Positions 1 through 64,000 of a stretch of DNA of 64,000 nucleotides are shown here, in pieces (position 1 is the first letter of the stretch; each line of letters starts with the position of its first letter). The stretch spans positions 2,091 through 66,090 of the forward strand of contig PCCP01000082.1 in the NCBI GenBank assembly GCA_002731775.1, given 5' to 3'. Below the pieces are notes generated by a model, which was given only the letters and a program-made list of their open reading frames with translations, was not told the DNA's origin and ran no database searches. Origin of the DNA: Gammaproteobacteria bacterium. Lineage in GTDB: Bacteria; Pseudomonadota; Gammaproteobacteria; Pseudomonadales; Pseudohongiellaceae. Both the position numbers and the translations under genes were made by a program.

Positions 1-1692
1 GGCTTTTAGCTCGCTGGCTCCGAGGCCGGCGCTGATGCTGCAATCTTCCAGGTTCACCCTGGCTCCATTATCCGGACAGCGATTGGAAAGCGGATCCACC
101 ACACCGCCGTCGGAACAGGCCACGTCAACCACCTGCTCCATCGCTTCGCCAGCTTCCACCCAGCCCTTGATGATCTGAACTCGCTGCAGTGGCGGACCAT
201 TGGGATCTTTCGCTACCCAGGCAATAAAGCTGGGTTGTTGATTGGCATCGCCGATCAGATCACTGCCCATCGCCACGCCACCGGCATAGGCGTTGGCGAG
301 CATGTTGCTATCGTCCAGCTGCGGCAGGTCATGACCGGCGAAGAATCTCACCTTCATGCGTGGTCCGCTGGTACCGAAAGTTTCCTTGCGGCGAAACGCA
401 TCGTAGATAGACGCGCGTGTGTTCTCTTCCGCCCATACACCCGCCAGACCGGAGGCGCCCCAGGTGTTGTAATAGGTGTCAGCATAGAGTTCACCATTGG
501 CTCGCGGCTGCGGTAGCGGCACAGACCCTCTTCTTATTCCGTCAGCATCCATTAGCCCGACCTTGCTCCAGTAATCGTCTTCATCGCCGGCATAGGTTGC
601 GTTGTGGGTGTCGCTGGAACCGATCACACCGAATTGATAGGGATTAAAGCCCTGCCCTGCCTGCATCTTTAGACCGTTGAGATAGGCTTCGCGCACGTAA
701 CTGCCTTCTACCTGGCTGGGCAAGCGGGTGGCTATCCTGAACGGCATAATTTCGAAATCGGCCCATTCATCATTCGGCGACAGCGCCGGGTGAGTGTCAG
801 ATGTGCCTTTCACCTGGGTTATTTCCACCAGCGGTTCGTTGCGCATGCGCTGGCTGGCATAGGCACTGTCCAGCGGTCTACCGGACCAATCGGTTAACAT
901 AAACATACTGCCATTGGAGCCGTTGGAATTGTGCGGGATGGCGAGACTCTCGATGCCGGCCGCGCGATTGTCATCCATCCATTGCCAGAGGCCTTCCGGA
1001 TTCTGGGAATCTAAACGTGAGAATGGCATGGCTGGCGCGATGTCGTCCCTGAAAATTACATTGCGGTGCAGATTGCCACGATCATCGGTGCTGGATGTAT
1101 ATTCGTAAGCGATAAACGTGGTGAAATTACCTGGATCGTTGTGTCGATTCGCGGCAGCCACGATATCGTCCCAGGCTGTTTTCGTGATTTGCGGGTCGCT
1201 GATTTCGCTACTGCGGGCTGAGCGCATGAATGCGCCAATGCGCTGAAATTTAGCCCTGCGATCGGCGACGCCTCCTAGGTTGGTCATGCCCTCGGCGACT
1301 TCGTGTTTGGAGATCTCGGTTGCAGGATCAGCCATCTCCCGCAACACGCCCAGGTAGAATGCGTGATCGGTGACGCCGTAAAAATCCAGCGGCACATCCA
1401 GCTTCATCTCAAAGCCTGCCGGGTGGGTTATGCTGCCACCCTTGGCGAATTCATAGCCATCATCGGGCGAAGAAGTGGTGCCGAAGATAAATGCGTCGAA
1501 TGAGTACATGGTGTGTACGTGCAGATCACCGAAATAGGCATTTCGCTCGGAGTTGAATTCAGAATTGGTTTCAGCTGCAGTCGCTACCACAGCATCTGGC
1601 GTCGACTCGCTGGCAACCGGCTCCGGAGGCGTATTGTCGGAACACGCTGCAAGTATCAGGAGTAGTGGGGATAACCGAATGAGGGTTCGCAT
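1..1692 (-). CDS. DUF3604-like metal-dependent (PHP-type) lipoprotein; C-terminal part lies outside the window
   Basis: Hand translation of minus strand from ATG 1692-1690: MRTLIRLSPLLLILAACSD (lipobox) ... ERNAYFGDLHVHTMYSFDAF. Frame stays open to nt 1 (spot-checked at 960, 540, 60). Absent from the ORF track because it has no in-window stop. Confidence 0.7.
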   Translation of the reverse strand, partial: MRTLIRLSPLLLILAACSDNTPPEPVASESTPDAVVATAAETNSEFNSERNAYFGDLHVHTMYSFDAFIFGTTSSPDDGYEFAKGGSITHPAGFEMKLDVPLDFYGVTDHAFYLGVLREMADPATEISKHEVAEGMTNLGGVADRRAKFQRIGAFMRSARSSEISDPQITKTAWDDIVAAANRHNDPGNFTTFIAYEYTSSTDDRGNLHRNVIFRDDIAPAMPFSRLDSQNPEGLWQWMDDNRAAGIESLAIPHNSNGSNGSMFMLTDWSGRPLDSAYASQRMRNEPLVEITQVKGTSDTHPALSPNDEWADFEIMPFRIATRLPSQVEGSYVREAYLNGLKMQAGQGFNPYQFGVIGSSDTHNATYAGDEDDYWSKVGLMDADGIRRGSVPLPQPRANGELYADTYYNTWGASGLAGVWAEENTRASIYDAFRRKETFGTSGPRMKVRFFAGHDLPQLDDSNMLANAYAGGVAMGSDLIGDANQQPSFIAWVAKDPNGPPLQRVQIIKGWVEAGEAMEQVVDVACSDGGVVDPLSNRCPDNGARVNLEDCSISAGLGASELKA

Positions 1693-1776
1693 AGTTCAAT
1701 ACCTTGTTTTTATAAATCAGTTATTGGGCGATTCGACCAAGAATAGTCACACTACACGCAGATGTCCAAGTAAAAA

Positions 1777-1796
1777 AAAATGGGGGACAGACCGAT
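1777..1796. repeat. R2-type half-site (GGGACAGACC arm)
   Basis: AAAATGGGGGACAGACCGAT in the divergent gap between the DUF3604 and RidA genes. Confidence 0.6.
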
Positions 1797-1862
1797 TATG
1801 CTAGACCCCGGAGAATTATCGGTTTAGCTTAAATCCCTCTGCCACTAACAAAGAGACATGGC

Positions 1863-3083
1863 ATGAAACTCTACACCACCATGACAAGCCTGGTGCTGGT
1901 GCTTGTACTCAATAGTAGCCCGGTTCACGCCCAACACCCCGATACCCAATTCATCGACCCGTCTGGCGGATTCACCCAGGTAGTCAGCACTTCAGACCAT
2001 GGCGTCAAGACGATCTATGTGTCAGGCCAGGTCGGCTCAGGCGAAGATTTCAAAGCCCATGTCGAAAGCGCATTTTCCGCTGTGGTAAGTCGACTCGAGA
2101 GTGCCGGCGCTAGCGTCGACGACGTGGTGAAGATCCGCATCTTCGTCGCAGACTTCGATCCGGCACAGTATGCGGTAATCCGCGAAACAAGGCTGCGCAC
2201 CTTCAATGAAGATGCGTGGCCTACAAGTACCATGGTGGGCGTGGAGTCATTGTTCGCCGCTGAGATGCGGATCGAGATCGAGGCAGTCGCGGTGATAGCG
2301 GATCCCGATGTCCCTGGCGCACGGGTAACGATAGAGCGCATAGGACCATCGAATGGTTTCAACCAGTCTGTAGTGGTGACAGCCAACGGCAGCAGGATAA
2401 TCTATATCTCCGGCCATGTTGGCCAGGGCGAGACACTGGCCGAGCAGTCGGCTTCGATGATGGCGACAATAGCCCAACGCTTGCAGGCGGCCGGTGCCGG
2501 GGTTGACGATCTGGTTAAGATCGTTACCTACATCACCGACTATACGAGGGCAGACGCCTCTATATTCGGCGCAGCCAGAAACGAGGCATTCGGTACTGAA
2601 AATCCGCCAGCCAGTACTCTGCTCGGAGTACAGTCCCTGGTTAGGGATCAATACCGGATCGAAATGGACGCCGTAGCCGTAGTGAGTGATAGTAACAATG
2701 GCGACTTTGAAACCGAGTTCATCGATGTCAACGCCAGCTACACCCAGGCAATAACAACACAGGGAAGCGGTGCGAAAAGGATCACCCTGTCCGGCCAGGT
2801 GGGTAACCCGGATGACGATCTTCAGACCCAGGCCAACCAGGTCTACGCCAATCTGCGGCGGCGCCTGGAAGCCGCGGGGGCCAGCCCCGCCGACCTGCTT
2901 AAGCTGACGATATACATGAATAATTATCAACCCGGCGATGCGTCAGTTCTCGCTATCGCTCGACAGAATAATGGATTTAACCCCGACAATCTCCCGGCTA
3001 CAACCCTGATCGGTGTCCAATCGCTGTACTCCAATGAAGCGCTCATCGAGATCGAAGGGGAGGCGGTGGTAACGGGTAGATAG
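1863..3083 (+). CDS. secreted protein made of three tandem YjgF/UK114 (RidA-like) domains
   Basis: 406-aa ORF with signal peptide MKLYTTMTSLVLVLVLNSSPVHA. Three ~125-aa units each carry RidA-type blocks: KTIYVSGQVG..VVKIRIFV..RIEIEAVAV; RIIYISGHVGQG..LVKIVTYI..RIEMDAVAVV; KRITLSGQVG..LLKLTIYM..LIEIEGEAVV. Confidence 0.85.
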   Translation: MKLYTTMTSLVLVLVLNSSPVHAQHPDTQFIDPSGGFTQVVSTSDHGVKTIYVSGQVGSGEDFKAHVESAFSAVVSRLESAGASVDDVVKIRIFVADFDPAQYAVIRETRLRTFNEDAWPTSTMVGVESLFAAEMRIEIEAVAVIADPDVPGARVTIERIGPSNGFNQSVVVTANGSRIIYISGHVGQGETLAEQSASMMATIAQRLQAAGAGVDDLVKIVTYITDYTRADASIFGAARNEAFGTENPPASTLLGVQSLVRDQYRIEMDAVAVVSDSNNGDFETEFIDVNASYTQAITTQGSGAKRITLSGQVGNPDDDLQTQANQVYANLRRRLEAAGASPADLLKLTIYMNNYQPGDASVLAIARQNNGFNPDNLPATTLIGVQSLYSNEALIEIEGEAVVTGR

Positions 3084-3128
3084 GGACTGATTCTTTTTTT
3101 CCGAAGAAAAATAAATCTGTCCTTTATT
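3081..3128. repeat. R1-type palindromic element
   Basis: TAGGGACTGATTCTTTTTTTCCGAAGAAAAATAAATCTGTCCTTTATT. Its first TAG is the stop of 1863..3083. Confidence 0.85.
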
Positions 3129-3146
3129 AAGACAGGAGAAATTATC

Positions 3147-5147
3147 TTGAATAATCGATTCAGATTACGCGTAATCGCTTTAACGGGTCTGCTGTTTACG
3201 GGCTTGGCCCTGATCAGCAGCACGATTCTAGCCCAGCAGGGCGCTACCGATGGTGAATGGCGCAGCTACGCCGGCGGCACAGGCAGCTCCAAGTACACGG
3301 CGTTGGACCAGATCGATGCCGACAACGTCGAAAACCTGCGTGTCGCCTGGCAGTGGCAATCGGTGGATGGGCGCTTCGATCTGCAGCAGCTGACGCAGGA
3401 ATATCCAAACCTGCGGGTTGCCAACGACGTCGATGTCGTGCGCATAGCCAACCTCAAGGCGACGCCGCTAATGGTGGGCGGCGTTCTCTATATCTCCACC
3501 CCTTTATCCCAGATCGCGGCGATCGAGGCTGCCACCGGCGAAACTCTCTGGACCCATGATCCGCGCGCCTATGCCTCTGGCATTCCCACCATGATGCTGG
3601 GCTTCAGTAACCGCGGCCTGGCCTATTGGAGCGACGGTGAACAGGGGCGGTTAATCATGGGTACCGGCGACGCCTTCCTGGTCGCGCTGGATACCAACAG
3701 TGGAGAACCGATTCCAGGTTTCGGCACTGACGGCCGGGTCGACCTGGTAGTCGGCATACCCAGGGCCCGCAGATCCCCGGCGCCGATAAATTACTCCATT
3801 ACCTCGGCCCCCACTGTGTGCGGGGACGTGATTGTTGTGGGCTCCGCGGTCTCAGACCAGCCCTACCTGCGCGAGGCGCCCCCGGGATATGTGCGCGGCT
3901 TCGATGCCCGCAGCGGCGAGCTGCTGTGGACCTTTCACACCATCCCCCAACCGGGAGAGTATGGTCACGAAACCTGGCTTGATGATTCCTGGCAGTACAC
4001 CGGCAACGTCAACGTCTGGACCATGATGAGCGCCGATGAAGAGCTCGGCTATGTCTACCTGCCAATTGGCAACGCCACCAACGATCACTATGGTGGGCAT
4101 CGGCCCGGAAATCATCTGTTCGCCAATTCACTGGTGGCCCTGGATTGCACCACGGGTGAGCGGGTGTGGCACTTCCAGATGGTACATCACGATCTTTGGG
4201 ACTACGATCCGCCGGCTGCTCCCAACCTCATCGACATCACCGTGGACGGAAGGGCCATCAAAGCCGTCGCCCAGGTGACCAAGCATGCCTTTACTTTTGT
4301 GTTCGATCGCGAGACCGGCGAACCGGTGTGGCCAATCGAAGAGCGACCAGTTGCCGCCTCCGATGTGCCGGGTGAGTGGACTTCTGAGACCCAACCCTTT
4401 CCTACCAAGCCGCCTGCCTATGATCTTCAGGGAGTCACTGTCGATGATCTTATCGAATTCACCCCCGAGCTGCGGGCCGAGGCCATCGAGATTCTGGCGA
4501 CTTATCGAAGCGGACCCATTTTTATACCGCCTTCTCTTATCGAAGACGGGCCGGACGGCACCCAGGGCACCATCGAAATGCCAGGCTACACCGGCGGTAC
4601 CAACTGGAATGGCGCGGCCATAGATCCGGAAACCGGCATTCTGTATGTGGCTTCTAGTACCTCACCGATTATTCCGCTGCTGGTGGTACCGGAGGAGGAA
4701 AACGCCACCCTTCGCTACGCCCGTGGCCCCATGCGCCCGCCCCAAGGGCCCGCGGGATTGCCTCTGTTCAAGCCGCCCTATGGCAGGATCACCGCCATCG
4801 ACCTCAACCGGGGAGAGATTATCTGGCAACGAGCCAATGGCATCGGTCCGCCGCGGGTGCGGGATCATCCAAGATTGGAGGGTCTGGAGTTGCCACCGCT
4901 AGGTGGAAACAGGGACCAGTTACTGGTCACCCAGACACTGCTGTTCTCGGGTCAGCAACAACCGAATGCAGATGGAACTTACCTGTTAACCGCCCGTGAC
5001 AAGGCCACCGGCGATGTCCTGGCAGAAATCCCATTGCCCGGAAGGGCGATAGGAGCACCGATGAGCTACATGGTCGGCGGCAGGCAATACATCGCTGTTA
5101 CCGTGCAGGGTGATATACCCCAGCTGGTTGCATTGGCGCTGGATTAA
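3147..5147 (+). CDS. PQQ-dependent quinoprotein dehydrogenase (glucose/alcohol dehydrogenase-type beta-propeller), exported
   Basis: 666-aa ORF, TTG start, signal peptide. Motifs WRSYAGGTGSSKYTALDQI, GERVWHFQMVHHDLWDYD, TGEPVWPIEE, PPYGRITAIDLNRGE. Clear paralog of 61935..63875. Confidence 0.85.
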   Translation: MNNRFRLRVIALTGLLFTGLALISSTILAQQGATDGEWRSYAGGTGSSKYTALDQIDADNVENLRVAWQWQSVDGRFDLQQLTQEYPNLRVANDVDVVRIANLKATPLMVGGVLYISTPLSQIAAIEAATGETLWTHDPRAYASGIPTMMLGFSNRGLAYWSDGEQGRLIMGTGDAFLVALDTNSGEPIPGFGTDGRVDLVVGIPRARRSPAPINYSITSAPTVCGDVIVVGSAVSDQPYLREAPPGYVRGFDARSGELLWTFHTIPQPGEYGHETWLDDSWQYTGNVNVWTMMSADEELGYVYLPIGNATNDHYGGHRPGNHLFANSLVALDCTTGERVWHFQMVHHDLWDYDPPAAPNLIDITVDGRAIKAVAQVTKHAFTFVFDRETGEPVWPIEERPVAASDVPGEWTSETQPFPTKPPAYDLQGVTVDDLIEFTPELRAEAIEILATYRSGPIFIPPSLIEDGPDGTQGTIEMPGYTGGTNWNGAAIDPETGILYVASSTSPIIPLLVVPEEENATLRYARGPMRPPQGPAGLPLFKPPYGRITAIDLNRGEIIWQRANGIGPPRVRDHPRLEGLELPPLGGNRDQLLVTQTLLFSGQQQPNADGTYLLTARDKATGDVLAEIPLPGRAIGAPMSYMVGGRQYIAVTVQGDIPQLVALALD

Positions 5148-5187
5148 AAATAGGAATTCCTGTTTTTGGGGAGGCGGTCGTGGCGGG

Positions 5188-5238
5188 TAAATAGGGACTG
5201 ATTCTTTTTTTCCGAAGGAAAAATAAATCTGTCCCTAT
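5188..5238. repeat. R1-type palindromic element (near-identical copy of 3081-3128, same orientation)
   Basis: TAAATAGGGACTGATTCTTTTTTTCCGAAGGAAAAATAAATCTGTCCCTAT. Confidence 0.85.
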
Positions 5239-5243
5239 GTATC

Positions 5244-5717
5244 TCAGTTGCGACGATGCCTGCGCCGGTTATCTCTGCGATCCCTGCGATCCCAACCCGA
5301 GAAAGCATTGCGCCATCGATCATTTGAATAGCGATGACCACCGTGCCCGACTTCATCCCAGTCGTAGCCATTCCAGAAGAATTGCTCGCCACGATTATCC
5401 ACCACCCAGGGCTGATCATAGGTACCGCCTATCTGCACCGCACCGCCGGAAGCTCGGCTCCAATTGTAGCCATTCCAGCGATAGATGTCGTAACCTCCTC
5501 TCCTGCGATCGGTGCCGATGACCCAGCCGTCACCCACATCTGTTGCGCTACCGGGCATGCGTCTCCAGCCACGACCATCCCAACGGTAGATTCCATAATG
5601 ATCATAACCATTACCGAGTCGCCAACCGCCACTGTGATCGAGATCCCTGGCGCTGGCAGCAACTGCGAATCCAAGCACGCAGACTGCCAGAACAGCTTTG
5701 AAGAATGAATTTGTCAT
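5244..5717 (-). CDS. small secreted protein with tectonin-like (Y/F)(R/F)WxGxxW repeats and an Arg/Asp-rich tail
   Basis: Start moved to ATG 5717 (MTNSFFKAVLAVCVLGFAVAASA signal). Repeats IYRWDGRGWRRMPG / IYRWNGYNWSRASG / FFWNGYDWDEV. Tail DRRDRRDNRRRHRRN. Confidence 0.6.
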   Translation of the reverse strand: MTNSFFKAVLAVCVLGFAVAASARDLDHSGGWRLGNGYDHYGIYRWDGRGWRRMPGSATDVGDGWVIGTDRRRGGYDIYRWNGYNWSRASGGAVQIGGTYDQPWVVDNRGEQFFWNGYDWDEVGHGGHRYSNDRWRNAFSGWDRRDRRDNRRRHRRN

Positions 5718-5850
5718 TAGCGAATCCTCCGTTGTGTAACACTTACAATGAACTTTTTCGTTCATGGCAGGCACAGTTTCAACCAGGCCCCCTGAATAGG
5801 AACTGAATCGCAAATGAAATAGCGGATACACTGTGTCTTCAGATTTTTCC

Positions 5851-5875
5851 AAAAAACGGGGTCTGTCCCCTATTT
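5851..5875. repeat. R2-type half-site (reverse orientation)
   Basis: AAAAAACGGGGTCTGTCCCCTATTT. Confidence 0.7.
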
Positions 5876-5985
5876 CCTGCAACAGGAAACAATAGACTTG
5901 AGCAGGGATAGCTTTTAGTCTGGTTAACCTAGGTCACTGACCCACGAGCTCGACTACCAGTGGTGACCACTCGGGAGGACCAGAC

Positions 5986-8070
5986 ATGGCCAAGAAGCGC
6001 GAGAAAAAACAGGAGGATCCAAAACTCCAAAACAAGGATGGTCTGAGCCGACGAGATTTCGTCAAGACCGGCGCCGTCGCCGGGCTAGGGGCGGCCGCAC
6101 TGTTTGAGTCGGGCGGGACGCGGGCGCAAGGTGCCACGACGGGTGCCGAAGGCATGGCCTGGGACTACGAAGTGGATGTTGTCATCGCCGGTGGCGGCTG
6201 TGCAGGCCTGACTGCAGCCATTCGCGCCAGGGATCTCGGCGCCACTGTGCTGGTCATCGATCAGAATTTTGACGTCGGCGGCAGGATGTTGCACAGCGGC
6301 GCCCGGGTGTCGCTCGGCGGAGGCGATCCAGTTCAGCATAGGGACATGAAGGGCGAGAGCGACAAAGAGGGGTTCGTCACCGTAGATTCCTTCGAGAACC
6401 CGGAAGAGCTCGATGACAACATCGACTTGCTGTTCACGGACATCACCGACTGGTCAGTGGTCGACCCCAAAGCACAGAGCCCTTACCGATATAACGATAG
6501 AGAGCTGGTGCGGGCCTGGGCCGAGAACTGTCCGGCCACCCGGCAATTCCTTATAGACAACTATGTCCGCTTCACGCGGATCAGCGGCACCCACGGCGGC
6601 GGCGGCTTGTCCCGCGCCAGGGCGGCTCGCTGCTTCCTCATGCTCGGTGACAAGACAGACATGAAGGCGGGAACCATCACCGCAGAAGATGCAGGCCGCG
6701 TCGATCTCGAACGCAGCAGCGCCTTCGCACCGGTGCAGATGACAAACGCCAGCCGCGATGTCGGACCCAACGCCGTCGGTAACGGTGTGGCCCTGGCCCG
6801 GCCGCTGGAGTTCTCAGCGCGGGAGAAAGGCGTCGAGTTCATGCTACACCGCAGTTTTGACGAGCTGGTACGCGAGCAGCCTTTCTCCGGCAGAATTCTT
6901 GGTATCACCGCCCACTATTCGCCGCGGCAACATCCGGAGACTGGCGAGCTTCTGCAGAGCTACTGGCGCAACGGCAATATCGATGAGCGCCAGCAGACGG
7001 TGAACATCAGGGCCCGCCAGGCTGTCATCCTTGCCAGCGGCGGCCACGCCGGCAATCCGGAAGTACGCAGCATGTTCTACCCTGCGTTTCGGGAACCCGC
7101 CTTCCCCACCAGCGGTGTCGCCTTGCAGGGCCCCCAGGGTCAGGACGCAGCTGCCCTCAGAGCCGGCTTGCGGGTAGGCGCCAACCTGGCGGGGATGCAG
7201 CAGAATCTCTCCTATGGCACCACGTTCCACATCTCCACACGCCTGGGCACACGGGATGCCTATACCACCATGATGCCCGGACACCCGACGTTCGGTTTCC
7301 GCGGTTCCGCCGGGGTCAATGTCGGCAACGCCGGCTTCGAAGATTTCATCGCCGTGAACCAGGTCGGCAAGCGTTTCTTCAGCGAGGTCCGCCTTCCCCG
7401 CAGGCCCGGCGTAAATAGCTACCCGGGGGACCGGGGCGCACCGGGCCAGGGGCTTGAGCACACGCCGCTGGACTGGCGTAATTGCCGCAAGGAATGGGTC
7501 AGGCAGATGTATAACTACGACCACGGCCTCGATGCCGCACTGGCAATGAACGAGGGGTCGAAACCACCACACTACTACTCGGGGCCGTTGTGGGCGATCT
7601 TCGATGAGGATGCGATCGAGCGTACGGGCTGGGAACTGCGCTACCCCTATGTGGCGGACAACGGCTACTTCTTCAAGGCCGATACCATCGAGGACTTGGC
7701 CATCAAGATAGCCAAGGGCAATGAGTTCCAGCGGGTGCCACTGGAGTACCTGGCCGAGACAGTGTCCACCTGGAACGGCTACGTGGAAGCCGGCACCGAT
7801 CCCGATTTCGAGCGCGAGGTGGATGCACCCATGAACCGCATCGCGACGCCGCCCTTCTATGCACTCTCGATCATGATTATCTGGCACGATTCCTATGGTG
7901 GCCTGCGGGTCAACGGCAAGCAACAGGTGGTGGACATGCAGGGCGAGGTCATTCCGGGTCTCTATGCTGGCGGCGAGGCCGTGGGTGGCTTCAACAAACA
8001 TGGCCTGGGCAAGGGCCACGTCCATGGCTACATTGCCGGCACCCATGCTGCCGAAGAGTCGGGTAGCTAA
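5986..8070 (+). CDS. Tat-exported FAD-dependent oxidoreductase (FAD_binding_2 / fumarate-reductase-flavoprotein-like)
   Basis: 694 aa. Twin-arginine leader LSRRDFVKTGAVAGLGAAAL. Dinucleotide fold DVVIAGGGCAGLTAAIRARDLGATVLVIDQ. C-terminal GLYAGGEAVGG. Confidence 0.8.
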   Translation: MAKKREKKQEDPKLQNKDGLSRRDFVKTGAVAGLGAAALFESGGTRAQGATTGAEGMAWDYEVDVVIAGGGCAGLTAAIRARDLGATVLVIDQNFDVGGRMLHSGARVSLGGGDPVQHRDMKGESDKEGFVTVDSFENPEELDDNIDLLFTDITDWSVVDPKAQSPYRYNDRELVRAWAENCPATRQFLIDNYVRFTRISGTHGGGGLSRARAARCFLMLGDKTDMKAGTITAEDAGRVDLERSSAFAPVQMTNASRDVGPNAVGNGVALARPLEFSAREKGVEFMLHRSFDELVREQPFSGRILGITAHYSPRQHPETGELLQSYWRNGNIDERQQTVNIRARQAVILASGGHAGNPEVRSMFYPAFREPAFPTSGVALQGPQGQDAAALRAGLRVGANLAGMQQNLSYGTTFHISTRLGTRDAYTTMMPGHPTFGFRGSAGVNVGNAGFEDFIAVNQVGKRFFSEVRLPRRPGVNSYPGDRGAPGQGLEHTPLDWRNCRKEWVRQMYNYDHGLDAALAMNEGSKPPHYYSGPLWAIFDEDAIERTGWELRYPYVADNGYFFKADTIEDLAIKIAKGNEFQRVPLEYLAETVSTWNGYVEAGTDPDFEREVDAPMNRIATPPFYALSIMIIWHDSYGGLRVNGKQQVVDMQGEVIPGLYAGGEAVGGFNKHGLGKGHVHGYIAGTHAAEESGS

Positions 8071-8125
8071 TCGTGAGATTGATAGCGGCTGTGAGTCAGA
8101 CTCCCGAGGGTGAACTTCACCTGCC

Positions 8126-8776
8126 ATGGCTATAGAAAACGAGATGTCGCCAAAAACCGGCGATTGTAATGTCGAGCGCCATAGCACTCGTATCGTGGTA
8201 TGGGACCTGCCGTCAGCCGTCGAGCGTAGCAATAAGTTCAGGGTCAAGTTCGGGGTCAAATGCTCCAACGAGTGCCGACCGAACGGCTGGGTGCTCGAGG
8301 TCAGCGACAACGATGGCAACAAGTTGGCCGGTGCCACACTCAGCGATGAAGTCTGGCCCGACACCACCGCCCTTTACTATACCGAAGTGGAGCTGACTGC
8401 CCCCGACTCAGAGGGCCTTCATGCCTGGGAAGCGAAAGTTCCCGCGACCGAGCAGGATATTCCCCACGGCGAGGGTGTCGCCAGTTTCAATGTGAGAGTG
8501 GTTGCTACTCCCGAGTACATCTTGACGATCGAAGCCATCGATCGGGAAACTCAATCCCCTGTGGAAGGCACCAGGGTCGTCGTCCATCCCTACCGAGCCT
8601 TCACGGACGAGCGAGGCCTGGTGCAGGTGAAGGTGCCGAAGGGTAAATACAGACTCTTTGTTTCCGGCAAGAATTATTTCCCATTTCGCAGCGACAAGGA
8701 AGTGAATGCGGACATGACCGTCCGGGCGGAGCTTACTATGGACCAGGAGCTCTCGGATGCCGATGTCTATTCTTGA
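8126..8776 (+). CDS. hypothetical protein with C-terminal carboxypeptidase-regulatory-like beta-sandwich
   Basis: 216-aa ORF 55 nt after the flavoprotein gene. Segment TRVVVHPYRAFTDERGLVQVKVPKGKYRLFVSGKNYFPF resembles CarboxypepD_reg domains. No signal peptide. Confidence 0.5.
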   Translation: MAIENEMSPKTGDCNVERHSTRIVVWDLPSAVERSNKFRVKFGVKCSNECRPNGWVLEVSDNDGNKLAGATLSDEVWPDTTALYYTEVELTAPDSEGLHAWEAKVPATEQDIPHGEGVASFNVRVVATPEYILTIEAIDRETQSPVEGTRVVVHPYRAFTDERGLVQVKVPKGKYRLFVSGKNYFPFRSDKEVNADMTVRAELTMDQELSDADVYS

Positions 8777-8803
8777 TCGCCGACGGAAACGGAAACGTGG
8801 AAA

Positions 8804-8882
8804 ATGTGGGGTCAGAGTAAAATCTATTTGTAGAATTTCAATTGAAAGCATAGATAGTGAAATAGTTTTTACTCTGACCGCT
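8804..8882. repeat. R4-type palindromic element
   Basis: Arms GGGGTCAGAGTAAAA (8808-8822) and TTTTTACTCTGACCG (8866-8880). The right arm abuts the GGAGG RBS of 8894..9340. Confidence 0.8.
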
Positions 8883-8893
8883 TTGGAGGCTCG

Positions 8894-9340
8894 ATGAAGA
8901 TTGTAGTTGCTGTTCTGGCCCTGGTGTTCATGACCGCCCCAATTGCCCTTGCGCCGCAGGAAATCGACCAGATGACATCGGTGTGGAAAGGTGTATTCAC
9001 CGAGGCACAGGCGAATCGCGGTCAGGCAGTGTATGACGGTGCCTGTGGCTTGTGTCACGGCCGCCGATTGAATGGCGCGCCGGACGATCCTGATATGCGC
9101 TCAACGCCGCCGCTGGCACGGGCGAAGTTCCTGCGCGAATGGGAGGGGAGATCGCTTGCGGTACTGTTCGAGTACACCCGCGCGACGATGCCAGAAAACA
9201 ATCCGGGTTCTCTGACCGACGAAGAGTTCGTCGATGTCATCGCTTACATGCTCTCTGTCAGCGGAATGCCGGCAGCAGATGAAGAACTCCAAGCCGATCC
9301 CCAAAATCTCGCCCGCTCCGTAATCCAACAGCAGCCTTAG
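8894..9340 (+). CDS. small exported c-type cytochrome
   Basis: 148 aa. Signal MKIVVAVLALVFMTAPIALA. Single CXXCH (CGLCH). GGAGG RBS 5 nt upstream. Confidence 0.8.
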   Translation: MKIVVAVLALVFMTAPIALAPQEIDQMTSVWKGVFTEAQANRGQAVYDGACGLCHGRRLNGAPDDPDMRSTPPLARAKFLREWEGRSLAVLFEYTRATMPENNPGSLTDEEFVDVIAYMLSVSGMPAADEELQADPQNLARSVIQQQP

Positions 9341-9361
9341 AGTCATGTAAAGAGAAAGGTT

Positions 9362-9604
9362 GTGACAAAATACTCAGTTCGTTTCACTTGCGATGAATGC
9401 AGCCAGGTTCATTTGATGGGTCATGATATATTTTTGGAAAATGGTCCTGCAAGTAAGGCAAGTATTGGTGACTTTTTTGCTGATATGGAGATCGATGCCC
9501 AGCTTGTGAAAATAATGAGAAACAAGACCTTATGTCCTGGCACTGGCAAATTGACGTCACAACAAGATATTCAGAAGATTTTCTTGACAGCCCTGGAAGA
9601 TTGA
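9362..9604 (+). CDS. hypothetical small protein (possible zinc-ribbon: CDEC ... CPGTG)
   Basis: 80-aa GTG-start ORF inside an AT-rich islet. Coding status is not certain. Confidence 0.35.
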   Translation: MTKYSVRFTCDECSQVHLMGHDIFLENGPASKASIGDFFADMEIDAQLVKIMRNKTLCPGTGKLTSQQDIQKIFLTALED

Positions 9605-9652
9605 GTAGAACAATTTATGAAATTCACCAGGCATTAATCTAATTGTACAAAT

Positions 9653-10291
9653 ATGCATACTAATTGGAATTCGGATGAACTGAATAGAATCGAAGCAACC
9701 ACACTGGAGTACTATGATGCGAATGCCGAATCTTATTGGCAGGGAACAAAAGACCATGATGTAACACAAAATATCGAATCGTTCCTGGCCGCCTGCGTTG
9801 CAGAAAAGTCACTGGATATCCTGGATTTTGGTTGTGGTCCTGGACGGGATATTAAGTATTTTGAATCATTAGGACACTTTCCCACCGGCCTCGATGGTAG
9901 TGAGGAATTTTGTCGGTTTGCTCGACGATATACCAATAGTCCAATCCTTCATCAAACTTTTCTTAACTTAAAATTGCTTAAAGAACAATTCGATGGAATT
10001 TTTTCTAACGCATCACTATTTCATATTCCAAGTCAGGAATTACATCGAGTCCTTATTGAATTACGGGGTACGCTACGGCCCCACGGTATTTTATTTTGTT
10101 CCAATCCTCGCGGAGACGGTGAAGGATGGCAAGGTCAGCGCTACGGTCACTACATGGAATTGAATACAATCCAGTCTTATATGGAAGCAGCTGGTTTCGA
10201 AATAATACATCACTATTACCGTCCCGAAGACAAGCCGCGCTCTGAGCAACCATGGTTAGCGATAGTTTGTAAATCCAAGGGTTCAGATTAG
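9653..10291 (+). CDS. class I SAM-dependent methyltransferase
   Basis: 212 aa. Motif I LDILDFGCGPGRD. AT-rich compared with the flanks. Confidence 0.75.
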   Translation: MHTNWNSDELNRIEATTLEYYDANAESYWQGTKDHDVTQNIESFLAACVAEKSLDILDFGCGPGRDIKYFESLGHFPTGLDGSEEFCRFARRYTNSPILHQTFLNLKLLKEQFDGIFSNASLFHIPSQELHRVLIELRGTLRPHGILFCSNPRGDGEGWQGQRYGHYMELNTIQSYMEAAGFEIIHHYYRPEDKPRSEQPWLAIVCKSKGSD

Positions 10292-10385
10292 ATCGCTTGT
10301 ATCTATGCCAGTTATGCCAGCTATGTAATCAATTTACTCTGAAAACTTTGATCCAGGCAGCCCCTGATTACGCAGATGTAAACCT

Positions 10386-11462
10386 GTGTCAGCCAGTGGA
10401 GCCGAAAACAAGATAATGCTAATGTATCGGCTACAAACAGATGAAGTTTATAGGAGCATTATTGTGGAAACCGTTCCGTCCTCGGCCCTCAGCTGCATTG
10501 CCACCTGTTTTCTCTTCATCATCGCAGCAACAGCTTTCGCGCAATCTGACTACGTGCCCCCGAGAACAGAATATGGACATTCAGACTTACAGGGAGTCTG
10601 GAACTTTGCTTCACATACTCCAGTGCAGCGTGCGCAGCGCTATGGAAATCGCGAGTTCTTGACGGCGAAAGAGGATGAAGAAAATCGTCTTCAGTCTATT
10701 ACTGCGTTTGAGGCAAGAGCCGAATCGCACTTCGATGGCGTCGGCGGCTATAACTCCTTTTGGTATGAACGCGCCAGTATCGGCTATGACCTACGCACGT
10801 CGCTTATAACCTATCCCGCTAATGGACGTATTCCGGCCCTGGCGGAGGGTGCAACTATGCAAAGCGGTGGTCTTAGTGCAGATATTCCCGGCGAGCGACC
10901 GGTACGCTTTGTGGTTGGCGGGATCTCCAAAGATGGGCCAGAAGACCGCGGCCTGTCAGAGCGTTGTATCGTCGGTTTCAATGCAGGCCCTCCGTTTATG
11001 CCCAGCAGCTATAATAATAATGTGCAGATCATTCAGCATCGGGATCACGTAGTGATAGTGACCGAGATGATACATGATGCTCGCATAGTGCCTTTAAACG
11101 CTGGCCCAAAACTCCATGACGACATCCGACTTTGGTCTGGGGATTCCAGAGGTCATTGGGATGGAGACACCCTCGTTGTGGAAACCCGAAATTTTAATGG
11201 CTTGACCCAAAGCTTTACCACTTCTCCCAACGGCGATTCTTACGATAAATTACTCACCGAGCGATTTACGCGAGTCGACATTGAGACCGTTGAGTATGAA
11301 TTTACTATCGATGATCCAAGCACCTTTAGCGACAAAATTACGGTCATGGTGCCGATGACCAAAGTCGATGGCTTGCTGTATGAATATGCCTGTCACGAAG
11401 GAAATTATGGCATGACGAATATGCTGCGTGGGGCCAGACTTCAGGAATCGATGGGAAAATAG
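10386..11462 (+). CDS. secreted protein of the YEYACHEGNY family (copy 1)
   Basis: Hydrophobic leader ...CIATCFLFIIAATAFA. Blocks DLQGVWNF, NSFWYER, RTSLITYPANGRIPA, SERCIVGF, MIHDARIVP, WSGDSRGHWDGDTLVVET, ERFTR, YEYACHEGNYGM. True start is uncertain (GTG 10386 or downstream). Confidence 0.8.
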   Translation: MSASGAENKIMLMYRLQTDEVYRSIIVETVPSSALSCIATCFLFIIAATAFAQSDYVPPRTEYGHSDLQGVWNFASHTPVQRAQRYGNREFLTAKEDEENRLQSITAFEARAESHFDGVGGYNSFWYERASIGYDLRTSLITYPANGRIPALAEGATMQSGGLSADIPGERPVRFVVGGISKDGPEDRGLSERCIVGFNAGPPFMPSSYNNNVQIIQHRDHVVIVTEMIHDARIVPLNAGPKLHDDIRLWSGDSRGHWDGDTLVVETRNFNGLTQSFTTSPNGDSYDKLLTERFTRVDIETVEYEFTIDDPSTFSDKITVMVPMTKVDGLLYEYACHEGNYGMTNMLRGARLQESMGK

Positions 11463-11470
11463 GAAACAGA

Positions 11471-11550
11471 AAATAGAGGACAGACCACGTTTTCAGGATC
11501 TTAGCCAGGCTACTACTGCACTAACAGAAAAACGTGGACTGTCCCCTGTT
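11471..11550. repeat. R2-type palindromic element
   Basis: AAATAGAGGACAGACCACGTTTTC ... GAAAAACGTGGACTGTCCCCTGTT. Confidence 0.85.
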
Positions 11551-11627
11551 CTCGTGTGATCGTATAATGATAGTCCGGTACTAAAATTACTTTGATTGCA
11601 TCTATCCCAACCCTCAGGAGACACCCA

Positions 11628-12656
11628 ATGACATTCCCGCTAAAGCATACCGCCCGCGTCGGATCCTTGCTGATCTGCACCACTCTGGCCTGCTCTGGCG
11701 CACTGGCGCAGACCACCGAACGACCCGACCTCGAGGGCATCTGGACCAACGCGTCGCTAACCAGCCTCAATCGCCGAAGCGGAGTTGAACCTCTTGTTGT
11801 GTCCCCTGAGGAAGCCCAGATACTCGCCGCCAGTGTCCCGATCGCCGGCCTTGAGGGTGGCCTGGACGAAGGCGATGGTGTCAACGACACGCCTGCATTG
11901 GCGGGAGATGACTTCGGCACCCGGGCCTACAACAATTTCTGGGTCGATCCCGGCTCCAACCTGGCCCTGGTCAAGGGCGAGTACCGTACCTCTTACATAG
12001 TCAATCCGGAGAACGGGCGAGTCCCTCGCCTGGACGATCCGCAATACGATTTCGAACGACGTAATTTCGGCGCACGCTATGCCACCGGCTTCGGCGATGC
12101 ACGGGGCCCGGAAGCCATTCCCAATGCGGAACGCTGTCTGTTGGGGTTTGGCAACAAGGCCGGGCCGGGAATGATGGGTGCGCTGTACAACAATACCTAT
12201 CAATTCGTGCAGACCGAGAATTACGTCATGATCCTGGTGGAGATGGTCCACGATGCCCGCATCATTCCCATCTTTGATTCACCCGAGAAGGCCCGGGCCC
12301 AACGACGGCCGGTCGCGCTCGAGCAGTGGTTTGGCGATTCTGTCGGCTGGTATGAAAACGATCAGCTGGTTGTGGAAACCGTCAACATCAATCCTCTGCA
12401 GTTGAGTCAAAGCTCCATACCCATCACCAAGGCGGGCCACATCATCGAACGCTTCAGCCGCGCCTCCGATAATGAAATCTTCTATCAATTCATGGTTGAA
12501 GACAGCAACATCTATAGTCAGCCCTGGACCGCAGAGCTGAGCTTTTACGCCACTAAAGACGGACTTTACGAATACGCCTGCCATGAAGGCAATTATGCGA
12601 TGCCGGGCATACTGGCGGGCGCACGCAGGCTGGAAATGGAGGCGGCGTCAAAATAG
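11628..12656 (+). CDS. secreted protein of the YEYACHEGNY family (copy 2)
   Basis: Start moved to ATG 11628 (CAGGAG RBS; MTFPLKHTARVGSLLICTTLACSGALA). Blocks PDLEGIWTN, NNFWVDPG, RTSYIVNPENGRVP, AERCLLGF, MVHDARIIP, FGDSVGWYENDQLVVET, YEYACHEGNYAM. Confidence 0.85.
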   Translation: MTFPLKHTARVGSLLICTTLACSGALAQTTERPDLEGIWTNASLTSLNRRSGVEPLVVSPEEAQILAASVPIAGLEGGLDEGDGVNDTPALAGDDFGTRAYNNFWVDPGSNLALVKGEYRTSYIVNPENGRVPRLDDPQYDFERRNFGARYATGFGDARGPEAIPNAERCLLGFGNKAGPGMMGALYNNTYQFVQTENYVMILVEMVHDARIIPIFDSPEKARAQRRPVALEQWFGDSVGWYENDQLVVETVNINPLQLSQSSIPITKAGHIIERFSRASDNEIFYQFMVEDSNIYSQPWTAELSFYATKDGLYEYACHEGNYAMPGILAGARRLEMEAASK

Positions 12657-12662
12657 CAAATT

Positions 12663-12752
12663 GGGGTCAGCGAACATGGGGTCAGGTCTTTCTTGTTGGC
12701 AATAATAGAACCGGTAATTTGATTCTTGTGCTAACGGGAAAGACCTGACCCC
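12663..12752. repeat. R3-type palindromic element preceded by an extra GGGGTCAG half-site
   Basis: GGGGTCAGCGAACATGGGGTCAGGTCTTTC ... GCTAACGGGAAAGACCTGACCCC, between convergent genes. Confidence 0.8.
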
Positions 12753-12760
12753 GAGGACGA

Positions 12761-13438
12761 TCAGTCAGTTGCAAAGCAGTACAACAGGCCGGCTCCTCCA
12801 ACAGCAACGAGGTTCTCCTGTGTGCAACCGGGCGTGCCGTGGGAGGAATTCCAGGGAGAGCCTGGATTCATAAAGGAGTAGCGGTCGGCGTGGCCTACCC
12901 TTGCGCTACCTTCGCTATTGCTGGTCCAGTTGCTGCAGGTCTGGTCTTGGCCCGCCGGCATCGCGGTGCCATCAATTTGTGAGCCGGTTAGAATATCGTG
13001 CTCAGAAAAGTCGGGATCTCCGTCTATGCGTGAGGCGAATTGATTTCCGTTCTCGTCCAGCGAGTGTGTCCAATTCAAATTAGAATTGTCGTAGTGCAGG
13101 CTTTCAACGCTGGTCGCCATGATTATGCCTTCTGCGTTGGCCCAGGGGCCCGATCCTATGCGGTCACGTGCATTCACCGCTTCCGCCCCCTGCGTACTCA
13201 AATAGGCGTGCCAGTGGCGGTCGCCGGCACCTGCCGCAGCGGCCAGGGACTGGCAATGTGCGTCCGCGCCTTCCAAACCGTCCAAGTTACCGCCATCGCC
13301 CTTGGTAGTGCTGGTGACAAAGAAGCCCATCTCGGGCGGCTCGTCGTCATCTTGTTGCGCGATAACCGAAAGACTGGGCAGTGCCAACACAGCCGTCGTG
13401 ACTGCAACTGCTATCAGGGCTCGTTTTTTATTCATCAT
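12761..13438 (-). CDS. secreted DUF1554/endostatin-like (C-type-lectin-fold-like) protein
   Basis: 225 aa with signal peptide. FFVTSTTKGDGGNLDGLEGADAHCQSLAAAAGAGDRHWHAYLS ... CSNWTS ... LLYCFA follows the FVT..GNLGG..GAD..C pattern I recall for DUF1554 and collagen XVIII endostatin. Confidence 0.55.
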   Translation of the reverse strand: MMNKKRALIAVAVTTAVLALPSLSVIAQQDDDEPPEMGFFVTSTTKGDGGNLDGLEGADAHCQSLAAAAGAGDRHWHAYLSTQGAEAVNARDRIGSGPWANAEGIIMATSVESLHYDNSNLNWTHSLDENGNQFASRIDGDPDFSEHDILTGSQIDGTAMPAGQDQTCSNWTSNSEGSARVGHADRYSFMNPGSPWNSSHGTPGCTQENLVAVGGAGLLYCFATD

Positions 13439-13453
13439 TGTATTCCTCCAGAG

Positions 13454-13535
13454 AAAGTGGGACAGACTACGGTATTCAATTTCTAAAATATGCGTGTTGC
13501 TGCACTAATAGAAAAACCTGGTCCGTCCCCGATTT
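13454..13535. repeat. R2-type palindromic element (diverged)
   Basis: AAAGTGGGACAGACTACGG ... TGCACTAATAGAAAAACCTGGTCCGTCCCCGATTT. Confidence 0.75.
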
Positions 13536-13548
13536 ATTCCAAACTATT

Positions 13549-14565
13549 CTATTCACGGTGTTCTTTTTCCTGCACGCGCGCCCCCCGCAGCGTCGCTGAC
13601 ATGGCATAGTTGCCTTCATGGCAGGCGTATTCATAGGGGATCTGATCTGACTTTGGCCAGACCATCTCGCCGCTATAGGAGTCGGTGTAGTCGGCATCTT
13701 CCATAGTAAAGCTGTATAGCAGACCGCCGTCACTGATTGGACTGAAGCGTTCTATTACACGGCGATCGGCAGCTTGATGGGGCTGATCCAGGAAATTAAC
13801 TGTCTCTACCACAAGGGTGTCACCTTCCCACCAGCCGATAGAATCCCCATCGAATGTGGCGAGGGCAGCTGCGCTGTGTTCGGTATCGTTAATGCGGATG
13901 ATCCGAGACCAGTGCATCCATTCGATGTATAACATCATGTAGTCGTCAGTCTGCACGATTGTTTTCAGGTTGTTATAGACCCGCGGCGTGATGGGAATCG
14001 TCGCCGACTGGTGGTAGATGCAACGCACCGCCAGGGTTTGATTTTCGGGACCATCGTAGGGTTGATCACCCGTCTCCAGCCACCAGGCACCGTCCCTTAC
14101 CGGCCACTCGAATTTCGGCGCCGCGTCGGCCTTGGCCTGGCCTGCAGGCGTACGCGGTGGCATGCGCCCGTTTTCAGGGTAGGTCAGGATGGAGGTGCGA
14201 TACTGACCGTCAATGGCGAATCCATCATTGCCCCGGTCGAACCAGAAATCGTTGTAAGCACCGATATTGCCGCCTTGTTCCGGTGCACTGCGATCAGGAT
14301 TGTCCTGTCCGGAGTCGCGAGCGCGGGTATTCATTTCACGATCTCTCAGCGCCTGGACTTCTTCGGCGTCCAGATACAGCCGTTCGCTGAATTCACTGGG
14401 GCGCTGGAACGGGGTCAGGGTGGAAATATCGTAATGTCCATTGAAGTCCGGTTTGCCCGATGCGGTGCGCGGAAAATCATCCTGGGCAGTTGCCAGGGAC
14501 GGTGCCAGGGCTCCCAGCAGGAAAAAGGGTAGCGCGGCAATGATTGCAACTAGGTATTTTTTCAT
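13549..14565 (-). CDS. secreted protein of the YEYACHEGNY family (copy 3, divergent)
   Basis: Start moved to ATG 14565 (MKKYLVAIIAALPFFLLGALAPSLATA). Blocks PDFNGHY, NDFWFDRG, RTSILTYPENGRMP, VRCIY, WMHWSRIIRI, DGDSIGWWEGDTLVVET, YEYACHEGNYAM. The ORF-track extension to 14613 is repeat-encoded. Confidence 0.85.
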   Translation of the reverse strand: MKKYLVAIIAALPFFLLGALAPSLATAQDDFPRTASGKPDFNGHYDISTLTPFQRPSEFSERLYLDAEEVQALRDREMNTRARDSGQDNPDRSAPEQGGNIGAYNDFWFDRGNDGFAIDGQYRTSILTYPENGRMPPRTPAGQAKADAAPKFEWPVRDGAWWLETGDQPYDGPENQTLAVRCIYHQSATIPITPRVYNNLKTIVQTDDYMMLYIEWMHWSRIIRINDTEHSAAALATFDGDSIGWWEGDTLVVETVNFLDQPHQAADRRVIERFSPISDGGLLYSFTMEDADYTDSYSGEMVWPKSDQIPYEYACHEGNYAMSATLRGARVQEKEHRE

Positions 14566-14575
14566 GGTTGCCTCC

Positions 14576-14650
14576 AAAAAAGGGACAGAATTATTTACCA
14601 GCGCGACTCTCATCCAATGATGGATCCAAAAATAGATCTGTCCCTATCTA
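14576..14650. repeat. R1-type palindromic element
   Basis: AAAAAAGGGACAGAATTATTTAC ... AAAAATAGATCTGTCCCTATCTA. Overlaps the stop of 14648..15667. Confidence 0.8.
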
Positions 14651-15667
14651 TTCTCCGCGACGCTCCTTCATGCGTTCGCCGCGCAGGATATTGAGCATGC
14701 CATAGTTGCCTTCATGACAGGCATATTCATATAGCGTGCCTGCCACCTTGGTCATTGGCATGGTGGCAATAATCTTGTCCGTAAATGTGGAAGGGTCTTC
14801 CAGCGTCCACTCGTATTCAATGGTGTATTGGTTTACCCGAGTAAATCGTTCGGTGAGGTTCTTGTCCATTGCGTTTCCATAGCGGCTGAAGCTGGGAGTC
14901 AGTTGGGAAAAGTTTTTGGTTACCACCACCAGAGTATCGTCATCCCAGAAGCCTCTGGAATCACCGGACCATAGGCGAATATCGTCGTCAATAGCGCCAC
15001 GGTCATGCAGTGGTACAATACGGGCGTCATGGACCATTTCTGTCATGATGACGGCATGATCCTGGTTCTGGAAAATCTGAACATTGGCGTTGTAGCCACC
15101 CCCGGTAAATGGAGGACCGGAGTTAAAGCCGATCAGGCAGCGTTCGGATAGACCGCGATCTTCCGGCCCGTCCTTGCTAATGCCGCCGAACACTGCGAGT
15201 ACCGGCCGCTCACCTGGAACATCTGGCCCCAGATTGGCGGTATGCTCGGCAGCGCCTTCAACCCTGGCAGGCAGACGACCGTCTAGCGGGTAGATAATAA
15301 GCGAAGTGCGAACGTTGTCACCAATACTGGCCCTTTCATACCAGAAATTGTTATAGCCACCCGTACTAGCACCTACTTCCGGGGCTACCGGGTTAAGCAC
15401 GAGTTCGGCTTCTGCCGCATCCGCCGCAATACGGTTTTCCGCTAGACGCAGGCGATCTGCTTCAACTTCTTCCTGAGTCAGAAACTCCTGCGTTCCGAAG
15501 CGTTCGGGCCGCTGCATCGGTGTACTGGAATTAAAATTCCATACCCCCTGCAAGTCAGGTTGGCCCCACTGTGTGCGTGGCACAACATAATCGTCGGCTG
15601 TCTGAGCAAAAATCAAGCTAACAGGGGCTATCAGGGTAGAAACAAGCAGTAATAATTTAATTTTCAT
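14648..15667 (-). CDS. secreted protein of the YEYACHEGNY family (copy 4; close paralog of copy 1)
   Basis: Signal MKIKLLLLVSTLIAPVSLIFA. Blocks PDLQGVWNF, NNFWYER, RTSLIIYPLDGRLPA, SERCLIGF, MVHDARIVP, WSGDSRGFWDDDTLVVVT, YEYACHEGNYGM. Confidence 0.9.
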   Translation of the reverse strand: MKIKLLLLVSTLIAPVSLIFAQTADDYVVPRTQWGQPDLQGVWNFNSSTPMQRPERFGTQEFLTQEEVEADRLRLAENRIAADAAEAELVLNPVAPEVGASTGGYNNFWYERASIGDNVRTSLIIYPLDGRLPARVEGAAEHTANLGPDVPGERPVLAVFGGISKDGPEDRGLSERCLIGFNSGPPFTGGGYNANVQIFQNQDHAVIMTEMVHDARIVPLHDRGAIDDDIRLWSGDSRGFWDDDTLVVVTKNFSQLTPSFSRYGNAMDKNLTERFTRVNQYTIEYEWTLEDPSTFTDKIIATMPMTKVAGTLYEYACHEGNYGMLNILRGERMKERRGE

Positions 15668-15814
15668 GGCACTTCACCGTAGATTGTCCAAACCTGAGGC
15701 TAAGCTAGTATTTTTAACGAGAGTAATCAACATAATATTGGTGATCAAATGTGTCACCCATTGATTTCCAAATCCAGGCCTGATAATAAGAAACTCCATT
15801 GAGGAGCTATTGAT

Positions 15815-16369
15815 ATGACGAATGCGGCACTTACTTCCAAAAACACCAACTTGAAATTGTGGATTGGCGGCGGGTCGCTGGCACTGTTACTCCTGCTGGG
15901 TGTCGGATTTCTGGTTTTCTCCAGTATCTGCCCTTGCGCCACGTCCCCCGGCGGATTCTTGTATGGAGAGCAGGTGGATGCTCCGGTGACCGATTGGAAT
16001 TTGACCACCGCAAACCAGGAGAATCTCTGTCAACTACAGATTTGGGCAGGGATTCGCCCCCATTCAATTAATCTCAATTGCATGGCTACCCCGGAAGGCG
16101 ATCTGTTCCTCAGTTGCTCAGTCTGTGACAGAAAATACTGGGCAGCCAGAGTCGGGCCGGACGAATCGGCCGTGCTGAGGCTCGGTGAATTGGTTTATCC
16201 CGTGACCCTGAACCGGGAAACGGATCCCGCAGCCATGGACCGGTCGTTCAGGGCAAGAGTGTTGAAGTTGCAACATACTGATCTGGAAACCATGGTGACG
16301 CCCAGACCGCCGCTGGATCAGGTGCGATTCGACCATTGGTGGACTTTCCGGGTTACTTCTCGCAGCTGA
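15815..16369 (+). CDS. hypothetical membrane-anchored Cys-rich protein
   Basis: 184 aa. One N-terminal TM (WIGGGSLALLLLLGVGFLVFSSI). Cys pairs CPC, CSVC. No family recognised. Confidence 0.5.
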   Translation: MTNAALTSKNTNLKLWIGGGSLALLLLLGVGFLVFSSICPCATSPGGFLYGEQVDAPVTDWNLTTANQENLCQLQIWAGIRPHSINLNCMATPEGDLFLSCSVCDRKYWAARVGPDESAVLRLGELVYPVTLNRETDPAAMDRSFRARVLKLQHTDLETMVTPRPPLDQVRFDHWWTFRVTSRS

Positions 16370-16526
16370 TCAAAGGAGACACCGATAGGAGAATAACTTA
16401 AGCGAGATTCTGTTATTCCAAGTGTGATGTGAGTTTATATCGTAGAGAGTTAACTCATTGACTTATCAGTGTCCCCTTAGTGTTCTCCCTACAATTCTGA
16501 CCACATTTACCTTCGGTTCTCTCTAC

Positions 16527-17516
16527 CTACGGTTCTATACCAAGACTTTCCAGGCGTCGAGCGCCAGCCAATATTCCTACCATCCCATAATTTCCTTCAT
16601 GGCAGGCATATTCGTAAATGCGTTCGTTAATCCTTGAAAGTGCGTATTCTCCTGAAAATTGGGCGGTGAAAACCGAAGGGTCGTCCACGGTGAAGCCGTA
16701 TATCATTTTGTTATGGGAATCTCTTCTAAAGGATTCTATGAGAGTGAGATTCTCAGCCGGTGCTCCCCGCATCGATTGCCAGTTGTTGAAGTACCTGGTT
16801 TCGACAACCAGGGTATCGCCTTCCCAGCGTGCTATCGAATCGCCCATCCATTTTCTCTGCGCTTTCGCGGCCGGGTTGTGCTGGTCCGCTATTTTGATAA
16901 TGCGGGTGTCGTGTGACATTTCGGTAGTGATGCTGATGTATCCCGGCGACTGTGAAAACTGCAGGTGGCTATTGTAGATGCTAGGCCGCATAACCGGACT
17001 TGAGAAATTGCCGTTCAACAGACAACGCTCACCCAGACCGCGACCCTCTGGACCATCACTGCGACCGGGCCGCCTGGCCCGTCGCTCACTCATGCGCTCG
17101 CTAAATCCGGCCACACGTTCAGGCATGCGCCCATTTGCCGGGTCTGTAATTGCCGAGGTACGGAATTCGCTGTCAATAGTGGGAATAAACTTCGCATCCT
17201 CGCGCCAGAACAGGTCGTAATTGCCGAGTGGCGGTAAGGATTCAGCAACGTCCGGGGCCGAACGGTCAGGATTCAGCGGCTCATTGGCGGCATCGAAGGT
17301 TTGTTGAACTGCAACTTCGAGTTTGAGAGATTCTGCCTCGGTATACGCACGCTTCTCACCCAGTTCGCGGGGCCTTTCGAAGGGCATAATGGTGGCGTGT
17401 TTCCATACTCCCTGGAAGTCTGGCACACCCCACTCCGTCATCGGACCCACATAGTCCCGTGCCGTAGCAGTACCGGCAATTGTACTAATTATCAGTAAGG
17501 GCCAAAGAATTCTCAT
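16527..17516 (-). CDS. secreted protein of the YEYACHEGNY family (copy 5)
   Basis: Start moved to ATG 17516 (MRILWPLLIISTIAGTATA). Blocks PDFQGVWKH, YDLFWRED, RTSAITDPANGRMP, GERCLL, MSHDTRIIKI, MGDSIARWEGDTLVVET, YEYACHEGNYGM. Confidence 0.85.
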   Translation of the reverse strand: MRILWPLLIISTIAGTATARDYVGPMTEWGVPDFQGVWKHATIMPFERPRELGEKRAYTEAESLKLEVAVQQTFDAANEPLNPDRSAPDVAESLPPLGNYDLFWREDAKFIPTIDSEFRTSAITDPANGRMPERVAGFSERMSERRARRPGRSDGPEGRGLGERCLLNGNFSSPVMRPSIYNSHLQFSQSPGYISITTEMSHDTRIIKIADQHNPAAKAQRKWMGDSIARWEGDTLVVETRYFNNWQSMRGAPAENLTLIESFRRDSHNKMIYGFTVDDPSVFTAQFSGEYALSRINERIYEYACHEGNYGMVGILAGARRLESLGIEP

Positions 17517-17605
17517 CTTGATCCTCCTTATAGAGTCGTCAATGGAGTATAAAGGGCGCCCACAACTTAACAACTTATAGTGCCGAGTGGACACAGCAGT
17601 TCCTG

Positions 17606-17636
17606 AAACTACAGTATTTGTACTCTGACCCATTTA
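17606..17636. repeat. R4-type half-site
   Basis: AAACTACAGTATTTGTACTCTGACCCATTTAT, 19 nt upstream of ATG 17656. Confidence 0.75.
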
Positions 17637-17655
17637 TCCCTTGAGGCGTGCAATC

Positions 17656-18651
17656 ATGAAAGCCACCAACCGCATTATTCTTTTTGTCGCACTGTCTTGC
17701 GGTGCATTTACCAGCAGTACGATCCTGGCCCAGGTGCCAGTGCGCAATGAAACACCCAGGGCTGGTCAGCAGGAAATCATCATGATGCGCCATGCTTATC
17801 TCGAAGCAGGTCAGTATGAATACTGGAAAGAGCAGAGTTACACCGGCGTGTGGCCCTGGTTCGAAAGGCTGGGTGCCCGCATTATTGGCGATTTCGAAAT
17901 CGTCTATCCTGTGGGTGAAGATGAGACCCCCGGCCAGGACGAAGCGCTGCGTTTCGCTCGCTATGCCAGTTACGAACACTGGCAAGCCACCCGAGCCGCA
18001 TCGCCTGACAATCCTACCGGTGGCTCGCTTCGACTGTCCGGTAGCGGGCCACTTTATGACGCCAACAACGAAGGATTGCGCAATAGAAGAACCGTTGCCC
18101 AGGGCTCGAAAGAAGCGGTATTCCTGCGGGGTTACATGGCGGAAACCCGACCTGTCTTTATGCCAGGTACAGCAGAAGAGTTTGAATTAACTGATGGAGA
18201 TAGCGACGTTAATCCGGTAGCACTCGCCCGCTCGGAACCTGGGGACGAACTACTGCTGCTGAGTCATGACAAAGTCACGAAAGGCAGCTTCGAAGAAGTA
18301 CATGCTATAAGCAGAGACGGCGTATGGCCTTACATGGAAAAAATCGGCGTGCGCCCGGTCGGTAAGTGGCGAGTAGTCTATTTGCAACCCAGTACTCCGG
18401 TGGAAAATGGTGACTATGATGAAGTTTATACCTTGTACCGCATCGCCAGCATCGACCATTATCAAGCGATCATGGGAGATATTGTGGCACTGGGTGGAGA
18501 TGGACCTGACTATGATCTGCTGGTGTCCAGTCTGCAAAAAATAGGGGCTCTGACCCAGGAAACTACACGCAGGTTTCTGCGTGGGGCGCTTTGGGGAAGC
18601 CCTCCAAGTTACGCACCTCCCTTAGACTCCGATTATCGATTGGCTAACTGA
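17656..18651 (+). CDS. exported protein with two NIPSNAP-like (dimeric alpha/beta-barrel) halves
   Basis: Start moved to ATG 17656 (MKATNRIILFVALSCGAFTSSTILA). Two similar halves: GQYEYWKEQSYTGVWPWFERLGARIIGDFEIVY and SFEEVHAISRDGVWPYMEKIGVRPVGKWRVVY. Confidence 0.5.
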   Translation: MKATNRIILFVALSCGAFTSSTILAQVPVRNETPRAGQQEIIMMRHAYLEAGQYEYWKEQSYTGVWPWFERLGARIIGDFEIVYPVGEDETPGQDEALRFARYASYEHWQATRAASPDNPTGGSLRLSGSGPLYDANNEGLRNRRTVAQGSKEAVFLRGYMAETRPVFMPGTAEEFELTDGDSDVNPVALARSEPGDELLLLSHDKVTKGSFEEVHAISRDGVWPYMEKIGVRPVGKWRVVYLQPSTPVENGDYDEVYTLYRIASIDHYQAIMGDIVALGGDGPDYDLLVSSLQKIGALTQETTRRFLRGALWGSPPSYAPPLDSDYRLAN

Positions 18652-18683
18652 AAATTGGGAAAAGACCAAAGCTTAGACTTTTC

Positions 18684-18708
18684 TAAAAACGTGGTCTGTC
18701 CCGAATTT
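18684..18708. repeat. R2-type half-site
   Basis: TAAAAACGTGGTCTGTCCCGAATTT, 13 nt upstream of ATG 18722. Confidence 0.75.
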
Positions 18709-18721
18709 ACTTGGAACTATA

Positions 18722-19105
18722 ATGCGAAATTCACTGCTACAAATTGTAGGCCGGGCTGTATTAAATAGATGTCTGATTTGCGTGCTGATCACTGTAGCTT
18801 TGGTCAGTTCAGCCACCGCCGCTGCGCTAAGCTTTCAGGAATTCAGTGTCGACATCCCCGACGACTGGAATTACGGAATTGATGAGCTTCGATTTGCTAA
18901 TAGCCCTGGGTTTGGAGCTACCACAACAATCTCCCGGCCCGGGGACAGTGGAGAGCTAACGATTGTATCCTACCAATCACCGGTTATTGCGGATGAGTCA
19001 GTACTTCGAAACTTCACCAATGTTGATTCATCGGTGCAGCTCGACCTGGAAGAGTGGGGTGACTTCGCAGGCTATCGATACAGCTACCGTGAGAATGATG
19101 CCTAA
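18722..19105 (+). CDS. hypothetical exported protein (possibly interrupted by an in-frame TAA)
   Basis: 127-aa ORF with signal-anchor-like N-terminus. The same frame stays open for 44 more codons after the TAA at 19103-19105. Confidence 0.45.
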   Translation: MRNSLLQIVGRAVLNRCLICVLITVALVSSATAAALSFQEFSVDIPDDWNYGIDELRFANSPGFGATTTISRPGDSGELTIVSYQSPVIADESVLRNFTNVDSSVQLDLEEWGDFAGYRYSYRENDA

Positions 19106-19292
19106 TTCCTGCAATGGTGGCTATCGAATCGAACGACGAACCTTATCCTAGTCTACGAAAGCGAAACGGCAGTAACCCCAGGAGAAATTCAGATAATAGA
19201 GTCAATGGTCGCTTCGATAAGAGTTGTTTCCAGGCAATAAATGGGCGCCGGTCCTTTATTCCTGTAGGGAAAATAATTCTGTCCCGATAATA

Positions 19293-19318
19293 AAAAGGGA
19301 CTCAAATGAGTCCCTTTT
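19293..19318. terminator. bidirectional rho-independent-type terminator hairpin
   Basis: AAAAGGGACTC-AAAT-GAGTCCCTTTT: perfect 11-bp stem with A-run and T-run flanks, between convergent 18722..19105 and 19343..20521. Confidence 0.7.
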
Positions 19319-19342
19319 CTTTGTTAACCGCCAGAATACAGA

Positions 19343-20521
19343 TCAGTCAATCGGCTCCAGCCGCACGACGGCCGTGGTCTCGAAATTTCCTCTTCCGCCG
19401 CCATTACCATCTGAAATGGCCAGGTAAATATAACCATCTGGACCCTGACGCACATCACGAAGCCGACCCATGCCATAGGCCAGGGTTTCTTCGACTATTA
19501 CTTCGCGGTAATCGTCGCTCATGTGGAGACGTGCCAGTTGCTCCCCGATCAGGGCGCCGGAAATGATGCTGCCGTACCACAGAGGGAACTTGTCGCCCGT
19601 ATAGACCATGAGGCCCGATGTGGCAATTGACGGTACCCAGAAATGGGTCGGTTGCGTCATGCCATCCTGACCGATGGCCTCATGGATTGGGCGGCCGACC
19701 GCACCATAGTTTACGCCACGGCCTATAACAGGCCAGCCATAATTGTTCCCTGGTTCGATCAGGTTGAGCTCGTCTCCACCCTGGGGGCCGTGCTCGGACT
19801 CCCACAGATCGCCGTTTTCCGGGTGTATCGCCAGACCCTGGGGGCTGCGGTGACCATAACTCCAGATTTCCGGAAGTGCGTCGCTACGGCCGACAAACGG
19901 ATTGTCGCTGGGCACGCTGCCATCATCATTCAGGCGCACAATGACCCCCTGGTGATTAGTCAGATCCTGCGCCGGGTGCGCGGCCAGGTCCCCTCTGGCA
20001 GGAGCCTGGCGTTCCCCGAGAGTCAGGAACAGGTAGCCGTCGTTATCGAATACCATCTTGCCACCGTAGTGTCCGAAGCCGACCGCTTGCGCAGAGAAGA
20101 TTTCCACCACATTGGTCAATTGATCATTTTCGAAACGTCCTCGGACTACCGCAGTGACCGAAGTTTCCCCTTCTTCCTTGGCATAACTCAGGTAAACCCA
20201 GCGGTTATCGCTGAAATTTGGATGTGGTAAGACTTCGAACAGTCCGCCCTGGCCCGTGTAAAATACTTCGGGCACGCCCGGTACCGCTTCCGGCAACAGT
20301 CGCCCATCTCGAATGATTCTCAATCGACCGGGTTTTTCCGTAACCAGCATGTCACCACCCGGCAGCCAGGCCATGGACCAGGGTTGCAGCAGGCCATCCG
20401 CAACCGTCACCACCTGATAATCATGGTGGGCCGCATAGTAGATATTAGATTGCGCACTGGCCGCAGCCGCGGCTATCACCAGCAGGCCGGCACCAGCAAG
20501 CTTTATTAGATAACGAAACAT
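19343..20521 (-). CDS. soluble PQQ-dependent sugar (aldose/sorbosone) dehydrogenase, YliI/GSDH family
   Basis: 392 aa with signal peptide. Motifs GLLQPWSMAWLPGGDMLVTEKPGRLRII, HYGGKMVFDNDGYLFLTLGE, SYGHRSPQGLAIHPENGDLWESEHGPQGGDELNLIEPGNNYGWP. Confidence 0.85.
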   Translation of the reverse strand: MFRYLIKLAGAGLLVIAAAAASAQSNIYYAAHHDYQVVTVADGLLQPWSMAWLPGGDMLVTEKPGRLRIIRDGRLLPEAVPGVPEVFYTGQGGLFEVLPHPNFSDNRWVYLSYAKEEGETSVTAVVRGRFENDQLTNVVEIFSAQAVGFGHYGGKMVFDNDGYLFLTLGERQAPARGDLAAHPAQDLTNHQGVIVRLNDDGSVPSDNPFVGRSDALPEIWSYGHRSPQGLAIHPENGDLWESEHGPQGGDELNLIEPGNNYGWPVIGRGVNYGAVGRPIHEAIGQDGMTQPTHFWVPSIATSGLMVYTGDKFPLWYGSIISGALIGEQLARLHMSDDYREVIVEETLAYGMGRLRDVRQGPDGYIYLAISDGNGGGRGNFETTAVVRLEPID

Positions 20522-20560
20522 TTTTTTCCCTCTCTCTTACTTAATGCAGGTTTGCACAGG

Positions 20561-20595
20561 ATAAATGGGGTCGGAGTAAATATACAGTAGTTTTT
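20561..20595. repeat. R4-type half-site
   Basis: ATAAATGGGGTCGGAGTAAATATACAGTAGTTTTT, 40 nt upstream (minus strand) of start 20521. Confidence 0.75.
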
Positions 20596-20605
20596 GGTGC
20601 AGTAC

Positions 20606-20645
20606 GGGGTCAGGTCTTGCGTGTTAGCAAGCAAGACCTGACCCC
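20606..20645. repeat. R3-type compact hairpin
   Basis: GGGGTCAGGTCTTGC-GTGTTAGCAA-GCAAGACCTGACCCC: perfect 15-bp arms. Confidence 0.85.
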
Positions 20646-20653
20646 AAGAGCTT

Positions 20654-21106
20654 CTATTTCCTCTTCTGGTACAGCACAATCGGATTAAAGCTCATCACCA
20701 GCTCATCGTTGTGATTAAACACCTCGTTATGCATGAACACCGAGCCCATGTCCGGGCGTGAGCGGGATTCCCGCTTGTCCAGTATTGTGCTCTTGATCCG
20801 CAAGGTATCGCCGGGGAATACCGGTTTGGTCCAGCGCAGTTCATCGATGCCCGGTGAACCCAGTGAGCCCGAATCACCCTCCGGCATATTGTCCACGGTC
20901 ATCCGCATCGCCATGGCGCAGGTGTGCCAGCCGGAGGCACACAGCCCACCAAAGTGCATGGCCTTGCCGGCTTCCTCTGACAGGTGAAACGGTTGCGGGT
21001 CGTACTTCGACGCAAACTCGATAATCTCTTCTGCCGTTACGTGATACTCGCCGAATTCATGGCTGGCGCCGACTTCAAAGTCTTGAAAACAGAGGGGTGT
21101 AGGCAT
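20654..21106 (-). CDS. MaoC-like (R)-hydratase hot-dog fold protein
   Basis: 150 aa. DPQPFHLSEEAGKAMHFGGLCASGWH ... PVFPGDTLRIKSTILDKRES is typical of MaoC dehydratases. Confidence 0.8.
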   Translation of the reverse strand: MPTPLCFQDFEVGASHEFGEYHVTAEEIIEFASKYDPQPFHLSEEAGKAMHFGGLCASGWHTCAMAMRMTVDNMPEGDSGSLGSPGIDELRWTKPVFPGDTLRIKSTILDKRESRSRPDMGSVFMHNEVFNHNDELVMSFNPIVLYQKRK

Positions 21107-21177
21107 TGGCTCAATCTCCCTGGGAACTGGTGACTTCCTTACAATGAGGTGGAAAAAGGGGTGAGTACATACGTGAT

Positions 21178-21228
21178 AAAAAGGGACAGAACTATTTTCC
21201 TGAAGAAAACAGATCTGTCCCTATTTTC
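21178..21228. repeat. R1-type palindromic element
   Basis: AAAAAGGGACAGAACTATTTTCC TGAA GAAAACAGATCTGTCCCTATTTTC. Confidence 0.85.
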
Positions 21229-21245
21229 TAGCGTACTATAAATTG

Positions 21246-21267
21246 TTTTTACTCTGACCCCATTTAC
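21246..21267. repeat. R4-type half-site
   Basis: TTTTTACTCTGACCCCATTTAC, 18 nt upstream of ATG 21286. Confidence 0.8.
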
Positions 21268-21285
21268 CACTTATGGAGCAGGACC

Positions 21286-22137
21286 ATGGACAAAATCAGA
21301 CGCAAATTGCTCAAAACCGGCGTCGCCGCTACCTTGATGGCAGCGACACCGCAGGTGTTTTCACAACAGATTGGGCAATCCGGAGAAGCCATGTCTATCT
21401 ACGAAAGAGGCGATGTTAGCATCCGCTACGAAGAGTCGGGCTCTGGGTTTCCGTTGTTGCTTATAGCCGGCGGTGGCCTGGACTCCTCGATCGCAAGCAT
21501 CAAACGGGGCCGGCCATTTAATCCCATCGAAGAGTTCAAAGGCGAGTACCGCACTATCGTGGCGGATCTGCGTAACGCCAACGGTGGGCAATCCAGTGGG
21601 CCGCTGGAGATCGAGCGGCCATGGGATTCGTTCACCGACGACCACCTGGGACTGATGGATCATCTGGGTATCGACAAATTCATGGTGTTGGGTTTTTGTA
21701 TCGGCGGGCCTTTTATCTGGAACCTGCTGGAGCGCGCACCGGATCGTGTCGTTGCGGCGGTGTTGGCGCAGCCCAGCGGGTTCAGTCCGGAACATCCCGA
21801 ACTATTCCACCAACGCAATATGGCGGGTTGGGGGCCTGAGTTTGTCAAACGTCGGCCCGAGATCAGCATGGAAATGGTAGACCAGTTCCTTACCGAGATG
21901 TACATCACCAATGGTGACTTCGTGTTTACAGTAACGCGCGATTTCGTGCGCAGCTGCCAAACCCCCGTACTAATTCTGCCCGATGATATTCCGGTACATC
22001 CCTACGCCGTTGCCATGGAAGCGGCAATGCTCGCACCAAATGCCGAGGTGAGCCTGTTTCCATGGAAACAGCCTGAGGAGAGAATAGCGCTTGCGGTTCG
22101 CCATATACGATCATTCCTCAGGGCGCATCGAAAATAA
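21286..22137 (+). CDS. alpha/beta-fold hydrolase with Tat-like leader
   Basis: 283 aa. Leader MDKIRRKLLKTGVAATLMAATPQVFS. Core GFPLLLIAGGG ... FMVLGFCIGG. Confidence 0.65.
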   Translation: MDKIRRKLLKTGVAATLMAATPQVFSQQIGQSGEAMSIYERGDVSIRYEESGSGFPLLLIAGGGLDSSIASIKRGRPFNPIEEFKGEYRTIVADLRNANGGQSSGPLEIERPWDSFTDDHLGLMDHLGIDKFMVLGFCIGGPFIWNLLERAPDRVVAAVLAQPSGFSPEHPELFHQRNMAGWGPEFVKRRPEISMEMVDQFLTEMYITNGDFVFTVTRDFVRSCQTPVLILPDDIPVHPYAVAMEAAMLAPNAEVSLFPWKQPEERIALAVRHIRSFLRAHRK

Positions 22138-22153
22138 ATCTGTCCCTATTTAC
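22130..22153. repeat. R1-type half-site
   Basis: GAAAATAAATCTGTCCCTATTTAC. It contains the TAA stop of 21286..22137. Confidence 0.8.
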
Positions 22154-22157
22154 GCTT

Positions 22158-22190
22158 AAACTACTGTATTTTTACCCTGGCCCCATTTAT
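22158..22190. repeat. R4-type half-site
   Basis: AAACTACTGTATTTTTACCCTGGCCCCATTTAT, 43 nt upstream of ATG 22234. Confidence 0.75.
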
Positions 22191-22233
22191 TCTTTTTCCT
22201 AGCGGGAAATCTAATTACCGTAGAGGCAAAATC

Positions 22234-24426
22234 ATGAAAACAAAAACACCATTATCGAGAATCACCCTTGCAGCTTGCCTGTTGGCCCTCGCGGCCTGCG
22301 GTCAGCCGGAGCAAGAAACCTCAGCTCAAGCTGAGCCAGTTGTCTCCGACGCGCCAGGTATCAGCTCCGATCAGAATGATATCGGGGGCGTCGTCACCAG
22401 TACTGACGGTCCTGAAGCCGGGGTATGGGTCATCGCCGAAACCGACGATTTACCAACTCTCTATTCAAAAACCGTTGTAACCGACGAGGACGGGCGCTAT
22501 CTCATGCCTGACCTGCCTGCGGCGCAGTATGACATTTGGGTGCGAGGTTACGGCCTGGTCGACTCGGAGAAAGTCAATGCCGTTCCCGGTCAATCCCTGG
22601 ATCTGAACGCGGTGATCGCGCCCGATGCCGCTGCGGCCGCTGCTTATTACCCTGCCGGGAACTGGTACTCGCTGTTGGAGATCCCGGCCAGGAGTGAATT
22701 TCCCGGTACCGGTGCGGACGGTAACGGTATTTCTCCCAATATTCACAACCAGGCTGACTTTATGCGGCGGGTGAGTAGCGGCGGCTGCCTGGCCTGTCAC
22801 CAGTTGGGCAACGCGGCAATCCGAAACATACCTGGCTTATTCAGTGGTTACGATACGTCAATTGAAGCCTGGGATCGTCGCGTGCGATCGGGCCAGGCCG
22901 GCGGCTCCATGAGCAGGGCCCTGGCCGGTATGGGTGGCCGAGCGCTGCAGATGTATGCCGACTGGACCGACCGGATTGCGGCCGGTGAGTTACCGCCGGT
23001 ACCGGAACGCCCTTCTGGCCTGGAACGCAACGTGGTCATTACCCAATGGGACTGGGCGGATCCCACCGCTTACCTGCACGATCTCGTTTCCACCGACAGG
23101 CGCGATCCGACCAGGAATGCTTACGGCAAAATCTATGGCGCCCTGGAAAACAGCGCGGATTATCTGCCGGTACTGGATCCCCAAACGAATACCATAGCCC
23201 AGATCCCAGTGTTCCCGGAAGACCCGGATTACAATCCCGAGCCGTCCCGTCCTATGGCGGAATCACCCTATTGGGGTGACGAACCGATCTGGGATGCCTC
23301 GACTACAGTACATAATCCCATGCTGGATCAGGATGGCAGAGTCTGGATCACTGCCCGGGCACGGGCCCCGCAAGATGTACCGGCGTTCTGCCAGGAAGGC
23401 TCCGATCACCCGTCTGCGCAGGCATTTCCATTGGGACGCTCCGGGCGACATCTCGGTGTCTATGATCCGGACACGGAAGTGTATACCCCGATCAATACCT
23501 GTTTCGGCACCCATCACCTGATGTTCGCCGAGGACGCAGACAATACCCTGTGGACCAGCGGCGGCGGCAGGGTGATCGGCTGGCTGAATACTCGCCAATA
23601 CCTGGAAACAGGCGATGCGGTGGCGGCTCAGGGGTGGACACCGTTCATTCTGGATACCAACGGCAACGGACGGCGGGACGAAGATTACGTTGAGCCGGAC
23701 CAAGCGGTTGACCCATCGCGGGACAAGCGCATCAACTCCGGTTTTTACGCCGTGTCGCCAGCGCCAGATGGGTCTGTGTGGGGCTCCAACCTCAGCTATC
23801 CCGGCGCCGTCGTGCGATTGATGCCGGGTGACGATCCCAGCGTTACCGCACTGACCGAATATTATGAACTGCCGCTCGATGCCAATGGCGATCCGATCGA
23901 GGGATTCTCGCCCCGCGGTATGGATGTCGACCGCAACGGTGTCGCCTGGGTAGCTCTGGCCAGTGGTCATATGGCGAGCTTCGACCGCTCCCTCTGCCAG
24001 GGTCCGTTGAACGGCCCGGAGGCGACAGGCCAGCACTGCGCGGAAGGCTGGACCTTCTATACCGAGCCACTGCCCCAGTTCAAGAATATCGATACGTCGG
24101 GCAGCTCCGAAGGCAGCTATTACACCTGGGTGGATCAGTTCGATACCTTCGGGCTGGGTGAAAACACGCCGATCAATACGGGAAATCAATCGGGCGCGCT
24201 GTTAGCGCTCAATGATGGCGAGTGGGTTCGCTTGCGGGTGCCTTATCCGTTGGGCTTCTACACCAAGTGGATTGATGGCCGTATAGATGACCCTGATGCT
24301 GGATGGAAAGGTCGTGGTTTGTGGACAACCTTTAGCAGCAGAGCGCCTTTTCATATGGAGACCGGTGCCGGGACATCGAGCAAGGTTTACCATTTTCAGA
24401 TGCGGCCTGACCCTTTAGCTAAATAG
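22234..24426 (+). CDS. lipoprotein with N-terminal carboxypeptidase-regulatory-like domain and a single heme-c motif
   Basis: 730 aa. Lipobox LLALAACGQ. GGVVTSTDGPEAGVWVIAETDD..TVVTDEDGRYLMPDLPAAQYDIWVRGYG. CXXCH = CLACH. Confidence 0.6.
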   Translation: MKTKTPLSRITLAACLLALAACGQPEQETSAQAEPVVSDAPGISSDQNDIGGVVTSTDGPEAGVWVIAETDDLPTLYSKTVVTDEDGRYLMPDLPAAQYDIWVRGYGLVDSEKVNAVPGQSLDLNAVIAPDAAAAAAYYPAGNWYSLLEIPARSEFPGTGADGNGISPNIHNQADFMRRVSSGGCLACHQLGNAAIRNIPGLFSGYDTSIEAWDRRVRSGQAGGSMSRALAGMGGRALQMYADWTDRIAAGELPPVPERPSGLERNVVITQWDWADPTAYLHDLVSTDRRDPTRNAYGKIYGALENSADYLPVLDPQTNTIAQIPVFPEDPDYNPEPSRPMAESPYWGDEPIWDASTTVHNPMLDQDGRVWITARARAPQDVPAFCQEGSDHPSAQAFPLGRSGRHLGVYDPDTEVYTPINTCFGTHHLMFAEDADNTLWTSGGGRVIGWLNTRQYLETGDAVAAQGWTPFILDTNGNGRRDEDYVEPDQAVDPSRDKRINSGFYAVSPAPDGSVWGSNLSYPGAVVRLMPGDDPSVTALTEYYELPLDANGDPIEGFSPRGMDVDRNGVAWVALASGHMASFDRSLCQGPLNGPEATGQHCAEGWTFYTEPLPQFKNIDTSGSSEGSYYTWVDQFDTFGLGENTPINTGNQSGALLALNDGEWVRLRVPYPLGFYTKWIDGRIDDPDAGWKGRGLWTTFSSRAPFHMETGAGTSSKVYHFQMRPDPLAK

Positions 24427-24530
24427 GGGCAGATTTATTTTCCCGGGCGGCCGCGACCACGGTGCTCGATACGCACGCAATAAATAGGGACAGAACTATT
24501 TTTCTACTGAAAATAAATCTGCCCCTATTT
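24421..24530. repeat. R1-type composite: perfect 22-nt outer inverted arms enclosing a third half-site
   Basis: AAATAGGGGCAGATTTATTTTC (24421-24442) and its exact reverse complement (24509-24530). Inner AAATAGGGACAGAACTATTTTT (24482-24503). Confidence 0.9.
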
Positions 24531-24715
24531 CTTTAAAACAGGTGCAGATCCGCACGCAACCAAGTTACTATATCAAGTGTTTGAAACCTGCTTAAAGTAA
24601 ATAGTTCGAACCAACAGTTATACACGATCAGCCCTGCCATCGGAGAACCTGCATAAAGTTCCAATTTTCGAGAAAGTCAGTCATTGCCACACCACTAGTT
24701 CTACTTTCATTTTTT

Positions 24716-25204
24716 GTGATCGGTCACAGCAATTCTCAGGATGCCGACAAGCAGCTGAGTGTCACAGATGATTTGTTTAAGTGCCTGACTGAGATGACGA
24801 AGTCCAGCGCCGGCGAATTTTTCGTCGATAACATACTGGGGAATCTGCAAGCCACCGTGGCGGTCGCCAACTCCGAAAGTGGGGGGAGCTATCCTGTTGG
24901 ATCTTTAATTTCATTAATTCCAAGCGAAGTCATGATCAAGCACGAAGCTGGCTGGAATGAGCTTACCAACGACTGGGAGTTTTTTGAGCTGACGGTATCG
25001 GAGCAAGGTTCTGAGATTGCTCTACGCGGCACCACCGAAGTAGTCAATCAATTCGGTGGTAATTGCTTCGGCTGCCACACACTGGCACGACCCGAATGGG
25101 ATTTGATTTGTGGAACCGGGCACGGCTGTGCTCCTCTACCAATAGATCGTGAGACTATCGCCAATATTCAGAATAGCGATCCACGTTGCATCAAAGAAAA
25201 CTAA
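24716..25204 (+). CDS. cytochrome P460-family-like heme protein
   Basis: 162-aa GTG ORF. NDWEFFEL ... GGNCFGCH resembles the W.F..F ... CXXCH layout of the P460 family. A hydrophobic leader is encoded upstream without a canonical start (see findings). Confidence 0.4.
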   Translation: MIGHSNSQDADKQLSVTDDLFKCLTEMTKSSAGEFFVDNILGNLQATVAVANSESGGSYPVGSLISLIPSEVMIKHEAGWNELTNDWEFFELTVSEQGSEIALRGTTEVVNQFGGNCFGCHTLARPEWDLICGTGHGCAPLPIDRETIANIQNSDPRCIKEN

Positions 25205-25450
25205 CAACTTGAAATTTTCATGACAGAGCAACAAAAGGTGGCTAAAATCACCACTCTTTTGTGATTCGATTCTCTGCTTCGTTTCGCAACTTCCTGAAAA
25301 TACAGCTAGAAGCAACCAACAAAACTCTTGAGCGTCTTCCTGTAGTGAACAACGATGTTACTGTGACTGTTATGTTGAGCAGCGTTGTCTGCATGACAGC
25401 AGTCATTCACATCGCTGAGCCGTAAACTTAGATAAATCCCGAAAACCACC

Positions 25451-26596
25451 ATGAGGCAAAAAATGTCAATGAATTCCACTTATCTTCAAATGTTTTCCAC
25501 CGTTACCGATGCCGGCGACGTGCGCCTGCAGCTACTCGAAAAGCCAACCCCACAACCCGAAACTAATCAGGTACTGGTGAAGATTGAGGCAACGCCAATA
25601 AATCCTTCAGATTTGGGTGTAATGTTTGGCTTGTCCGATATGGCTAACGCGAAATCATCTGGGGCCGGAAATGATACCGTATTGACTGCGCCGGTATCCC
25701 AGCAGGGCCTCAGGGTGATGAAAGCAAGACTGGGCCAGGCACTGGCTGTCGGTAATGAAGGTGCAGGCACCGTAGTTGCGACTGGTGACAGTGAACTGGC
25801 AAAAAGCCTTGAAGGGAAAATTGTCGCGGTGATGGGAGGCGGCATGTATGGGCAGTATCGATGCGTGGATGCCGCTTCATGTCTGCCTTTGTTAGAGGGT
25901 CATACCGCCAAAGATGGCGCGTCTAGTTTCGTCAACCCACTAACTGCACTTTCAATGATTGAAACCATGAAGTTGGAAGAGCACTCAGCACTCGTCCATA
26001 CCGCTGCCGCATCAAATCTTGGCCAGATGCTAGTTCGAATTTGTCAGGCAGATGGTGTTGAGCTTGTGAATATTGTTCGAAAAGAAGAACAAGCCACCCT
26101 ATTGCGCGACATGGGTGCAAAATACGTGGTCAATAGCAGCTCGGATAGTTTCATGGCTGACTTAACAGATGCCATCCATGCAACAGGTGCTACGCTTGGG
26201 TTTGATGCGACCGGCGGTGGCTCGCTTGCATCCAGTATACTCACTTGCATGGAAGCGGCGGCCGCTCGAACACCTGGCGGCTACAGTATTTATGGCTCGA
26301 TAAAACACAAACAAGTGTATCTCTACGGTGGTCTCGACACCTCTGCCACAGTTCTTAATCGAGGCTATGGAATGGCTTGGGGGGTTGGTGGTTGGTTGCT
26401 GCCGAATTTTCTTGCCAAAGCAGGAATGGAAGTAGCCGCTCGTTTGCGCACCCGCGTAGCCAATGAGTTAAAGACTAATTTTGCAAGCCACTACAGCGAC
26501 GAAATTTCTCTCTCTGAAGCTTTGCAAGCTGAGACTGTACAGCGATACGTGATGAAACAAACGGGGGAAAAGTTTCTGATTTGCCCACAAAAGTAA
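25451..26596 (+). CDS. medium-chain (zinc-type) dehydrogenase/quinone oxidoreductase family protein
   Basis: 381 aa. VLVKIEATPINPSDLGV and GNEGAGTVVATG match the MDR/enoyl-reductase pattern. Confidence 0.7.
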   Translation: MRQKMSMNSTYLQMFSTVTDAGDVRLQLLEKPTPQPETNQVLVKIEATPINPSDLGVMFGLSDMANAKSSGAGNDTVLTAPVSQQGLRVMKARLGQALAVGNEGAGTVVATGDSELAKSLEGKIVAVMGGGMYGQYRCVDAASCLPLLEGHTAKDGASSFVNPLTALSMIETMKLEEHSALVHTAAASNLGQMLVRICQADGVELVNIVRKEEQATLLRDMGAKYVVNSSSDSFMADLTDAIHATGATLGFDATGGGSLASSILTCMEAAAARTPGGYSIYGSIKHKQVYLYGGLDTSATVLNRGYGMAWGVGGWLLPNFLAKAGMEVAARLRTRVANELKTNFASHYSDEISLSEALQAETVQRYVMKQTGEKFLICPQK

Positions 26597-26620
26597 GCAA
26601 TGCCGGAACTAGTGCCGAAC

Positions 26621-26704
26621 TAGGGGACACTAATAGTTTAATAGCTTAACGACAAACTAGCCCTAATCACCAGCCTTAAGCTATTAAACTATTAGTGTCC
26701 CCTA
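26621..26704. repeat. R6: perfect 29-bp inverted repeat with 26-nt loop
   Basis: TAGGGGACACTAATAGTTTAATAGCTTAA (26621-26649) and its exact reverse complement (26676-26704), between convergent genes. Confidence 0.9.
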
Positions 26705-26718
26705 TTGCCTATTGCCTT

Positions 26719-27222
26719 TTATCTAGGCTTCCAGAAAAAGACCTCAAAGTCGCGGAGCGGCGCTGCCCCCTCGTAGAGTGAATCATCTAGCGTCATGCCC
26801 ACCTTGGCGGCCCACTGCTCCATCATGGCGATGGCCTCGTCACCAAAAATTTCGATGGCCTCCATCGTATAAGTCGCTTCGCCAATCCGCAGCCATCCAT
26901 CACCACCGTGGTCCCTCACGTGCTGCGCCCATAGTGCTCCGTCCGGGTGGGTGGCTGTGATTACACCATCAGCAGTGCCCACCCAGGACAGATAAGTAAC
27001 AAAAGGTGGGAATCCGCTTTGCTTCATGAGCAAAGGAAGCCGAACGCTCTCATTGAGCGGCGTGAAGTCAGCCTCGGCCGGAGTTGGTGTTCCCCCAAGA
27101 ATTACGCCGGGGGTGCGGGCAAGTCCCGTATTGCCGAGGTAGGGAGCCGTGAACATCCAGCTCAGCACTCCGACCAGTAGCACCGCTCCGATCAAGATCC
27201 CAGCGAGCTCTCGCTTCTTCAT
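26719..27222 (-). CDS. hypothetical membrane-anchored protein
   Basis: 167 aa. N-terminal TM MKKRELAGILIGAVLLVGVLSWMF. No family recognised. Confidence 0.5.
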   Translation of the reverse strand: MKKRELAGILIGAVLLVGVLSWMFTAPYLGNTGLARTPGVILGGTPTPAEADFTPLNESVRLPLLMKQSGFPPFVTYLSWVGTADGVITATHPDGALWAQHVRDHGGDGWLRIGEATYTMEAIEIFGDEAIAMMEQWAAKVGMTLDDSLYEGAAPLRDFEVFFWKPR

Positions 27223-27268
27223 TGCGCATCCTCCGTGTCGATGTATGGGAAGCTTAACCAGTATAAGT

Positions 27269-27300
27269 GAGAGTACAGGGTCAGGTCTTGCCTGTTAGCA
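27269..27300. repeat. R3-type half-site (GAGAGTACAGGGTCAGGTCTTGCC variant)
   Basis: GAGAGTACAGGGTCAGGTCTTGCCTGTTAGCA. The first 24 nt are identical to 30261-30284. Confidence 0.85.
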
Positions 27301-27381
27301 TGGGAATTAGAAGTAATTCATGCTTGCGCTATAACTCAGATAGAGCCATTTGCCACGGAAGGTTGAGGATACACTTAAGAT

Positions 27382-27561
27382 GTGGTTCGTCATCAGGGAA
27401 AAGCTGTAGACTTTAATCCCCAGCGTAAGCTTCCGTTCCCGCAGATTATCCAGGTAGTAGCAATAGTCATCCGCCTCGACAAACACCGCCTTGCGGTTGT
27501 GCCCTCGCTGCACAATATGGTGCGGTATCCCTGCCACAATAACCCTCGCTTTCCTTGGCAT
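27382..27561 (-). pseudogene. N-terminal fragment of a REP-associated tyrosine (Y1, IS200-like) transposase (RAYT)
   Basis: MPRKARVIVAGIPHHIVQRGHNRKAVFVEADDYCYYLDNLRERKLTLGIKVYSFSLMTNH matches the first ~60 aa of RAYT-type transposases up to the HUH motif. Similarity stops at 27382; the rest of ORF 27307..27561 is unrelated. Confidence 0.8.
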
Positions 27562-27634
27562 GGCTGGCTACCCCCCAAGCAAACTCTACCAGGAATCTTT
27601 AGACCTGCCCGCGTCCTGGTGTCAACCATTCACC

Positions 27635-27694
27635 GAAAATAAATCTGTCCCTATTTACTATATACTTTTGTAATTAGGGACAGCTTTAATTTTG
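27635..27694. repeat. two R1-type half-sites in outward-facing arrangement
   Basis: GAAAATAAATCTGTCCCTATTTAC (27635-27658) and AATTAGGGACAGCTTTAATTTTG (27672-27694). Confidence 0.8.
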
Positions 27695-27712
27695 AATTCG
27701 AGGAATTTCCCG

Positions 27713-28831
27713 ATGAGAAGACTGCTTACCACTATTGCTTGCTTATTTATTGCCGCACCCTGCGCGCTCGCTCAATACGCCCCGCAGATTTCGATTGAAT
27801 CCGTTCCCGACTTCTTTCAGCTACCACAGGGTATGAATTTTGGTGAAGCCTCCGCCATCGCAGTGAATTCACAAGGCCATATTTTTGTATTTCACCGATC
27901 CAACCCCTCTGGGGGTGGCCCCGCTTATGGCATGCATGCTGCGCAGCTATTTGAATTTGATAGCAACGGCCGCTATCAACGAGAACTCGGGCGGGGCTTA
28001 TACGCCTGGTCGTTTGCCCACGGGCTGCGCATAGACAGCAACGACAACATCTGGACCGTGGACAAAGGTTCCAACATGGTGGTGCGCATGGACCCCTCCG
28101 GCAGGGTGGTGTGGGTGTTCGGCAGAAAGACAGAATCGGTATCCGAAGCGGCCCGACCCTTCGAACATGTGGACACACCCCGACCTCCCCAGGATGGCCG
28201 TTTTCGCGAGCCCACGGATGTGGCGGTTGATTCGGCAGGCAACATTTACATCACCGATGGCTATATCAATTCCCGCGTCGCCAAATATGATTACAATGGT
28301 GACTGGGTAAAATCCTGGGGCGAACCGGGAACCGGCCCCGGACAGTTTCGACTCCCCCATAGCATCGCCATCGACAAGGCTGACAACGTCTATGTGGGGG
28401 ATCGTTCCAATGCCCGCATTCAAGTGTTCGACACCGATGGCAATTACCTGCGTGAATTCCGCGTAGCCACCCCGGTGCGTCCTGGCTCGAAGGCGGTTAA
28501 CGGACCCACGCCTACCGAACTCACCGAGATCAGTGCCAACGGCGCCCCCAATTCTTTGTGTATCCCACCGGGCAGCGACGTGATCTTCGTCGGGGAAACC
28601 ACTTTTCCAGGACGCATTATCAAAGCGACCTTACAGGGAGAGGTGCTGGGAGTCATTGGTAATTCAGGTAGGAATCTGGGAGAATTTTCTGGTGCCCATG
28701 GCCTCGCCTGCCCGTCAGAAGACGTTTTGTATGTGGCAGAGACGTCTAATTCTCGAGCGCAGAAGTTGCTTATTGGGGAACAGGGACAGATTTATTTTCC
28801 TGGGCGGGAGCGTCAGCGCTTCAAAAAATAA
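27713..28831 (+). CDS. exported NHL-repeat six-bladed propeller, peptidyl-alpha-hydroxyglycine lyase (PAL)-like
   Basis: Start moved to ATG 27713 (MRRLLTTIACLFIAAPCALA). NHL repeats: HGLRIDSNDNIWTVDKGSNMVVRMD, PTDVAVDSAGNIYITDGYINSRVAKYD, PHSIAIDKADNVYVGDRSNARIQVFD. The last 17 codons lie inside a repeat element. Confidence 0.7.
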   Translation: MRRLLTTIACLFIAAPCALAQYAPQISIESVPDFFQLPQGMNFGEASAIAVNSQGHIFVFHRSNPSGGGPAYGMHAAQLFEFDSNGRYQRELGRGLYAWSFAHGLRIDSNDNIWTVDKGSNMVVRMDPSGRVVWVFGRKTESVSEAARPFEHVDTPRPPQDGRFREPTDVAVDSAGNIYITDGYINSRVAKYDYNGDWVKSWGEPGTGPGQFRLPHSIAIDKADNVYVGDRSNARIQVFDTDGNYLREFRVATPVRPGSKAVNGPTPTELTEISANGAPNSLCIPPGSDVIFVGETTFPGRIIKATLQGEVLGVIGNSGRNLGEFSGAHGLACPSEDVLYVAETSNSRAQKLLIGEQGQIYFPGRERQRFKK

Positions 28832-28846
28832 ATCTGTCCCTATTTA
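28781..28846. repeat. R1-type palindromic element (long form)
   Basis: CAGGGACAGATTTATTTTCCTGGGCGG ... AAAAAATAAATCTGTCCCTATTT. The left arm lies inside CDS 27713..28831. Confidence 0.85.
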
Positions 28847-28875
28847 GAAATTGTGTGTTCAGAGAGGTAGACGAT

Positions 28876-29265
28876 ATGAAGTTTGTGAATAGCCTGGCGC
28901 TTCGAGTACTCGTCGCAGCGGGATTCCTGTTTGCCATTCAGCCCACGATCGCGCACCACTCCTTCGCGGGTTTCAGCAATGATGAAGTCAAGGAGTTCAC
29001 GGGCATCATCAAGGAATTTCAATTCAGGAATCCCCACGTATGGATTCAGATCCTGACAGCAAACGCGGAAGGGCAGGAAGAGGAATGGAGCGTCGAGTGG
29101 GGCTCCCCAAATCAGTTGGGACGGCGCGGTATTCGTCCGACAACGTTTCCACCGGGGGCCGAGGTCACCGTGCGGATCCGACCGATGATCAACGGCTCTG
29201 CGGCCGGCGCGTTCGTCGGAGCCAAGTTTCCCGACGGTACCATCGTCGGCCAATGGGAAGACTAG
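28876..29265 (+). CDS. small exported protein, predicted mature N-terminus HHSFA (DUF6152-like by recollection)
   Basis: Start moved to ATG 28876. MKFVNSLALRVLVAAGFLFAIQPTIA then HHSFAGF. Shares an NPH block (FRNPHVWI) with 30863..31240. Confidence 0.7.
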   Translation: MKFVNSLALRVLVAAGFLFAIQPTIAHHSFAGFSNDEVKEFTGIIKEFQFRNPHVWIQILTANAEGQEEEWSVEWGSPNQLGRRGIRPTTFPPGAEVTVRIRPMINGSAAGAFVGAKFPDGTIVGQWED

Positions 29266-29343
29266 AGCGGTAAACGCTGTTCCCCAGTGCACGCCCTTGC
29301 TGCGTCGTCTTTTTAAAGCGGATGGGTTTTTGCAGGTACGGCC

Positions 29344-30255
29344 ATGCATGGGAGGGGCCGTCCGAACGGTAGCGAAACCATGGAGAAACGGATTGTCATG
29401 ACGGTTACATTAAGACACAGGCACAACACTCTGCGCCCATTTCAAACGGCAAGCGCCCTGCTTGTGAGTCTGGGCATAATTATCCTGCTCCTACCGAAAG
29501 CTGGTTACGCGCAAGAGGGAGATTCTCTCCCCGACTGGAGCGGCGTTTGGGCCATGAACGGTGGAACGGTCTTCGACCGAGCCACAGTTGAGGGCCGGGG
29601 CGGATCGAACACGCCGGGCGTGCGAGAACATCCGCCGTACAACGCAGAATATGAGGCGACGTATGTACGCAACCTGCAGCTTCGTGATGACGGATTGTTC
29701 CCGGATCCCTTATCCTTCTGCGGGATTCCTCCCGGGTTCCCGCGGATCATGAATATGCCTGATGTTTACGAGTTCGCGGTGACCCCCAAACAAGTCTGGA
29801 TCATGACTGAAAATGGACCGGGTATCCTGAGGATCTACACAGATGGCCGCGAACATCCGGATCCTGAGATGATGTGGCCCACTCATACCGGGGATTCGGT
29901 AGGGCATTGGGAAGGCGATACGCTGGTGTTCGACACGGTAAGTCTTCACAGTTCGGTCGAGGGCCGGACGATCCTTGATCGCACGGGCCTGTACCTGAGC
30001 GATGCGGCACACATCGTCACGCGAATGCGTAAGCTTGACGACGAAACAATAGAAGCCCAGATGACGATAGAAGACCACAAGGCTCTGACGGCGCTATGGG
30101 TCGTGACCAAGACGTACCGGAAACTGGAGGAGGAAACGCGTGTGTACGACTACGCTTGCGCCGGGAACAACCGAAATCCAGTGGATGTAGAAAACAACCG
30201 GACGCTGATTCTGGGCCCCGACGGGGAAATTCTAAACAGCGATATTCAGCGTTAG
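29344..30255 (+). CDS. short divergent relative of the YEYACHEGNY family (ends VYDYACAGNN)
   Basis: 303-aa ORF (start may be ATG 29398). LPDWSGVWAM, FCGIPPGFP, GDSVGHWEGDTLVFDT, VYDYACAGNNRN parallel the family blocks. Confidence 0.7.
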   Translation: MHGRGRPNGSETMEKRIVMTVTLRHRHNTLRPFQTASALLVSLGIIILLLPKAGYAQEGDSLPDWSGVWAMNGGTVFDRATVEGRGGSNTPGVREHPPYNAEYEATYVRNLQLRDDGLFPDPLSFCGIPPGFPRIMNMPDVYEFAVTPKQVWIMTENGPGILRIYTDGREHPDPEMMWPTHTGDSVGHWEGDTLVFDTVSLHSSVEGRTILDRTGLYLSDAAHIVTRMRKLDDETIEAQMTIEDHKALTALWVVTKTYRKLEEETRVYDYACAGNNRNPVDVENNRTLILGPDGEILNSDIQR

Positions 30256-30260
30256 GGGAA

Positions 30261-30284
30261 GAGAGTACAGGGTCAGGTCTTGCC
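30261..30284. repeat. R3-type half-site (direct copy of 27269-27292)
   Basis: GAGAGTACAGGGTCAGGTCTTGCC, 8 nt before the RAYT fragment. Confidence 0.85.
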
Positions 30285-30292
30285 CACTGCCG

Positions 30293-30376
30293 ATGACCAA
30301 TCACTACGATCTATTGATCGAAACGCCCGATGCGAATCTTTCTGTGGGAATGCGCCATCTCAATGGCGTTCACACC
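30293..30376 (+). pseudogene. internal fragment of a RAYT/Y1 transposase (HUH region)
   Basis: MTNHYDLLIETPDANLSVGMRHLNGVHT matches LMTNHYHLL.ETP..NLS.GMR.LNG.YT of this transposase family. HUH is degraded to H-Y-D. Similarity ends about 30376 where the IS3 stub begins. Confidence 0.7.
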
Positions 30377-30384
30377 CTGCCCAG

Positions 30385-30714
30385 TCAGACTTTTTTAAGC
30401 CAGTTGTTGCGCGAGTACAATTCAGCGACAACTTGTTTGAGGTCATTGTTTTCCTTCTTGAGATCCACCACTTTATCACTGCTGGCTTCACGAACGGTAT
30501 CACCAGACAAACGTTTCTTTCCGGCTTCAAGAAACTCTTTGCTCCCTCGGTAATAGAGATTGGCGTTGATCCCTTCACGACGGCATAACTCTGCCATCGA
30601 ATACTCACCCCGTAATCCGTCTAGCACAATGCGGATTTTCTCTTCGGACGAAAACTTGCGTCGAGTATTACGGCGAATATCCTTGACGTATTTTTCGGTG
30701 TTTGACATGCTCAT
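30385..30714 (-). mobile_element. IS3-family orfA (HTH transposase part) stub; orfB missing
   Basis: MSMSNTEKYVKDIRRNTRRKFSSEEKIRIVLDGLRGEYSMAELCRREGINANLYYRGSKEFLEAGKKRL.. is typical IS3/IS911-type OrfA. AGAGGAG RBS. An A6G run lies 3 nt before the stop. No orfB follows. Confidence 0.75.
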
Positions 30715-30862
30715 TTCGAGACTCCTCTGCTTCACATTAAAATAGCAGATATGTCTCTTAGTGAATTAGGCTAAATGGTCTAATATGGGCTGACGGCGAA
30801 CACTTGTATATTAGCCAGATTATGGAAATTCCCGTCTTTTAGGGGAATTCTGGGGAAATGCC

Positions 30863-31240
30863 ATGAGGATACTCATTAATTGTCTGACCCTACTCGGTCT
30901 GATTACTCATGTGATGAATGCCGCAGCCCATCACAGTTTTGCTGCAGAATTTTCCTATGAACTGTTCGGCACCAAAGACGGCGAAGTTGTCGAGGTGCAC
31001 TACGTTAATCCTCATACCCGCGTTTTCATCGCCGTCACCAATGAGAACGGTGAAAAAGAAATATGGGATGCACAGACCCATGCCGTCAGCATGCTGCTCC
31101 GCGCTGGCTGGAGAAGGGACACTCTCAAGGTAGGTGAAAGAGTTATGCTCCAGGGCAACCTGGGACTAGAAAATAGTCGAAAGTTGTGGATCAGGACGAT
31201 GACCCTGGAAAACGGCACCGTCATTACACCTGATGATTGA
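30863..31240 (+). CDS. small exported protein, predicted mature N-terminus HHSFA (second copy)
   Basis: 125 aa. MRILINCLTLLGLITHVMNAAA then HHSFAAEF. NPH block YVNPHTRVF. Paralog of 28876..29265. Confidence 0.7.
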   Translation: MRILINCLTLLGLITHVMNAAAHHSFAAEFSYELFGTKDGEVVEVHYVNPHTRVFIAVTNENGEKEIWDAQTHAVSMLLRAGWRRDTLKVGERVMLQGNLGLENSRKLWIRTMTLENGTVITPDD

Positions 31241-31253
31241 GGAGTAAGTAATA

Positions 31254-31526
31254 GTGAAGAATAAGGCGAGTATTCTCGGATTCTTTCTCACGCTTGTACT
31301 GACGAGTAGCTGCCTGGCCCAGTTGCAGGGTGAATGGCTGCTGACGGTGAATCATGGTATAGAGCGTCTGTGCTTGCTTACCTTCGGAGGCAGTGACGGC
31401 GAGCTGGAAGTTTTTGTGGATGGTGGGCCGGTCGATTTTGTCCTGGAAGGCAACACCCTAGAAATGGACGTTGATTACCGTGATGGCGGCGGCAGGCTCC
31501 TCAGCGAGCATTTCACCAGCACGTAA
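31254..31526 (+). CDS. hypothetical small exported protein
   Basis: 90-aa GTG ORF 13 nt after the previous gene. Signal MKNKASILGFFLTLVLTSSCLA. Confidence 0.4.
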   Translation: MKNKASILGFFLTLVLTSSCLAQLQGEWLLTVNHGIERLCLLTFGGSDGELEVFVDGGPVDFVLEGNTLEMDVDYRDGGGRLLSEHFTST

Positions 31527-31654
31527 TGCCGGGAAGTTGGGCATACTGGTTGAATGCAGGAATCAAAGGAGCCAGAGTAGGCTCGGTAAATCGAGGCGGA
31601 GCAACTAAATTCTGCCCAATCTTGAATCTCGATCATTCTAGAGAAATACGGCCC

Positions 31655-32266
31655 GTGAAAACAATTAGTTTTTTTGCCCTTTCGGTTTTGTTACTGAGTT
31701 CCTGTACGTCATCTACCGCACAATTTCAGGTGGGCCAGATTAGAACCGCTATGGGAGATATATTAATCTGGTTGTACCAGGACGTGCCTGAGCACAGAAT
31801 CAATTTTATCGAATTGGCCGAGGCCGGTTATTGGGATGACTACACCTTTAATCGGGTGATAGAGGGTTTCGTGGCTCAGGGCGGATGCCCGGACACACCG
31901 GAAGGTTTTGCCTATTCCATTCATCTTCTGGAGCCAGAGTTTCGAGAGAACTTGAAACATGTTTACGGCACCTTTGCGGCGGGCCGCGATGATAACCCCG
32001 GAAAGCTATCTGCGGGCTGTCAGTTTTATATTGTCCAGGACCCCGAAGGTATTCCTCGGCTGGATAATAATTACACGATCTATGGGCAGGTCTTTCGAGG
32101 TATGGACGTCATCGAATCAATCGTAAGAGTAGAAACTGATTCAGCCGATGCGCCACTGGAAGACATCGAACTGGACGTGAATGTGGTCCAAATGACCCGC
32201 GCGGCTATTGAGGCCAGCGGTTTTGAAATTCCGTTAGGGAACTGCGGGTCAGGTCTTGCATGTTAG
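31655..32266 (+). CDS. cyclophilin-type peptidyl-prolyl cis-trans isomerase lipoprotein
   Basis: Start moved to GTG 31655 (VKTISFFALSVLLLSSCTSS lipobox). FNRVIEGFVAQGG, AGCQFYIV, YTIYGQVFRGMDVIESI. The last 7 codons and the stop lie in an R3 repeat. Confidence 0.75.
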   Translation: MKTISFFALSVLLLSSCTSSTAQFQVGQIRTAMGDILIWLYQDVPEHRINFIELAEAGYWDDYTFNRVIEGFVAQGGCPDTPEGFAYSIHLLEPEFRENLKHVYGTFAAGRDDNPGKLSAGCQFYIVQDPEGIPRLDNNYTIYGQVFRGMDVIESIVRVETDSADAPLEDIELDVNVVQMTRAAIEASGFEIPLGNCGSGLAC

Positions 32267-32304
32267 CACTCCTGATTTTCCCGCTAACATGCAAGACCTG
32301 ACCC
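32246..32304. repeat. R3-type palindromic element, perfect 22-bp arms
   Basis: GGGTCAGGTCTTGCATGTTAGC (32246-32267) and GCTAACATGCAAGACCTGACCC (32283-32304). Confidence 0.9.
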
Positions 32305-32345
32305 TGTATTCGTTAAGTTGTTAAGTTGAGAGTGGCCTGGAATAT

Positions 32346-32648
32346 TTAGAGCATGAATAGTCGTTGCAGGTAGGGAAATATCACCGCTGTCAGTATTACC
32401 GCCTGGGTCCAGCCAAAATATCTGATCACCCAATCAATTCTTGCTCCTTGTTCCGCAAAACGGGTATCCGTATAAGCCTGCTGCTCGGCGAAGCGGGAGT
32501 TCAGATACTCCTTGGTTACCAATGCTTCGAGATTCACAGTGAAGGCCTCCATCAGTACTTCGGCTTGAACTTCTACCTGCTCGACTGGCATACCAGCCTA
32601 TTCGAGGCGGCGTATAAATTTGTAGGTATCAAATGCGGTAATTGCCAT
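32346..32648 (-). pseudogene. DUF1640-like coiled-coil membrane protein interrupted by an in-frame TAG at codon 17
   Basis: ATG 32648: MAITAFDTYKFIRRLE, then TAG (32600-32598), then AGMPVEQVEVQAEVL..., all in one frame. The N-terminus matches the FDT.KFV..L..AG...EQAE pattern of DUF1640. Confidence 0.6.
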
Positions 32649-32743
32649 TGTACACTCCCTGTTTTAGGCACATCCAGCTCAAAGTATTAGAGAGAGGTTG
32701 CGGCTTTCGCCAAATTGGCAAGCAATTAGACCGAAGCAGAAAT

Positions 32744-32810
32744 CAACAGGGACAGAATTAGTTTCCTATTGAGACTTGGCCCATTTGGAAAATTGGATCT
32801 GTCTCTATTG
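32744..32810. repeat. R1-type palindromic element (diverged)
   Basis: CAACAGGGACAGAATTAGTTTCC ... GGAAAATTGGATCTGTCTCTATTG. Confidence 0.7.
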
Positions 32811-32885
32811 CTGATTTGCCTTAACGATAATACCTGGACTAATCTACACTGCGTCGAAACTGACTGGTTAAAGAGGGAGTAGCAC

Positions 32886-35507
32886 ATGAAATATTTACGC
32901 GCCGCGGAGCGCTTCCTGGTAGTCGTAATTGTGGCCCTGGTGCTGCCCTCAACCCTTGCCGCCCAGGCGCCTGCGCCGAGTGACGTTTTCGGTTTTGAAC
33001 CAGGAGATGACTACAAACTGGCCAGTTACGATCAGCTGCTGGAATACTATCGGCAGCTTGACGCTGCGAGCCCACGAGTGGTCTTGCAGGAAATTGGTAA
33101 TACGGTGCTGGGTCGACCATTGCTGCTATTGCTTATATCCAGTGAGGCCAACCTGGCTCAGCTGGATCGCTGGCAACAAATTAGCACCGATTTGGCAACC
33201 GCCCGAATCGACGAGGAAACGGCACGCCAGTACGCCAGGGAAGGCAAGGCTGTCGTCTGGATCGATGGTGGTCTGCACGCCACGGAGGTTGCGCCGTCAC
33301 AGATGTTGCCTAATTTAGCGCACCATATGGCGACCGATGAGAGTGAAGAAACACGACGCATTCGTGACAACGTGATCCTGCTGCTGATGCCCAGTATGAA
33401 TCCAGATGGCCTGGAAATAGTGCGCAACTGGTACCAGCGTAACCTCGAGACACCATTTGAAACCACACGACCTCCGGAACTCTACCACCACTATGTCGGA
33501 CATGATAATAATCGCGACTGGTTCATGAACAACATGCCAGAAACAGCGGCTGTCAGCAAAGTGCTTTACCAGCAGTGGTTTCCTCAAATCGTTTACAATC
33601 ATCACCAGAGCGGACCATCCTGGGCGCGCATTTTCCTGCCGCCTTTTTCCGACCCGGTAAACCCTAACATACATCCCGGGGTAACTACCGGTGTTAACCT
33701 GGTTGGCTCAGCCATGTCTAACCGTTTTGCCATGAAGCAGATGCCAGGGGCAGTGTCAGACATGACCTTCAGCATGTGGTGGAATGGTGGCATGCGCACC
33801 GTACCCTATTTTCACAACATGATTGGCCTATTGACTGAAACTTCTCATGCAACGGCGTCACCACGTTATTACGATCCTGAAGAACGACCGGAGCAGGTGG
33901 GGAATCCCCGGCGTGGGCAGTCGGCTCCTACCAGTGGCGAGGATATTTTCTATCCCTACCCCTGGCCCGGAGGTGATTCCCGCTTCAGTGATCCTGTGCG
34001 GTACACCTTCACCGCTTCCATGGCGGTGCTTGATATCGCCGCGGATCTCAAGGCGCGCTGGCTCTATGGTATTTACTCTATGGGCCGAGACGCCATCGCC
34101 GCGGCGGATGAGAATCGTTTTGCCTATGTGATCCCAGCTCAGCAATGGGACCCGCAAGAGGCCCGAAATCTGGTGGAGATCCTCATGCGCGGTGGTGTGG
34201 AAATTGAGAGCGCCAGTGAATATTTTTCCGCAGGCGAACATAACTTCGAAGCTGGCTCACACATCATCTATGGCAACCAGGCATTCAGAAATTACGCTAT
34301 CGACCTTTTAGAGAAACAGAGCTACCCGGACCGGCGCCGCACGCCCGATGGCCCGCCAGATCCCCCTTACGATCTTGCCGGCTGGACTCTGCCCATGCAG
34401 ATGGGGGTGGAAGTCATGCGGATCGATGAGGCTTTCTCCGCCAGCAGCCAGGCGCTTTCAGGCTTTCCTGACATCGAACCCGGATCGGTGTCCGGTGATC
34501 CCGGCTTCGGCTTTGCCTTCTCGTCTCAGACCAATGCTAATGTCCACGCGCTCAACCGCCTGACTCGCGCCGGTGAACGTGTGTTCCGGAGTGAGCAGGG
34601 TTTTACTGCGGGCAGCACAGATTTTCCGGCAGGAAGCTACATCGTTGAAAATCAGGGTCAGAATACTGTTTACCGGGTGAATGCAGCGGCAGCAACATTG
34701 GGCTTGGATTTTGTTGGTTTGAGTAGCAGATCGAATGTCGCGCTTACGCTGCAAGAACCTGTACGGGTTGGACTGTACAAGTCCTGGGTAGCGAACATGG
34801 ATGAGGGCTGGACGCGTTGGTTACTCGAGAACTATGAATTCGAGTTTGAAACATTGCTCGATCGGGATGTGCGCGAAACCGATCTATCCCGCTTCGATGC
34901 GATCCTGTTACCTAGTCAGGATGCGGCCTCGCTGCTGAATGGACACACGCCCGGTACCATGCCGGACGAATATGTTGGGGGGCTAGGTCTCGCGGGCGCC
35001 CTCGCTCTCAAGCAATTCGTGGAAGCCGGCGGCACACTGGTCACGCTTGATGCCGCCAGTGATTTCGCAATTAAGCAGTTCGGATTGCCAGTCGAGAACA
35101 CCGTCGCTGACACCACAGACCGTCAGTTCTTTATTCCCGGTTCTCTGATTCGTGCCAAAGTGGATACCAGCCATCCCTTGGCAGCCGGAACGCAAGAAGA
35201 ATTGGCTACCTCCTTCGTGAACAGTCGTGCGTTTGAAGTTGTGACTATCCCTCGTACTCAGGAAGGCGGTGAAGAACAGACACCGGAGCCGCCAGAGCAA
35301 CCAGTGGAAACCATTGTCAGTTATGCAAAAGAGGATATTTTGATGAGCGGCTGGGCTCTCGGGGAAGAAGAATACATCGCTGAGAAGGCGGCCATGATGA
35401 AGGTCCGCCTGGGTGAAGGTAGTGTTATCCTGTTCGGGTTCCGGCCCCAGTTTCGAGGTCAGCCACGGGCGACGTATAAATTGCTATTCAATTCGCTGCT
35501 GCAATAA
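32886..35507 (+). CDS. secreted M14-family zinc carboxypeptidase (large form)
   Basis: 873 aa with signal peptide. VVWIDGGLHATEVA and HHYVGHDNNRDWF are the M14 zinc/active-site blocks. Confidence 0.8.
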   Translation: MKYLRAAERFLVVVIVALVLPSTLAAQAPAPSDVFGFEPGDDYKLASYDQLLEYYRQLDAASPRVVLQEIGNTVLGRPLLLLLISSEANLAQLDRWQQISTDLATARIDEETARQYAREGKAVVWIDGGLHATEVAPSQMLPNLAHHMATDESEETRRIRDNVILLLMPSMNPDGLEIVRNWYQRNLETPFETTRPPELYHHYVGHDNNRDWFMNNMPETAAVSKVLYQQWFPQIVYNHHQSGPSWARIFLPPFSDPVNPNIHPGVTTGVNLVGSAMSNRFAMKQMPGAVSDMTFSMWWNGGMRTVPYFHNMIGLLTETSHATASPRYYDPEERPEQVGNPRRGQSAPTSGEDIFYPYPWPGGDSRFSDPVRYTFTASMAVLDIAADLKARWLYGIYSMGRDAIAAADENRFAYVIPAQQWDPQEARNLVEILMRGGVEIESASEYFSAGEHNFEAGSHIIYGNQAFRNYAIDLLEKQSYPDRRRTPDGPPDPPYDLAGWTLPMQMGVEVMRIDEAFSASSQALSGFPDIEPGSVSGDPGFGFAFSSQTNANVHALNRLTRAGERVFRSEQGFTAGSTDFPAGSYIVENQGQNTVYRVNAAAATLGLDFVGLSSRSNVALTLQEPVRVGLYKSWVANMDEGWTRWLLENYEFEFETLLDRDVRETDLSRFDAILLPSQDAASLLNGHTPGTMPDEYVGGLGLAGALALKQFVEAGGTLVTLDAASDFAIKQFGLPVENTVADTTDRQFFIPGSLIRAKVDTSHPLAAGTQEELATSFVNSRAFEVVTIPRTQEGGEEQTPEPPEQPVETIVSYAKEDILMSGWALGEEEYIAEKAAMMKVRLGEGSVILFGFRPQFRGQPRATYKLLFNSLLQ

Positions 35508-35509
35508 AT

Positions 35510-35582
35510 AGGGACAGACCACGTTTTTCGATTTCAGAGACTGGCTAATTGCCGTCCGAATAGAAAAACGTGGTCTGTCCCT
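35510..35582. repeat. R2-type palindromic element, perfect 20-bp arms
   Basis: AGGGACAGACCACGTTTTTC (35510-35529) and GAAAAACGTGGTCTGTCCCT (35563-35582), between convergent M14 and S9 peptidase genes. Confidence 0.9.
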
Positions 35583-35591
35583 AGTTTTGTT

Positions 35592-38039
35592 CTACTCCCC
35601 CTTCACATAACGATTAAGCCAGCTATTCATCTCCCAGAGTGTGTGCATGACGGATTCCCGTGCACGATATCCATGACTCTCGTGTGGCAGCATCACCAGC
35701 CTTGCCTTGACGCCATGACCCTTGAGCGCGTTATAAAAACGGCGGCTCTGCAGTGGAAATGTGCCTGAATTGTTATCGGCCTCCCCGTGTATCATCAGAA
35801 TCGGCTCGCTGATCATCTGTGCGTGCATAAAGGGGGACATATCGAAGTAGATGTCCGGCGCCTCCCAGTAAGTTCGCTCTTCGGATTGGAAACCGAAGGG
35901 TGTCAGCGTGCGGTTATAGGCGCCGCTCCTGGCCAGTCCGGTAACGAACAGATCGGAGTGCGCCAGCAAATTGGCTGTCATGAAAGCGCCGTAGGAATGT
36001 CCACCGATCGCAATCAGGTCCCTCTCTGCCACCCCTCGCGCTACCACCTCATTAACGGCGGCCGCGGCACTGCTCACCAACTGCTCGACAAAGCCATCAT
36101 TTGGTTCCTGTTCGCCCTCACCTATGATAGGCATAGTCGGTCCATCCAGCACGGCATAGCCACTGGCCAGGAATGGTAGCGGGCCGTTCACACTGATGCC
36201 GTTAAAACGGTAACGGGAACCACGCATTTGCCCCGCCGATGCAGCATCTTTGTATTCACGGGGATAGGCCCACATCAGCATGGGGAAAGGCCCGTCTTCC
36301 GGTGACATGCCCGGTGGCAGATAGAGTGTCGCCGTGAGCATCACGCCATCGTCTCTTCGATAACGTATTACTTCCTTGTACACGCTGGCCAACTGCGGAT
36401 AAGGGTGAGGGAAGCGGGTTAAGGCCTGGGCGGAGGCCGGATCGCCGAGCGCGACTCGAAAATAATTTCCAGGTGTACCGGGGGATTCTCGCCGAATTAG
36501 CACAGACTGATGATCATCGTCCAGGAAGGAAATGAAGGAGGCATAAGTGGGTGCTGTAGATTGCCAGAGTCGCTCAGTGGATTGGCTGGCAAGCTCAAGG
36601 CGGTCAAGAAAAGGGCGATCACCCTCGACGGAAGCCCCCTGGCCCCGCAGATAGATAGCGCTATTGTCAGCGTCCAGCAACAGGTTGTGGCGGCCATAGG
36701 CATTCGCTACAAGTACCGGTGACCCCGGGTCGTTGTAGCGATCTTCGCTGGTGCGATCGAATAGCAGAGTCTTGCCCGCAGACGCTGCATCTGGCGCCAC
36801 CATCCAGGTACGTATCTGCCTGCTGCTCCACCAGTTCTCCGATACCAGTGCGAGCTCGCCGTTACCCCAGCTTATGCCGGCATATCTCATCTCAAGGGCA
36901 ATGATTTGTTCAGGCTCACCTGTGAAGGGCGCAGCCATCGAGCGCACTACGTCTCTTATGTCTACATCTGCCCTGGGATCACCGCCGTCACGGGCCTCCA
37001 CCCAAACCAGTGTGGCGCCGGTGTCGCTGCGCCAATTTACCGAGCGGGGTCCGGTGGGCACGGCACCGCGACCGATTGGCACTTCTTCGGCCAGCGGCAG
37101 GTCGGCCAGTTGCCAGACGATGTCAGCGCTTGCATTCAACACCTCATAACGGCGAGGAAATCTCGAGTTTGGCACCAGGTAAGAGAATGGTCGATGTATT
37201 ACTTCCACCAGGAAATACTCGCCGTCCGGGGAAGAACTGGCACGGCGGACGAGCCCAGGTTCACTCAGGATTGATTTGCTACCATCTAAAGAAACTAACA
37301 ATAGTTGCACAGCGCCATAGTGCTCGAATAAATCTTCGTCGTGGGAGTTAACCATTAGATCCTGGTAAGTACGTGCAGCGGCCGGTCGACCCGATGACTC
37401 CTGTATTATCGGTCCTGTAGGCACCAGCGGCTGCACCGGAGCGAGCCCCCGCTCTTCGGGAATGGACTTCACCAGCAGGGTCCCACTGTCTGATAACCAC
37501 GAGTAGGGTTGCCCGAAGATGGCATTTACCGGTGTGTCCAGCAGCTTGCGCGCCTGTGCGGAATCGACATCGGCCGTCCACAATTCAATATGGGAGCCCC
37601 GGTCCAGAACGAACGCCAGGTGAAGTCCATCGGGCGACCAGCTTACCGAGTCGATGCGGGGATTGGCCGGCAAGCCGCTGATCCTGCGCTCACTTCCATC
37701 GCTTAGATTCTCCAGGGTCAGCCCTTTGTAGTATGCGCGCCGACTGGCAGCGTTGTTAGCCGGATTGATGCGCATACCGGCGATACGTAATTCCTTCTCC
37801 GACAACTCCGCGATCGACGGCAGTCCGTTGCGACTCATCAATACCATCCACTGTTTCTGCGGGCCAACGGAAACTGTCGGTGTCGGCTCGGCGTCGACGA
37901 TGTCGGCGATATCAAGCGGCGGCAAACGGTATGACGAGTTTGTACCTTGGGCATTCGCCAGCATGCCCCAATTCAAAAACACCGATACTAATAGCAAACA
38001 AACGTTGAACTTCAAAGAGGCTCTGATGGTCATGGTCAC
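35592..38039 (-). CDS. secreted S9-family serine peptidase (prolyl oligopeptidase/DPP type) with N-terminal beta-propeller
   Basis: 815 aa. Nucleophile elbow IAIGGHSYGAFM. MIHGEADNN and LPHESHGY supply Asp and His. Confidence 0.85.
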   Translation of the reverse strand: MTMTIRASLKFNVCLLLVSVFLNWGMLANAQGTNSSYRLPPLDIADIVDAEPTPTVSVGPQKQWMVLMSRNGLPSIAELSEKELRIAGMRINPANNAASRRAYYKGLTLENLSDGSERRISGLPANPRIDSVSWSPDGLHLAFVLDRGSHIELWTADVDSAQARKLLDTPVNAIFGQPYSWLSDSGTLLVKSIPEERGLAPVQPLVPTGPIIQESSGRPAAARTYQDLMVNSHDEDLFEHYGAVQLLLVSLDGSKSILSEPGLVRRASSSPDGEYFLVEVIHRPFSYLVPNSRFPRRYEVLNASADIVWQLADLPLAEEVPIGRGAVPTGPRSVNWRSDTGATLVWVEARDGGDPRADVDIRDVVRSMAAPFTGEPEQIIALEMRYAGISWGNGELALVSENWWSSRQIRTWMVAPDAASAGKTLLFDRTSEDRYNDPGSPVLVANAYGRHNLLLDADNSAIYLRGQGASVEGDRPFLDRLELASQSTERLWQSTAPTYASFISFLDDDHQSVLIRRESPGTPGNYFRVALGDPASAQALTRFPHPYPQLASVYKEVIRYRRDDGVMLTATLYLPPGMSPEDGPFPMLMWAYPREYKDAASAGQMRGSRYRFNGISVNGPLPFLASGYAVLDGPTMPIIGEGEQEPNDGFVEQLVSSAAAAVNEVVARGVAERDLIAIGGHSYGAFMTANLLAHSDLFVTGLARSGAYNRTLTPFGFQSEERTYWEAPDIYFDMSPFMHAQMISEPILMIHGEADNNSGTFPLQSRRFYNALKGHGVKARLVMLPHESHGYRARESVMHTLWEMNSWLNRYVKGE

Positions 38040-38092
38040 TCCATTTATAAAGGGGCTTTAATGGTCGCAGTCAGTGTATCGAGGAAATACGC

Positions 38093-38161
38093 AAATGGGA
38101 CAGATGTATTTGTCTTCCGAGGGAAAAACATATCGGGCGGCAGGGGCAGATCTGAAATATT
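38093..38161. repeat. two R1-like half-sites in direct orientation
   Basis: AAATGGGACAGATGTATTTG (38093-38112) and CAGGGGCAGATCTGAAATATT (38141-38161). Confidence 0.6.
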
Positions 38162-38203
38162 CGGGGAGAGTAGTTTGATTGCAGCCATGATAGCCAGGGT
38201 TTC

Positions 38204-38225
38204 AAATTACTCTGACCCCTTTGAT
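38204..38225. repeat. R4-type half-site
   Basis: AAATTACTCTGACCCCTTTGAT. Confidence 0.7.
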
Positions 38226-38230
38226 CCCCA

Positions 38231-39493
38231 TCAAACACTGAGCTGCTTGATAGCGCGAACCAGAGCGTCGAGTTCTGCGGTGGTGGTATACACATTCGGC
38301 GTGACACGCACACCCCTGACGCCGGGCCGATCAATTGCAGCGGTAAATATTCCGTAATCATTCATGAGGGCATCCGCAAGACCGCCTGGCGCGATGCCTT
38401 CGACGCCCACATTGCCGATGCCGCCGTGACGGCTCAATTCCACCGGTGTATTTATGATAATGCCGGGTTGATCACGTAACTTACTGGTCCAGTAATGTTG
38501 CAGATACTGTAGTCTCGCGGCCTTGCGATCGAGACCTATAGTGTTCTGGTATTCTATCGCATTCAGTATCGCCAGGTCAGTATGTACCGGATGGGTGCCG
38601 ATGTGATTCAGTCGGCGAATGTCATTGGGCTCAAGGTCGCGCTCCGCGAACAATGGCCACACACTGTCAATCTTCTCTTTCTTGACATACAACATGCCCG
38701 AGCCGAGCGGTGCGCTTAACCACTTGTGCAGGCTGGTTCCGTAGTAATCACAATCGAGATCCTGCATCTGAAAAGTAATGTGTGAAAACGCATGGGCGCC
38801 ATCTACCATGACCTCAACGCCTCTCGCGTGCGCCATATCGACGATCTTGCGAACCGGTAATACCTGCCCGGTGATGTTCACCATGTGGCAAACCATCAAT
38901 AAGCGAGTCTTGTCGGTTATGGCTGCCGCATAAAGGTCGACGATTTCCTGATCATTGCTGGGGTGATTTGGCACAGACACCAGTCGATTAACCGTGCCGA
39001 AACGCCTTTCAATTAATTTGAAATGGTTGAGCATGGCGCCATAGTCCTGCTCCGCCATCACCGCCTCATCACCCGCCTGCCAGTCCAGGCCGCCAATTAT
39101 CAGATCCAGCGATTCAGTGGTATTGCGCGTGATGGCGACTTCTTGGGTGATGCAGCCAACAATTTCGGCCACCTTCTCGGCGACCCTGTTCTTGTTCTCA
39201 AACTGAACGGTGCGCATGTAGTACGAGCCTTCGTAGTTAATGTTACGCATGTGCTCGACCAGGTGATCCATGGTCTGCCGGGGCATGAAACAGTAATAGC
39301 CGTTCTCGAGATTGATGTAGTCCGGCTTGATATCGTAGTCGCCGCGCACCTTGAGCCAGAAATCTTCGTCGCCGGCGAGGTCGGCTGGAGCCAGATGCTC
39401 CGCGGCAGCGACAGCTCTCTTTAGATGAGCAAAACTTAATGGTGCCGCAAGACCCATCAAACCCGCATTTTTGAGAAATGATCGCTTGTCCAT
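38231..39493 (-). CDS. class V aminotransferase-fold PLP enzyme with Tat-like (KR) leader
   Basis: Start moved to ATG 39493 (MDKRSFLKNAGLMGLAAPLSFA). LMVCHMVNITGQVLP, GTSLHKWLSAPLGSGMLYV match the cysteine desulfurase / isopenicillin-N-epimerase-like pattern. Confidence 0.7.
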   Translation of the reverse strand: MDKRSFLKNAGLMGLAAPLSFAHLKRAVAAAEHLAPADLAGDEDFWLKVRGDYDIKPDYINLENGYYCFMPRQTMDHLVEHMRNINYEGSYYMRTVQFENKNRVAEKVAEIVGCITQEVAITRNTTESLDLIIGGLDWQAGDEAVMAEQDYGAMLNHFKLIERRFGTVNRLVSVPNHPSNDQEIVDLYAAAITDKTRLLMVCHMVNITGQVLPVRKIVDMAHARGVEVMVDGAHAFSHITFQMQDLDCDYYGTSLHKWLSAPLGSGMLYVKKEKIDSVWPLFAERDLEPNDIRRLNHIGTHPVHTDLAILNAIEYQNTIGLDRKAARLQYLQHYWTSKLRDQPGIIINTPVELSRHGGIGNVGVEGIAPGGLADALMNDYGIFTAAIDRPGVRGVRVTPNVYTTTAELDALVRAIKQLSV

Positions 39494-39597
39494 GACTGAC
39501 CTCTTGTGGTTATAGATTTCAGGCCTCAGCGGTAAAGCGCGAGGTAAATAAGCAGAATAAAAGCTATGTCCATTTATGTCCACTCTTCCATTTGCAC

Positions 39598-39681
39598 AAA
39601 AAATAAGGACAGACCCCGTTTTCCTGTTGAAGCCGGAGTTGGCCTATCTCAGCAATGAAAACGTGGTGTGTCCGCATTTTT
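39598..39681. repeat. R2-type palindromic element (diverged), preceded by an R5-like TCCATTTGCACA fragment (39583-39598)
   Basis: AAAAATAAGGACAGACCCCGTTTTCC ... GAAAACGTGGTGTGTCCGCATTTTT. Confidence 0.75.
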
Positions 39682-39740
39682 TTGGTAGCGGTAAAGCTTG
39701 CTCTTTAGGTCCGTCGTGGGATTATGAGCTTGATGTTCGG

Positions 39741-40034
39741 CTATGCTGCAATCGTCCGCTGAACATGCTCCGGATCGGCCCGGATCATACGTAGGTAGTT
39801 CGTTGCCCCAGCGTCGGGTTTGCGTTTGCCCTGCTCCCAACCTTTGATTGTATCGAGACTCAGTTGAAACGAGCGCGCGAAAACAGCTTGGGACATATTT
39901 ACACTGGTACGAACGGCTTTGATTTCCGTTGGGCTCAACACAACATAGACTGATTTTGGCGTCGAGGCGCCTTTAGCGATCTTCACCGCCTCTTTCAGAT
40001 TAGCATTGGGTTCCTTAAACAGCTTATCGTCCAT
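39741..40034 (-). CDS. HTH (XRE/HigA-2-like) antitoxin
   Basis: SPTEIKAVRTSVNMSQAVFARSFQLSLDTIKGWEQGKRKPDAGATNYLRMIRADPE is a typical COG2944-type antitoxin. Start ATG 40034 (alternative 40070). Confidence 0.75.
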   Translation of the reverse strand: MDDKLFKEPNANLKEAVKIAKGASTPKSVYVVLSPTEIKAVRTSVNMSQAVFARSFQLSLDTIKGWEQGKRKPDAGATNYLRMIRADPEHVQRTIAA

Positions 40035-40054
40035 CGCTTGTCTCCTAAGCAAAC

Positions 40055-40355
40055 TCATCGACGATGGCATCGACGTGTTTTTTTAACTGCGCCTGTATGT
40101 ACGTTCGTCAAATTTTCCTGGCTTGCTTTCGCGTGTATCAACAACAATAGAATAGGCTTGTCTTAATTGTGATAGTAGTAAATCCCTCGAGCCCTGCCGC
40201 TCTTGCCCTTCCCTGGACGGGCAATGCGTGCCTTGGATAACGCGGCCCGCCTTTGGGCATTTGGCCAGGAATTCCTGCATGTCATTAAATCCGGCCTTGG
40301 TTGACAGGCTACGAGCCTCATCTTCAAACGTCCCTATTGGAACTAGTATCTGCAT
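40055..40355 (-). pseudogene. decayed RelE/HigB-superfamily toxin gene (frameshift plus in-frame stop)
   Basis: Frame 0 gives MQILVPIGTFEDEARSL..CPKAGRVIQGT. The conserved continuation ARIARPGKGKSGRARGIYYYHN, then TAA, then DKPILLLLIHAKASQENLT is only readable in the +1 frame and holds a TAA at 40165-40163. Confidence 0.65.
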
Positions 40356-40510
40356 CAGCTGTGACCCAATGAATCATATTGTGGTTCAATGACCGCCATT
40401 GCGTCAACCCCTGGCTGGTTTATGTCCGCTCGTCTATTGGTCCGGGAGTGGATAATGGCGACAAACTAAATTTTTTGGAATTCTGTGGCAGCTCGATAAC
40501 TGCAACAAAT

Positions 40511-40537
40511 GAAAAACGTGGTCTGCCCCTATTTATT
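40511..40537. repeat. R2-type half-site
   Basis: GAAAAACGTGGTCTGCCCCTATTTATT, 36 nt upstream of ATG 40574. Confidence 0.8.
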
Positions 40538-40573
40538 CATCTAAGATTAGCTAAAATCAGACAAGACTCTCAC

Positions 40574-41284
40574 ATGAAAATTGGCATACTCAAAGCCGAC
40601 AATGTTCGGCCCGAATTGGTAGATAACTTTGGGGAATACCCAGAGATGTTTCGTGAAATTTTGCTTGCTGCTGATCCGAATACAGAAATTATCAGCTACG
40701 AGATCATGTCAGGTGAATATCCCGGCGACATCGATGAAGTCGATGGATATGTGATTACCGGTAGCAAGTTGAGCGTTTATGATGATGTCGAATGGATCAG
40801 ACAGCTCGGACACTTCATACAGCGTTTACATCGGGCGAAGAAAAAACTGGTGGGCATTTGTTTCGGTCATCAGATGGTGGCGCATTTTCTCGGGGGTCGA
40901 ACCGAAAAATCTGATAACGGCTGGGGGGTTGGCATCCATCGATCGAAATTTACGGAAGCTGCACCAAAATATGGTGAAGCAGGAAGTAGCTTTAACCTGG
41001 TTTGCAGCCATCAGGACCAGGTAATTGAACCCGCGCCATCCAGTGTCGTACTGGCTAGTAGTGATTTCTGCCCTTTTTCCATGCTCCAGATCGAAGATCA
41101 TATTCTGACCCTGCAAGGCCATCCGGAATTCAAACGTGAGTTTTCTCGATCCCTGTTGGAATTGCGCCGCGAGGTTTTTGGCGAATCCTGTTATGAGCAA
41201 GGCATGGAGTCGCTTGAACAAACAACAGACGCCTATCAGGTAGGCAAATGGATGACAGATTTTATCTCGTCAGATGCAGCTTGA
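40574..41284 (+). CDS. class I glutamine amidotransferase-like protein
   Basis: Start moved to ATG 40574 (MKIGILKADN...). Nucleophile elbow LVGICFGHQMVA and downstream LQGHPEF. Confidence 0.7.
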   Translation: MKIGILKADNVRPELVDNFGEYPEMFREILLAADPNTEIISYEIMSGEYPGDIDEVDGYVITGSKLSVYDDVEWIRQLGHFIQRLHRAKKKLVGICFGHQMVAHFLGGRTEKSDNGWGVGIHRSKFTEAAPKYGEAGSSFNLVCSHQDQVIEPAPSSVVLASSDFCPFSMLQIEDHILTLQGHPEFKREFSRSLLELRREVFGESCYEQGMESLEQTTDAYQVGKWMTDFISSDAA

Positions 41285-41316
41285 TTTAAAATCCCGAATA
41301 CGTCCCCAAGCAGTCT

Positions 41317-42141
41317 TTAATAGGGTTGATCGCCATCGATGGTGATTCGGTGGAGCTTCCGATGCGCCGGGAAGTAGTCATTGATGGGTTTGTGTTGGGT
41401 GCTGCGATTATCCCATAGTGCAATACAATCCGGTGTCCAGTTAAACCGGCAAGTGAACTCAGGCGTGGTGACGTGTGCGAATAAAAAGTCCAGCACCGCT
41501 CGACTTTCCTTTTTCTTCATGCCGATGATGTGAGTAGTAAACAAGCTATTGACGAAAATAACTTTTTTGCCACTTTCCGGGTGAGTTTGAATTACCGGGT
41601 GCTCAACCGGTGGATTGTCTTTGACTGCCTGAGCGAGCCGTTCGGCTCCACCCGGTTCCTCGAGGCTTTCTTTGAAACCCAATCGAAAATCATGTACCGC
41701 CATCAGCCCGTCTAATAATTGCTGTATATGGCTGGAAAGATCTTCATACGCTGCAGTCATGCTAGACCACAGCGTATCGCCGCCACGCTCGGGAATAATT
41801 TTCGAGCGCAGAACCGTAGCCAACGGTGGATGCAGGCGAAATGTCATGTCGCTATGCCAGGCTTCGATCTTGGTCGGTTCTTCAGCTGTGCTTTCCAGGA
41901 CGGTGATTTCCGGAAAGCCCTCGACAGTGCCGTAGGCGGGATGGGTCTGCAGAGGACCAAAGGACTTGGCCAGGGCTTTTTGTTGAGCCGGAGAAACATC
42001 CTGGTCACGAAAGAAAATCACTTCATGCTCGACCAGCAATTTGCGAACTTGTTCATAATCGGCCACTGAAAGTGTCTGAGTAAGGTCGATTCCCTCGACC
42101 TCTGCACCGAGAGCGCCCGCCATAGGTTTACTCGTAATCAT
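41317..42141 (-). CDS. TauD/TfdA-family Fe(II)/2-oxoglutarate dioxygenase
   Basis: 274 aa. GAEVEGIDLTQ, IEAWHSDMTF, LWDNRSTQH are hallmark TauD blocks. Confidence 0.8.
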   Translation of the reverse strand: MITSKPMAGALGAEVEGIDLTQTLSVADYEQVRKLLVEHEVIFFRDQDVSPAQQKALAKSFGPLQTHPAYGTVEGFPEITVLESTAEEPTKIEAWHSDMTFRLHPPLATVLRSKIIPERGGDTLWSSMTAAYEDLSSHIQQLLDGLMAVHDFRLGFKESLEEPGGAERLAQAVKDNPPVEHPVIQTHPESGKKVIFVNSLFTTHIIGMKKKESRAVLDFLFAHVTTPEFTCRFNWTPDCIALWDNRSTQHKPINDYFPAHRKLHRITIDGDQPY

Positions 42142-42513
42142 GCGTTCCTCATCAAAAGTCAGAAAGGTCTTGGTTAGGGATCTTCATCAATATCAATTTC
42201 GTCGCGCCGCTTCGATCTGATGCATTCCTGGGCTGGCAAGCCGATTCAGCAATTTTCCATCACTCAATTCTTCAATTGACATCCAGAAACCAACAGATCA
42301 TACACCCTTTTTCGTTAAACACAGCTATTCCAAACTCAGTGTAATGTTCAGCCGATATCCTACAGTGACTGCTATGGCACGCAGCAAGTAATTGAATTGT
42401 GAGGTAGACTACCCAAACATTTGCGACAGCGTTTTAATTATGATCGGATTTGTGACCCGATTTACTCAGGGATCATTAACACCTCGACTCTTCCAAGTAG
42501 GTAGCCGAGCCAC

Positions 42514-44052
42514 ATGCCATTAGTACATCGCCTTTATGCAAGCTTGCTCCTGCTGCTTGTTGCTCAGCCAGCTGCAGGGGCATCGATCGATGAAACCGTA
42601 GAACTCTGGGTTCGCCCGATCACTGCGGCGCTGTCCTCTGTGGTTCTCTTCGAGATAAATTTCTTCGGCCAGGCGACACCATTAATTGTGCTGTGGTTGG
42701 TCACCGCGGCGCTGTTTTTCACCTTGTATATGGGCTTTATAAATATTCGTGGATTCGCTCAAGCGATCAGACTGATTCGAGGTGACTACACAGACCCTGC
42801 CGCCAAAGGTGAAATCTCACATTTTCAGGCAGTATCCACTGCGATATCAGGCACCGTGGGCATCGGCAACATTGGCGGCGTCGCCGTGGCGATTGGCATA
42901 GGTGGGCCGGGGGCGGCTTTTTGGCTAATGCTTGCGGGCTTTTTGGGTATGTCGACGAAACTGGTTGAATGCACATTGGGTGTCAAGTATCGCAAGTATA
43001 ATCCTGACGGTTCAGTTTCTGGTGGTCCCATGTATTACCTGGAGAAATTGTTAGCCGACCGTCACCTTCCCAGAGCCGGAAAACTGCTTGGGGGCTTCTA
43101 CGCCTTGGCGCTGGTCATTGGTTGTTTCGGCATCGGCAATATGTTCCAGTCGAATCAGGCCTATGTACAATTCGTCAATATAACCGGTGGTGAACAAAGC
43201 TTCTTCGGCGAACGCGGTTGGTTATTCGGCTTGATGATGGCGCTCACGGTTGGCGCTGTGATCATCGGCGGCATCCGCTCAATTGCCAAGGTGGCGAGCA
43301 AGATCGTGCCGTTTATGGGGATTCTTTACGTGGTCTCGGCGTTGGTGATTCTCATCATGAGTGCAGAGCATTTGCTGGGGGCTTTTTCACTGATATTCAG
43401 TGAGGCTTTTTCCACTCAAAGTGTGACCGGGGGAATGGTCGGTGCACTGGTGGTTGGTTTTCAGCGCGCGGTGTTTTCCAATGAGGCCGGCATCGGCTCG
43501 GCGTCTATCGCCCACTCCGCTGTGTGCACCGACGAACCGGCTTCTGAAGGGCTGGTTTCATTGCTGGAACCTTTCATAGATACCGTGGTGATCTGCACCT
43601 TAACCTCCCTGGTCATTGTTGCCACTGCCTACCCCGCCGGATTAATGGACTCGGGGCTGGAGGGCATAGAACTAACCTCTGCCGCATTTGAGCATCATAT
43701 AAGTTGGTCGCCCTACCCTCTCGCTCTGGCAGGACTGCTGTTTGCCTTCTCAAGCACACTGGCATGGTCTTATTACGGATTGCAGGGCTGGATCTATCTG
43801 GTTGGCGATTCTTCCCTCGCACAACTCGGTTTTAAAGTGGTGTTCTGCGGCTTTATCGTGCTGGGATGCATGATCCAGTTAACTGCTGTTCTAGATTTTT
43901 CCGACGCCATGGTTTTTCTCATATCGATTCCCAATATTATCGGCTTGTATTTTTTCGCACCGCTGGTAAAACGGGAGGTTAATCAGTACCTGGAAAAAAT
44001 CCGCAGCGGGGAAATAAAGAAGACGGTGAAGTTGGGGACACCTGCAACTTAG
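42514..44052 (+). CDS. alanine/glycine:cation symporter (AGCS) family transporter
   Basis: 512 aa, polytopic. ISHFQAVSTAISGTVGIGNIGGVAVAIGIGGPGAAFWLM is the AGCS signature region. Confidence 0.85.
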   Translation: MPLVHRLYASLLLLLVAQPAAGASIDETVELWVRPITAALSSVVLFEINFFGQATPLIVLWLVTAALFFTLYMGFINIRGFAQAIRLIRGDYTDPAAKGEISHFQAVSTAISGTVGIGNIGGVAVAIGIGGPGAAFWLMLAGFLGMSTKLVECTLGVKYRKYNPDGSVSGGPMYYLEKLLADRHLPRAGKLLGGFYALALVIGCFGIGNMFQSNQAYVQFVNITGGEQSFFGERGWLFGLMMALTVGAVIIGGIRSIAKVASKIVPFMGILYVVSALVILIMSAEHLLGAFSLIFSEAFSTQSVTGGMVGALVVGFQRAVFSNEAGIGSASIAHSAVCTDEPASEGLVSLLEPFIDTVVICTLTSLVIVATAYPAGLMDSGLEGIELTSAAFEHHISWSPYPLALAGLLFAFSSTLAWSYYGLQGWIYLVGDSSLAQLGFKVVFCGFIVLGCMIQLTAVLDFSDAMVFLISIPNIIGLYFFAPLVKREVNQYLEKIRSGEIKKTVKLGTPAT

Positions 44053-44201
44053 CAACTTTAGATCCATTGCTTACAAAAATGAAGCCGTCGCCTAATTTTT
44101 CCCCTCGAACTTTCTTCCGAAAAAGTGGACCAAAATACTTTGCCACTACAGAATAAAACTAATAAAATTGTTAAGTTGTGAGTGTCCTCCGGTATCATTC
44201 T

Positions 44202-45485
44202 ATGTGGTCTCAAGTCTCTCGGCGACTCCCCAAATTTCCAGGATTTTCATTCCTCGCCCTATGTTTTTCATTAGCCTGGATGGTGCACCCATCGGGGTTT
44301 GCTCAAGCCGAATGGCAGAGCCCGGATGCGAGCTGGTTGCGAGAGGTTATGCCTGCTGCTGACATATTTTCCGCCAAGCAAGGTGAGCCGCCCGTTTTCA
44401 GAGCCTTTAAAACAGCATCGGGGACTATCGAGCCGGAATTGATCGGTTATGTGTTTACCACACCGGATTTGCCACCGGTACAGCTTGGTTTCAGCGGTCC
44501 CATCGATACGCTGGTGGGCATGGACTTGCAGGGACGACTCACCGGGGTCAAGATTTTGCACTATCGGGAGTCTTACCAGAGTTTACGTGGTGATTTCATT
44601 GAGGATTCGGGTTTTCCTGAGCAATTCAGAAACAAGAACATCGAAGAAGAATTTCGGGTTGGCAGAGACATCGATGGCATGTCGCGGGCCACCATTTCCA
44701 GCTGGGCTGTTGCTAGAGGCATACGCAATGCTGCTCGCCGGGTCGCCACAGCGTATCTTGCTGATTCCACATTCGTGGCTGAAGCGAACTACGAGACAGA
44801 AGTGCTGTTTTCACTGCAGCAGAAATCCTGGGAGGAATTGATAGAGAGTGATTTTGTAAAACAACTTCTTGTCCCTCTCGATGATCTCACTGAATTGCGA
44901 CTCTTCGTGGCCTACATGGGCCACTACCGGCTCGGTGAATTATTGGTGGGTGCGACGGATTATTCCAACGCCGATCGGGAAGCCAGCATTCGTGTTGAGG
45001 ACGGCAGCATGCTGTTGATCGGTATCGGTGGGAACGCCCCGATGCTGCGACAGCTGAGGTTGGCGGTTCTGCAAAACGGTAGCGTTTATCCGAATCGTCG
45101 AGATCGGTTTGTCTTCGCTGGCAGCGGCAAGAAAGGCAAAATTGCCGGCCAGGTTCAGTTCGCTGCCGTAATGATTCTCGATCCTGCAATAGATATTGCC
45201 CAGCCTTTCAGTGTCATCTACGATACCGGTCCAATTACTGGTGAATTCTCGGAATTCGTCAGTGTTGACTACCAGTTAGCTCCTGAGGTATTGGCTCTGA
45301 TCCAGGCGCCGGCGCTACCAGGCGAACTCTTAACAGCGGGAGCAATGGCGAGTAGTGACCTGATTGAATTGGAAGAAAATCCTCTCGCCAGCTGGATTGT
45401 TCGAAATCTATGGTCAGGAGTAGCCGCATTAGTACTGATTTTCGTTTTAACGCTTGCGACAATTAGTCGCAAAGGGGTGGATTGA
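44202..45485 (+). CDS. exported FMN-binding-domain protein with C-terminal membrane anchor (NosR/RnfG-type FMN_bind)
   Basis: Start moved to ATG 44202. DIDGMSRATISSWAVARGIRNAARRVA resembles the FMN_bind S-G-A-T motif. C-terminal TM LWSGVAALVLIFVLTLATI. Confidence 0.5.
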   Translation: MWSQVSRRLPKFPGFSFLALCFSLAWMVHPSGFAQAEWQSPDASWLREVMPAADIFSAKQGEPPVFRAFKTASGTIEPELIGYVFTTPDLPPVQLGFSGPIDTLVGMDLQGRLTGVKILHYRESYQSLRGDFIEDSGFPEQFRNKNIEEEFRVGRDIDGMSRATISSWAVARGIRNAARRVATAYLADSTFVAEANYETEVLFSLQQKSWEELIESDFVKQLLVPLDDLTELRLFVAYMGHYRLGELLVGATDYSNADREASIRVEDGSMLLIGIGGNAPMLRQLRLAVLQNGSVYPNRRDRFVFAGSGKKGKIAGQVQFAAVMILDPAIDIAQPFSVIYDTGPITGEFSEFVSVDYQLAPEVLALIQAPALPGELLTAGAMASSDLIELEENPLASWIVRNLWSGVAALVLIFVLTLATISRKGVD

Positions 45486-45508
45486 AAGAGGGCAGACCGC
45501 GTTTTCAG
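45485..45508. repeat. R2-type half-site
   Basis: AAAGAGGGCAGACCGCGTTTTCAG, between the stop at 45485 and the phnX ATG at 45538. Confidence 0.7.
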
Positions 45509-45537
45509 TTAGTACAGTAATAACCGGGGAGCAGGCA

Positions 45538-46386
45538 ATGAGCAGCAATTCAGATTTTAACTACAACAGGGAATACCGTGGCAGAATCAAGGCCGCCGTC
45601 CTCGATTGGAGCGGCACCACCGCCGATGCCTACGTGATAGCACCTGCCGTAGTCTTCGTTGAGGTATTCAAGAACCAAGGTGTTGAGATCAGCATGCTGG
45701 AGGCGCGTGGCCCCATGGGTTTGCGCAAGGATCTACACATCAAGGCGCTAACCGAAGACCCGATAATCCGGGAACGATGGAATTCAATCAAGGGTGGCGA
45801 CCCCACCGATGACGACGTCGCCAACATGTTCGAAGAGTTCGTACCTGCACAGTTGGCTTGCCTCCCCCAGTACACCGGTCTGCTACCTGGCGTTGCGGAA
45901 GTGACCCAGCAACTGCAGAAAGACGGCATCAGGCTCGGTGTATCTACCGGTTTCGTGCGCTCGATGGTAGATGTTTTGCTGGCGGATGCCCGCAAACAGG
46001 GATTCAGTCCCGATGCCACGGTCGCCGGTGATGAGGTGGTAAATGGTGCGCGCCCGAAACCTCATATGGTCTACAAGAATCTGGACCTGATGGATATCAC
46101 CTCCATCCAGTCAGTAGTAAAAGTAGATGACACCATCTCCGGCGTTGGCGAAGGCCTGAATGCAGGTTGTTGGGCAGTGGGTGTAGCGCGCTACAGCAAC
46201 TACTTGAACATCAACAGTATCGAGGAAGCGAACAGCCTTGCCGAGATTGAAATTGAGCGCCGCATAGAACAAACACGGGAGATGTTACGCAAATCCGGTG
46301 CCCACTATGTGATTGATAGCATCGTAGATCTGCCAGCAGTCATCGATGACATCAATGCCCGCCTGGTTCGCGGCGAGAGACCCTAG
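45538..46386 (+). CDS. phnX: phosphonoacetaldehyde hydrolase (phosphonatase)
   Basis: Start moved to ATG 45538. AAVLDWSGTTADAYVIAPAVVFVEVF..EARGPMGLRKDLHIKAL and C-terminal INARLVRGERP closely follow PhnX as I recall it. Confidence 0.85.
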   Translation: MSSNSDFNYNREYRGRIKAAVLDWSGTTADAYVIAPAVVFVEVFKNQGVEISMLEARGPMGLRKDLHIKALTEDPIIRERWNSIKGGDPTDDDVANMFEEFVPAQLACLPQYTGLLPGVAEVTQQLQKDGIRLGVSTGFVRSMVDVLLADARKQGFSPDATVAGDEVVNGARPKPHMVYKNLDLMDITSIQSVVKVDDTISGVGEGLNAGCWAVGVARYSNYLNINSIEEANSLAEIEIERRIEQTREMLRKSGAHYVIDSIVDLPAVIDDINARLVRGERP

Positions 46387-46394
46387 ACCCGGTA

Positions 46395-47504
46395 ATGACG
46401 AGTCCAGAATTTCCAGAAAACCCCTATCTCCTGCTTACCCCCGGACCTCTGTCGTCCAGTCAGGCGGTAAAATCCGCGATGTTACGGGACTGGTGTACCT
46501 GGGATAAGGACTACAACAGCATTGTCCAGGAGATACGCGCTGAACTGGTGTCGCTGGCTACCAGAAATCTGGATTGCACTGCGGTGCTGATGCAAGGTAG
46601 TGGAACATTCTGTTTGGAATCCGTGATTGGCACGGCACTGGGTAAAGAAGACAAACTTCTGGTGTTGGCCAATGGTGCTTACGGACATCGTATGGCCAAG
46701 ATTGCCAGGCATCTGGACATTGCGCTGACTGTAATCGATTTCGGTGAAATTGGCGCTGTAGATCCTGGGCAGATAGAGCCCGCGCTGCAAGCTGACCCGA
46801 CAATTACACATGTTGCTGTAGTTCATTGTGAAACGACCACCGGCCGGCTCAATGACATTGTAGCCATCGGTAAGCTGGCAAAGTCGTTCGGCAAAACCTA
46901 TATCGTGGACGCCATGAGTTCCTTTGGCGGCATCGCCATGTCCATGGAAGAAATGCAGGCGGACTATCTTGTCAGCAGCGCTAACAAATGTATTCAGGGC
47001 GTTCCCGGCTTTGGCTTCATCATCGCCAGAAGAGAAGTGATCGAGTCCACAGCCGGGCAGGCACGTTCGCTGAGCCTCGACATGTATGAGCAGTGGCGCA
47101 CCATGGAGCGAGACGAAGGTAAATGGCGCTTTACCTCACCGACGCATGTGGTTCACGCCTTTTCCCAGGCGCTGAAGGAATTACGGGAGGAAGGTGGTGT
47201 TGCGGCCCGCTCCGCCCGGTATTCTGAAAACCAGCGCCTGCTGATTGACGGCATGCGCAAGCTGGGTTTTGAATGTCTACTGCCAGATGGATGCCAGTCC
47301 CCGATTATCACTGCCTTCATCAGCCCCCACGACGCGGGATATTGTTTTGAAGAGTTCTACCTGGCACTCAAGAACAAAGGCTTCGTGATCTATCCGGGCA
47401 ACGTGACGGAAGTCGAGACATTTCGTATCGGAAATATAGGCGAGGTTTACCCTGACGACATCCATCGTCTGCTCAAAATTGTAGCGGAGTCAATCAGTTG
47501 GTGA
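46395..47504 (+). CDS. phnW: 2-aminoethylphosphonate--pyruvate transaminase
   Basis: 369 aa. YLLLTPGPLSSSQAVKSAMLRDWCTWDKDYN, YIVDAMSSFGGI, SSANKCIQGVPGFGFIIA, GKWRFTSPTH, FRIGNIGEVY match PhnW nearly block for block. Confidence 0.9.
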   Translation: MTSPEFPENPYLLLTPGPLSSSQAVKSAMLRDWCTWDKDYNSIVQEIRAELVSLATRNLDCTAVLMQGSGTFCLESVIGTALGKEDKLLVLANGAYGHRMAKIARHLDIALTVIDFGEIGAVDPGQIEPALQADPTITHVAVVHCETTTGRLNDIVAIGKLAKSFGKTYIVDAMSSFGGIAMSMEEMQADYLVSSANKCIQGVPGFGFIIARREVIESTAGQARSLSLDMYEQWRTMERDEGKWRFTSPTHVVHAFSQALKELREEGGVAARSARYSENQRLLIDGMRKLGFECLLPDGCQSPIITAFISPHDAGYCFEEFYLALKNKGFVIYPGNVTEVETFRIGNIGEVYPDDIHRLLKIVAESISW

Positions 47505-47523
47505 CCGCCGGCGCGGAATTTCT

Positions 47524-47605
47524 GGGTCAGGAATTTCGGGGTCAGGTCTTGCATGTTAGCGTAGGAAATTGGGCGTGCTAACACGCAAGACCTGACCCCG
47601 AATTC
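47524..47605. repeat. R3-type palindromic element preceded by an extra GGGTCAG half-site
   Basis: GGGTCAGGAATTTCGGGGTCAGGTCTTGCATGTTAGC ... GCTAACACGCAAGACCTGACCCCGAATTC. Confidence 0.85.
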
Positions 47606-47724
47606 ACTCTATTGCAAGCAGGATGGCAATTCCCGCTACAGAAGGCGTGGACTTGGTAGGAGATAGCTATTAATCTTCCAATACACAATCACTCAACCCT
47701 ACCATATAGTCACAGGAGACACAG

Positions 47725-48117
47725 ATGAGACTCAACAACATGCGCTTCGTAGGCACACTGATTGCGGCGATTACTATCATGTTCGCCGTCGCCGCCCAGA
47801 CCAACGCACAGATGAGCATGACCGGTTCATGGACCTTGGAAGTATCGACCGACCAAGGCGTGACCATGCCCGAACTTACCTTGGTCCAGGAGGGCATGAA
47901 GCTCACTGGACACTATTCGTCCGACGCCCTCGGTGAGAATGATATTACGGGTACCGTGGATGGACGCACCGTCACAATCTCGTTCGAGGCGGACCTGCAG
48001 GGTCAATCGGCCCCGGTCATCTACAAAGGCACGCTCGACGACGAAGGTGTCTGGTCGGGTACGCTCGACATCGCCGGTGGCTTGTTGGGGGGCACGTTCA
48101 CAGCCAAGAAGAAATAG
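47725..48117 (+). CDS. hypothetical small exported protein
   Basis: 130 aa. Signal MRLNNMRFVGTLIAAITIMFAVAAQTNA. Beta-rich sequence ending GTFTAKKK. Confidence 0.55.
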   Translation: MRLNNMRFVGTLIAAITIMFAVAAQTNAQMSMTGSWTLEVSTDQGVTMPELTLVQEGMKLTGHYSSDALGENDITGTVDGRTVTISFEADLQGQSAPVIYKGTLDDEGVWSGTLDIAGGLLGGTFTAKKK

Positions 48118-48120
48118 GTC

Positions 48121-48175
48121 AAAAGGACAGATCATGTTTTAGATGTTTCTGAAAACGTGGTCTGTCACTATTTTT
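48121..48175. repeat. R2-type palindromic element (compact)
   Basis: AAAAGGACAGATCATGTTTT AGATGTTTCT GAAAACGTGGTCTGTCACTATTTTT. Confidence 0.8.
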
Positions 48176-48260
48176 GGTGTAGTTAGCTTTTATTCTCCCC
48201 TGTGCTCTACTGTGGGTATTCATATTGACCGAGGATTACAGAAACTGGAAGAATTGAAAA

Positions 48261-50366
48261 ATGCATGACCATAGCAACATTTCTCCTGCAGGATTCCCTC
48301 ACATCAATTCTGGGTCATGGATTCTATGGGTCTTGATTTTGTGCGTCTCTATTGTGACCTCGGTGGCTGCACAGGAACAGGATCAATCAACCGTCATTTA
48401 CGATATGGCGTATTTTTCGCAATATAGCCCGGTTACCTTGACGGATATGATCCGTAATATTCCGGGCGGCGCGTCCATTCTCGGTCGTAGGGGTGGATCA
48501 CAGGGCAACAATAACCGAGGATTTGGTTCTTCCGATGTACAGGTCTTGATCGATGGCCGACGTATGTCCGGCAAGGTGAATAATATGTCTACCGCTCTGG
48601 CGCGAATTCAGGCTGCACAGGTCGAAAGAATTGAACTGATCCGGGGCAACGCGGAAGGTCTCGATATTCGCAATGAAGGAATTATTTATAATGTGATTCT
48701 GCAGGAGGGGGCAAACGATTCATCCTCCAGTTTCCTGGATGTCGGTGTCACAGAAATCGATGGGATGTCGATGGAGCCAAAGATACTAGCCTCATACAAT
48801 GATTCTCGCGGACTGCTCGATTACGGTCTTAGTTACCAGTACGACACTCGCCCGCGGCTCAGAAATGTCGACGAGGATGTTTTGGATCCAGATCGTACGC
48901 CGAGTCAGTTCCGTGCGTTGGTTACAGAAGAAAACGAAGCCAACCATATCTACACCGGAACGCTCGGTTACGAATTCCAAAATGGTACGCGTCTGCGTTT
49001 GAATGCATTCTATTCCGATAATGAAAAAACTGAAGATAGGCTAGAGGACCAGTTCCTCGTCGGTAGCGGTGCTGCCCAGGATTCATTTGTTATTGAAGAC
49101 GGTGACTTCAGCTTTGAGAATCAGGAATTTGAAATCGGCGGCGATCTGGAATTCGAAGTGGGGAACATTGGTCGGCTTAAAACGCTGTTCGTAGTGAATC
49201 GCACCGAGAACAGGGACGAAATCATTCAGGATACATTAGCGAATGGGGCAAGCACTCGCTTGTTCTCAAGTACCGCCGATTATGATGAGGGCGAAACCAT
49301 TGTGCGCTCTGCCATGACCAGTAGTTTTGGTCGTCATACCCTGGAATATGGCGCCGAGGCCGCCTTTAACACACTGGATAGAACCTTTGCCTTTAATAAC
49401 GATCTGCGAGGTCGTGCCATCGTCGAGGAAGATCGCTATGAAGTGTTCGTCACTCACAGCATTCTCCTGACAGATAAGCTCAGCCTGCAATCGGCCCTCA
49501 CCGGGGAATTCTCTACTATATTTCAAGACAGGGAGGGCGAGACCAACGAACGCAGTTTCCGGTATCTCAAGCCGCGTATTGAACTTCGCTATGATCTGAC
49601 TGCGTCCGACCAATTCCGACTGTTAACAGAGCGTACTGTAAGCCAGCTTAATCTCAATGACTTTGTTGCCAGCCGCAATATCGAGGACGATATCATCAAT
49701 TTCGGTAATCCAGACCTGGAGCCGGAGTCGACCTGGTCCTATTCCCTGGGTTACGAACGACGTTTTGCCAATGATGGCGGCTCGGTAGAATTCAAGGCTC
49801 TGTATGAGAACATTTCTGATCATATCGGCAAAATTCTGATTGGAATCGATGACTCCGGTGTGGGAAATATAGGTTCTGCCTGGAAAAAAAGCCTGGAGGC
49901 TGATCTTAATACCCGCTTTGGCTTTATTGGTTTTCCTTCTGCGGTGTTGACGGTCTCCTACACCTATGAAGATTCAGAGACCACCGATCCGTTCACGGGC
50001 GCGAAGCGCCCATCGCGCAACTCAACCCCCCATTACGTCAGGGTGAGTTTCCGCCACGACCTTGAGAACACTAATTTTGCCTACGGCTTCAGTGCGCACC
50101 GGCGCAGCGGCCGACTACGCCAGGATGTATCTTTGTACGAGATAACCGATTACGAAATTCATTTGTCCAGCGCCTTTGCCGAATATAACGTCAGTTCCGA
50201 TATCAGAGTGCGTTTCGAAGCAGCGCATTTTCTAAATGAAGATGGACGCACGTTCGACAAAACTTTTTATGACGGCAATATTGCCGATGGTGTCATCAGG
50301 CGGATAGATATTCAGGATAACAGGGTAATTCCGGACTTCGTCCTCAGCCTGCAGGCAACGTTTTAA
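48261..50366 (+). CDS. TonB-dependent outer-membrane receptor
   Basis: 701 aa. Plug region DMIRNIPGGASILGRRGG..DVQVLIDGRRMSG. Barrel repeats. C-terminal ...LSLQATF with terminal Phe. Confidence 0.85.
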   Translation: MHDHSNISPAGFPHINSGSWILWVLILCVSIVTSVAAQEQDQSTVIYDMAYFSQYSPVTLTDMIRNIPGGASILGRRGGSQGNNNRGFGSSDVQVLIDGRRMSGKVNNMSTALARIQAAQVERIELIRGNAEGLDIRNEGIIYNVILQEGANDSSSSFLDVGVTEIDGMSMEPKILASYNDSRGLLDYGLSYQYDTRPRLRNVDEDVLDPDRTPSQFRALVTEENEANHIYTGTLGYEFQNGTRLRLNAFYSDNEKTEDRLEDQFLVGSGAAQDSFVIEDGDFSFENQEFEIGGDLEFEVGNIGRLKTLFVVNRTENRDEIIQDTLANGASTRLFSSTADYDEGETIVRSAMTSSFGRHTLEYGAEAAFNTLDRTFAFNNDLRGRAIVEEDRYEVFVTHSILLTDKLSLQSALTGEFSTIFQDREGETNERSFRYLKPRIELRYDLTASDQFRLLTERTVSQLNLNDFVASRNIEDDIINFGNPDLEPESTWSYSLGYERRFANDGGSVEFKALYENISDHIGKILIGIDDSGVGNIGSAWKKSLEADLNTRFGFIGFPSAVLTVSYTYEDSETTDPFTGAKRPSRNSTPHYVRVSFRHDLENTNFAYGFSAHRRSGRLRQDVSLYEITDYEIHLSSAFAEYNVSSDIRVRFEAAHFLNEDGRTFDKTFYDGNIADGVIRRIDIQDNRVIPDFVLSLQATF

Positions 50367-50367
50367 T

Positions 50368-50425
50368 AAAAATGAGACCAGAGTAAATATACAATACTGT
50401 ATAATTACTCTGACCCCATTTATAA
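50368..50425. repeat. R4-type palindromic element (compact)
   Basis: AAAAATGAGACCAGAGTAAATATACAATACTGTATAATTACTCTGACCCCATTTATAA. The right arm ends 19 nt before ATG 50445. Confidence 0.8.
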
Positions 50426-50444
50426 CCCCAGGGAGGAGACTGCT

Positions 50445-51140
50445 ATGAGCCGAGAGCAAGAACAGGATTTGTTCGGCCGGGCCAAATCAGGCCATCCGGT
50501 CGATGATAGAGTCAGTCGACGTGACTTACTGGTCGCCAGCACTGCGGCGGCGGCAACGCTCATGCTATCCCCAGCTGCACTGGCACAATCGGGCCGATCA
50601 AAATTCAGACGTATTCCACCCCAGTACATCGCCGCCCTGAGTGATCCCCAGGCACAATCCGGCAGCAATGCCCAGGAGTGGGGTTTATGGCGCAAAGACC
50701 CTGGTCCCCGTGGTGTCGATCTGGATGACTATGACAGATTGCAGGCCAACGGCGGTGTTGCCCCGGCAAAATGGACCTTCGATAGCAAGAATTGGTGGCT
50801 GGAGGAACATGGCCTGATTATGGAACAACCTGAATTCCCACTCCCTGCTGGTCTTTATCTGGTCACCGGTGACCGCCGGGCTCAGGCTGCGCTGACTGTG
50901 CATCCCATGTCCAGTGACGGTACTCAGAATTGGGAGCTCGACAACAACGCGTCGATCTATGACGTGACCCATCTGCGCTGCCGCTCCGGTCGTTACACGC
51001 CGGCAAACGGTGCTCCTTCGTGCTCGCCTGCCACAGCGAAGAAGTCAGACTTTCCTGTTCGACCAGGAGCGGCGATGCCCGGGGTCGATGGCTGTAATAA
51101 GCAGGATTATTCAGTTTTGATCGTGATTGGGATTGGTTAG
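50445..51140 (+). CDS. hypothetical Tat-exported protein
   Basis: 231 aa. Leader VSRRDLLVASTAAAATLMLSPAALA. No family recognised. Confidence 0.55.
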   Translation: MSREQEQDLFGRAKSGHPVDDRVSRRDLLVASTAAAATLMLSPAALAQSGRSKFRRIPPQYIAALSDPQAQSGSNAQEWGLWRKDPGPRGVDLDDYDRLQANGGVAPAKWTFDSKNWWLEEHGLIMEQPEFPLPAGLYLVTGDRRAQAALTVHPMSSDGTQNWELDNNASIYDVTHLRCRSGRYTPANGAPSCSPATAKKSDFPVRPGAAMPGVDGCNKQDYSVLIVIGIG

Positions 51141-51155
51141 ATTGCTTGTGGGGGG

Positions 51156-51180
51156 TAAAAATGGGGTCTGTCCCTATTTT
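51156..51180. repeat. R2-like half-site
   Basis: TAAAAATGGGGTCTGTCCCTATTTT. It contains the TAG stop (51176-51174, minus strand) of the acetoacetyl-CoA synthetase gene. Confidence 0.75.
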
Positions 51181-53144
51181 TCCCGGGCATATTCCAGAAA
51201 ATAATTAATTACTTCAGGATTACGCATCGCACCCAGGTTCGCCGCTCGATCGACCTCCATGCCAAGCAGGATTTTACGAATGGGCACTTCCATCTTCTTA
51301 CCGCTTAAGGTATAAGGCACTTCCTCAATTGTCAGCATTTCATTGGGCACGTGGCGCGGTGAAACATCGCGGCGCAGCTTATCGCGTATTCGGGTTTTGA
51401 GATCTTCATCCAGGCTCGCCCCCTCTCTTAATACCAGGAACAGTGGCATGAAAGATTCCCGACCGTGGAACTCCAGGTCGATAATCAGGCTATCGAGTAT
51501 TTCATCGAAAGATTCCACCACCTGATAAATCTCGCTGGTTCCCATGCGTATGCCCTGGCGGTTTATGGTTGAGTCCGAGCGGCCGAATATCACGCAGCCA
51601 CCACGGTCGTTAAATCGTATCCAATCGCCATGGCGCCAGATACCGGGATACATGCTGAAATAACTTTCTGTGTACAGCGTCATGTTCTCGTCATTCCAAA
51701 AATAGAGTGGCATGGACGGCATCGGTTCGGTGATAACCAGTTCCCCAAGCTCATTCCTTACCGGCTTTGCTTCCTCATCGAAGGCCTGCACATTAGCGCC
51801 AAGGGACGCGCATTGAATCTCACCGGTATAGATCGGCAAGGTGCGCGCACCGCCGACAAAGGCGGTACACAGATCGGTGCCACCACTAAGCGACTCCAGC
51901 GCCAGATCCTTATTGATATTTTCGTATACCCATTGAAACCCGTCTGTGGACAAGGGTGATCCAGAGGAGCCAACTGCTCGGATCGCACTCAGCTCATAGT
52001 CCTGATTCGGGTGAGTTCCGGCTTTCCTGCAGGCGTCTATAAATGCTGCCGAAGTGCCAAAATAAGTCACACCGGCTTTCTCTGCCAATTCGAATTGCAC
52101 ATTCATGCTCGGGTATGCGGGGCTGCCGTCGTAAATTACCAGGGTCGCCCTGGCGAACAGCGCACCGACCAGATAATTCCACATCATCCATCCGGTGCTG
52201 GAATACCAGTAGAAACGATCATCGGGTTTTATATCATTGTGGAACACCAGTGCCTTGCAATGTTCCAACACGATACTGCCATGACCATGCACAATGGGTT
52301 TAGGCAAGCCGGTAGTGCCGGAGGAGTATAAAACCCAGAGCGGATGATCGAATGGCAGTTGCGCAAAAGTAAGGCTTGAATCGTCAGCATTGCTCAGCGC
52401 TTGCGACCAGAGCACTGTGTTGATCAGACCTGCCGTTCCTTTGCTAATGTGATCGATGAGTATTGTTTGCTTAACGGTGGGTAATGCCTGCTGAATTTCT
52501 GCCACCACGGCTCGGCGGTCATGGGTATTGCCGCCAAAGTCATAGCCATCTACCGCTAACAGCACCTTCGGTTGTATCTGGATAAATCGATCCAGCACGC
52601 TGCTTTTGCCGAAGTCCGGAGGACAACTGGACCAGACGGCACCGATGCTGCTTACGGCTAACAAAGCCACAATAGCTTCAGGAATATTTGGCAGGTAGGC
52701 GACGACGCGGTCGCCTTCTTTGACACCCAACTGCTTGAGAACTGCGGCCAAACGTCGAGTCTGTTCTTCTATTTCCGCCCAGCTGTATTCCTGCAGCTCG
52801 GTTTTCTCTCCCTTGAAGAGGAGCATGGGCTTGCTGTCAACGCGCCGGGCAAAGATATTTTCCGCATAGTTGAGACGAACACCCAGAAACCATTCGGCGC
52901 CGGGCATCTTTCGCTGCGTTAATACCGCCGACCATTTCTCGCTATAGGTGAGCTCAAAATATTCCCACAGGGATTCCCAAAAATCTTCGATGTGATCGAC
53001 AGACCAACGCCAGAGTTCGTCGTAGCTGTCGACTTCAACGCCCCTGGCAGCGAGCCAGGTGATATAGCGGGTGATATTGGCACTGGCGATAGTTTCGTCC
53101 GACGGCGTCCAAAGCGGTGTGAGATCTTTAGCTGAATGATTCAT
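51174..53144 (-). CDS. acetoacetyl-CoA synthetase (acetoacetate--CoA ligase)
   Basis: Start moved to ATG 53144. PLWTPS..ITRYITWL..YDELWRWSVDHIEDFWESLWEYF plus AMP-binding core YSSGTTGLPKPIVH. Confidence 0.85.
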   Translation of the reverse strand: MNHSAKDLTPLWTPSDETIASANITRYITWLAARGVEVDSYDELWRWSVDHIEDFWESLWEYFELTYSEKWSAVLTQRKMPGAEWFLGVRLNYAENIFARRVDSKPMLLFKGEKTELQEYSWAEIEEQTRRLAAVLKQLGVKEGDRVVAYLPNIPEAIVALLAVSSIGAVWSSCPPDFGKSSVLDRFIQIQPKVLLAVDGYDFGGNTHDRRAVVAEIQQALPTVKQTILIDHISKGTAGLINTVLWSQALSNADDSSLTFAQLPFDHPLWVLYSSGTTGLPKPIVHGHGSIVLEHCKALVFHNDIKPDDRFYWYSSTGWMMWNYLVGALFARATLVIYDGSPAYPSMNVQFELAEKAGVTYFGTSAAFIDACRKAGTHPNQDYELSAIRAVGSSGSPLSTDGFQWVYENINKDLALESLSGGTDLCTAFVGGARTLPIYTGEIQCASLGANVQAFDEEAKPVRNELGELVITEPMPSMPLYFWNDENMTLYTESYFSMYPGIWRHGDWIRFNDRGGCVIFGRSDSTINRQGIRMGTSEIYQVVESFDEILDSLIIDLEFHGRESFMPLFLVLREGASLDEDLKTRIRDKLRRDVSPRHVPNEMLTIEEVPYTLSGKKMEVPIRKILLGMEVDRAANLGAMRNPEVINYFLEYAREK

Positions 53145-53211
53145 GGTGGCTAATGCTGTGTAAGACAAAGGGACGGGCATCGGAATGATAACCTAAACCT
53201 ATTTCACTGTC

Positions 53212-53290
53212 GGGGTCAGGTCTTGAATGTTGCGTCAATCACGGGCAAAAGCTGAGCAATGCTAAATTGCAAGACCTGACCCCGGAATTC
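53212..53290. repeat. R3-type palindromic element
   Basis: GGGGTCAGGTCTTGAATGTTGC ... GCTAAATTGCAAGACCTGACCCCGGAATTC. Confidence 0.85.
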
Positions 53291-53381
53291 CCAAAGATTA
53301 AGGTCACTGTCTCCTATTTCGCAATTTCGCTGTGTTTGTTGTTATTCTATTATCAAACAAGATAGTTGGAGGAACCCTGCG

Positions 53382-54635
53382 ATGATTAAAATACTTCAGG
53401 CACCATCGGGCCTGCTTGCCTGTGTTATCGGTATATTGATGGCTAGCAGCGCCGTAGCTGCAGACAACAACATAGTCGTCGTCGGTGGTGAGGGCGCGGA
53501 CTGCATCGAAGATCCCGGCTGTGTGAACCGACTGCATCCCGATATACCGATGGCGGCGCGAGCCAGACCGGGACAGACGATCCTGTTCAGAACCCGTGAT
53601 GCACGGGACGTTCTCGGTGCTGCTGCGGCTCAGACTACCGAACCAGATTCCCTGAATGGTGACTTCGGCCACGTGCATCCCATCACCGGGCCGGTTTATA
53701 TCGAAGGTGCGGTGGCGGGTGATGTGTTGAAGGTAACACTCAACAATATCGATCCTGGCCCTTATGCCTGGTCCACCGGCGGTAGCTCCGGTTTTATCCC
53801 CGACCTTGTCGATGGACAGAGCCTGGTGATCTGGCGGCTGAATAGAGACTACGCCGAGAGTGACGACATCCCTGGCATCCGTATTCCGAACGGCAGCTTT
53901 CCCGGTGTCGTCACGACGATGCCTGGACCCAATCAGCTACGGCCGATGTTAGAACGGGAGCAGGCGCTGGCCGATGCCGGCGGTCGCGTCTCACTGCCTA
54001 TGGCCGACGGTGCCGACCCGGTGGCTCTGTGCGGGCCGAATGGTAGCGCACGCGATCAGTGCCTGCGTACGATTCCACCGCGGGAGCATGGTGGCAACAT
54101 GGACATACGCTACCTGAAGGCGGGCGTGTCGATCTACCTGCCCTGTTTCATCGATGGCTGTGGCCTGGCAATCGGTGACCTGCATTTTGCCCAGGGCGAC
54201 GGGGAAGTCTCCGGTACGGCAATCGAGATGTCGGCGGATGTCTGGGCAACGACAGAGATCCTCAAGGACGGCCCCGACCTGTCACGGGGTCCTCACTTCG
54301 AAGGTCCGGCCCAATTGCTGGATATTCCTTCCCGCCGTTTCTACGCGGTAACTGGTATCCCCGTCAAAATTGCCGGGGACGTACCGCCGGATATGCGCTA
54401 TCTGAATTCCGATGTGGTTGCTGGTCTGGAAAACCTGTCTAACGATATCAACTTGGCAGCACGCAACGCCATTGATGGCATCGTCGACTATATTACTCGC
54501 ACCTATGGGTACAACCGACAACAGGCCTATGTAATCGCCAGCGTTGCCGTAGATATCCGAATTAGCCAACTCGTGGATGCGCCCAATGTGGGCGTCACCG
54601 CGGTGTTACCGCTGGACATATTCATCGGGAACTAG
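53382..54635 (+). CDS. exported acetamidase/formamidase-family amidase
   Basis: 417 aa with signal peptide. GPVYIEGAVAGDVLKV, REHGGNMDIRYLKAGVSIYLP, DLHFAQGDGEVSGTAIEM. Confidence 0.85.
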   Translation: MIKILQAPSGLLACVIGILMASSAVAADNNIVVVGGEGADCIEDPGCVNRLHPDIPMAARARPGQTILFRTRDARDVLGAAAAQTTEPDSLNGDFGHVHPITGPVYIEGAVAGDVLKVTLNNIDPGPYAWSTGGSSGFIPDLVDGQSLVIWRLNRDYAESDDIPGIRIPNGSFPGVVTTMPGPNQLRPMLEREQALADAGGRVSLPMADGADPVALCGPNGSARDQCLRTIPPREHGGNMDIRYLKAGVSIYLPCFIDGCGLAIGDLHFAQGDGEVSGTAIEMSADVWATTEILKDGPDLSRGPHFEGPAQLLDIPSRRFYAVTGIPVKIAGDVPPDMRYLNSDVVAGLENLSNDINLAARNAIDGIVDYITRTYGYNRQQAYVIASVAVDIRISQLVDAPNVGVTAVLPLDIFIGN

Positions 54636-54651
54636 AGCTGGACTCTTGATC

Positions 54652-54740
54652 CAAAAAATGGCGATAGACCATGTTGTTCTTATTGTGTGGCGAGATTGCT
54701 GGCGTCTAAGACAGAAAAACGTGGTCTGTCCCCATTTTTC
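54652..54740. repeat. R2-type palindromic element (left arm degenerate)
   Basis: CAAAAAATGGCGATAGACCATGTTGTTC ... GAAAAACGTGGTCTGTCCCCATTTTTC. Confidence 0.75.
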
Positions 54741-54808
54741 TTGAAGACGTGGACTTAAACAGAGATAACTTCTATTCTTCCTGGAGACAAGTATCCAGGG
54801 GTACTGCC

Positions 54809-55924
54809 ATGACTTACATCACGCGCCGAGGTTTTTTCCAGCAAGCAGGCATAATCACCGCAAGTGGCCTCGCCCTCAGCGGCGCCCTACCAGGGCCCGT
54901 GACAAAGTCGGCGCTGGCCCAGCCCATGCCCGACTGGCTTTCACTGACCGAAGAGCCGGCGCTCGAACCAGAGCTTCCCATCATCGACCCCCATCACCAT
55001 CTATGGGACCGTCCTAATAATCGGTATATGCTCGAGGATCTTATCGAAGACACCCGGGCGCACAACGTGCGGCAGACGGTCTTCGTCGAGTGTACATCGA
55101 TGTACCGTGCCGATGGACCGGAAGAGCTTAGAGTGGTTGGCGAGACCGAGTTCGTGCAAGGCGTCGCGGCGAAGAGTGCCAGCGGTGGCTACGGTGAGAC
55201 GCGGGTAGCGACGGGTATCGTCGGTTCCGCCAACCTCCGCTTGGGTGATCGAGTGGCAGCGGTGTTGGAAGCGCAGATTGCAGCCAGCCCGCAGCGTTTT
55301 CGCGGCATTCGCCATCGCGCGGCGTGGGCGGATCGGACTGTGGTCCCAAACCAGCGCGCCGACGCGCCAGAACATATATTGCTGGATCCGGACTTCCGCA
55401 AAGGCTACGCCCACCTGCGTACCTACGGTCTGTCATTCGAAGGTTGGCTCTATCACACCCACATCGATGACCTCACCGACCTCGCGAAAGCGTTCCCGGA
55501 CACCACCATCATCTTCAACCACCTGGGCGGGCCAATCGGGGTGGGTTCCTATGCCGGGCGTCGGGACGAGGTGTTCGCCGCCTGGAAACCGGCCGTCGCC
55601 GAGTTAGCGCAATGCCCGAATGTCGTCGCTAAGGTCGGCGGTATCCAGATGGTCGTCAATGGTTACCGCTGGCACGAACTGGAGCGACCGCCGACCTCGG
55701 ATGAGCTGCTGCAGGCTAATCAGGATTGGTACAACTACACAATCGACCAGTTTGGACCCGACCGCTGCATGTTCGAGAGCAATTTCCCGGTGGACAAGCT
55801 GTCGTGTTCCTACACGGTGCTGTGGAATCAATTCAAGAAGCTGACGCGGGGATTCTCCGCCGACGAGCGTGCCGCCATGTTTCACGACACCGCAATGCGC
55901 GTGTACCGGCTACCGCGGGTTTAG
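54809..55924 (+). CDS. Tat-exported amidohydrolase-2 family metal hydrolase
   Basis: Start moved to ATG 54809 (MTYITRRGFFQQAGIITASGLALSGA). IIDPHHHLWD metal motif. FESNFPVDK near the C-terminus. Confidence 0.75.
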   Translation: MTYITRRGFFQQAGIITASGLALSGALPGPVTKSALAQPMPDWLSLTEEPALEPELPIIDPHHHLWDRPNNRYMLEDLIEDTRAHNVRQTVFVECTSMYRADGPEELRVVGETEFVQGVAAKSASGGYGETRVATGIVGSANLRLGDRVAAVLEAQIAASPQRFRGIRHRAAWADRTVVPNQRADAPEHILLDPDFRKGYAHLRTYGLSFEGWLYHTHIDDLTDLAKAFPDTTIIFNHLGGPIGVGSYAGRRDEVFAAWKPAVAELAQCPNVVAKVGGIQMVVNGYRWHELERPPTSDELLQANQDWYNYTIDQFGPDRCMFESNFPVDKLSCSYTVLWNQFKKLTRGFSADERAAMFHDTAMRVYRLPRV

Positions 55925-55926
55925 CA

Positions 55927-55972
55927 GGGGGTCAGGTTTTTCCATTTGCACCTCGGCTGAGCAAGACCTGAG
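55927..55972. repeat. R5/R3 hybrid element
   Basis: GGGGGTCAGGTTTTTCCATTTGCAC ... GCAAGACCTGAG. Confidence 0.65.
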
Positions 55973-56002
55973 TAATTGACGAGGGGCATCGGAAACGTAT
56001 TC

Positions 56003-56048
56003 GGGGTCAGATCTCCATTTGCTCATGTGCAAATAGCGACCTGGCCCC
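56003..56048. repeat. R5-type imperfect hairpin
   Basis: GGGGTCAGATCTCCATTTGCTCATGTGCAAATAGCGACCTGGCCCC. Confidence 0.75.
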
Positions 56049-56059
56049 GATGTCTTTTC

Positions 56060-56088
56060 TTAAGTTGTTACGTTGTGACTGTCCCCTA
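56060..56088. repeat. R7 motif (TTAAGTTGTTA-CGTTGTG) ending in CTGTCCCCTA
   Basis: TTAAGTTGTTACGTTGTGACTGTCCCCTA. The terminal CTA is the TAG stop (minus strand) of 56086..57123. Confidence 0.7.
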
Positions 56089-57123
56089 CAGACCAGCCTC
56101 ACGTTCTGCCCGACGGGCGCCTGCGAGAATTCCCGGCATCGCGTAGTTTCCCTCGTGGCAGGCATATTCATACATGCGCCCATCCAGAGGGTAGTAGCTC
56201 AATTCCGCGGTCCACGGCTGGCTGTAAAGATTGGAATCATCCACGGTAAACTGGTAGAGCATCTCGTTGTCGGCATAGCGGCTGAAGCGCTCGGTGATCT
56301 TGCCGTCTTGAGAGATTGCTATCGAACTTTGTCCCATCTGCAGCGGGTTGATATTGGTTGTCTCAATGATCAGTGTGTCGTCTTCATACCAACCGACAGA
56401 GTCTCCCAGCCATTGGCTCAATACCGCAGGTCGGCGATTGGCCCGTGCTTCTTCCGCCGTGGCAAAGATGGGAATGATGCGGGCGTCATGCACCATCTCC
56501 ACGTTGATCAATACATAATCATCCGTCTGCACAAACTGGTAGCTGCTATTGTAAAGCGTGCCCATCATTCCCGGACCCGCGGTGTTGCCGAAACCAATGA
56601 GGCAGCGTTCGGCTATTGGTATGGCTTCCGGGCCCGAGGCATCGGCGACACCAGTCAGATAGCGAGCACCGAACTGCCGTCGATTCAAGTCTACTTTGGG
56701 GTTCGCCAGTCTCGGGATCTGGCCGTTTTCCGGATTGACGATGTAAGAGGTTCGGAATTCACCTTTTACCAGCGCCAGTGACGAACCGGGGTCGGTCCAG
56801 AATAAATTATAACCACGCAGACCAAAATCCTGGCCTCCCACCGGAGGCGCACCGGTTTCGGGGTCGATCTCCGGGCCTGCAGCCAAATTTTCAGCCGATA
56901 TGCCGGCGATCGACATGGTGGCTACCATTTGTTGAGCCTGCTCGGCGGAAACAACAAGTGGTTCGATACCCCGTGGGCGAGTCAGGCCCGTTCGCGAAGC
57001 GTTGGTCCAGATCCCCGACAGCTCAGGTCTTGCAGAGTCCTGGGCCATGCTGGATGTGGATAGAATAAATAATGATAAGCCCAGGAGGGCTGAGGTAACT
57101 GTCAGTTGCTTGAATTTTGACAT
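56086..57123 (-). CDS. secreted protein of the YEYACHEGNY family (copy 6; close paralog of copy 2)
   Basis: Signal MSKFKQLTVTSALLGLSLFILSTSSMA. PELSGIWTN, NLFWTDPG, RTSYIVNPENGQIP, AERCLIGF, MVHDARIIP, LGDSVGWYEDDTLIIET, YEYACHEGNYAM. Confidence 0.9.
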   Translation of the reverse strand: MSKFKQLTVTSALLGLSLFILSTSSMAQDSARPELSGIWTNASRTGLTRPRGIEPLVVSAEQAQQMVATMSIAGISAENLAAGPEIDPETGAPPVGGQDFGLRGYNLFWTDPGSSLALVKGEFRTSYIVNPENGQIPRLANPKVDLNRRQFGARYLTGVADASGPEAIPIAERCLIGFGNTAGPGMMGTLYNSSYQFVQTDDYVLINVEMVHDARIIPIFATAEEARANRRPAVLSQWLGDSVGWYEDDTLIIETTNINPLQMGQSSIAISQDGKITERFSRYADNEMLYQFTVDDSNLYSQPWTAELSYYPLDGRMYEYACHEGNYAMPGILAGARRAEREAGL

Positions 57124-57228
57124 GGCTGATCTCCTTAATTCTTTATGTACGCCCTGAATTTCCTGGCGTATACCACGGTAGAAGAAACGATATTCTGGTC
57201 AATCGCGATTGCAAAGTCTAGTCACGCA

Positions 57229-57252
57229 GGGAGTCAGGTCCCCATTTGCACA
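57229..57252. repeat. R5-type half-site
   Basis: GGGAGTCAGGTCCCCATTTGCACA. Confidence 0.7.
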
Positions 57253-57285
57253 TATCCAACAGGTGGATTCAATTAATCAATAGGG

Positions 57286-57316
57286 GACGGAGGGATGAAA
57301 ACCAAATCCCTCCGTC
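57286..57316. terminator. stem-loop downstream of 57324..58601 (minus strand), flanked by repeat-like AATAGGG / ACATTTA ends
   Basis: GACGGAGGGAT-GAAAACCAA-ATCCCTCCGTC: perfect 11-bp stem. Confidence 0.5.
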
Positions 57317-57323
57317 ACATTTA

Positions 57324-58601
57324 CTACTCACCTGGATTACGCCCATAGATCACGCTAGCTACTTTTACCTGGGCCGCCCCACTGATATCAGTCCAGGTCA
57401 CATAAACATCGTTACCCACGCTGTCGATAATGGGAAAGCCGCTGCGGCGCGATGCCTTGCTGTTTGCAATTTGGGTTGTTTCCAACAAGTTACCTTCGGC
57501 GCTGAATCGCGTGAGCATGATCTTCGCCTCGGGCCCTTCCATGTCCATCCAACTAACAGCGATATCGCCAGACTCAAGAATGGTAGTGCCGACGCGGCCG
57601 TTAGTAGTTTGACTCGCCACCAAGACAGGTGCCGAGAATGATTTACCGTTGTCCGTTGATACCACCAGTTGGACTAGTGGTGCATCGTCTTTGGCGGTAA
57701 ACCAGCTGACAGCCACCTGCTCGCCCCTGGCTGCGATGGCGGGTCCATTAACAGGACATCCGGCTATTTCCCAGCCATCATTGTGGATTGGCATGGGTTC
57801 TGTCCAGGCGCCTTTAACATAGCGGGTGATGTAGATATCTCGTATCTCCTGGTCGGAGCGATCTCGATACACCACTAGCGGTCCTGTAGCCGATATGGCA
57901 GCGCTGGTCTGGCAACAATCACAGACCCTATGATCCAATTCCCATTCGCTGACGGTTCCACCTGTTCTATCAAAAATGCCCGCCCGCAGGGTCATGGCAC
58001 CCGGCATGGCAGGTTCAGCCCTTGGGGGGGTAATGTGGTCGCCACTTCCGGCCGTTTCGCGTCCATCTAACCAGGAAATAAAAGTACGGCCTTCACTCAT
58101 CGGCAACATGGCAACAAATCCATGTTCGGCGCTGACACCATCTTTATGAATGGTAATGCCTTCGCCCCAGCTGTTGTTCGAGGCATTGTAAAACGCTACC
58201 TTGATATCGTAGTCATAGGTACCCTCGGCGCTCATGCTTAGCCAGTGGGCCGCCATATTATCGTCGTTCACCATCAGCGAGGGAAAATCGGCCCAGTTAT
58301 TAAACCAGTTTTCTCCCGAACTGATTATTGCCGGGTCAGTCCAGCGACCGCCTTCAAATTTTGAATAGCTCAATGTAGCCAACTCGTCTTCTCGAGTGAC
58401 CCAAGAAAGATATACCTGCCCCTTACTATCTGTTATGACGCGTGACAGGCTGCTGTTGATGTCCGCCGGTGATGGCATCGACTCGAGCACAGCGACATCG
58501 GCAGCTAGCAAGGATGTGCTCATGACTGTAAAACCGACACAGCTCACAATACAGATTGTAGTTAGCGGCCGTAAAAAAACAGTCGCCGTCGAATAATTCA
58601 T
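57324..58601 (-). CDS. exported BNR/sialidase-like beta-propeller protein
   Basis: 425 aa with signal peptide. BNR-like STDNGKSF. Repeated ..W(T/G)(E/D)P.. blade ends. Confidence 0.45.
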   Translation of the reverse strand: MNYSTATVFLRPLTTICIVSCVGFTVMSTSLLAADVAVLESMPSPADINSSLSRVITDSKGQVYLSWVTREDELATLSYSKFEGGRWTDPAIISSGENWFNNWADFPSLMVNDDNMAAHWLSMSAEGTYDYDIKVAFYNASNNSWGEGITIHKDGVSAEHGFVAMLPMSEGRTFISWLDGRETAGSGDHITPPRAEPAMPGAMTLRAGIFDRTGGTVSEWELDHRVCDCCQTSAAISATGPLVVYRDRSDQEIRDIYITRYVKGAWTEPMPIHNDGWEIAGCPVNGPAIAARGEQVAVSWFTAKDDAPLVQLVVSTDNGKSFSAPVLVASQTTNGRVGTTILESGDIAVSWMDMEGPEAKIMLTRFSAEGNLLETTQIANSKASRRSGFPIIDSVGNDVYVTWTDISGAAQVKVASVIYGRNPGE

Positions 58602-58621
58602 AGTGCGTTTGTTCCGGGCAA

Positions 58622-59089
58622 TTAATCTTTCTCTACTGGCAAGTTAAGGCTTGCTAATTGAGCCAGCAAACTCTCTTCCGTCTGCGCACCAATCATTTTT
58701 GCTACAACTTCACGCGCTGGTGACAAGATATAAGTGGTAGGCAATACATCTGGCGCCCTTAACTTAAATTCAGCCACGACGTCCATGGCTAAGGTCGGAA
58801 ATTCGATGCCCATGTCTGCGGCAATGGAGAGAGTAATCCCTTGGGGATCTTCATCGAAGTTGACACCGACTATGGTCACATTGGTGGATGAAAGGGTCTC
58901 ATTCAACGCATTAAGCACGGGGATTTCCAGGCGGCACGGTGCACACCACTCAGACCAGTAATTGACGATTAGCCATTTGGCTTCGGCTTGCGGTGATTGC
59001 GACGCCGCCCGCGAATCCTGCAACTGAATCATAGCCAGGGCCAAACCCACCAGCCCTGCGGCCACAATCATGGAGTGAACAATTTTCAA
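58622..59089 (-). CDS. TlpA/ResA-like periplasmic thiol:disulfide oxidoreductase
   Basis: 155 aa. N-terminal anchor. Thioredoxin motif NYWSEWCAPCRLEIP. Confidence 0.8.
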   Translation of the reverse strand: MKIVHSMIVAAGLVGLALAMIQLQDSRAASQSPQAEAKWLIVNYWSEWCAPCRLEIPVLNALNETLSSTNVTIVGVNFDEDPQGITLSIAADMGIEFPTLAMDVVAEFKLRAPDVLPTTYILSPAREVVAKMIGAQTEESLLAQLASLNLPVEKD

Positions 59090-59221
59090 TTTACTAATCC
59101 TGTTACAGACTGATAAACCAGTCGATGAAGCCTGGTTGGTATTTTTAAACGCATCATAACAGCACTGTTAAGTGGGAAGAAGAAAATCCGAGTTTGATGC
59201 CGGACAGGTGTCGAACTTGAG

Positions 59222-59242
59222 ATCGGGTCTCCGTTTGCACAC
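59222..59242. repeat. R5-type half-site
   Basis: ATCGGGTCTCCGTTTGCACAC. Confidence 0.6.
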
Positions 59243-59280
59243 TGTGCCCACGAAAAAGGAAAAAGATACATCTATATCGA

Positions 59281-60258
59281 CTATTCAATAACGCGGACAG
59301 TAACGTCGACATGCCCGGTTAAGCCACCATCATCAGCCCTGCCCCGCATCACATACTCGCCAGGTTCTTGAAAGATAGTTTCAGTCCGCACCACTCCATC
59401 CTCTGGCATTTCCGGCGGATCCCAAAACGGCGACCAGGGCGAATTCTGAAAGGCGCGGGTGTCTTCCCAGGTTTTCACCTGTAGGGTGTCATAACTAGGC
59501 TCCCCGTTGCCGCGATAGACAAACCAGGAGAAGGTCATGCCCACTACCCTGTCGACGGTGCCGCGGATGGGAGGCCGCAGGGCTTTTTCCAGCCGTTTCC
59601 GCGGGGTTTCGTCTTCATCGAGGGGCGCATAGCGTCGATAGGTACGATAATCGGGTTTTCCGTCGTCTACTATGGTTACTTCGAGTTGCAGGGGCTGACC
59701 CACCCGTACCATGCGCATGTTGTCGCCGTGCAGGATCACTGTGGGTGGGGCATTGCTCTGCACGTCGTCGGAGTTACTGAAGCCACCAGCCACAGTGCCG
59801 GATTCAGACATGATGGTGATGGGTTCCAGGACGTAGTCTTTGAGCAGGGAACCGTAGGCGGTCTGGGTGACGCCGTCGCCGTTGATCAGGGTCCACACCA
59901 ATTCACCTTCGAAGTCTGCCGCTACCTTGATGCCGAACACGTTACGGTTACGACGGGGAAGAAAATGGGTGGGTTGACCCCGGTCGGCTGGGCCCGGTGA
60001 AAAGGAATTTACCGGGCCGATGGGTACGTTCAGCTCCTGTTTCCAGTTTTCATTCATGTAACCGAACAACAGGGTATAGGAGCCATCTTCGTTGAGGACC
60101 CAGCCCTCGTAGGCGGGTGATATGCCTCTCCCAGATTCGTAGGAGGATTGGGACTGGGCGGCGGTATTACTGCTGAACAAAACTAGAGCCCACAGGAATA
60201 ACGCCGTTGATACAAATCGCGTTATTGCACTGCCTGTGGTATTGGCCCTGCTTTTCAA
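59281..60258 (-). CDS. hypothetical exported protein
   Basis: ORF 59281..60381 overlaps the upstream gene. Best start is TTG 60258 (AAGGA RBS 7 nt upstream), giving MKSRANTTGSAITRFVSTALFLWALVLFSSNTAA. No family recognised. Confidence 0.55.
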   Translation of the reverse strand: MKSRANTTGSAITRFVSTALFLWALVLFSSNTAAQSQSSYESGRGISPAYEGWVLNEDGSYTLLFGYMNENWKQELNVPIGPVNSFSPGPADRGQPTHFLPRRNRNVFGIKVAADFEGELVWTLINGDGVTQTAYGSLLKDYVLEPITIMSESGTVAGGFSNSDDVQSNAPPTVILHGDNMRMVRVGQPLQLEVTIVDDGKPDYRTYRRYAPLDEDETPRKRLEKALRPPIRGTVDRVVGMTFSWFVYRGNGEPSYDTLQVKTWEDTRAFQNSPWSPFWDPPEMPEDGVVRTETIFQEPGEYVMRGRADDGGLTGHVDVTVRVIE

Positions 60259-60313
60259 GAAATCGTCCTTCGCTCGCTTTACTTCCTTCACTCTCGCTTG
60301 CCGCAGCAGCTCG

Positions 60314-61735
60314 TCAGTCTTCCGCGCTATCGTCCACAGGCTCCAGCAGCGGAATGTCAGCCATGCACAGCGGACAGCCAATCAGGTGATCATTTTTAGT
60401 CAGGCCCAGGCGCTCGCGACGTTCCGCCATCTCCTGCACGAACTGTTCATCGGTCAACTCCACGGATTGCCCAAGATGGAGAAACATATTGGTGACCGAT
60501 CGATTGCCGGAGCCAGACCAGTTTCTCGCGTCCACCACATTGGGGTTGCTGGCGATGTTGTCCATGTAACCGATCATATGAAGAATGGTACCCTTGGGCA
60601 GCAGCGGCGCATAATCATCCTCGAAGGTATATTGCTTGACCCAGTTGTGGTCGTAACCGGAGCAGGCCAGGGTCTCGATCTGGTTGCCCCAGATGGCTTC
60701 CAAACACATACGCGCGCCGGGCGAATGCAGGTGCGGCTCGAAAGAGGAGATCTTGGTGTGCTCCTTGAGCACGGTGTAGGTGTGCAGCTCCTGCCCCGGC
60801 ATATTTCCCTGGATGCTGATGTTGAGCCCATCGCCGAGTGACCACAGGGCTTTCTTATGTTTCGGTTCATAGCCCTTCGGGTGAAAATAGAATCCCAGTT
60901 CCATGTGGCCGTTGGTGTCGCGGCCATTGGAGTGCAGGTGATAAGTCAGGGGCATGACACTGGAGCCCGCTGCCAGCAGGCGCCCGGCCTTGGGATCGAA
61001 AATATCTGGATTGCGGCCCAACTCATGTACCGGCCAGGTATCGCGCTCGTCGCCTGCGCCGATCACGGTGGTCTGCCAGGTCATGTGATGGACGATGTAG
61101 AGTCCACCAACGATAGTGCCACCTGCGTCGGAGGATTGCACATCATTCACTTCCCGCATATCCACCGCACTGACGTAGCGGTTCTCGGTCAGCCCGGTCA
61201 GTACCGGCGTACCACCAACCCAGGCATCCGCCGCACCGCCAGGGACATAAAAATCCTCCAAGGGTATGATCAGATCCGGCGGTCCCAGCCGCCACTCGTT
61301 GGAATCCCTGAATTCGGGCACTGGCGGCAGGTTCTCCGGATTGCCTTGTGGCGCGCCGTTGTCAGCCCAGTGGGCGATTAGTTGTAGTTGCTCCTCGCTG
61401 AGTCGCTCGTCATCCTTTACCTGTTGGATACCGATACTCCGCTCCAGGTAATAAGGCGGCATGGCGCCCATCTTGTCCCGCAAACCGGTCTTGTACTTGA
61501 TCACCGGCGCCCAGGGACGAACTTCTTGATAAGTCATCAGCGACATCGGTGCCACGCTGCCGGCGCGATGACATTTCACGCAGTTCTCATAGAGAATGGG
61601 GGCGATATCCTCGGCGAAGGTGACTTCCCCCAGCGTGTCATGGGAAGCGGATGACTGTGCAGCGACGCTGAGTGGCAGTGCCAGGCCCAGCAGCACGATG
61701 CTGGCGACCCAGCCTGGGGTAATAGATAGACGCAT
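60314..61735 (-). CDS. exported cytochrome c domain fused to a PHM/DBH-like copper type II monooxygenase fold
   Basis: Start moved to ATG 61735. Heme motif CVKCH followed by GSVAPMSLMTYQEVRPWA. Then VHHM, about 50 aa, YHLH, about 70 aa, PHLH, about 55 aa, LHMIGYM. This spacing resembles the HH/H and HxH/M copper sites of PHM. Confidence 0.5.
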   Translation of the reverse strand: MRLSITPGWVASIVLLGLALPLSVAAQSSASHDTLGEVTFAEDIAPILYENCVKCHRAGSVAPMSLMTYQEVRPWAPVIKYKTGLRDKMGAMPPYYLERSIGIQQVKDDERLSEEQLQLIAHWADNGAPQGNPENLPPVPEFRDSNEWRLGPPDLIIPLEDFYVPGGAADAWVGGTPVLTGLTENRYVSAVDMREVNDVQSSDAGGTIVGGLYIVHHMTWQTTVIGAGDERDTWPVHELGRNPDIFDPKAGRLLAAGSSVMPLTYHLHSNGRDTNGHMELGFYFHPKGYEPKHKKALWSLGDGLNISIQGNMPGQELHTYTVLKEHTKISSFEPHLHSPGARMCLEAIWGNQIETLACSGYDHNWVKQYTFEDDYAPLLPKGTILHMIGYMDNIASNPNVVDARNWSGSGNRSVTNMFLHLGQSVELTDEQFVQEMAERRERLGLTKNDHLIGCPLCMADIPLLEPVDDSAED

Positions 61736-61934
61736 GGAGGCCTCTCCTTCAACCCTCACTAAAACCGGTAAAGCAGCGGGATTTTGAACGATTTGCAGTA
61801 GTTGGTTATTTCAACAGTTATCGGCCATTTACGCAATGCCATTCTGGACTTCCACTTCCGCTCAGCGGGTATAGCTCAGCCCGCCGATTAGTGCCAAACT
61901 GTCACCAAAAATACAGCCCTATGGAAGCCTACAA

Positions 61935-63875
61935 TTGAAAAATAAAATTCTACCGCTTACTTGCTTCACTATTTCTCTCTCCTTTTTGTTCACCTACTCG
62001 GCAATTACACAAGCTGCTGAAGTCAACTCTGCCTGGAGCTACTGGGGCGCAACCAAGGCGTTCAATCGCTACTCCCCGGCAGCTCAGATCGATGCTGAAA
62101 GCGTATCTGAGCTGAAAATCCTCTGGCGGCGCCCCGCCGTCGATTCCTCAATAATGAGGGCCTACCCGGAATTGCGGGTATCCGGCAATCTGCGCTCCAC
62201 GCCGATCCTGATCGATGGGGTGCTCTACGCCGCCAATGGTGTCGGCCTGGCAGAGGCCTTCGACCCAGCCACGGGCGCGACCCTGTGGGTGCAGCTGCCC
62301 GATGCCCCTACGCAGGAATCGGTGCGCGGGGGCAGTACCCGCGGCCTGGAATACTGGGCCGATGGCTCTGATAGCCAGCTGCTGGTGATTCGCAAGGGCT
62401 ACCTCTATGCCCTGGATCCGGCGAGCGGCAAAGCCATTCCCCGTTTCGGTGACGCTGGCCGGGTTAGTCTGATTCCAGCGGGCGCCCATTCCTACAGCTA
62501 CAATTCTGGCGGGCCCATCGTGGTGAACGATGTGATTGTGGTTGCCGGTACGGTTGACGGCGCTGGCGACAGCGGTGCCAAGTGGCGGGGCGTGGCCTCG
62601 GAGGACGTGCGGGGTTACGACGTACGAAGCGGGGAGCTATTGTGGACATTTCACGCGGTGCCGCAGGAGGGTGAATTTGGATTCGACACCTGGGAAAACG
62701 ACTCCGCAAGAGAGTCCGGTGACCTCGGTGCCTGGTGCTGCCTGAGTGCAGACGAGGATCTTGGCTATGTGTATGTGCCTTTCACCGCGCCGACGGCCGC
62801 CTATTACGGTGGCCACCGCCCCGGGGACAACCTCTATTCCAATAGCCTGGTGGCCATCGATGTGACTACCGGGGAACGAGTCTGGCATTTCCAGATGGTG
62901 CATCATGACGTCTGGGAATACGACAATGTTGGCCCGCCGGTGCTGGGTGAGATCAACGTCGATGGGCGCACCATCAAGGCGGTAATGCAGGCCAACAAGA
63001 CCGGCTGGGTGTATGTGTTCGATCGGGTCACGGGCGAACCGGTGTGGCCTATTGAGGAGCTGCCGGTGCCACAGTCCGGCACGCCCGGCGAAGTGATGTC
63101 GCCTACCCAGCCCTTCCCCACCCGGCCGGCACCGATTGCGAGCCAGGGTGTTAGCCAGGCGGACATCATCGACTTCCCGGAAGTGGGCCAGATCGCCCGG
63201 GCGACGGTCGCGAATTTTGTGATCGGCCCTATCTTCACGCCTCCGTCTATTGCCAGTGACGAAGTGGGTAGCACCCAGGGCACACTGACACTGCCGGGCT
63301 CTTGGGGCTCGGCGAACTGGAACACCGGCGCCTTCGATCCGGTGACCGGCTATTACTACGGCTTCGCCAATGACATTCCCCGGGTTTACCGTCTGCAACT
63401 GGCCACCCAGGACGATGCCGAGATGGATTACTGGAGCCCCAATCGCGAAGCGCCTTATATCGATGGCATCCCGCTCACCAAACCACCCTGGGGTCGGATC
63501 ACCGCGATTGACATGAATCGTGGCGAACATGTGTGGCAAGTGGCTAACGGGGATTCCCTCAGTGATCACCGGTTACTGGCCGATCTCGATCTGCCGACCC
63601 TGGGCATCGCCAGCCGGCCGGTGGCGCTGGTCACCAGCACGCTGCTATTTATAGGCGAAGGCAGCAACCTGCACGGTGGGATCCAGCCCAATATGTGGGG
63701 AAGGATGTTCAAGGCCTATGACAAGTTGACCGGTGAGTTGCTTTGGGAGATGGAGTTACCCTCGGCAACCACAGGGGGACCTATGAGCTACATGCACGGG
63801 GACAAGCAGTACATCGTAGTAGCGCTGGGAAGTTTGGGTGGTGCTGCAGAGTGGGTGGCATTGGGGCTGCCTTGA
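61935..63875 (+). CDS. PQQ-dependent quinoprotein dehydrogenase (second paralog), exported
   Basis: 646 aa, TTG start, signal peptide. GERVWHFQMVHHDVWEYD, TGEPVWPIEE, PPWGRITAIDMNRGE. Confidence 0.85.
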   Translation: MKNKILPLTCFTISLSFLFTYSAITQAAEVNSAWSYWGATKAFNRYSPAAQIDAESVSELKILWRRPAVDSSIMRAYPELRVSGNLRSTPILIDGVLYAANGVGLAEAFDPATGATLWVQLPDAPTQESVRGGSTRGLEYWADGSDSQLLVIRKGYLYALDPASGKAIPRFGDAGRVSLIPAGAHSYSYNSGGPIVVNDVIVVAGTVDGAGDSGAKWRGVASEDVRGYDVRSGELLWTFHAVPQEGEFGFDTWENDSARESGDLGAWCCLSADEDLGYVYVPFTAPTAAYYGGHRPGDNLYSNSLVAIDVTTGERVWHFQMVHHDVWEYDNVGPPVLGEINVDGRTIKAVMQANKTGWVYVFDRVTGEPVWPIEELPVPQSGTPGEVMSPTQPFPTRPAPIASQGVSQADIIDFPEVGQIARATVANFVIGPIFTPPSIASDEVGSTQGTLTLPGSWGSANWNTGAFDPVTGYYYGFANDIPRVYRLQLATQDDAEMDYWSPNREAPYIDGIPLTKPPWGRITAIDMNRGEHVWQVANGDSLSDHRLLADLDLPTLGIASRPVALVTSTLLFIGEGSNLHGGIQPNMWGRMFKAYDKLTGELLWEMELPSATTGGPMSYMHGDKQYIVVALGSLGGAAEWVALGLP

Positions 63876-63879
63876 GTAG

Positions 63880-63900
63880 AGTCCGGTCTCCCTCTGCACA
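63880..63900. repeat. R5-like half-site
   Basis: AGTCCGGTCTCCCTCTGCACA, 5 nt after the stop of 61935..63875. Confidence 0.45.
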
Positions 63901-64000
63901 TCGTGAGTGCGTATGATGCGGCCGTTGGTGGTGTGGTGGTGTGGCACTGTGAGCACCGCAAGCATTACAATTATCGGACCATCTGGATAACAGAGGAACC

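Follow-up and report, generated by a model that had tools for sequence, protein, structure and literature searches.

The 64-kb window analysed here, a stretch of DNA from an uncultured marine gammaproteobacterium, carries a dense superfamily of short intergenic repeats (R1–R6) together with remnants of two Y1 transposase genes from two different lineages, TIRYT-A and TIRYT-B (Table 1). The repeats share a core, GGG[AT]CAG (GGGWCAG), which occurs 61 times in the window, compared with 16.83 ± 3.63 expected from 100 dinucleotide shuffles (shuffle maximum 24). The core is concentrated about 30-fold in intergenic DNA, with 41 matches in ~6.9 kb between genes and 20 in ~57 kb of ORFs, several of the latter inside over-extended ORF ends. 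The dense superfamily described in the initial annotation is thus real, and ~40 of the 43 sites that it listed show the motif assigned to them. The literal consensus given there for the shared terminus, AAAT(A/G)GGG(A/G)(A/T)CAG, matches only two sites: the AAAT prefix is found in R1, R2, and R4, but not in R3 or R5, and the outer head is GGGGTCAG or GGG(G)ACAG.

Profile searches (nhmmer with profiles from family seeds, E ≤ 0.05, including a few hand-added variants) yielded ~61 half-sites, fewer than the roughly 70 first counted by hand: R1 18, R2 17, R3 12, R4 8, R5 4, and R6 2. These form ~23 inverted pairs and ~20 solos, which belong to five multi-copy arm families plus R6. Some previously listed sites match weakly (R5 at 59222 and 63880, R2 at 1777; E 0.2–0.4), and the R5 arm at 39583 lacks a head. 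The window has one R6 element, but a 90% copy lies in a different context in a sister species (L024, 3876–3965). With ~1 half-site per kb, the repeats occupy ~28% of intergenic DNA and, as originally noted, most of the longer gaps: 28 of 39 gaps of at least 60 nt contain an element (tandem 17/20, convergent 7/9, divergent 4/10), a distribution also reported for REPs. Ten pairs folded as single-stranded DNA gave hairpins with z-scores of -3.9 to -11.7; arms folded alone gave none, are not palindromic, and lack a GTAG or CGTC tag.

Table 1. Repeat elements and transposase remnants in the window. L-numbers denote sequences used for comparison.
Positions	Strand	Feature	Evidence
1778..1793	+	Weak R2-like head (GGGGGACAGACC)	nhmmer E 0.36
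3081..3125	.	R1 inverted pair, with GGGACTGATTC... as a variant left arm	sequence, nhmmer
5189..5240	.	R1 inverted pair between convergent genes	nhmmer; dG -13.8, z -6.3
5852..5875	-	R2 solo half-site	nhmmer E 1e-6
8807..8879	.	R4 inverted pair; degenerate orthologous copy in more distant L033	nhmmer, folding, comparison
11471..11550	.	R2 inverted pair, ~81-nt unit	nhmmer, folding
12664..12754	.	R3 inverted pair (12674-12754) with an additional head-only copy, GGGGTCAG, in front at 12664	nhmmer
13454..13535	.	R2 inverted pair; kept at orthologous L014 site	nhmmer, comparison
14577..14649	.	R1 inverted pair; loop of L014 counterpart carries an extra R4-like solo	nhmmer, comparison
17605..17635	-	R4 solo; left direct repeat of 3.6-kb segment missing in sister L029	nhmmer, comparison
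18683..18708	-	R2 solo	nhmmer
19268..19288	-	R1 solo	nhmmer
20562..20594	+	R4 solo, long arm	nhmmer E 3e-10
20603..20648	.	R3 inverted pair, 15-bp stem, short loop	nhmmer; dG -20.9, z -8.9
21178..21226	.	R1 inverted pair	nhmmer, folding
21246..21266	-	R4 solo; right direct repeat of 3.6-kb segment	nhmmer, comparison
22129..22189	-	R1 solo (22129-22151), then R4 solo (22157-22189), same orientation	nhmmer
24420..24530	.	R1 solo (24420-24443) and R1 inverted pair (24482-24530)	nhmmer
26621..26712	.	R6 inverted pair, 29-bp perfect stem, head TAGGGGACAC	dG -26.9, z -11.1
27274..27363	+	R3 left arm and 5' leader of decayed TIRYT-A unit, 78% to L030 unit positions 12-98	nhmmer, comparison
27382..27561	-	TIRYT-B N-terminal 60 codons, truncated at LMTNH (HUH) motif	sequence comparison
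27634..27656	-	R1 arm ~70 nt upstream of TIRYT-B start codon, left TIR of that unit	nhmmer
27672..27690	+	Weak R1-like half-site	nhmmer E 0.3
28779..28845	.	R1 inverted pair	nhmmer
30266..30283	+	Truncated R3 arm; synteny with 98%-identical relative L134 ends exactly here (30270)	nhmmer, comparison
30281..30382	+	TIRYT-A internal fragment (MTNHYDLLIETPDANLSVGMRHLNGVHT) with mutant HYD in place of the HUH motif; 90% nt identity to L030 gene	
32246..32309	.	R3 inverted pair, 22-bp perfect stem	nhmmer; dG -26.4, z -11.7
32745..32817	.	R1 inverted pair, right arm degenerate	nhmmer
35506..35587	.	R2 inverted pair between convergent genes	nhmmer; dG -29.7, z -10.3
38097..38113	+	Weak R1 half-site	nhmmer E 0.11
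38207..38222	-	R4 solo, short	nhmmer
39600..39680	.	R2 inverted pair, degenerate; adjoins R5-like arm at 39583	nhmmer
40510..40534	-	R2 solo	nhmmer
45486..45507	+	R2 solo; full R2 pair at matching sister-species (L020) site	nhmmer, comparison
47524..47603	.	R3 inverted pair (47534-47603) with an orthologue in L020; head-plus-flank duplication in front, at 47524	nhmmer, comparison
48121..48174	.	R2 inverted pair; absent from orthologous L020 gap	nhmmer, comparison
50368..50422	.	R4 inverted pair; absent from orthologous L030 gap	nhmmer, folding, comparison
51157..51180	-	R2 solo; sister species has intact R3-TIRYT-A-R3 unit at this site	nhmmer, comparison
53211..53286	.	R3 inverted pair, orthologous in L030, ~95% conserved	nhmmer, comparison
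54652..54738	.	R2 inverted pair; L030 keeps termini, interior replaced by ~190 nt	nhmmer, comparison
55924..55971	.	Hybrid pair: R5 left arm, R3-like right arm	nhmmer
55999..56050	.	R5 inverted pair	nhmmer, folding
57226..57253	+	R5 solo	nhmmer

An intact TIRYT-A gene is present in a syntenic sister-species locus (L030, ~90% nucleotide identity). Its 279-aa product contains the HUH motif NHYHLL and the tyrosine region WSSY, and the gene is bounded by inverted R3 arms, the right one overlapping the stop codon, an arrangement that the initial annotation had suggested looking for. The protein scores 45 bits against Pfam Y1_Tnp (cutoff 23), with a weak C-terminal HTH_23 match, and 72.4 against the NCBIfam RAYT equivalog, under the cutoff of 80; profile comparison with TnpA-REP (4er8) gave a weak match (E 0.023). 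GGGGTCAGGTCTTG.. or GGGGTCAAGTCTTG.. arms also flank homologues from Gilvimarinus and Pseudohongiellaceae (~60% identity) and a further homologue of 79% identity. Among 80 metagenomic loci (51–60% identity), ~60 carry flanking inverted arms with GTCAGGTCT or a one-base variant; the exact string occurs in ~48, and the arms diverge beyond it. The string conserved within this lineage is GGGGTCAGGTCTT, and such strings span 13–16 nt per lineage, not just 7. The earlier description of conserved arm ends and drifting interiors holds. R3 is physically associated with TIRYT-A and is assigned to it; R5 probably belongs there as well.

R1 is assigned to the second lineage, TIRYT-B, with which it is likewise physically associated. 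The fragment in the window (27561–27382, minus strand) encodes MPRKARVIVAGIPHHIVQRGHNR...LMTNH, and its homologues in L123 and L126 have GGGGACAGATTTATTT, the arm string conserved in this lineage, 55–85 nt upstream. A right arm is clear only at the more divergent homologue L128, where the gene lies between 25-nt inverted GGGACGTACTTATTTA-type arms; the close homologues show the upstream R1 arm only. The window holds both Y1 genes only as fragments, so that any activity in this genome is putative.

The initial annotation pictured one protein recognizing all ends. In its explicit form, a single transposase would recognize the GGG[AT]CAG head and move all families in trans, with the arms as neutral passengers. 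The head is indeed common to all families, hybrid pairs exist (for example, 55924–55971), and the head-only duplications at 12664 and 47524 suggest cutting and rejoining at the head; moreover, no transposase for R2, R4, or R6 was found in the window and 172 kb of relatives. We nevertheless consider this explanation improbable, because R3 and R1 are tied to different Y1 lineages both in the window and in unrelated metagenomes, the conserved string of each lineage (GGGGTCAGGTCTT for A, GGGGACAGATTTATTT for B) extends well beyond the 7-nt core, and the literature reports family-specific enzymes. A sister species is also rich in R3 and R4 and poor in R1 and R2, which indicates that families expand independently. 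As for the shared terminus, it represents the GGGGWSAS signature that TIRYT substrates carry as a class and is hence no evidence for a single enzyme.

Comparison with relatives showed that elements were gained and lost, that pairs decayed to solos, and that synteny breaks at heads. The R4 pair of 50368 and the R2 pair of 48121 are absent from the sister species, which in turn has an R3 hairpin where the window has none (44053–44177). The full R2 pair in L020 marks the solo at 45486 as a product of pair-to-solo decay. At 24420..24530, an 8-nt duplication directly next to the right head distinguishes strains, and R4 arms (17605..17635, 21246..21266) bound a 3.6-kb indel. As no insertion with clean boundaries was caught among the relatives compared, mobility cannot be polarized against deletion or recombination. 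The presence/absence differences that the initial annotation had proposed to look for were seen, whereas target-site duplications were not visible in two occupied-versus-empty comparisons, which only suggests that they are absent.

These comparisons also bear on an origin as classical MITEs of a DDE insertion sequence, either IS3-type (OrfA, 30385–30735) or Tn3-like with ends also starting GGGG. Terminal inverted repeats with a variable interior resemble MITE anatomy, and an IS3-family OrfA lies in the window. However, no DDE transposase bounded by R-type arms was found anywhere examined, the arms bound Y1 genes instead, and the two comparisons showed no target-site duplication, so that such an origin is very improbable.

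Alternatively, the main role of the hairpins could be regulation in the host, as bidirectional terminators or stabilizers of mRNA 3' ends that selection maintains; the transposase link would then be incidental. Most pairs follow genes, in tandem and convergent gaps, several are kept at orthologous sites, and in many stems the base is G+C-rich and TATTT comes after it. The window contains canonical intrinsic terminators at no more than chance frequency, so something else may end transcripts. We regard this possibility as quite unlikely, since the ~20 solos cannot form hairpins and many lie just upstream of start codons, divergent gaps also carry elements, these arms also flank transposase genes across many taxa, close relatives differ in presence or absence, and the family at a site is replaceable. 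In addition, the terminator scan did not pick up these stems, which are rich in A+T and enclose long loops. Secondary effects of 3'-end hairpins on transcription are nonetheless plausible.

The elements match the TIR repeats of TIRtrons, units described together with the GGGGWSAS motif and with TIR repeats as singles, dimers, and clusters (Di Nocera, De Gregorio & Rocco, 2013; PMC3733652), which correspond to TnpA-Y1 subclass 2.1, defined by a C-terminal HTH and GGGG[AT][CG]A[CG] ends (Quentin et al, 2018; PMC6006769). Shared features are a Y1/HUH transposase that exceeds RAYTs in length and has an HTH at its C terminus, non-palindromic flanking inverted repeats whose outer end fits GGGGWSAS, an arm that can overlap the 3' end of the gene, and TIR copies dispersed as singles, dimers, and clusters. 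Unlike in published TIRtrons, at least five families coexist in the window at ~1 half-site per kb, and most R1 and R2 heads have three G, not four; in most copies of these families GGGACAG is preceded by A or T and fits 7 of 8 positions of GGGGWSAS. Published TIR families were called "moderately abundant" and TIRYTs "less productive" than RAYTs (PMC3733652), and no dispersed REP-like repeats were found for subclass 2.1 (PMC6006769). That the repeats belong to an already catalogued family is thus partly supported: element type and terminal motif are known, but the specific arms have no match in the searchable literature.

The REP/BIME or MITE likeness noted initially stands insofar as the elements are non-autonomous and linked to Y1 (IS200-like, RAYT-type) transposases, but they are not classical REPs or BIMEs, given their non-palindromic arms without GTAG or CGTC. 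REPIN–RAYT systems of Pseudomonas (Bertels & Rainey, 2011; PMC3116915) share the inverted doublet with a long hairpin as mobile unit, singlets as decay products, repeats flanking the transposase gene, several families per genome with an enzyme each, and persistence at orthologous sites. In Pseudomonas, however, every REP forms a short palindrome of its own, tagged GT[AG]G, and the RAYTs, of Group 2/3, are shorter, whereas the arms in the window are not self-complementary and are tagged GGG(G)WCAG. E. coli REP/BIMEs are similarly abundant intergenic hairpins mainly after genes, and TnpA-REP (4er8) is a distantly homologous HUH/Y1 nuclease, but they are ~35-nt individual stem-loops with a 5' GTAG, and the 165-aa enzyme lacks the HTH tail. 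IS200/IS605 elements share the Pfam Y1_Tnp superfamily and a presumed ssDNA-hairpin mechanism without target-site duplication; they differ in carrying subterminal hairpins at both ends in place of long terminal inverted repeats and in multiplying as whole elements, not gene-less doublets. Bacterial MITEs (Correia/NEMIS, RUP, ERIC) are also small, non-coding, located beside genes, foldable in RNA, and bounded by terminal inverted repeats, but depend on DDE transposases and produce target-site duplications, neither of which is seen here.

Taken together, we favor, with a probability of roughly 80%, that the repeats are non-autonomous TIRtron derivatives whose several families correspond to several transposase lineages. 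The direct observations behind this reading are the repeat statistics, hairpin folding, the association of R3 and R1 with Y1 genes, head conservation across homologous loci, and turnover. The ancestral unit would be a TIRtron, a TIRYT gene (a RAYT-like Y1/HUH ssDNA transposase of TnpA-Y1 subclass 2.1) between two 20–45-nt TIRs with the class signature at their outer ends. Loss of the gene would leave two arms ~5–40 nt apart, a 45–90-nt doublet that, when single-stranded, would fold into a long hairpin and is likely the mobile unit, analogous to a REPIN; solos would be decayed doublets, consistent with the pairs and solos distinguished at the outset. By analogy with IS200/IS605 and TnpA-REP biochemistry, binding of the ssDNA hairpin by the enzyme would probably take place at the replication fork, followed by cleavage and rejoining at the conserved head, and no target-site duplication would be produced. 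Because both transposase copies in the window are dead, current activity, if any, would come from intact copies elsewhere in the genome. The element kind itself was described in 2013, and what is unusual here is the copy number and the number of families, whose coexistence would reflect several transposase lineages, each with its own arms, that live or lived in this bacterial lineage.

Most of the longer intergenic gaps in the window are occupied by short repeats that share an outer terminus, here called the head, and carry arms of several families (R1 to R6). The motifs described for them in the initial annotation were seen at ~40 of the 43 coordinates it listed, with the sequence printed at each, and their over-abundance is real and statistically solid: the core GGG[AT]CAG occurs 61 times in the window, compared with 16.83±3.63 in shuffled sequences (maximum 24), and the two most frequent 8-mers are GGGACAGA and GGGTCAGG. 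Of these cores, 41 lie in the ~6.9 kb of intergenic DNA and 20 in the ~57 kb of ORFs, where several fall within over-extended ORF starts. The literal consensus AAATRGGGRWCAG (AAAT(A/G)GGG(A/G)(A/T)CAG) proved too strict, matching two sites only, and was replaced by GGGWCAG together with family profiles. Searches of the window with these profiles (nhmmer) gave ~61 half-sites (single arms), somewhat fewer than the ~70 first claimed, arranged as ~23 inverted pairs, or doublets, and ~20 solos. They total 1.9 kb, which corresponds to 3% of the window and ~28% of its intergenic DNA. Of the 39 gaps that measure 60 nt or more, 28 contain at least one element, and tandem (17/20) and convergent (7/9) gaps are preferred over divergent ones (4/10), as is the case for REPs.

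Clustering the sequences behind the head, taken from the window and from related loci, regained R1 (GGGACAGATTTATTTTC), R2 (GGGACAGACCACGTTTTTC), R3 (GGGGTCAGGTCTTGCATGTTAGC), and R4 (GGGGTCAGAGTAAAAATACAGTAGTTT), while R5 (GGGGTCAGnTCTCCATTTGCACA) was obtained separately by a profile search seeded from the R5 of the initial annotation. The head reads GGGGTCAG in R3, R4, and R5, and GGGGACAC in R6; some R1 and R2 copies have GGGGACAG, but most have (A/T)GGGACAG, which agrees with seven of the eight positions of GGGG[AT][CG]A[CG]. R2 pairs have a near-constant length of 80–82 nt and poorly conserved loops, in keeping with the earlier view that the interior is free to drift. Ten representative pairs, folded as single-stranded DNA, form hairpins far better than shuffled sequences do (z −3.9 to −11.7), whereas consensus single arms (0 to −0.4 kcal/mol) are on par with shuffles and thus neither fold nor are self-complementary. 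G+C content is ~50–59%.

The hairpins could in principle be ordinary transcription signals. Intrinsic terminators, defined by a G+C-rich stem, a 3–8-nt loop, and a T-run, occur in chance-level counts and show almost no overlap with the pairs, and a scan for sigma-70 promoters was likewise at chance level, its sites falling elsewhere than the repeats; across the window, neither class of site exceeds chance expectation. A reading of the repeats as canonical terminators or promoters was rejected. As a separate observation, solos seem to be aimed at downstream start codons in a promoter-like manner, an impression from ~11 cases versus 5. A terminator or stabilizer role of the repeats is possible.

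No Rfam family matched within the window at the gathering score, and searches of the accessible literature with the exact arm sequences returned irrelevant primer matches only. In viral contigs, the R4 pattern had no matches and the R2 pattern had two, a number judged to be at chance level in view of how large the collection is, an estimate rather than a computed expectation. The arm sequences are thus uncatalogued in these sources, but the element type and its terminal signature have already been described. Di Nocera et al (2013; PMC3733652) reported RAYT-like genes flanked by terminal inverted repeats (TIRs) instead of REPs, and introduced the names TIRtrons and TIRYTs. TIRtron repeats share the motif GGGGWSAS and, in some genomes, occur as “moderately abundant” singles, dimers, or clusters; TIRYTs were suggested to be less productive than RAYTs (PMC3733652). 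Quentin et al (2018; PMC6006769) equated TIRYTs with subclass 2.1 of the TnpA-Y1 enzymes, a subclass with GGGG[AT][CG]A[CG] ends and a C-terminal domain of the HTH_23, HTH_28, or DnaA_C-like type, for which no REP-like dispersed repeats were found.

R3 is associated with one lineage of such enzymes, TIRYT-A, whose remains in the window (Table) are among the Y1 transposase remnants noted in the initial annotation. A 46-aa fragment, used as the first homologue query, yielded two short fragments only. When each species was represented by a single genome, a scan detected the R3 arm in four or five MAGs of marine gammaproteobacteria. One of them, JADFIJ01, shares synteny and ~90% nucleotide identity with the window and is referred to below as the sister species. 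Its locus L030 encodes an intact 279-aa ORF with the HUH motif NHYHLL and a WSSY tyrosine region, flanked by two inverted R3 arms; the left one precedes the ATG by ~70 nt, and the right one overlaps the stop codon. The protein matches Pfam Y1_Tnp (45.2 bits, cutoff 23) and, under the gathering score, HTH_23 at its C-terminus (residues 246–276, E 2.4e-4); its score against the NCBIfam RAYT equivalog NF047646 is 72.4 bits, under the cutoff of 80. A phmmer search of the PDB with TIRYT-A found nothing, and TnpA-REP (4er8) was reached weakly, by profile alone, which indicates a distant relation.

TIRYT-A homologues number in the thousands, are ~280 aa long and ~60% identical, and many are named REP-associated tyrosine transposase or RayT in databases. 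Inverted GGGGTCAGGTCTTGAAT.. or GGGGTCAAGTCTTGCG.. arms bound the homologues of Gilvimarinus sp. DA14 and of a Pseudohongiellaceae population, as well as one on a metagenomic contig that is 79% identical. Among 80 metagenomic loci that encode homologues at 51–60% identity, a script identified flanking inverted repeats consisting of GTCAGGTCT or a one-base variant in ~60, with the exact sequence in ~48; the arms diverge beyond the head, and R5-like arms (..GGTCTTTCATTGTGCATA, ..GGTCTCCCATTGC) also occur in this sample. Because flanking arms recur across homologous loci, R3 is the local form of a repeat class that is widespread and tied to the TIRYT-A clade. Many homologues lie on ~1-kb contigs, which is the length of a single TIRtron and suggests that metagenome assemblies are routinely broken at the flanking repeats.

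R1 has a different partner. HMM searches of six-frame translations revealed a minus-strand fragment of a second lineage, TIRYT-B, with an R1 arm placed upstream of its ATG just as R3 is relative to TIRYT-A (Table). Homologues of this fragment share 68–73% identity with it and are mostly pseudogenized. In two unrelated contigs, GGGGACAGATTTATTT lies 55–85 nt upstream of the homologue start, a third homologue (locus L128) is enclosed by 25-nt inverted GGGACGTACTTATTTA-type arms, and a fourth carries GGGACGCATTTATTT. Because the R1 arm and R1-type sequences precede TIRYT-B genes, R1 belongs to this separate Y1 lineage. The proposal that one protein recognizes all ends does not fit these two associations. 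TIRYT-B is known from fragments only, so that the C-terminal HTH and the enzyme length refer to TIRYT-A alone. In all four distinct homologue sequences inspected (L123, L126, L127, and L128), the called gene has only 91–103 aa, as in the single sequence shared by L130 and L131; L127 and L128 visibly contain further coding sequence in another frame. All matches to the 60-aa TIRYT-B query are at most 105 aa long (P0123–P0189), although candidate selection by the search may be part of the reason. The lineage looks widely pseudogenized, and both Y1 genes in the window are dead. In the window and 172 kb of relatives, six-frame searches with two HMMs found no transposase for R2, R4, or R6, and no further Y1 remnants.

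Taken together, the elements are REP/MITE-like and tied to Y1 transposases, and the initial reading was right in kind. They are not classical REP/BIME sequences, since their tag is GGG(G)WCAG in place of GTAG/CGTC and their arms are not self-complementary. With TIRtrons, they share heads (GGGGTCAG or GGG(G)ACAG) that fit GGGG[AT][CG]A[CG], fully or, in most R1 and R2 copies, at 7/8 positions, as well as non-palindromic arms, an enzyme that exceeds RAYTs in length and has an HTH-like tail, and an arm that overlaps the gene end. Y1 genes between inverted arms are found in L030, in ~60 of the 80 metagenomic loci, and in L128, while the window itself holds remnants only. Like REPIN–RAYT systems (PMC3116915), they comprise hairpin-forming inverted doublets and singlets, with the same sequence beside a transposase gene in L030, and the doublets may, by this analogy, behave functionally like REPINs; unlike in these systems, TIRYT-A falls short of the RAYT equivalog cutoff. 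Other elements were also considered. Tn3-type ends likewise begin with GGGG, but no Tn3 transposase is associated with the repeats, and no DDE gene bounded by R-type arms was seen. Integron attC sites and DNA-uptake sequences were dropped as candidates: they have different ends, and the elements bound Y1 transposase genes. The finding is thus a new, unusually dense, multi-family case of the TIRYT/TIR-repeat class.

Comparisons with related loci revealed extensive turnover of the repeats (Table). Many marine metagenome contigs encode a protein of the window, as does the MAG GCA_003482575.1; members of the 90% clusters of this protein are labeled Gammaproteobacteria, Pseudohongiellaceae, or Porticoccaceae, and six loci that encode it are 99.7–99.9% identical to the window. 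One further match, L011 (CAUZIR010000271, labeled a Dehalococcoidia MAG), is 78.922% identical to window positions 5976–8070 over 2116 nt and carries an R3 arm; a Gammaproteobacteria MAG (L033) has exactly the same identity to this segment, and L011 is probably a mis-binned gammaproteobacterial contig.

Table. Window positions of repeats, transposase remnants, and other features, and their state in related loci
Position (strand)	Feature in the window	Related loci or comment
8807–8879		degenerate R4 pair at this site in a more distant species (~77% identity)
12664	head-only duplication	
13454	R2 pair	conserved in orthologous gap
14577	R1 pair	R4-like solo within the loop in another MAG
~17636–21245	3.6-kb block, four genes, between two direct R4 arms	sister species (L029 500–700): single complete R4 hairpin, ~45-bp stem, in its place
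19293–19318 (+)	sole strong canonical intrinsic terminator (11-bp stem, T-run), right after R1 solo	
24525	R1 arm head	near-identical strains (L001–L003, L134): 8-nt tandem duplication TATTTCTT just outside the head; sole multi-base indel in 22 kb, window versus L001–L003
27269 and 30261	GAGAGTACAGGGTCAGGTCTTGCC (9-nt flank plus 15 nt of R3) at both positions	
27274–27363	left R3 arm and 5′ leader of a TIRYT-A unit	
27561–27382 (−)	TIRYT-B fragment MPRKARVIVAGIPHHIVQRGHNRKAVFVEADDYCYYLDNLRERKLTLGIKVYSFSLMTNH, ending at HUH motif	
27634–27656	R1 arm, ~70 nt upstream of ATG of TIRYT-B fragment	
30270	R3 head	synteny with L134 (98.4% identical) stops exactly here
30281–30382	TIRYT-A fragment MTNHYDLLIETPDANLSVGMRHLNGVHT, directly behind truncated R3 arm	database relatives bear Pfam Y1_Tnp
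30385–30735 (−)	solitary OrfA-like gene of the IS3 family (Pfam HTH_Tnp_1, 43.9 bits) without OrfB, adjoining TIRYT-A fragment	kept in several assemblies; perhaps the remnant of an IS, either decayed or domesticated
44053–44177	gap lacking an R3 hairpin	R3 hairpin in sister species
45486	R2 solo	full pair in sister species
47524	head-only duplication	
47534	R3 pair	conserved in orthologous gap
48121	R2 pair	missing from orthologous gap of sister species
50368	R4 pair	missing from orthologous gap of sister species
51157–51180	R2 solo	site occupied by R3–TIRYT-A–R3 unit in L030
53211	R3 pair	conserved in orthologous gap
54652–54738	R2 pair	termini kept in sister species (L030), interior swapped for unrelated ~190 nt
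59090–60313	unusually long stretch without clean long ORF; overlapping ORFs on both strands, no repeats (crude gene map)	may be a mis-called or degraded gene

At the two pairs missing from the sister species, no target-site duplication is visible between the occupied window and the empty sites, whose flanks have diverged. The solo at 45486 is a case of pair-to-solo decay. The center of the R4 hairpin that replaces the 3.6-kb block holds the R1-like sequence AATAGGGCCAGAACTATTTT, which suggests repeat-mediated insertion or deletion together with nested elements. In L134, an R1 pair lies at the synteny breakpoint (3150–3330), followed by different genes (cupin, MacB/FtsX). Where R2 and other solos lie in the window, the more distant species carries an R3 pair. 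In the sister species, R3 and R4 are abundant and R1 and R2 scarce, which argues that the families wax and wane independently.

By analogy with IS200/IS605 and TnpA-REP biology, the enzymes would recognize a folded single strand and would cut and rejoin it at the head; this would agree with the head-only duplications at two window positions (Table) and in the flanks of L038 and L042. The differences in presence and absence among relatives, and the breakpoints at heads, are indirect evidence that the enzymes may bind, cleave, and mobilize the repeats. Doublets may have formed when the gene between two arms was lost, as suggested by the resemblance of their loops to the sequence beside the left arm of the L030 unit, and solos would be decay products. 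More tentatively, we propose that subclass-2.1 TIRYTs drove a REPIN-scale expansion in a Pseudohongiellaceae-like lineage and that R2, R4, and R6 were cross-mobilized via the shared GGGNCAG head, a joint scenario to which we give a probability of roughly one in four. If it were true, the head would be a minimal cleavage or recognition module and the arms mere hairpin-forming ballast; if, in addition, the window were representative, the genome would contain thousands of copies, from five or more families residing side by side, and these would take up about one quarter of its intergenic DNA.

The heads, 13–16 nt long, are kept across homologues that are ~50–60% identical, and judging from this sequence conservation they are probably the nucleotides that the enzymes read. 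The R3 doublet and the L030 enzyme are ready substrates for the biochemistry of subclass-2.1 Y1 transposases, and the repeats account for assembly breaks and synteny breakpoints in widespread marine MAGs. Rather than a new kind of element, the window provides a well-documented natural case for a little-studied branch of the RAYT world, in which TIRYT enzymes can yield abundant, multi-family hairpin doublets, as RAYTs yield REPINs.

Follow-up and report, generated by a model that had tools for sequence, protein, structure and literature searches.

Stop codons supplied by REP-type palindromic repeats at gene ends in a marine gammaproteobacterium

Introduction

How can a dense family of repeats occupy a compact genome without destroying the genes around it? 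The question is raised by a 64,000-nucleotide stretch of gammaproteobacterial DNA (GCA_002731775.1 PCCP01000082.1:2091-66090), referred to here as the window, in which the stop codons of nine coding sequences (CDSs) lie in or directly beside short palindromic repeats. An earlier note offered two explanations: that the elements insert at the TA or TAR of stop codons, or that insertions just inside gene ends are tolerated because the element carries its own stop. Absent from it were both the REP/RAYT-type identity of the repeats and the published precedent (PMC3733652). Excerpts of that paper, by Di Nocera, De Gregorio and Rocco (2013), report that the ends of REPs frequently provide TAG stops. 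The supply of stops by repeat ends in the window is real and far beyond chance, but it has been published for related REPs, as these excerpts indicate.

The repeats and the genes that end in them

Each unit of the principal repeat, R1, folds into one perfect hairpin, (T)AAATAGGGACAGATTTATTTTC-loop-GAAAATAAATCTGTCCCTATTT(A), whose stem measures about 20 bp. Followed inwards from either side, the outermost paired bases are (T)A-A-A-T-A-G, so that each end offers a TAG in one frame and, if a T precedes, a TAA in a second. The R1 end is AAATAG/GGACAG, and ATAG is found on both arms, paired with CTAT. As RNA the hairpins are predicted to fold with −25 to −53 kcal/mol (z −3.8 to −8.7 against shuffles). 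There are 24 repeat arms in the window, and the following features bear on the question.

3078..3128, R1 hairpin in degenerate form; CDS 1863-3083 stops at its TAG (3081-3083)
5189..5240, R1 hairpin with convergent genes on its two sides
14577..14650, R1 hairpin, loop of 33 nt; its ATAGGGACAG adjoins the TAG (14650-14648) of CDS 14648-15667 (minus strand)
21178..21226, tight R1 copy (43 nt) between divergent genes, no stop involved
22130..22151, minus strand, solo R1 arm; its inner TAA (22135-22137) ends CDS 21286-22137
24421..24537, nested R1 in which two left arms, 39 nt apart, precede the loop and the right arm
27379..27561, minus strand, 61-codon N-terminal remnant of an R1-type RAYT (Y1 transposase) gene, found by tblastn
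27635..27692, two back-to-back solo R1 arms (27635-27658 and 27670-27692) adjoining the RAYT remnant
28778..28844, R1 hairpin with left foot CAG where the consensus has TAG
32246..32304, R3 hairpin, GGGTCAGGTCTTGCATGTTAGC and its complement; its TAG (32264-32266) ends CDS 31526-32266
35506..35586, R1 variant with ACCACGTTTTTC arms, adjoining the TAA (35505-35507) of CDS 32886-35507
51155..51179, minus strand, solo R1-variant arm; the acetyl-CoA-synthetase-like CDS 51174-53180 stops at its TAG (51176-51174)
56076..56088, minus strand, solo head TAGGGGACAG; its TAG (56088-56086) is the stop of CDS 56086-57123

All nine coincidences of stop and repeat that the earlier note had listed were recovered at their coordinates. 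The repeat-end TAG is itself the stop codon of 1863-3083, 22234-24426 (TAG 24424-24426, in the nested copy), 51174-53180 (minus strand; 51174-53144 in the earlier note) and 56086-57123 (minus strand), and the stops of 32886-35507 and 14648-15667 stand directly before ATAGGGACAG. The other three stops are internal to an arm: TAA within GAAAATAAATCTGTCCC for 21286-22137 and again, at 28829-28831, for the CDS with a start at 27692 or 27713, and TAG within the R3 arm ATGTTAGC for the CDS with a start at 31526 or 31655. All three are read-throughs or truncations of secondary origin. CDS 27692-28831 runs 16 codons through R1 to the TAA of the right arm, and 31526-32266 has a 10-codon extension into the R3 hairpin before its TAG.

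The CDSs are real: seven of the nine have Pfam domains; the remaining two have orthologues across the genus, and CDSs within about 10.6-31.2 kb are also called as genes on the public population contigs that cover that stretch. Neighbouring genes end or begin close by as well. Seen in the direction of the gene, 5244-5882 (minus strand) stops 9 nt before the TAGGG of the copy at 5189..5240, and the stop of 3147-5147 is 47 nt from the other end of the same copy. The next minus-strand gene starts 12 nt downstream of the other arm of 14577..14650, and the stop of 35592-38039 (minus strand) is 6 nt beyond the CCCTA (35579-35583) that closes the other arm of 35506..35586. The hairpin at 3078..3128 folds no better than shuffles (z = +0.35) and is therefore a decayed copy.

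Membership of the REP/RAYT class

Sister species G024 carries an intact RAYT-like gene (G024:C1:1669902-1670591, 229 aa) with R1 copies on both sides. Its product scores 53 bits against Pfam Y1_Tnp (53-59 for the RAYT-like proteins; cut-off 23), and the best NCBIfam family of the RAYT-like protein is REP_Tyr_transpos, at 71.7 bits where the equivalog cut-off is 80. The same gene is found on contig C39 of sister species G017, immediately preceded by an R1 copy and a degenerate solo arm and cut off on its other side by the contig end. The presence of an R1-flanked, intact RAYT-like Y1 gene in a sister species places R1 in the REP/RAYT ("TIR-repeat") world. The remnant in the window is 69% identical to the R1-flanked gene of G024 (tblastn); no intact R1-type RAYT gene was found in this assembly, which is 90% complete.

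Other Y1 genes of G024 stand between inverted repeats of their own with GGGGTCAG heads, and in L071 and L074 heads of the type GGGGTCAGAG... stand in inverted orientation on both sides of a Y1 gene, so that inverted GGGGWSAS repeats flank Y1 genes in the manner of TIR repeats. The R1 consensus head, AGGGACAG, is one base off GGGGWSAS; the copies at 24424 and 56088 have GGGGCAG and GGGGACAG. Like REPs, R1 is a short, mostly intergenic palindrome in high copy, and copies of the same repeat flank a Y1 (HUH) gene, fully in G024 and partly at G017:C39. Arms number 153 in G017, where almost all are identical and most match the consensus or differ from it by one base, and 32 in G024, while most members of the genus have few or none. 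No Rfam family matches R1.

The excerpts of PMC3733652 describe GTAG-tagged REPs and the TIRs of TIRYT genes in terms that apply here: short palindromes in high copy, located at most 20 bp from the 3' ends of convergent or co-directional genes, with termini that give TAG stops, linked Y1 genes flanked by the repeats, and a GGGGWSAS head (here GGGGTCAG, GGGGACAG, GGGGACAC and, in R1, AGGGACAG). In contrast to the unpaired GTAG at one hairpin end that marks REPs, the TAG of R1 is part of an ATAG that is base-paired and occurs at each end of a perfect 20-bp stem, and the host, an uncultured marine gammaproteobacterial genus, also differs from those of the systems in the excerpts. These excerpts contain no mention of superposition in register on a native stop or of mirrored copy-specific flanks.

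Overlap with stop codons compared with chance

As a control for chance, each arm was moved by 5-150 nt and stops of ORFs of at least 150 aa were counted at offset 0 or −4. The window has six such stops for 24 arms; shifted arms give 0.04 on average and at most 2 in any of 2000 trials. The count is 9 for 62 arms in sister species G017 (control 0.13) and 1 for 30 in G024 (control 0.04). The overlap to which the earlier note drew attention exceeds the shifted control far beyond chance. Among the G017 arms with a stop within 12 nt, read-through occurs in 0 of 16, though one frame in three has no stop in the foot.

Throughout this assembly, stops at most 33 nt before a GGGGWSAS-type head are TAG in 33 cases, TAA in 29 and TGA in 8, compared with 610, 646 and 580 for all other long ORFs; TGA is depleted near the heads (odds ratio 0.28, p = 2e-4), in genome-wide statistics that are limited by the location of 18 of the 26 loosely matched R1 arms (G000) on the single contig studied here. 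Heads of the R3 family lie within about 200 nt of three contig ends, and the repeats may therefore break the assembly.

Gene ends in related genomes

Comparison with orthologues placed the stop at its ancestral codon at 9 of 12 informative terminal-stop gene ends, with a tenth one codon off. The last one or two codons have been rewritten at four of the nine unchanged ends, three of them to Lys-stop. At another gene end, with a repeat 12 nt downstream, the native stop has been kept. In what follows, tails are written up to the residue before the stop.

Eight orthologues of 22234-24426 stop at the same codon, with ...PDPLA[K/R/N] or, in G014, ...PGPLAN. Those of 32886-35507 end ...LLQ at the same codon, except that of G051, which is longer by one. 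The G052 orthologue of 14648-15667 ends ...RRVE at the same position and is followed by a different repeat family. Where 51174-53180 ends, the three closest genomes have REK, RKK or KK, and two more distant ones [TS]QLS[NS]. CDS 56086-57123 is one codon short of the G047 tail RRAEREQASN, with a common RRAERE motif; a second orthologue tail, LEAEQAAQND (G056), is not alignable. For 21286-22137, ...AHRK is found where G003 has ...AHRPA, one codon longer with its own stop. Orthologues of the two genes with extensions end ...KLILGN or ...LILSP where the left foot of 28778..28844 sits (27692-28831), and ...IP or ...IPE (31526-32266). No orthologue of 1863-3083 was found in 60 genus genomes.

At young R1 copies in G017, five gene ends are in register: a 906-aa gene (GSK in both species), a 314-aa gene (AVK vs DVR or EVD), a 363-aa gene (LIS vs LIG; G024 has LAK, with the element shifted by 4 nt), a 402-aa gene (FLEK vs FLAD or ALRD) and a 595-aa gene (NTS with TAA vs NTA with TGA in four orthologues). 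Two young ends are out of register, by +2 codons in a 332-aa gene and by −3 in a 344-aa gene, which ends ...PPGK where the empty site of G024 has ...PPSYGPH. At this empty site two convergent stops are 7 nt apart in G024, and two R1 copies lie within 262 nt in G017. Between filled and empty sites, 5 to more than 18 native bases have been replaced. In G017, the tail of a 637-aa gene is not conserved and thus uninformative, and no orthologue of a 624-aa gene was found. The sites also show turnover: different repeat families adjoin the same orthologous stops in G014, G052, G003, G024 and L011, and one G017 copy stands in place of the left arm of an element still present in G024.

Each of the two ideas in the earlier note is borne out only in part. 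Insertion at the TA or TAR of stops agrees with the largely unchanged stop positions and with the preference for TAR over TGA near the repeats; a stop brought by the element is directly visible in the rewritten tails of the 344-, 402-, 314- and 595-aa genes and of 21286-22137. The two do not compete: the foot (T)AAATAG overlies the stop and overwrites one or two codons.

Proposed explanation and alternatives

With a probability of roughly two in three, in our estimate, REP-type repeats of the class that flanks RAYT/TIRYT genes settle in register on the stops of gene ends, and secondary read-through follows. The direct observations behind this reading are the anatomy of the element, its linkage to RAYT in sister species, the excess of overlaps, the conservation in register and the rewritten tails. 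The repeats would belong to the class with GGGGWSAS-type heads that flanks genes for IS200/IS605-like Y1 HUH transposases. They would settle at gene 3' ends, where new copies may displace older ones at the same sites. The foot would be laid in register on an existing stop, leaving its codon position unchanged, while the stop codon and often the last one or two codons too would be rewritten, typically to Lys-stop or Ser-stop. Where the TAG of a foot is later mutated, or an arm lost, translation would continue to the next stop inside the element.

The register may reflect the mode of integration, through similarity or microhomology of NNN-AAN-TAR gene ends to the foot or through an own-end target of the IS200/IS605 kind. 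A hairpin at the stop might act on the mRNA by 3'-end protection and/or ribosome stalling at termination; in E. coli, ribosomes are reported to stall at REPs at most 15 nt from a stop (Liang et al. 2015, cited in an excerpt of PMC12306157).

According to PMC8266576, the mechanism by which REPs disseminate is still unknown. More tentatively, and with considerable doubt, mirrored flanks, arm variants that are always compensated and micro-duplications at junctions might be the footprint of RAYT-type palindrome copying, with stops captured by matching of the foot. A single-stranded hairpin intermediate would be cut a few bases outside one foot, and either fill-in from the recessed 3' end or a fold-back template switch to the same effect would write each new copy as X-arm-loop-arm'-X'. 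The element would integrate by matching its own (T)AAATAG foot to similar gene ends, which would explain the capture of stops in register. If true, this would be the first genomic read-out of how REPs disseminate.

The rival that fares best dispenses with targeting. Copies would land at random, purifying selection in a compact genome would keep the harmless ones, and the overlap with stops would be survivorship, stops in two of three frames per end making insertions near gene ends harmless. The two young G017 ends out of register, the remodelled acs tail, the read-through tails in the window and the very short intergenic spacers (7 nt at the empty G024 site) are all as expected from it. We nevertheless think it unlikely, since nine of 12 ends keep the exact stop position and a tenth is one codon off, though orthologue tails naturally vary by 1-2 residues, and since none of the 16 G017 arms nearest to stops shows read-through.

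Much harder to credit is R1 as a TA-duplicating MITE of the IS630/Tc1-mariner or Correia type, in which the terminal TAs would be a target-site duplication and stops the commonest tolerated TA sites. R1 does start and end with TA, and the adjoining stops are TAR and not TGA; a duplicated TA would look like a longer stem, given that the palindrome itself begins and ends with TA. The flanks outside the TA, however, are mirrored and not direct, where a MITE would have unrelated flanks; the linked gene encodes a Y1/HUH transposase and not a DDE enzyme; and filled sites differ from empty ones by replacement of native bases, with no clean TA insertion.

Least credible of all are non-mobile, host-evolved terminators or uptake-signal pairs, overlapping stops because a terminator is best placed directly after a gene: the hairpins are stable, occur at gene 3' ends, have a stem preceded by an A-tract and followed by a T-tract, and are fixed in the population, but the near-identical G017 arms in a genus whose members mostly have few or none, the clustering of copies around the RAYT gene, several copies between divergent genes or upstream of start codons, a pattern scan that flagged no R1 site (16 sites found vs 15.7 in shuffles), a tail of only TATTT after the R1 stem, where an intrinsic terminator has a run of T behind a G+C-rich stem and short loop, and the lack of an Rfam match all speak against them. 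A mobile origin is already supported independently of the terminator question. A DNA-uptake sequence was rejected because only a few species of the genus have the motif in abundance and because its copies cluster within genomes.

Comparison with other repeats and significance

R1 resembles the REP/BIME elements of E. coli and their RayT (TnpA-REP) in having a hairpin directly downstream of a stop and in the link to a domesticated Y1 transposase. E. coli REPs are imperfect, G+C-rich, about 35 nt long and have an unpaired GTAG, whereas R1, A+T-rich outside its GGGACAG head, shares bases with the stop codon. R1 also resembles, in its Y1 HUH enzyme and its hairpin ends, the IS200/IS605 elements such as IS608, whose target motif is identical to the sequence beside the left end; a fixed target of this type would look like part of the repeat. 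R1 differs in carrying no gene and in its symmetric ends, and a target motif is only inferred for it. Correia elements of Neisseria and RPEs of Rickettsia are likewise small mobile palindromes that border on or extend into coding regions and can provide or change the ends of proteins. Correia elements duplicate TA directly and are not known to have a linked Y1 transposase; RPEs enter the interior of genes in frame, whereas the site of R1 is the stop codon. The excerpts of PMC3733652 cite RPEs as well.

Evidence from orthologues and an empty site shows how a repeat family of very high density can live in a compact genome: a portable "Lys-stop" end on the native stop keeps gene length and rewrites the last codons. 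For annotation, many genes of this marine lineage owe their C-terminal residues and their TAG or TAA stops to the repeats, and the read-through tails of 10-16 residues (27692-28831, 31526-32266) are recent accidents and not domains. The lineage is abundant in ocean metagenomes (its marker protein is indexed in about 174 blocks of a public contig collection), which, with homogeneous copies and an adjoining RAYT gene in G017 and G024, makes it a good natural system for how REPs spread.

Population variation and element junctions

Ten public population contigs, 98-99.9% identical, all carry the elements. Among them neither presence/absence polymorphism of a whole element nor a species-level empty site at the nucleotide level was found, so mobility in this species is historical; the variation consists of junction micro-duplications only. 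A test for an IS608-like TAG target just outside the mirrored unit proved unspecific and was set aside (13/80 flanks, vs 11/80 and 12/80 in controls shifted by 8 and 12 nt), and no rule for CT/CA cleavage dinucleotides at the unit boundary was apparent by eye.

At 21178..21226, seven of the ten contigs have the canonical AAATAGGG, where the window has AAAAAGGG. The right junction of the nested copy at 24421..24537 has a polymorphic TATTTCTT duplication. Copy-specific mirrored flanks and polymorphic micro-duplications at R1 junctions are reported as new side observations; the flanks are mirrored over at least 5 nt in 82% of 40 tight R1 copies, against 9.5% in the control.

Identity and distribution of the repeat

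R1, the repeat at issue in the window, is a single hairpin whose arms, AAATAGGGACAGATTTATTTTC and GAAAATAAATCTGTCCCTATTT, enclose a loop of 5-66 nt; in a second variant the arm reads ...GGGACAGACCACGTTTTTC. With the exception of a decayed copy at 3081, R1 copies fold as RNA at -25 to -53 kcal/mol (z -3.8 to -8.7). The hairpins do not fit the classical terminator pattern, and no Rfam family was matched. REPs and "TIR repeats" adjoining RAYT (REP-associated Y1 tyrosine transposase) or TIRYT genes and carrying a GGGGWSAS motif were described by Di Nocera et al. (2013; PMC3733652), and R1 belongs to that class. The kind of feature is already known; R1 is a new REP-type family from an uncultured marine lineage, the closest named records to the window being MAGs of uncultured marine Gammaproteobacteria.

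R1 arms are patchily distributed across the genus. Genome G017 has 153, mostly identical to the consensus or one base off and set as tight 41-45-nt hairpins. There are 32 in its sister species G024, 11 in G014, 11 in the assembly that holds the window (G000; 126 contigs, 3.47 Mb, 52% G+C), and 0-5 in each of 20 other genus genomes searched. In G024 the gene for a 229-aa Y1 transposase has R1 copies on both sides, and the same gene lies at the end of contig C39 in G017, immediately preceded by an R1 copy and a degenerate solo arm. Inverted repeats headed GGGGTCAG flank two other Y1 genes looked at in G024. The R1-linked protein scores above the Pfam Y1_Tnp cut-off; among NCBIfam families REP_Tyr_transpos fits it best, with 71.7 bits where the cut-off is 80. 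Of this gene the window has only a remnant:

27379-27561, minus strand, N-terminal RAYT remnant of 61 codons, 69% identical, adjoining two solo R1 arms

Such a remnant fits the state of R1 in the window species, in which arms are diverged, loops are long, solo arms occur, and no presence/absence variation of R1 was found among ten public population contigs (98-99.9% identity).

Loosely matched R1 arms of G000 are concentrated on the 66-kb window contig, C75 (18 of 26), which also has 12 of the 48 heads of R3, another hairpin family; three contigs (C57, C92, C122) have R3 heads no more than about 200 nt from an end. The assembly may have been broken by repeats, or the window region may be a hotspot near a dead RAYT gene. 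A gene adjoining the RAYT locus (L044:682-2469 in G017 vs. L124 in G024; L070 vs. L077) is 96% identical between these genomes, compared with 67-88% for other orthologue pairs, and the region comprising the RAYT gene and its flanking REPs may have been exchanged between them.

Stop codons at repeat ends

An earlier note claimed nine coincidences of stop codons with repeat ends in the window, and all nine were found at the coordinates given. With offsets counted from the T of TAGGG and only ORFs of at least 150 aa considered, the 24 arms in the window have stops at offset 0 (four), -4 (two) and -9 (one), while over 2000 trials with arms shifted by 5-150 nt the mean was 0.04 stops at offsets 0 and -4 and the maximum 2. 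One further offset-0 case, outside the scored scan, is the copy at 56088 (TAGGGGACAG). Three "internal stop" cases are secondary events (asterisks denote stops):

27692-28831, gene with CAG, not TAG, at the left foot and 16 extra codons to a TAA in the right arm; orthologues end at the foot, ...LILGN* or ...LILSP*
31526-32266, gene running 10 codons into an R3 arm; orthologues end ...IP* or ...IPE*
21286-22137, gene ending in a solo arm, one codon shorter than the G003 orthologue

The note had offered two ideas, that stops provide TA or TAR insertion sites, or that the element is tolerated because it brings its own stop. Comparison of stop positions supports these in part, as a combination rather than as alternatives: the stop marks where the element lands, and the element also brings a stop, often with a lysine codon. 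Other window genes compare with their orthologues as follows:

22234-24426, gene ending ...PDPLAK*; stop at the same codon in eight orthologues, some repeat-bearing and some not, with tails ...PDPLA[K/R/N]* (G014, ...PGPLAN*)
32886-35507, gene ending ...LLQ*, likewise in G014 and G056; one codon longer in G051
14648-15667, gene ending ...RRGE*; ...RRVE* in G052
56086-57123, gene one codon shorter than the tail in G047, the sole alignable orthologue tail
acs-like gene, ending REK*, RKK* or KK* in the three closest genomes, all repeat-bearing, and [TS]QLS[NS]* in two more distant (G014, locus L016; locus L013)

The acs-like tails divide the closest from the more distant genomes and therefore the tail was remodelled once. 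Gene ends at young R1 copies in G017 were compared with G024, G008, G013, G014 and G018:

906 aa, GSK*; orthologue GSK*; same stop position
314 aa, AVK*; orthologues DVR*, EVD*; same stop position
363 aa, LIS*; orthologue LIG*; same stop position
595 aa, NTS* (TAA); NTA* in four orthologues (TGA, TAA, TAG); same stop position
402 aa, FLEK*; orthologues FLAD*, ALRD*; same stop position
332 aa, KLATK*; orthologue KLG*; two codons longer
344 aa, PPGK*; orthologue PPSYGPH*; three codons shorter

In the window and G017 together, the stop is at the same codon in nine of 12 informative terminal-stop gene ends, and in a tenth (56086-57123) it is displaced by one codon. Four of the nine have one or two rewritten codons at the end, three to Lys-stop and the fourth (595 aa) to Ser-stop; the last residue of the 363-aa gene also differs (S vs. 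G). In G024 the latter gene ends LAK*, with the element shifted 4 nt and protein length unchanged. The 456-aa gene of G017 keeps its native RYK*, the element lying 12 nt downstream, and no read-through was found at any G017 arm lying within 12 nt of a stop. An empty and a filled site can be compared between the 332-aa and 344-aa genes, where G024 has convergent stops 7 nt apart and G017 a 262-nt stretch with two R1 copies. According to PMC3733652, a REP situated between two convergent genes is no more than 20 bp from either 3' end, and TAG stops are often provided by REP termini.

In other species, different repeat families adjoin the same gene ends, 0-12 nt from the stop (G014, G052, G003, G024 and locus L011), and the sites have therefore been re-used. 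At least five further head families adjoin orthologous stops (loci L073/L031 in G014, L049 in G052, L060 in G003, L109 in G024): GGGGTCAGGGACG, GGGTCAGGTCCCGC, GGTGTCAGATTTAATT, GGAGTCAGAATAAAT and GGGGTCAGAGTAAAAATAC. Several of them have nested arms and partial-end duplications.

TGA is depleted at repeat-adjoining stops in G000 (p = 2e-4): with a repeat head within 33 nt there are 33 TAG, 29 TAA and 8 TGA stops, compared with 610, 646 and 580 in other long ORFs. No other stop is as frequent in the window as TAG (19 of the 36 ORFs of 250 aa or more), which accounts for 34% of stops genome-wide in G000, a high share for a gammaproteobacterium, to which repeat heads may contribute.

The foot of R1, (T)AAATAG, is superimposed on the stop codon. 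A possible reason for the conserved register is the likeness of NNN-AAN-TAR gene ends to this foot, as in TTAGCTAATTAG in G052 vs. TTAGCTAAATAG in the window, and TATAAATAG in the 456-aa gene of G017. Integration through end similarity would fit the register, as would integration at a target motif identical to the terminus of the element, a feature of IS200/IS605 that is a proposal for R1. The main rival is pure survivorship, with no targeting. In E. coli, as relayed in PMC12306157, REPs have been credited with 3'-end protection, or, where no more than 15 nt separate hairpin and stop, with stalling ribosomes at termination; R1 hairpins would be likely to affect mRNA in one of these ways.

Mirrored flanks and junction duplications

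The flanks outside TAGGG...CCCTA mirror each other as inverted repeats, not direct duplications, in a set of 40 tight copies drawn from G017 and G024. The mirrored match reaches 5 nt or more in 82% of them and 6 nt or more in 70%, compared with 9.5% and 4.6% when the left flank of one copy is set against the right flank of another. Beyond TAGGG its median length is 6 nt, extending to 15 (L042-L048 in G017, L064-L068 in G024; for example L042:6485-6551 and L048:5839-5903). The mirrored part varies from copy to copy, and a local subfamily can share it: AGCTAAATAGGG...CCCTATTTAGCG is found in four copies, of which three lie on G017 contigs carrying or adjoining the RAYT gene and the fourth is next to the RAYT gene of G024. 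The CGGG mirrored at the 344-aa gene is non-native; at the 332-aa gene the far side mirrors the gene-side CTGGC, where G024 has CTGGGC. Loops vary between tight copies; complementarity of the arms is perfect throughout, even where both carry paired changes. The window's own older R1 copies have no mirrored flanks beyond AAA.

Many junctions contain short tandem duplications in which flank sequence and the element's first bases are repeated together, and a partial head is present in 18 of 82 flanks (background 4.4%). Two such micro-duplications are polymorphic in the population of the window species: TATTTCTT at 24525 (window 24521-24537) is single in the window and contig L097 and double in nine other contigs, and CCTATTG at 26700 (window 26695-26715) is present twice in the window and four times in contig L095. 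A filled-in hairpin intermediate, or a fold-back template switch, would explain both the mirrored flanks and the micro-duplications. Neither was found described in the available parts of two REP papers (PMC3733652, PMC8266576), the second of which calls the mechanism of REP dissemination unknown. The R1 lineage is useful natural material for work on mechanism.

Other population variation in the window

Window positions 30286-30374 (89 nt) are absent from one population contig (L096), and downstream of there, to about 31100, L096 and L092 show numerous small indels relative to the window. The spacer between 15815-16369 and 16527-17633 has a 16-nt insertion/deletion polymorphism at 16508-16523 (TACCTTCGGTTCTCTC), the segment being absent in six of ten population contigs.

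Follow-up and report, generated by a model that had tools for sequence, protein, structure and literature searches.

FABP, CRBP, and CRABP proteins (iLBP) are cytosolic barrels of about 130 aa, in which a short helix-turn-helix forms the lid separating strands A and B. Bacterial FABP-like barrels are exemplified by the Rv0813c/nitrobindin type, which is 10-stranded, cytosolic, about 200 aa in length, and without a signal peptide. ZinT/YodA, a periplasmic metal-binding protein with a calycin-like barrel, acts together with a partner protein and through His residues, and enzymes with a calycin fold are also known. Exported bacterial calycins include the lipocalins and lipocalin-like proteins (Blc; BcnA/YceI-type; YxeF; NE1406/DUF2006), 8-stranded single-domain barrels of about 150-200 aa that bind hydrophobic molecules. 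Among these, BcnA with cytochrome b561 provides an example of a fixed operon partner (PMC9113575).

Here, we describe a family of putatively exported proteins with seven members in the window, the 64 kb stretch of DNA analyzed. Judging from predicted models, we rate the family as new at the sequence level and a variant of a known fold. One copy lies in a conserved gene pair with the His-rich protein DUF6152, an arrangement that points to a candidate undescribed system for handling small molecules in the periplasm.

Family members in the window and beyond

The family proposed in a preliminary description of this DNA is real: 7/7 ORFs were found at their coordinates and strands (Table 1). These comprise six paralogues of ~330-345 aa (long form) and one divergent 303-aa relative (short form). 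A family profile built from 147 sequences scored the six long copies at E = 1e-106 to 1e-120 and the short copy (29344-30255) at E = 3.9e-23; the homology of the seven copies is far beyond chance. Residue numbering throughout is that of copy 4. The ORF of copy 1 does exist from 10386, where it opens at GTG, but the gene itself likely starts at 10464 (or 10422); gene callers in four independent assemblies chose 10464, giving 332 aa. The pairs previously regarded as recent duplicates are 60% (10464/14648) and 65% (11628/56086) identical and are not recent, with every other pair at 32-38%. That the expansion is old and maintained was borne out: identity among the paralogues is 32-65%, closer orthologues of each are found in other genomes, and multi-copy arrays occur in other phyla.

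Table 1. Family members and associated DUF6152 genes in the window. E values refer to the family profile, or to PF19649 for the DUF6152 genes.
Feature	Coordinates	Strand	Length	Remark	E value
Long-form copy 1	10386..11462	+		60% identical to copy 4	8.6e-118
Long-form copy 2	11628..12656	+	342 aa	65% identical to the 56086 copy	7e-107
Long-form copy 3	13549..14565	-	338 aa	most divergent long copy: VRC, HWSRII, ERFSP	2e-108
Long-form copy 4	14648..15667	-	339 aa	modelled protein	4e-120
Long-form copy 5	16527..17516	-	329 aa		3e-110
Long-form copy 6	56086..57123	-	345 aa	39 kb from cluster	2e-106
Short-form relative	29344..30255	+	303 aa	barrel core as in long form, insertion shorter	3.9e-23
DUF6152 gene	28855..29265	+		directly upstream of short form	3.8e-25
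Second DUF6152 gene	30863..31240	+		608 bp downstream of short form	3.2e-19

All seven copies carry predicted signal peptides, seen as an N-terminal hydrophobic segment that ends at an AxA-type site before Q or R (judged by eye). Lipoprotein sorting was ruled out, as the copies are without a lipobox and the "LAC" of copy 2 does not fit. A promoter and terminator scan of 10-18 kb returned counts close to the shuffled expectation.

Beyond the window, the family spans ~21,660 clusters at 50% identity, all labelled "hypothetical." For the short form, about 1,900 homologues were found. The hosts are marine Gammaproteobacteria and soil Acidobacteriota, with multiple copies per genome in SAR86/Pseudohongiella-like members of the former and in Vicinamibacterales and Bryobacterales of the latter. 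Paralogue arrays recur in other genomes, with up to six copies in other phyla. The earlier view that the family matches nothing characterized stands at the level of sequence: Pfam gave no match at E <= 1 for the seven copies or ten short forms, NCBIfam none at E <= 1, and neither resource recognized the family domain within fusion proteins. PDB sequence profile searches with three alignments yielded only noise, BFVD (a viral fold library) nothing below E = 0.013, and a plasmid collection no match. No relevant paper turned up when the literature was searched for the motif string or DUF6152.

Predicted fold and conserved residues

Although the preliminary description could not place the family, two AlphaFold models match FABP/CRBP-type calycins. 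Copy 4 was modelled with a pLDDT of 85.4 and a pTM of 0.85, and the short form with a pLDDT of 79.9. For both, the best PDB matches found by Foldseek were CRBP1, CRABP2, P2 myelin protein, FABPs, and SAHS (E 5e-4 to 7e-4, probability 1.0, target-normalised TM 0.5-0.62), and avidins also appeared among the matches. The similarity is local and moderate, with a query-normalised TM of 0.2-0.3 and sequence identity of 10-17%; for the short form, the structural alignment covers ~205 columns and runs across the insertion. DSSP assigned eight long strands and two short N-terminal strands, and both models show the closed antiparallel up-and-down beta-barrel of 8-10 strands that defines the calycin superfamily. 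A first-strand Trp is a calycin signature (PMC2954199). The corresponding G-x-W lies in predicted strand 41-44, with 99% conservation of G41 and with Trp (86%) or Tyr (12%) at position 43. Calycins also have a Lys/Arg of the last strand stacked on this Trp and a 3-10 helix that caps the barrel. In the family, the last predicted strand (299-307) shows no evident conserved basic residue, and R332 (99% conserved) falls in the C-terminal helix. At the position of the FABP lid, an insertion of 70 (short form) to 150 residues (long form) contains one long helix. From the two independent models, the core is thus predicted to adopt an FABP/CRBP-type calycin fold.

The ordered motif blocks that had been reported are present in the copies with small exceptions, namely SDLQGVW instead of P-D-L in copy 1, DLFW and ESFRR in copy 5, LDGRLP in copy 4, NGQIP in copy 6, and ERFSP in copy 3. 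The C-terminal YEYACHEGNY(G/A)M is identical in 6/6 long copies. Its counterpart is YDYACAGNN in the short copy and YDYAC[NA]ENNR in the short subfamily. The claimed invariants were retained upon alignment of 147 diverse homologues, with R53, G130, R176, C177, G235, E273, E314, and C317 conserved in 100% and H318, E319, and N321 in 98-99%. At least 12 polar residues are >=98% conserved across sequences that are <=50% identical. The two Cys are invariant in all three subfamilies (147/147, 12/12, and 88/88 sequences), as expected for the extracytoplasmic disulfide suggested previously, and we infer that a C177-C317 bond fits this pattern. The proposal that His-Glu and the H-D-x-R-I block mark a metal or catalytic site fared less well. 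His-Glu-Gly-Asn after the second Cys is confined to the long form, other residues stand at positions 318 and 319 in both short subfamilies (C[NA]ENNR and CVEF), and H213, D214, and S237 vary among homologues. On these grounds, a metal or catalytic site built on such residues and common to the whole family is unproven.

Gene context and proposed role

The short form is flanked by two DUF6152 genes, which score 88.3 (28855-29265) and 69.3 bits (30863-31240) against PF19649 (gathering cut-off, 27); a transposase-like fragment on the opposite strand separates the short form from the second. A link to such small proteins, of the HHSFA type in the earlier wording, is strong for the short subfamily, which is almost always next to DUF6152: 53/59 testable DUF6152 genes abut a family member. 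Tandem DUF6152-family pairs exist, and short-long-DUF6152 modules were found behind TonB-type receptors. DUF6152 proteins have an invariant His-His at the predicted mature N-terminus (signal-peptidase site), followed by an invariant N-P-H, and a PDB profile search with DUF6152 produced only noise. About 90% of long-form loci, including the five-copy cluster of the window, are without DUF6152.

The five-copy cluster also has no TonB-type receptor immediately adjacent. The interleaved lectin-like and Cys-rich membrane genes, to which attention had been drawn, are not conserved neighbours in other genomes, and a conserved operon around the cluster was thereby ruled out. Across the family, co-directional neighbours include Esterase, Tannase/feruloyl esterase, beta-lactamase-like, amidase, GSDH, PQQ dehydrogenase, and TonB-type receptor genes, and genes for cytochrome c, a PQQ dehydrogenase with a cytochrome c domain, and a P460-like protein also occur nearby. 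With 88 Pfam families among 91 adjacent genes, the neighbours are too heterogeneous to point to one substrate class. Fusion partners comprise a GDSL/SGNH hydrolase, a DUF3089 alpha/beta-hydrolase, an amidohydrolase fragment, two NTF2-like domains, and cytochrome-type proteins; two fusions carry CxxCH, in the partner domain. The hydrolase, amidohydrolase, and NTF2-like partners act on or bind small, often hydrophobic molecules. Within fusions, the family domain opens at its mature-end motif without a second signal peptide, and in the hydrolase fusions it forms the C-terminal part. Among the long ORFs checked, L048 was the only true fusion; L046, L068, L021, L049, L054, L036, and L067 had no Pfam partner, and L046 was rejected because its translation is a spurious GC-rich upstream extension.

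Our preferred reading, tentative and held at slightly below an even chance, is that the proteins are Sec-exported, periplasmic FABP-like calycin barrels that bind, process, or shuttle a small organic ligand, with the short form paired with DUF6152. Strand A, bearing the conserved G-x-W, would directly follow the signal peptide. The insertion of 70 (short) or 150 (long) residues at the position of the FABP two-helix lid would wrap the barrel, probably stapled through the invariant C177-C317 pair to the stretch at which the C-terminal helix begins. Most likely, the barrel would enclose a small organic ligand whose constant head group, probably anionic or polar, would be recognized by the invariant polar set R53, R176, E210, R216, E273, Y285, E314, H318, E319, and N321, while paralogues would differ in the remaining pocket. 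Recurrent paralogue arrays across phyla are expected if specificity has diversified. As for physiological role, we infer that the proteins may act between the TonB-type importers of the outer membrane and the hydrolases and dehydrogenases of the periplasm, binding, shuttling, or presenting substrates, and that the short subfamily may form an obligate pair with the small, His-rich DUF6152.

The large number of invariant charged residues would also be in keeping with the active site of an enzyme or with salt bridges of purely structural importance. Somewhat unlikely, in our judgment, is that the long forms are periplasmic hydrolases, lyases, or isomerases in which the barrel is the active-site chamber, His318/Glu319 and the Arg/Glu/Tyr residues are catalytic, and paralogues perform the same chemistry on other substrates. 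Such polar conservation within a paralogue expansion usually signifies conserved chemistry with variable specificity, calycin-fold enzymes offer precedent, and catabolic enzymes are both neighbours and fusion partners. However, H318/E319 are replaced in both short subfamilies despite the common core, and the variation of S237 and H213 leaves no classical Ser or His nucleophile. Accessory binding modules more typically occupy the C-terminal position that the domain has in the hydrolase fusions, and no enzyme family was matched by sequence (Pfam, NCBIfam) or fold.

The association with DUF6152 could instead reflect a metal-centred periplasmic system, which we consider decidedly unlikely. DUF6152 would bind a metal, e.g., copper, through its N-terminal His, presumably resembling a histidine brace, and the His of N-P-H; the barrel would cooperate with it, either to deliver the metal or to oxidize a bound substrate in a metal-dependent manner, and long forms might own a site in C-H-E-G-N. 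The invariant His residues, with His-His exactly at the predicted cleavage site, the gene adjacency and tandem pairs, the modules behind TonB-type receptors, the cytochrome-type fusions, and the precedent of ZinT all favor this arrangement. Yet neither protein matches a metal-binding family or structure, most long-form loci lack the partner, and the histidine-brace comparison is speculative. Haem c attachment was rejected on motif and conservation grounds, and we regard as highly improbable that C-H of YEYACHEGNY provides single-cysteine attachment or an axial ligand in unusual periplasmic haem proteins partnering nearby quinohaemoprotein dehydrogenases and cytochromes c. The dipeptide is nearly invariant in long forms, and cytochrome and P460-like genes and two CxxCH-bearing fusions are found, but the family domain itself reads E-Y-A-C-H, with an invariant Glu at the first-Cys position, and the CxxCH of the fusions belongs to the partner. 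Short subfamilies keep the Cys and lose the His, while Cys177 is always present, a pattern that fits a disulfide rather than haem attachment.

A ligand-binding barrel and a metal centre might also be combined. Together with DUF6152, and in many cases encoded downstream of a TonB-type receptor, the barrel would then constitute an unrecognized calycin-based alternative to Venus-flytrap binding proteins. The barrel would capture an imported organic substrate, and a histidine-brace-like metal centre, in DUF6152 for short forms and possibly built in as C-H-E-G-N/His213 for long forms, would oxidize or process it. We hold this broader proposal to be rather doubtful.

With >20,000 clusters at 50% identity and no Pfam, NCBIfam, or PDB coverage, the family is a sizeable piece of periplasmic "dark matter" in abundant, mostly uncultured heterotrophs, and it merits dedicated models for the long form and, separately, for each short form, of which there are two. 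The predicted FABP-like placement and the tie to DUF6152 supply a testable hypothesis for both orphan families, and a family member with DUF6152 makes a defined two-gene unit for biochemistry. Finding the ligand class would show how these organisms deal with imported organic matter on its way from TonB-dependent receptors to the esterases and PQQ dehydrogenases of the periplasm.

Comparison with known calycins

The family shares export and a predicted calycin barrel with Blc, BcnA/YceI, YxeF, and NE1406/DUF2006, none of which matches by Pfam model or among the top fold matches, and which are without the large insertion, Cys pair, and terminal motif. Rv0813c/nitrobindin sets a precedent for bacterial FABP-like barrels, with no sequence or top-ranked fold match to the family. 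ZinT/YodA likewise gave no sequence or fold match, and the His-rich element here is in a separate protein, DUF6152. FABP/CRBP/CRABP were the best and only consistent structural matches of both models. According to these models, the two groups have in common the up-and-down antiparallel barrel, whose first strand bears G-x-W and leads into an excursion ahead of strand B, and presumably a ligand inside the barrel. They have no sequence relationship (the Pfam lipocalin/cytosolic fatty-acid-binding profile gave no match at E <= 1, and PDB profiles were empty). Unlike FABP, the family members are exported and, at 300-345 aa, two to three times larger; the lid is replaced by the 70-150-residue insertion with one long helix, and a conserved Cys pair and a C-terminal helix with C-H-E-G-N are added. 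In contrast to FABP, the family occurs in bacteria and in multiple copies, and part of it is paired with DUF6152.

Members and extent of the family

The preliminary description had proposed an uncharacterized, expanded family of secreted proteins, and this central claim is borne out. All seven open reading frames assigned to it were found, and they align end to end with the described order of motifs. With a profile of 147 diverse homologs as the yardstick, the six long copies reached E = 1e-106 to 1e-120 and the shorter relative E = 3.9e-23, values that exclude chance as the origin of the likeness among the seven. Every copy begins with a hydrophobic segment whose end, as read by eye, is a site of AxA type preceding Q or R. 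The C-terminal YEYACHEGNY(G/A)M does not vary among the six long copies, as had been claimed. The other patterns hold in their order throughout, although a few positions differ in five long copies (named here by start coordinate): SDLQGVW in the first copy, DLFW and ESFRR in copy 16527, LDGRLP in copy 14648, NGQIP in copy 56086, and ERFSP in copy 13549.

Four independent marine metagenome assemblies carry the same locus with identical gene order, and their gene calls place the start of the first copy at 10464, giving 332 aa. Its start is ambiguous: GTG at 10386 gives 358 aa, and a 99%-identical database protein has 346 aa. Two pairs of copies had been regarded as recent duplicates, a view that does not survive comparison. 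They share just 60% (10464/14648) and 65% (11628/56086) identity, with all other pairs at 32–38%. Three copies match near-orthologs at 93–99% among the fetched sequences; the best external match of the other three is 60–70%. Judged by these paralog identities and the closeness to external orthologs, the duplications are old, none of them recent.

Family members and adjacent DUF6152 genes in the window
Feature	Position	Strand	Basis or placement
Long-form copy 1	10386-11462	+	ORF read, motifs, profile match
Long-form copy 2	11628-12656	+	ORF read, motifs, profile match
Long-form copy 3	13549-14565	-	ORF read, motifs, profile match
Long-form copy 4	14648-15667	-	ORF read, motifs, profile match
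Long-form copy 5	16527-17516	-	ORF read, motifs, profile match
Long-form copy 6	56086-57123	-	ORF read, motifs, profile match
DUF6152 gene	28855-29265	+	Upstream of short-form relative
Short-form relative	29344-30255	+	ORF read, motifs, profile match
DUF6152 gene	30863-31240	+	608 bp downstream of short-form relative

Pfam-A and NCBIfam returned nothing at E ≤ 1 for any window copy, and searches of PDB sequences with three different profiles gave noise only. Word-indexed searches recovered more than 7,800 homologs from SAR86, Porticoccaceae, Pseudomonadales, and Gammaproteobacteria MAGs; none carries a Pfam domain, and those with a name are “hypothetical.” When 1.84 billion representatives at 50% identity were searched exhaustively with a profile, 21,660 proteins passed E ≤ 1e-3, 9,576 passed E ≤ 1e-10, and 1,610 passed E ≤ 1e-30. 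Scanning one genome per species for E[YF]ACHEGN yielded at least 600 matches, the best 80 of which lie in Pseudohongiella(ceae), other Gammaproteobacteria, Steroidobacter, Vicinamibacterales, Bryobacterales, and Candidatus Multivorans. The motif string occurs in no paper found by literature search, nor is DUF6152 mentioned in any. At the sequence level, the family is undescribed.

Conserved residues, short subfamilies, and fusions

The residues first described as invariant were kept when 147 sequences were aligned, most of them just 31–45% identical to the reference (copy 14648, used for numbering). R53, G130, R176, C177, G235, E273, E314, and C317 are invariant, with conservation of 98% or more at G41, S122, P133, E210, R216, L246, Y285, H318, E319, N321, L328, and R332; the C-terminal motif takes the general form [YF]E[YF]ACHEGN[YHR]. 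Two short subfamilies were distinguished. The window type comprises about 1,900 homologs of 262–290 aa with the motif YDYAC[NA]ENNR, and an acidobacterial/gammaproteobacterial type carries LEFKCVEF. Because both retain the two cysteines (12/12 for the LEFKCVEF type and 88/88 for the window type) and lose the histidine, the Cys pair is taken as a superfamily-wide feature, best explained by a periplasmic disulfide. The LEFKCVEF type also lacks Gly-Asn, and H-E-G-N is, on these alignments, specific to the long form.

In fusion proteins, a single signal peptide is present and the long-form domain begins exactly at the mature-end motif. Long forms are joined to a GDSL/SGNH hydrolase (L048), a DUF3089 α/β-hydrolase (P0256), a squalene-cyclase-like α/α domain with CxxCH (P0195), and a weak cytochrome c′-like segment (P0237). 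In P0490 and P0487, the family domain precedes two NTF2-like domains, and in P0395 an amidohydrolase fragment precedes a short form. The partners mostly bind or hydrolyze small, often hydrophobic, molecules.

Genomic neighborhoods and the DUF6152 partner

Clustering of multiple copies is general in the family: at least two occur in 36 of 80 17-kb loci from other genomes, with six in tandem in one. Immediate neighbors are diverse, the 91 co-directional ones representing 88 Pfam families. GSDH, Esterase, and Cupin_2 recur three times each, and Tannase/feruloyl esterase, Amidase, PQQ, Beta-lactamase, metallo-beta-lactamase, GST, NHL, and TonB-type receptors twice each. Within 3 kb of family members, a PQQ quinohemoprotein dehydrogenase is the most frequent gene (16/81 loci), and a β-lactamase-like hydrolase occurs in 11/81. 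A TonB-type outer-membrane barrel lies directly upstream of short–long pairs in two loci (L063, L072) and of a long–short pair in another (L005); a PQQ dehydrogenase is upstream of the pair in L073. The window itself holds a catabolic periplasmic set of two PQQ dehydrogenases, GSDH, a TAT-exported flavoprotein, cytochrome c, peptidases, amidohydrolases, and a TonB receptor.

The redox members of this set, with the GSDH being of PQQ type and a sub-threshold cytochrome P460-like ORF included, are dense in the window (3147-5147, 61935-63875, 19343-20521, 5986-8070, 8894-9340, and 24716-25204). The lectin-like and Cys-rich membrane genes of the cluster do not recur beside the family in other genomes. 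No family could be assigned to four exported or membrane proteins in or beside the cluster: 12761-13438(-), with a sub-threshold DUF1554/endostatin-like (LenA/B) match, 15815-16369(+), 17641-18651(+), and 18722-19105(+). These are kept in the same marine lineage and are not family neighbors in other genomes.

The short branch is associated with DUF6152 (PF19649), a family of small His-rich proteins. An orthologous short form is followed by DUF6152 at 20–55 bp in three unrelated contexts, often with an esterase-type gene or DUF885 upstream. At least one DUF6152 copy adjoins a family member in all 14 of the analyzed loci that contain DUF6152, several of which show short–long–DUF6152 modules. In the reverse direction, 80 metagenome loci were collected with seeds from the DUF6152 clade that shares at least 53% identity with the copy in the window; within that clade, 53 of 59 genes testable on both sides (90%) stood immediately next to a same-strand family member. 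Two marine metagenome contigs (L097, about 3590-7700; L098, 4986-9090) carry three consecutive DUF6152–family pairs in tandem, which suggests that the two genes are duplicated together. DUF6152 is missing from about 90% of long-form loci, the five-copy cluster among them. Its partnership with one branch is an unreported association, and from adjacency we propose that the pairing would be obligate.

A 116-aa ORF with a helix-turn-helix (sequence “RKFSSEEKIRIV...”), 30385-30735(-), separates the window's short copy from its second DUF6152 gene. This putative IS3-family transposase OrfA fragment may have split an original short-form–DUF6152 pair. Downstream of one pair elsewhere (L085-L087, 6253-10801), a transporter is followed by PrpF, Amidohydro_2, RraA-like, and NAD_binding_2 genes, with Abhydrolase_10 upstream. 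This arrangement resembles the lower pathway of gallate/protocatechuate 4,5-cleavage; as a single context, it hints at aromatic-ester substrates.

Predicted fold and proposed role

The AlphaFold2 model of copy 14648, from the 147-sequence alignment, is confident (pLDDT 85.4, pTM 0.85). It shows a short strand at 41–44 (G-x-W), a long helix at 65–91, and then largely irregular yet confident segments as far as residue ~190. Eight long strands lie within residues 195–307, followed by the C-terminal helix at 319–338, which begins at C317-H318. Foldseek against the PDB gave only local matches, ~120 residues long, to CRBP1, P2 myelin protein, SAHS, FABPs, CRABP2, and streptavidin (E ~7e-4; TM ~0.5 on target, ~0.22 on query); in a viral structure library, the best match, to an avidin-family protein, reached E = 0.013. 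The short copy was modeled independently (pLDDT 79.9); this second model has the same order of elements with a shorter insertion, and its hits are again those CRABP2, CRBP1, and FABP entries, at a target TM of up to 0.62. These alignments are ~205 columns long and therefore span the whole FABP, including strand A, across the insertion. In calycins, a first-strand Trp is latched by a last-strand Lys/Arg beneath a 3-10 helix (PMC2954199), and the Trp part of this signature is present in this family. Owing to the fold matches of both models and the Trp signature, we class the core as a predicted FABP-like calycin barrel. Membership in the iLBP sequence family was rejected, the likeness being at the fold level only. 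The earlier statement that these proteins cannot be placed is softened by the matches of the predicted models; the catalytic or metal site suggested with it would be a candidate.

We tentatively favor a role for the family as periplasmic FABP-like barrels in ligand capture and hand-over, which could well be correct. The barrel would enclose a small ligand, with a constant polar recognition set and a specificity that varies among paralogs; substrate would be captured or handed over between outer-membrane importers and periplasmic hydrolases or dehydrogenases. Members of the short branch would operate together with DUF6152 as a two-protein unit. That the family is instead an enzyme seems unlikely. 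The many invariant charged residues speak for this reading; the loss of His and Glu in short forms and the lack of a nucleophile speak against it.

Less probable still is a metal-centered system shared with DUF6152. In the latter (window copies and loci L085-L170), an invariant His-His lies exactly where signal peptidase is predicted to cleave, at the predicted mature N terminus, and an Asn-Pro-His some 25 residues further on is likewise invariant, an arrangement that would resemble a histidine-brace-type metal site; no solved or named relative of DUF6152 was found, including by PDB profile search. A heme protein is highly improbable, given that the family domain has no CxxCH and the pattern is one of Cys kept and His lost.

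The family is large and ecologically widespread, and a concrete hypothesis on its structure and genetics can now be put forward. Compared with the known calycin/FABP barrel, the present family, as judged from sequence and predicted models, would be a strongly elaborated, exported, and putatively disulfide-bearing variant.
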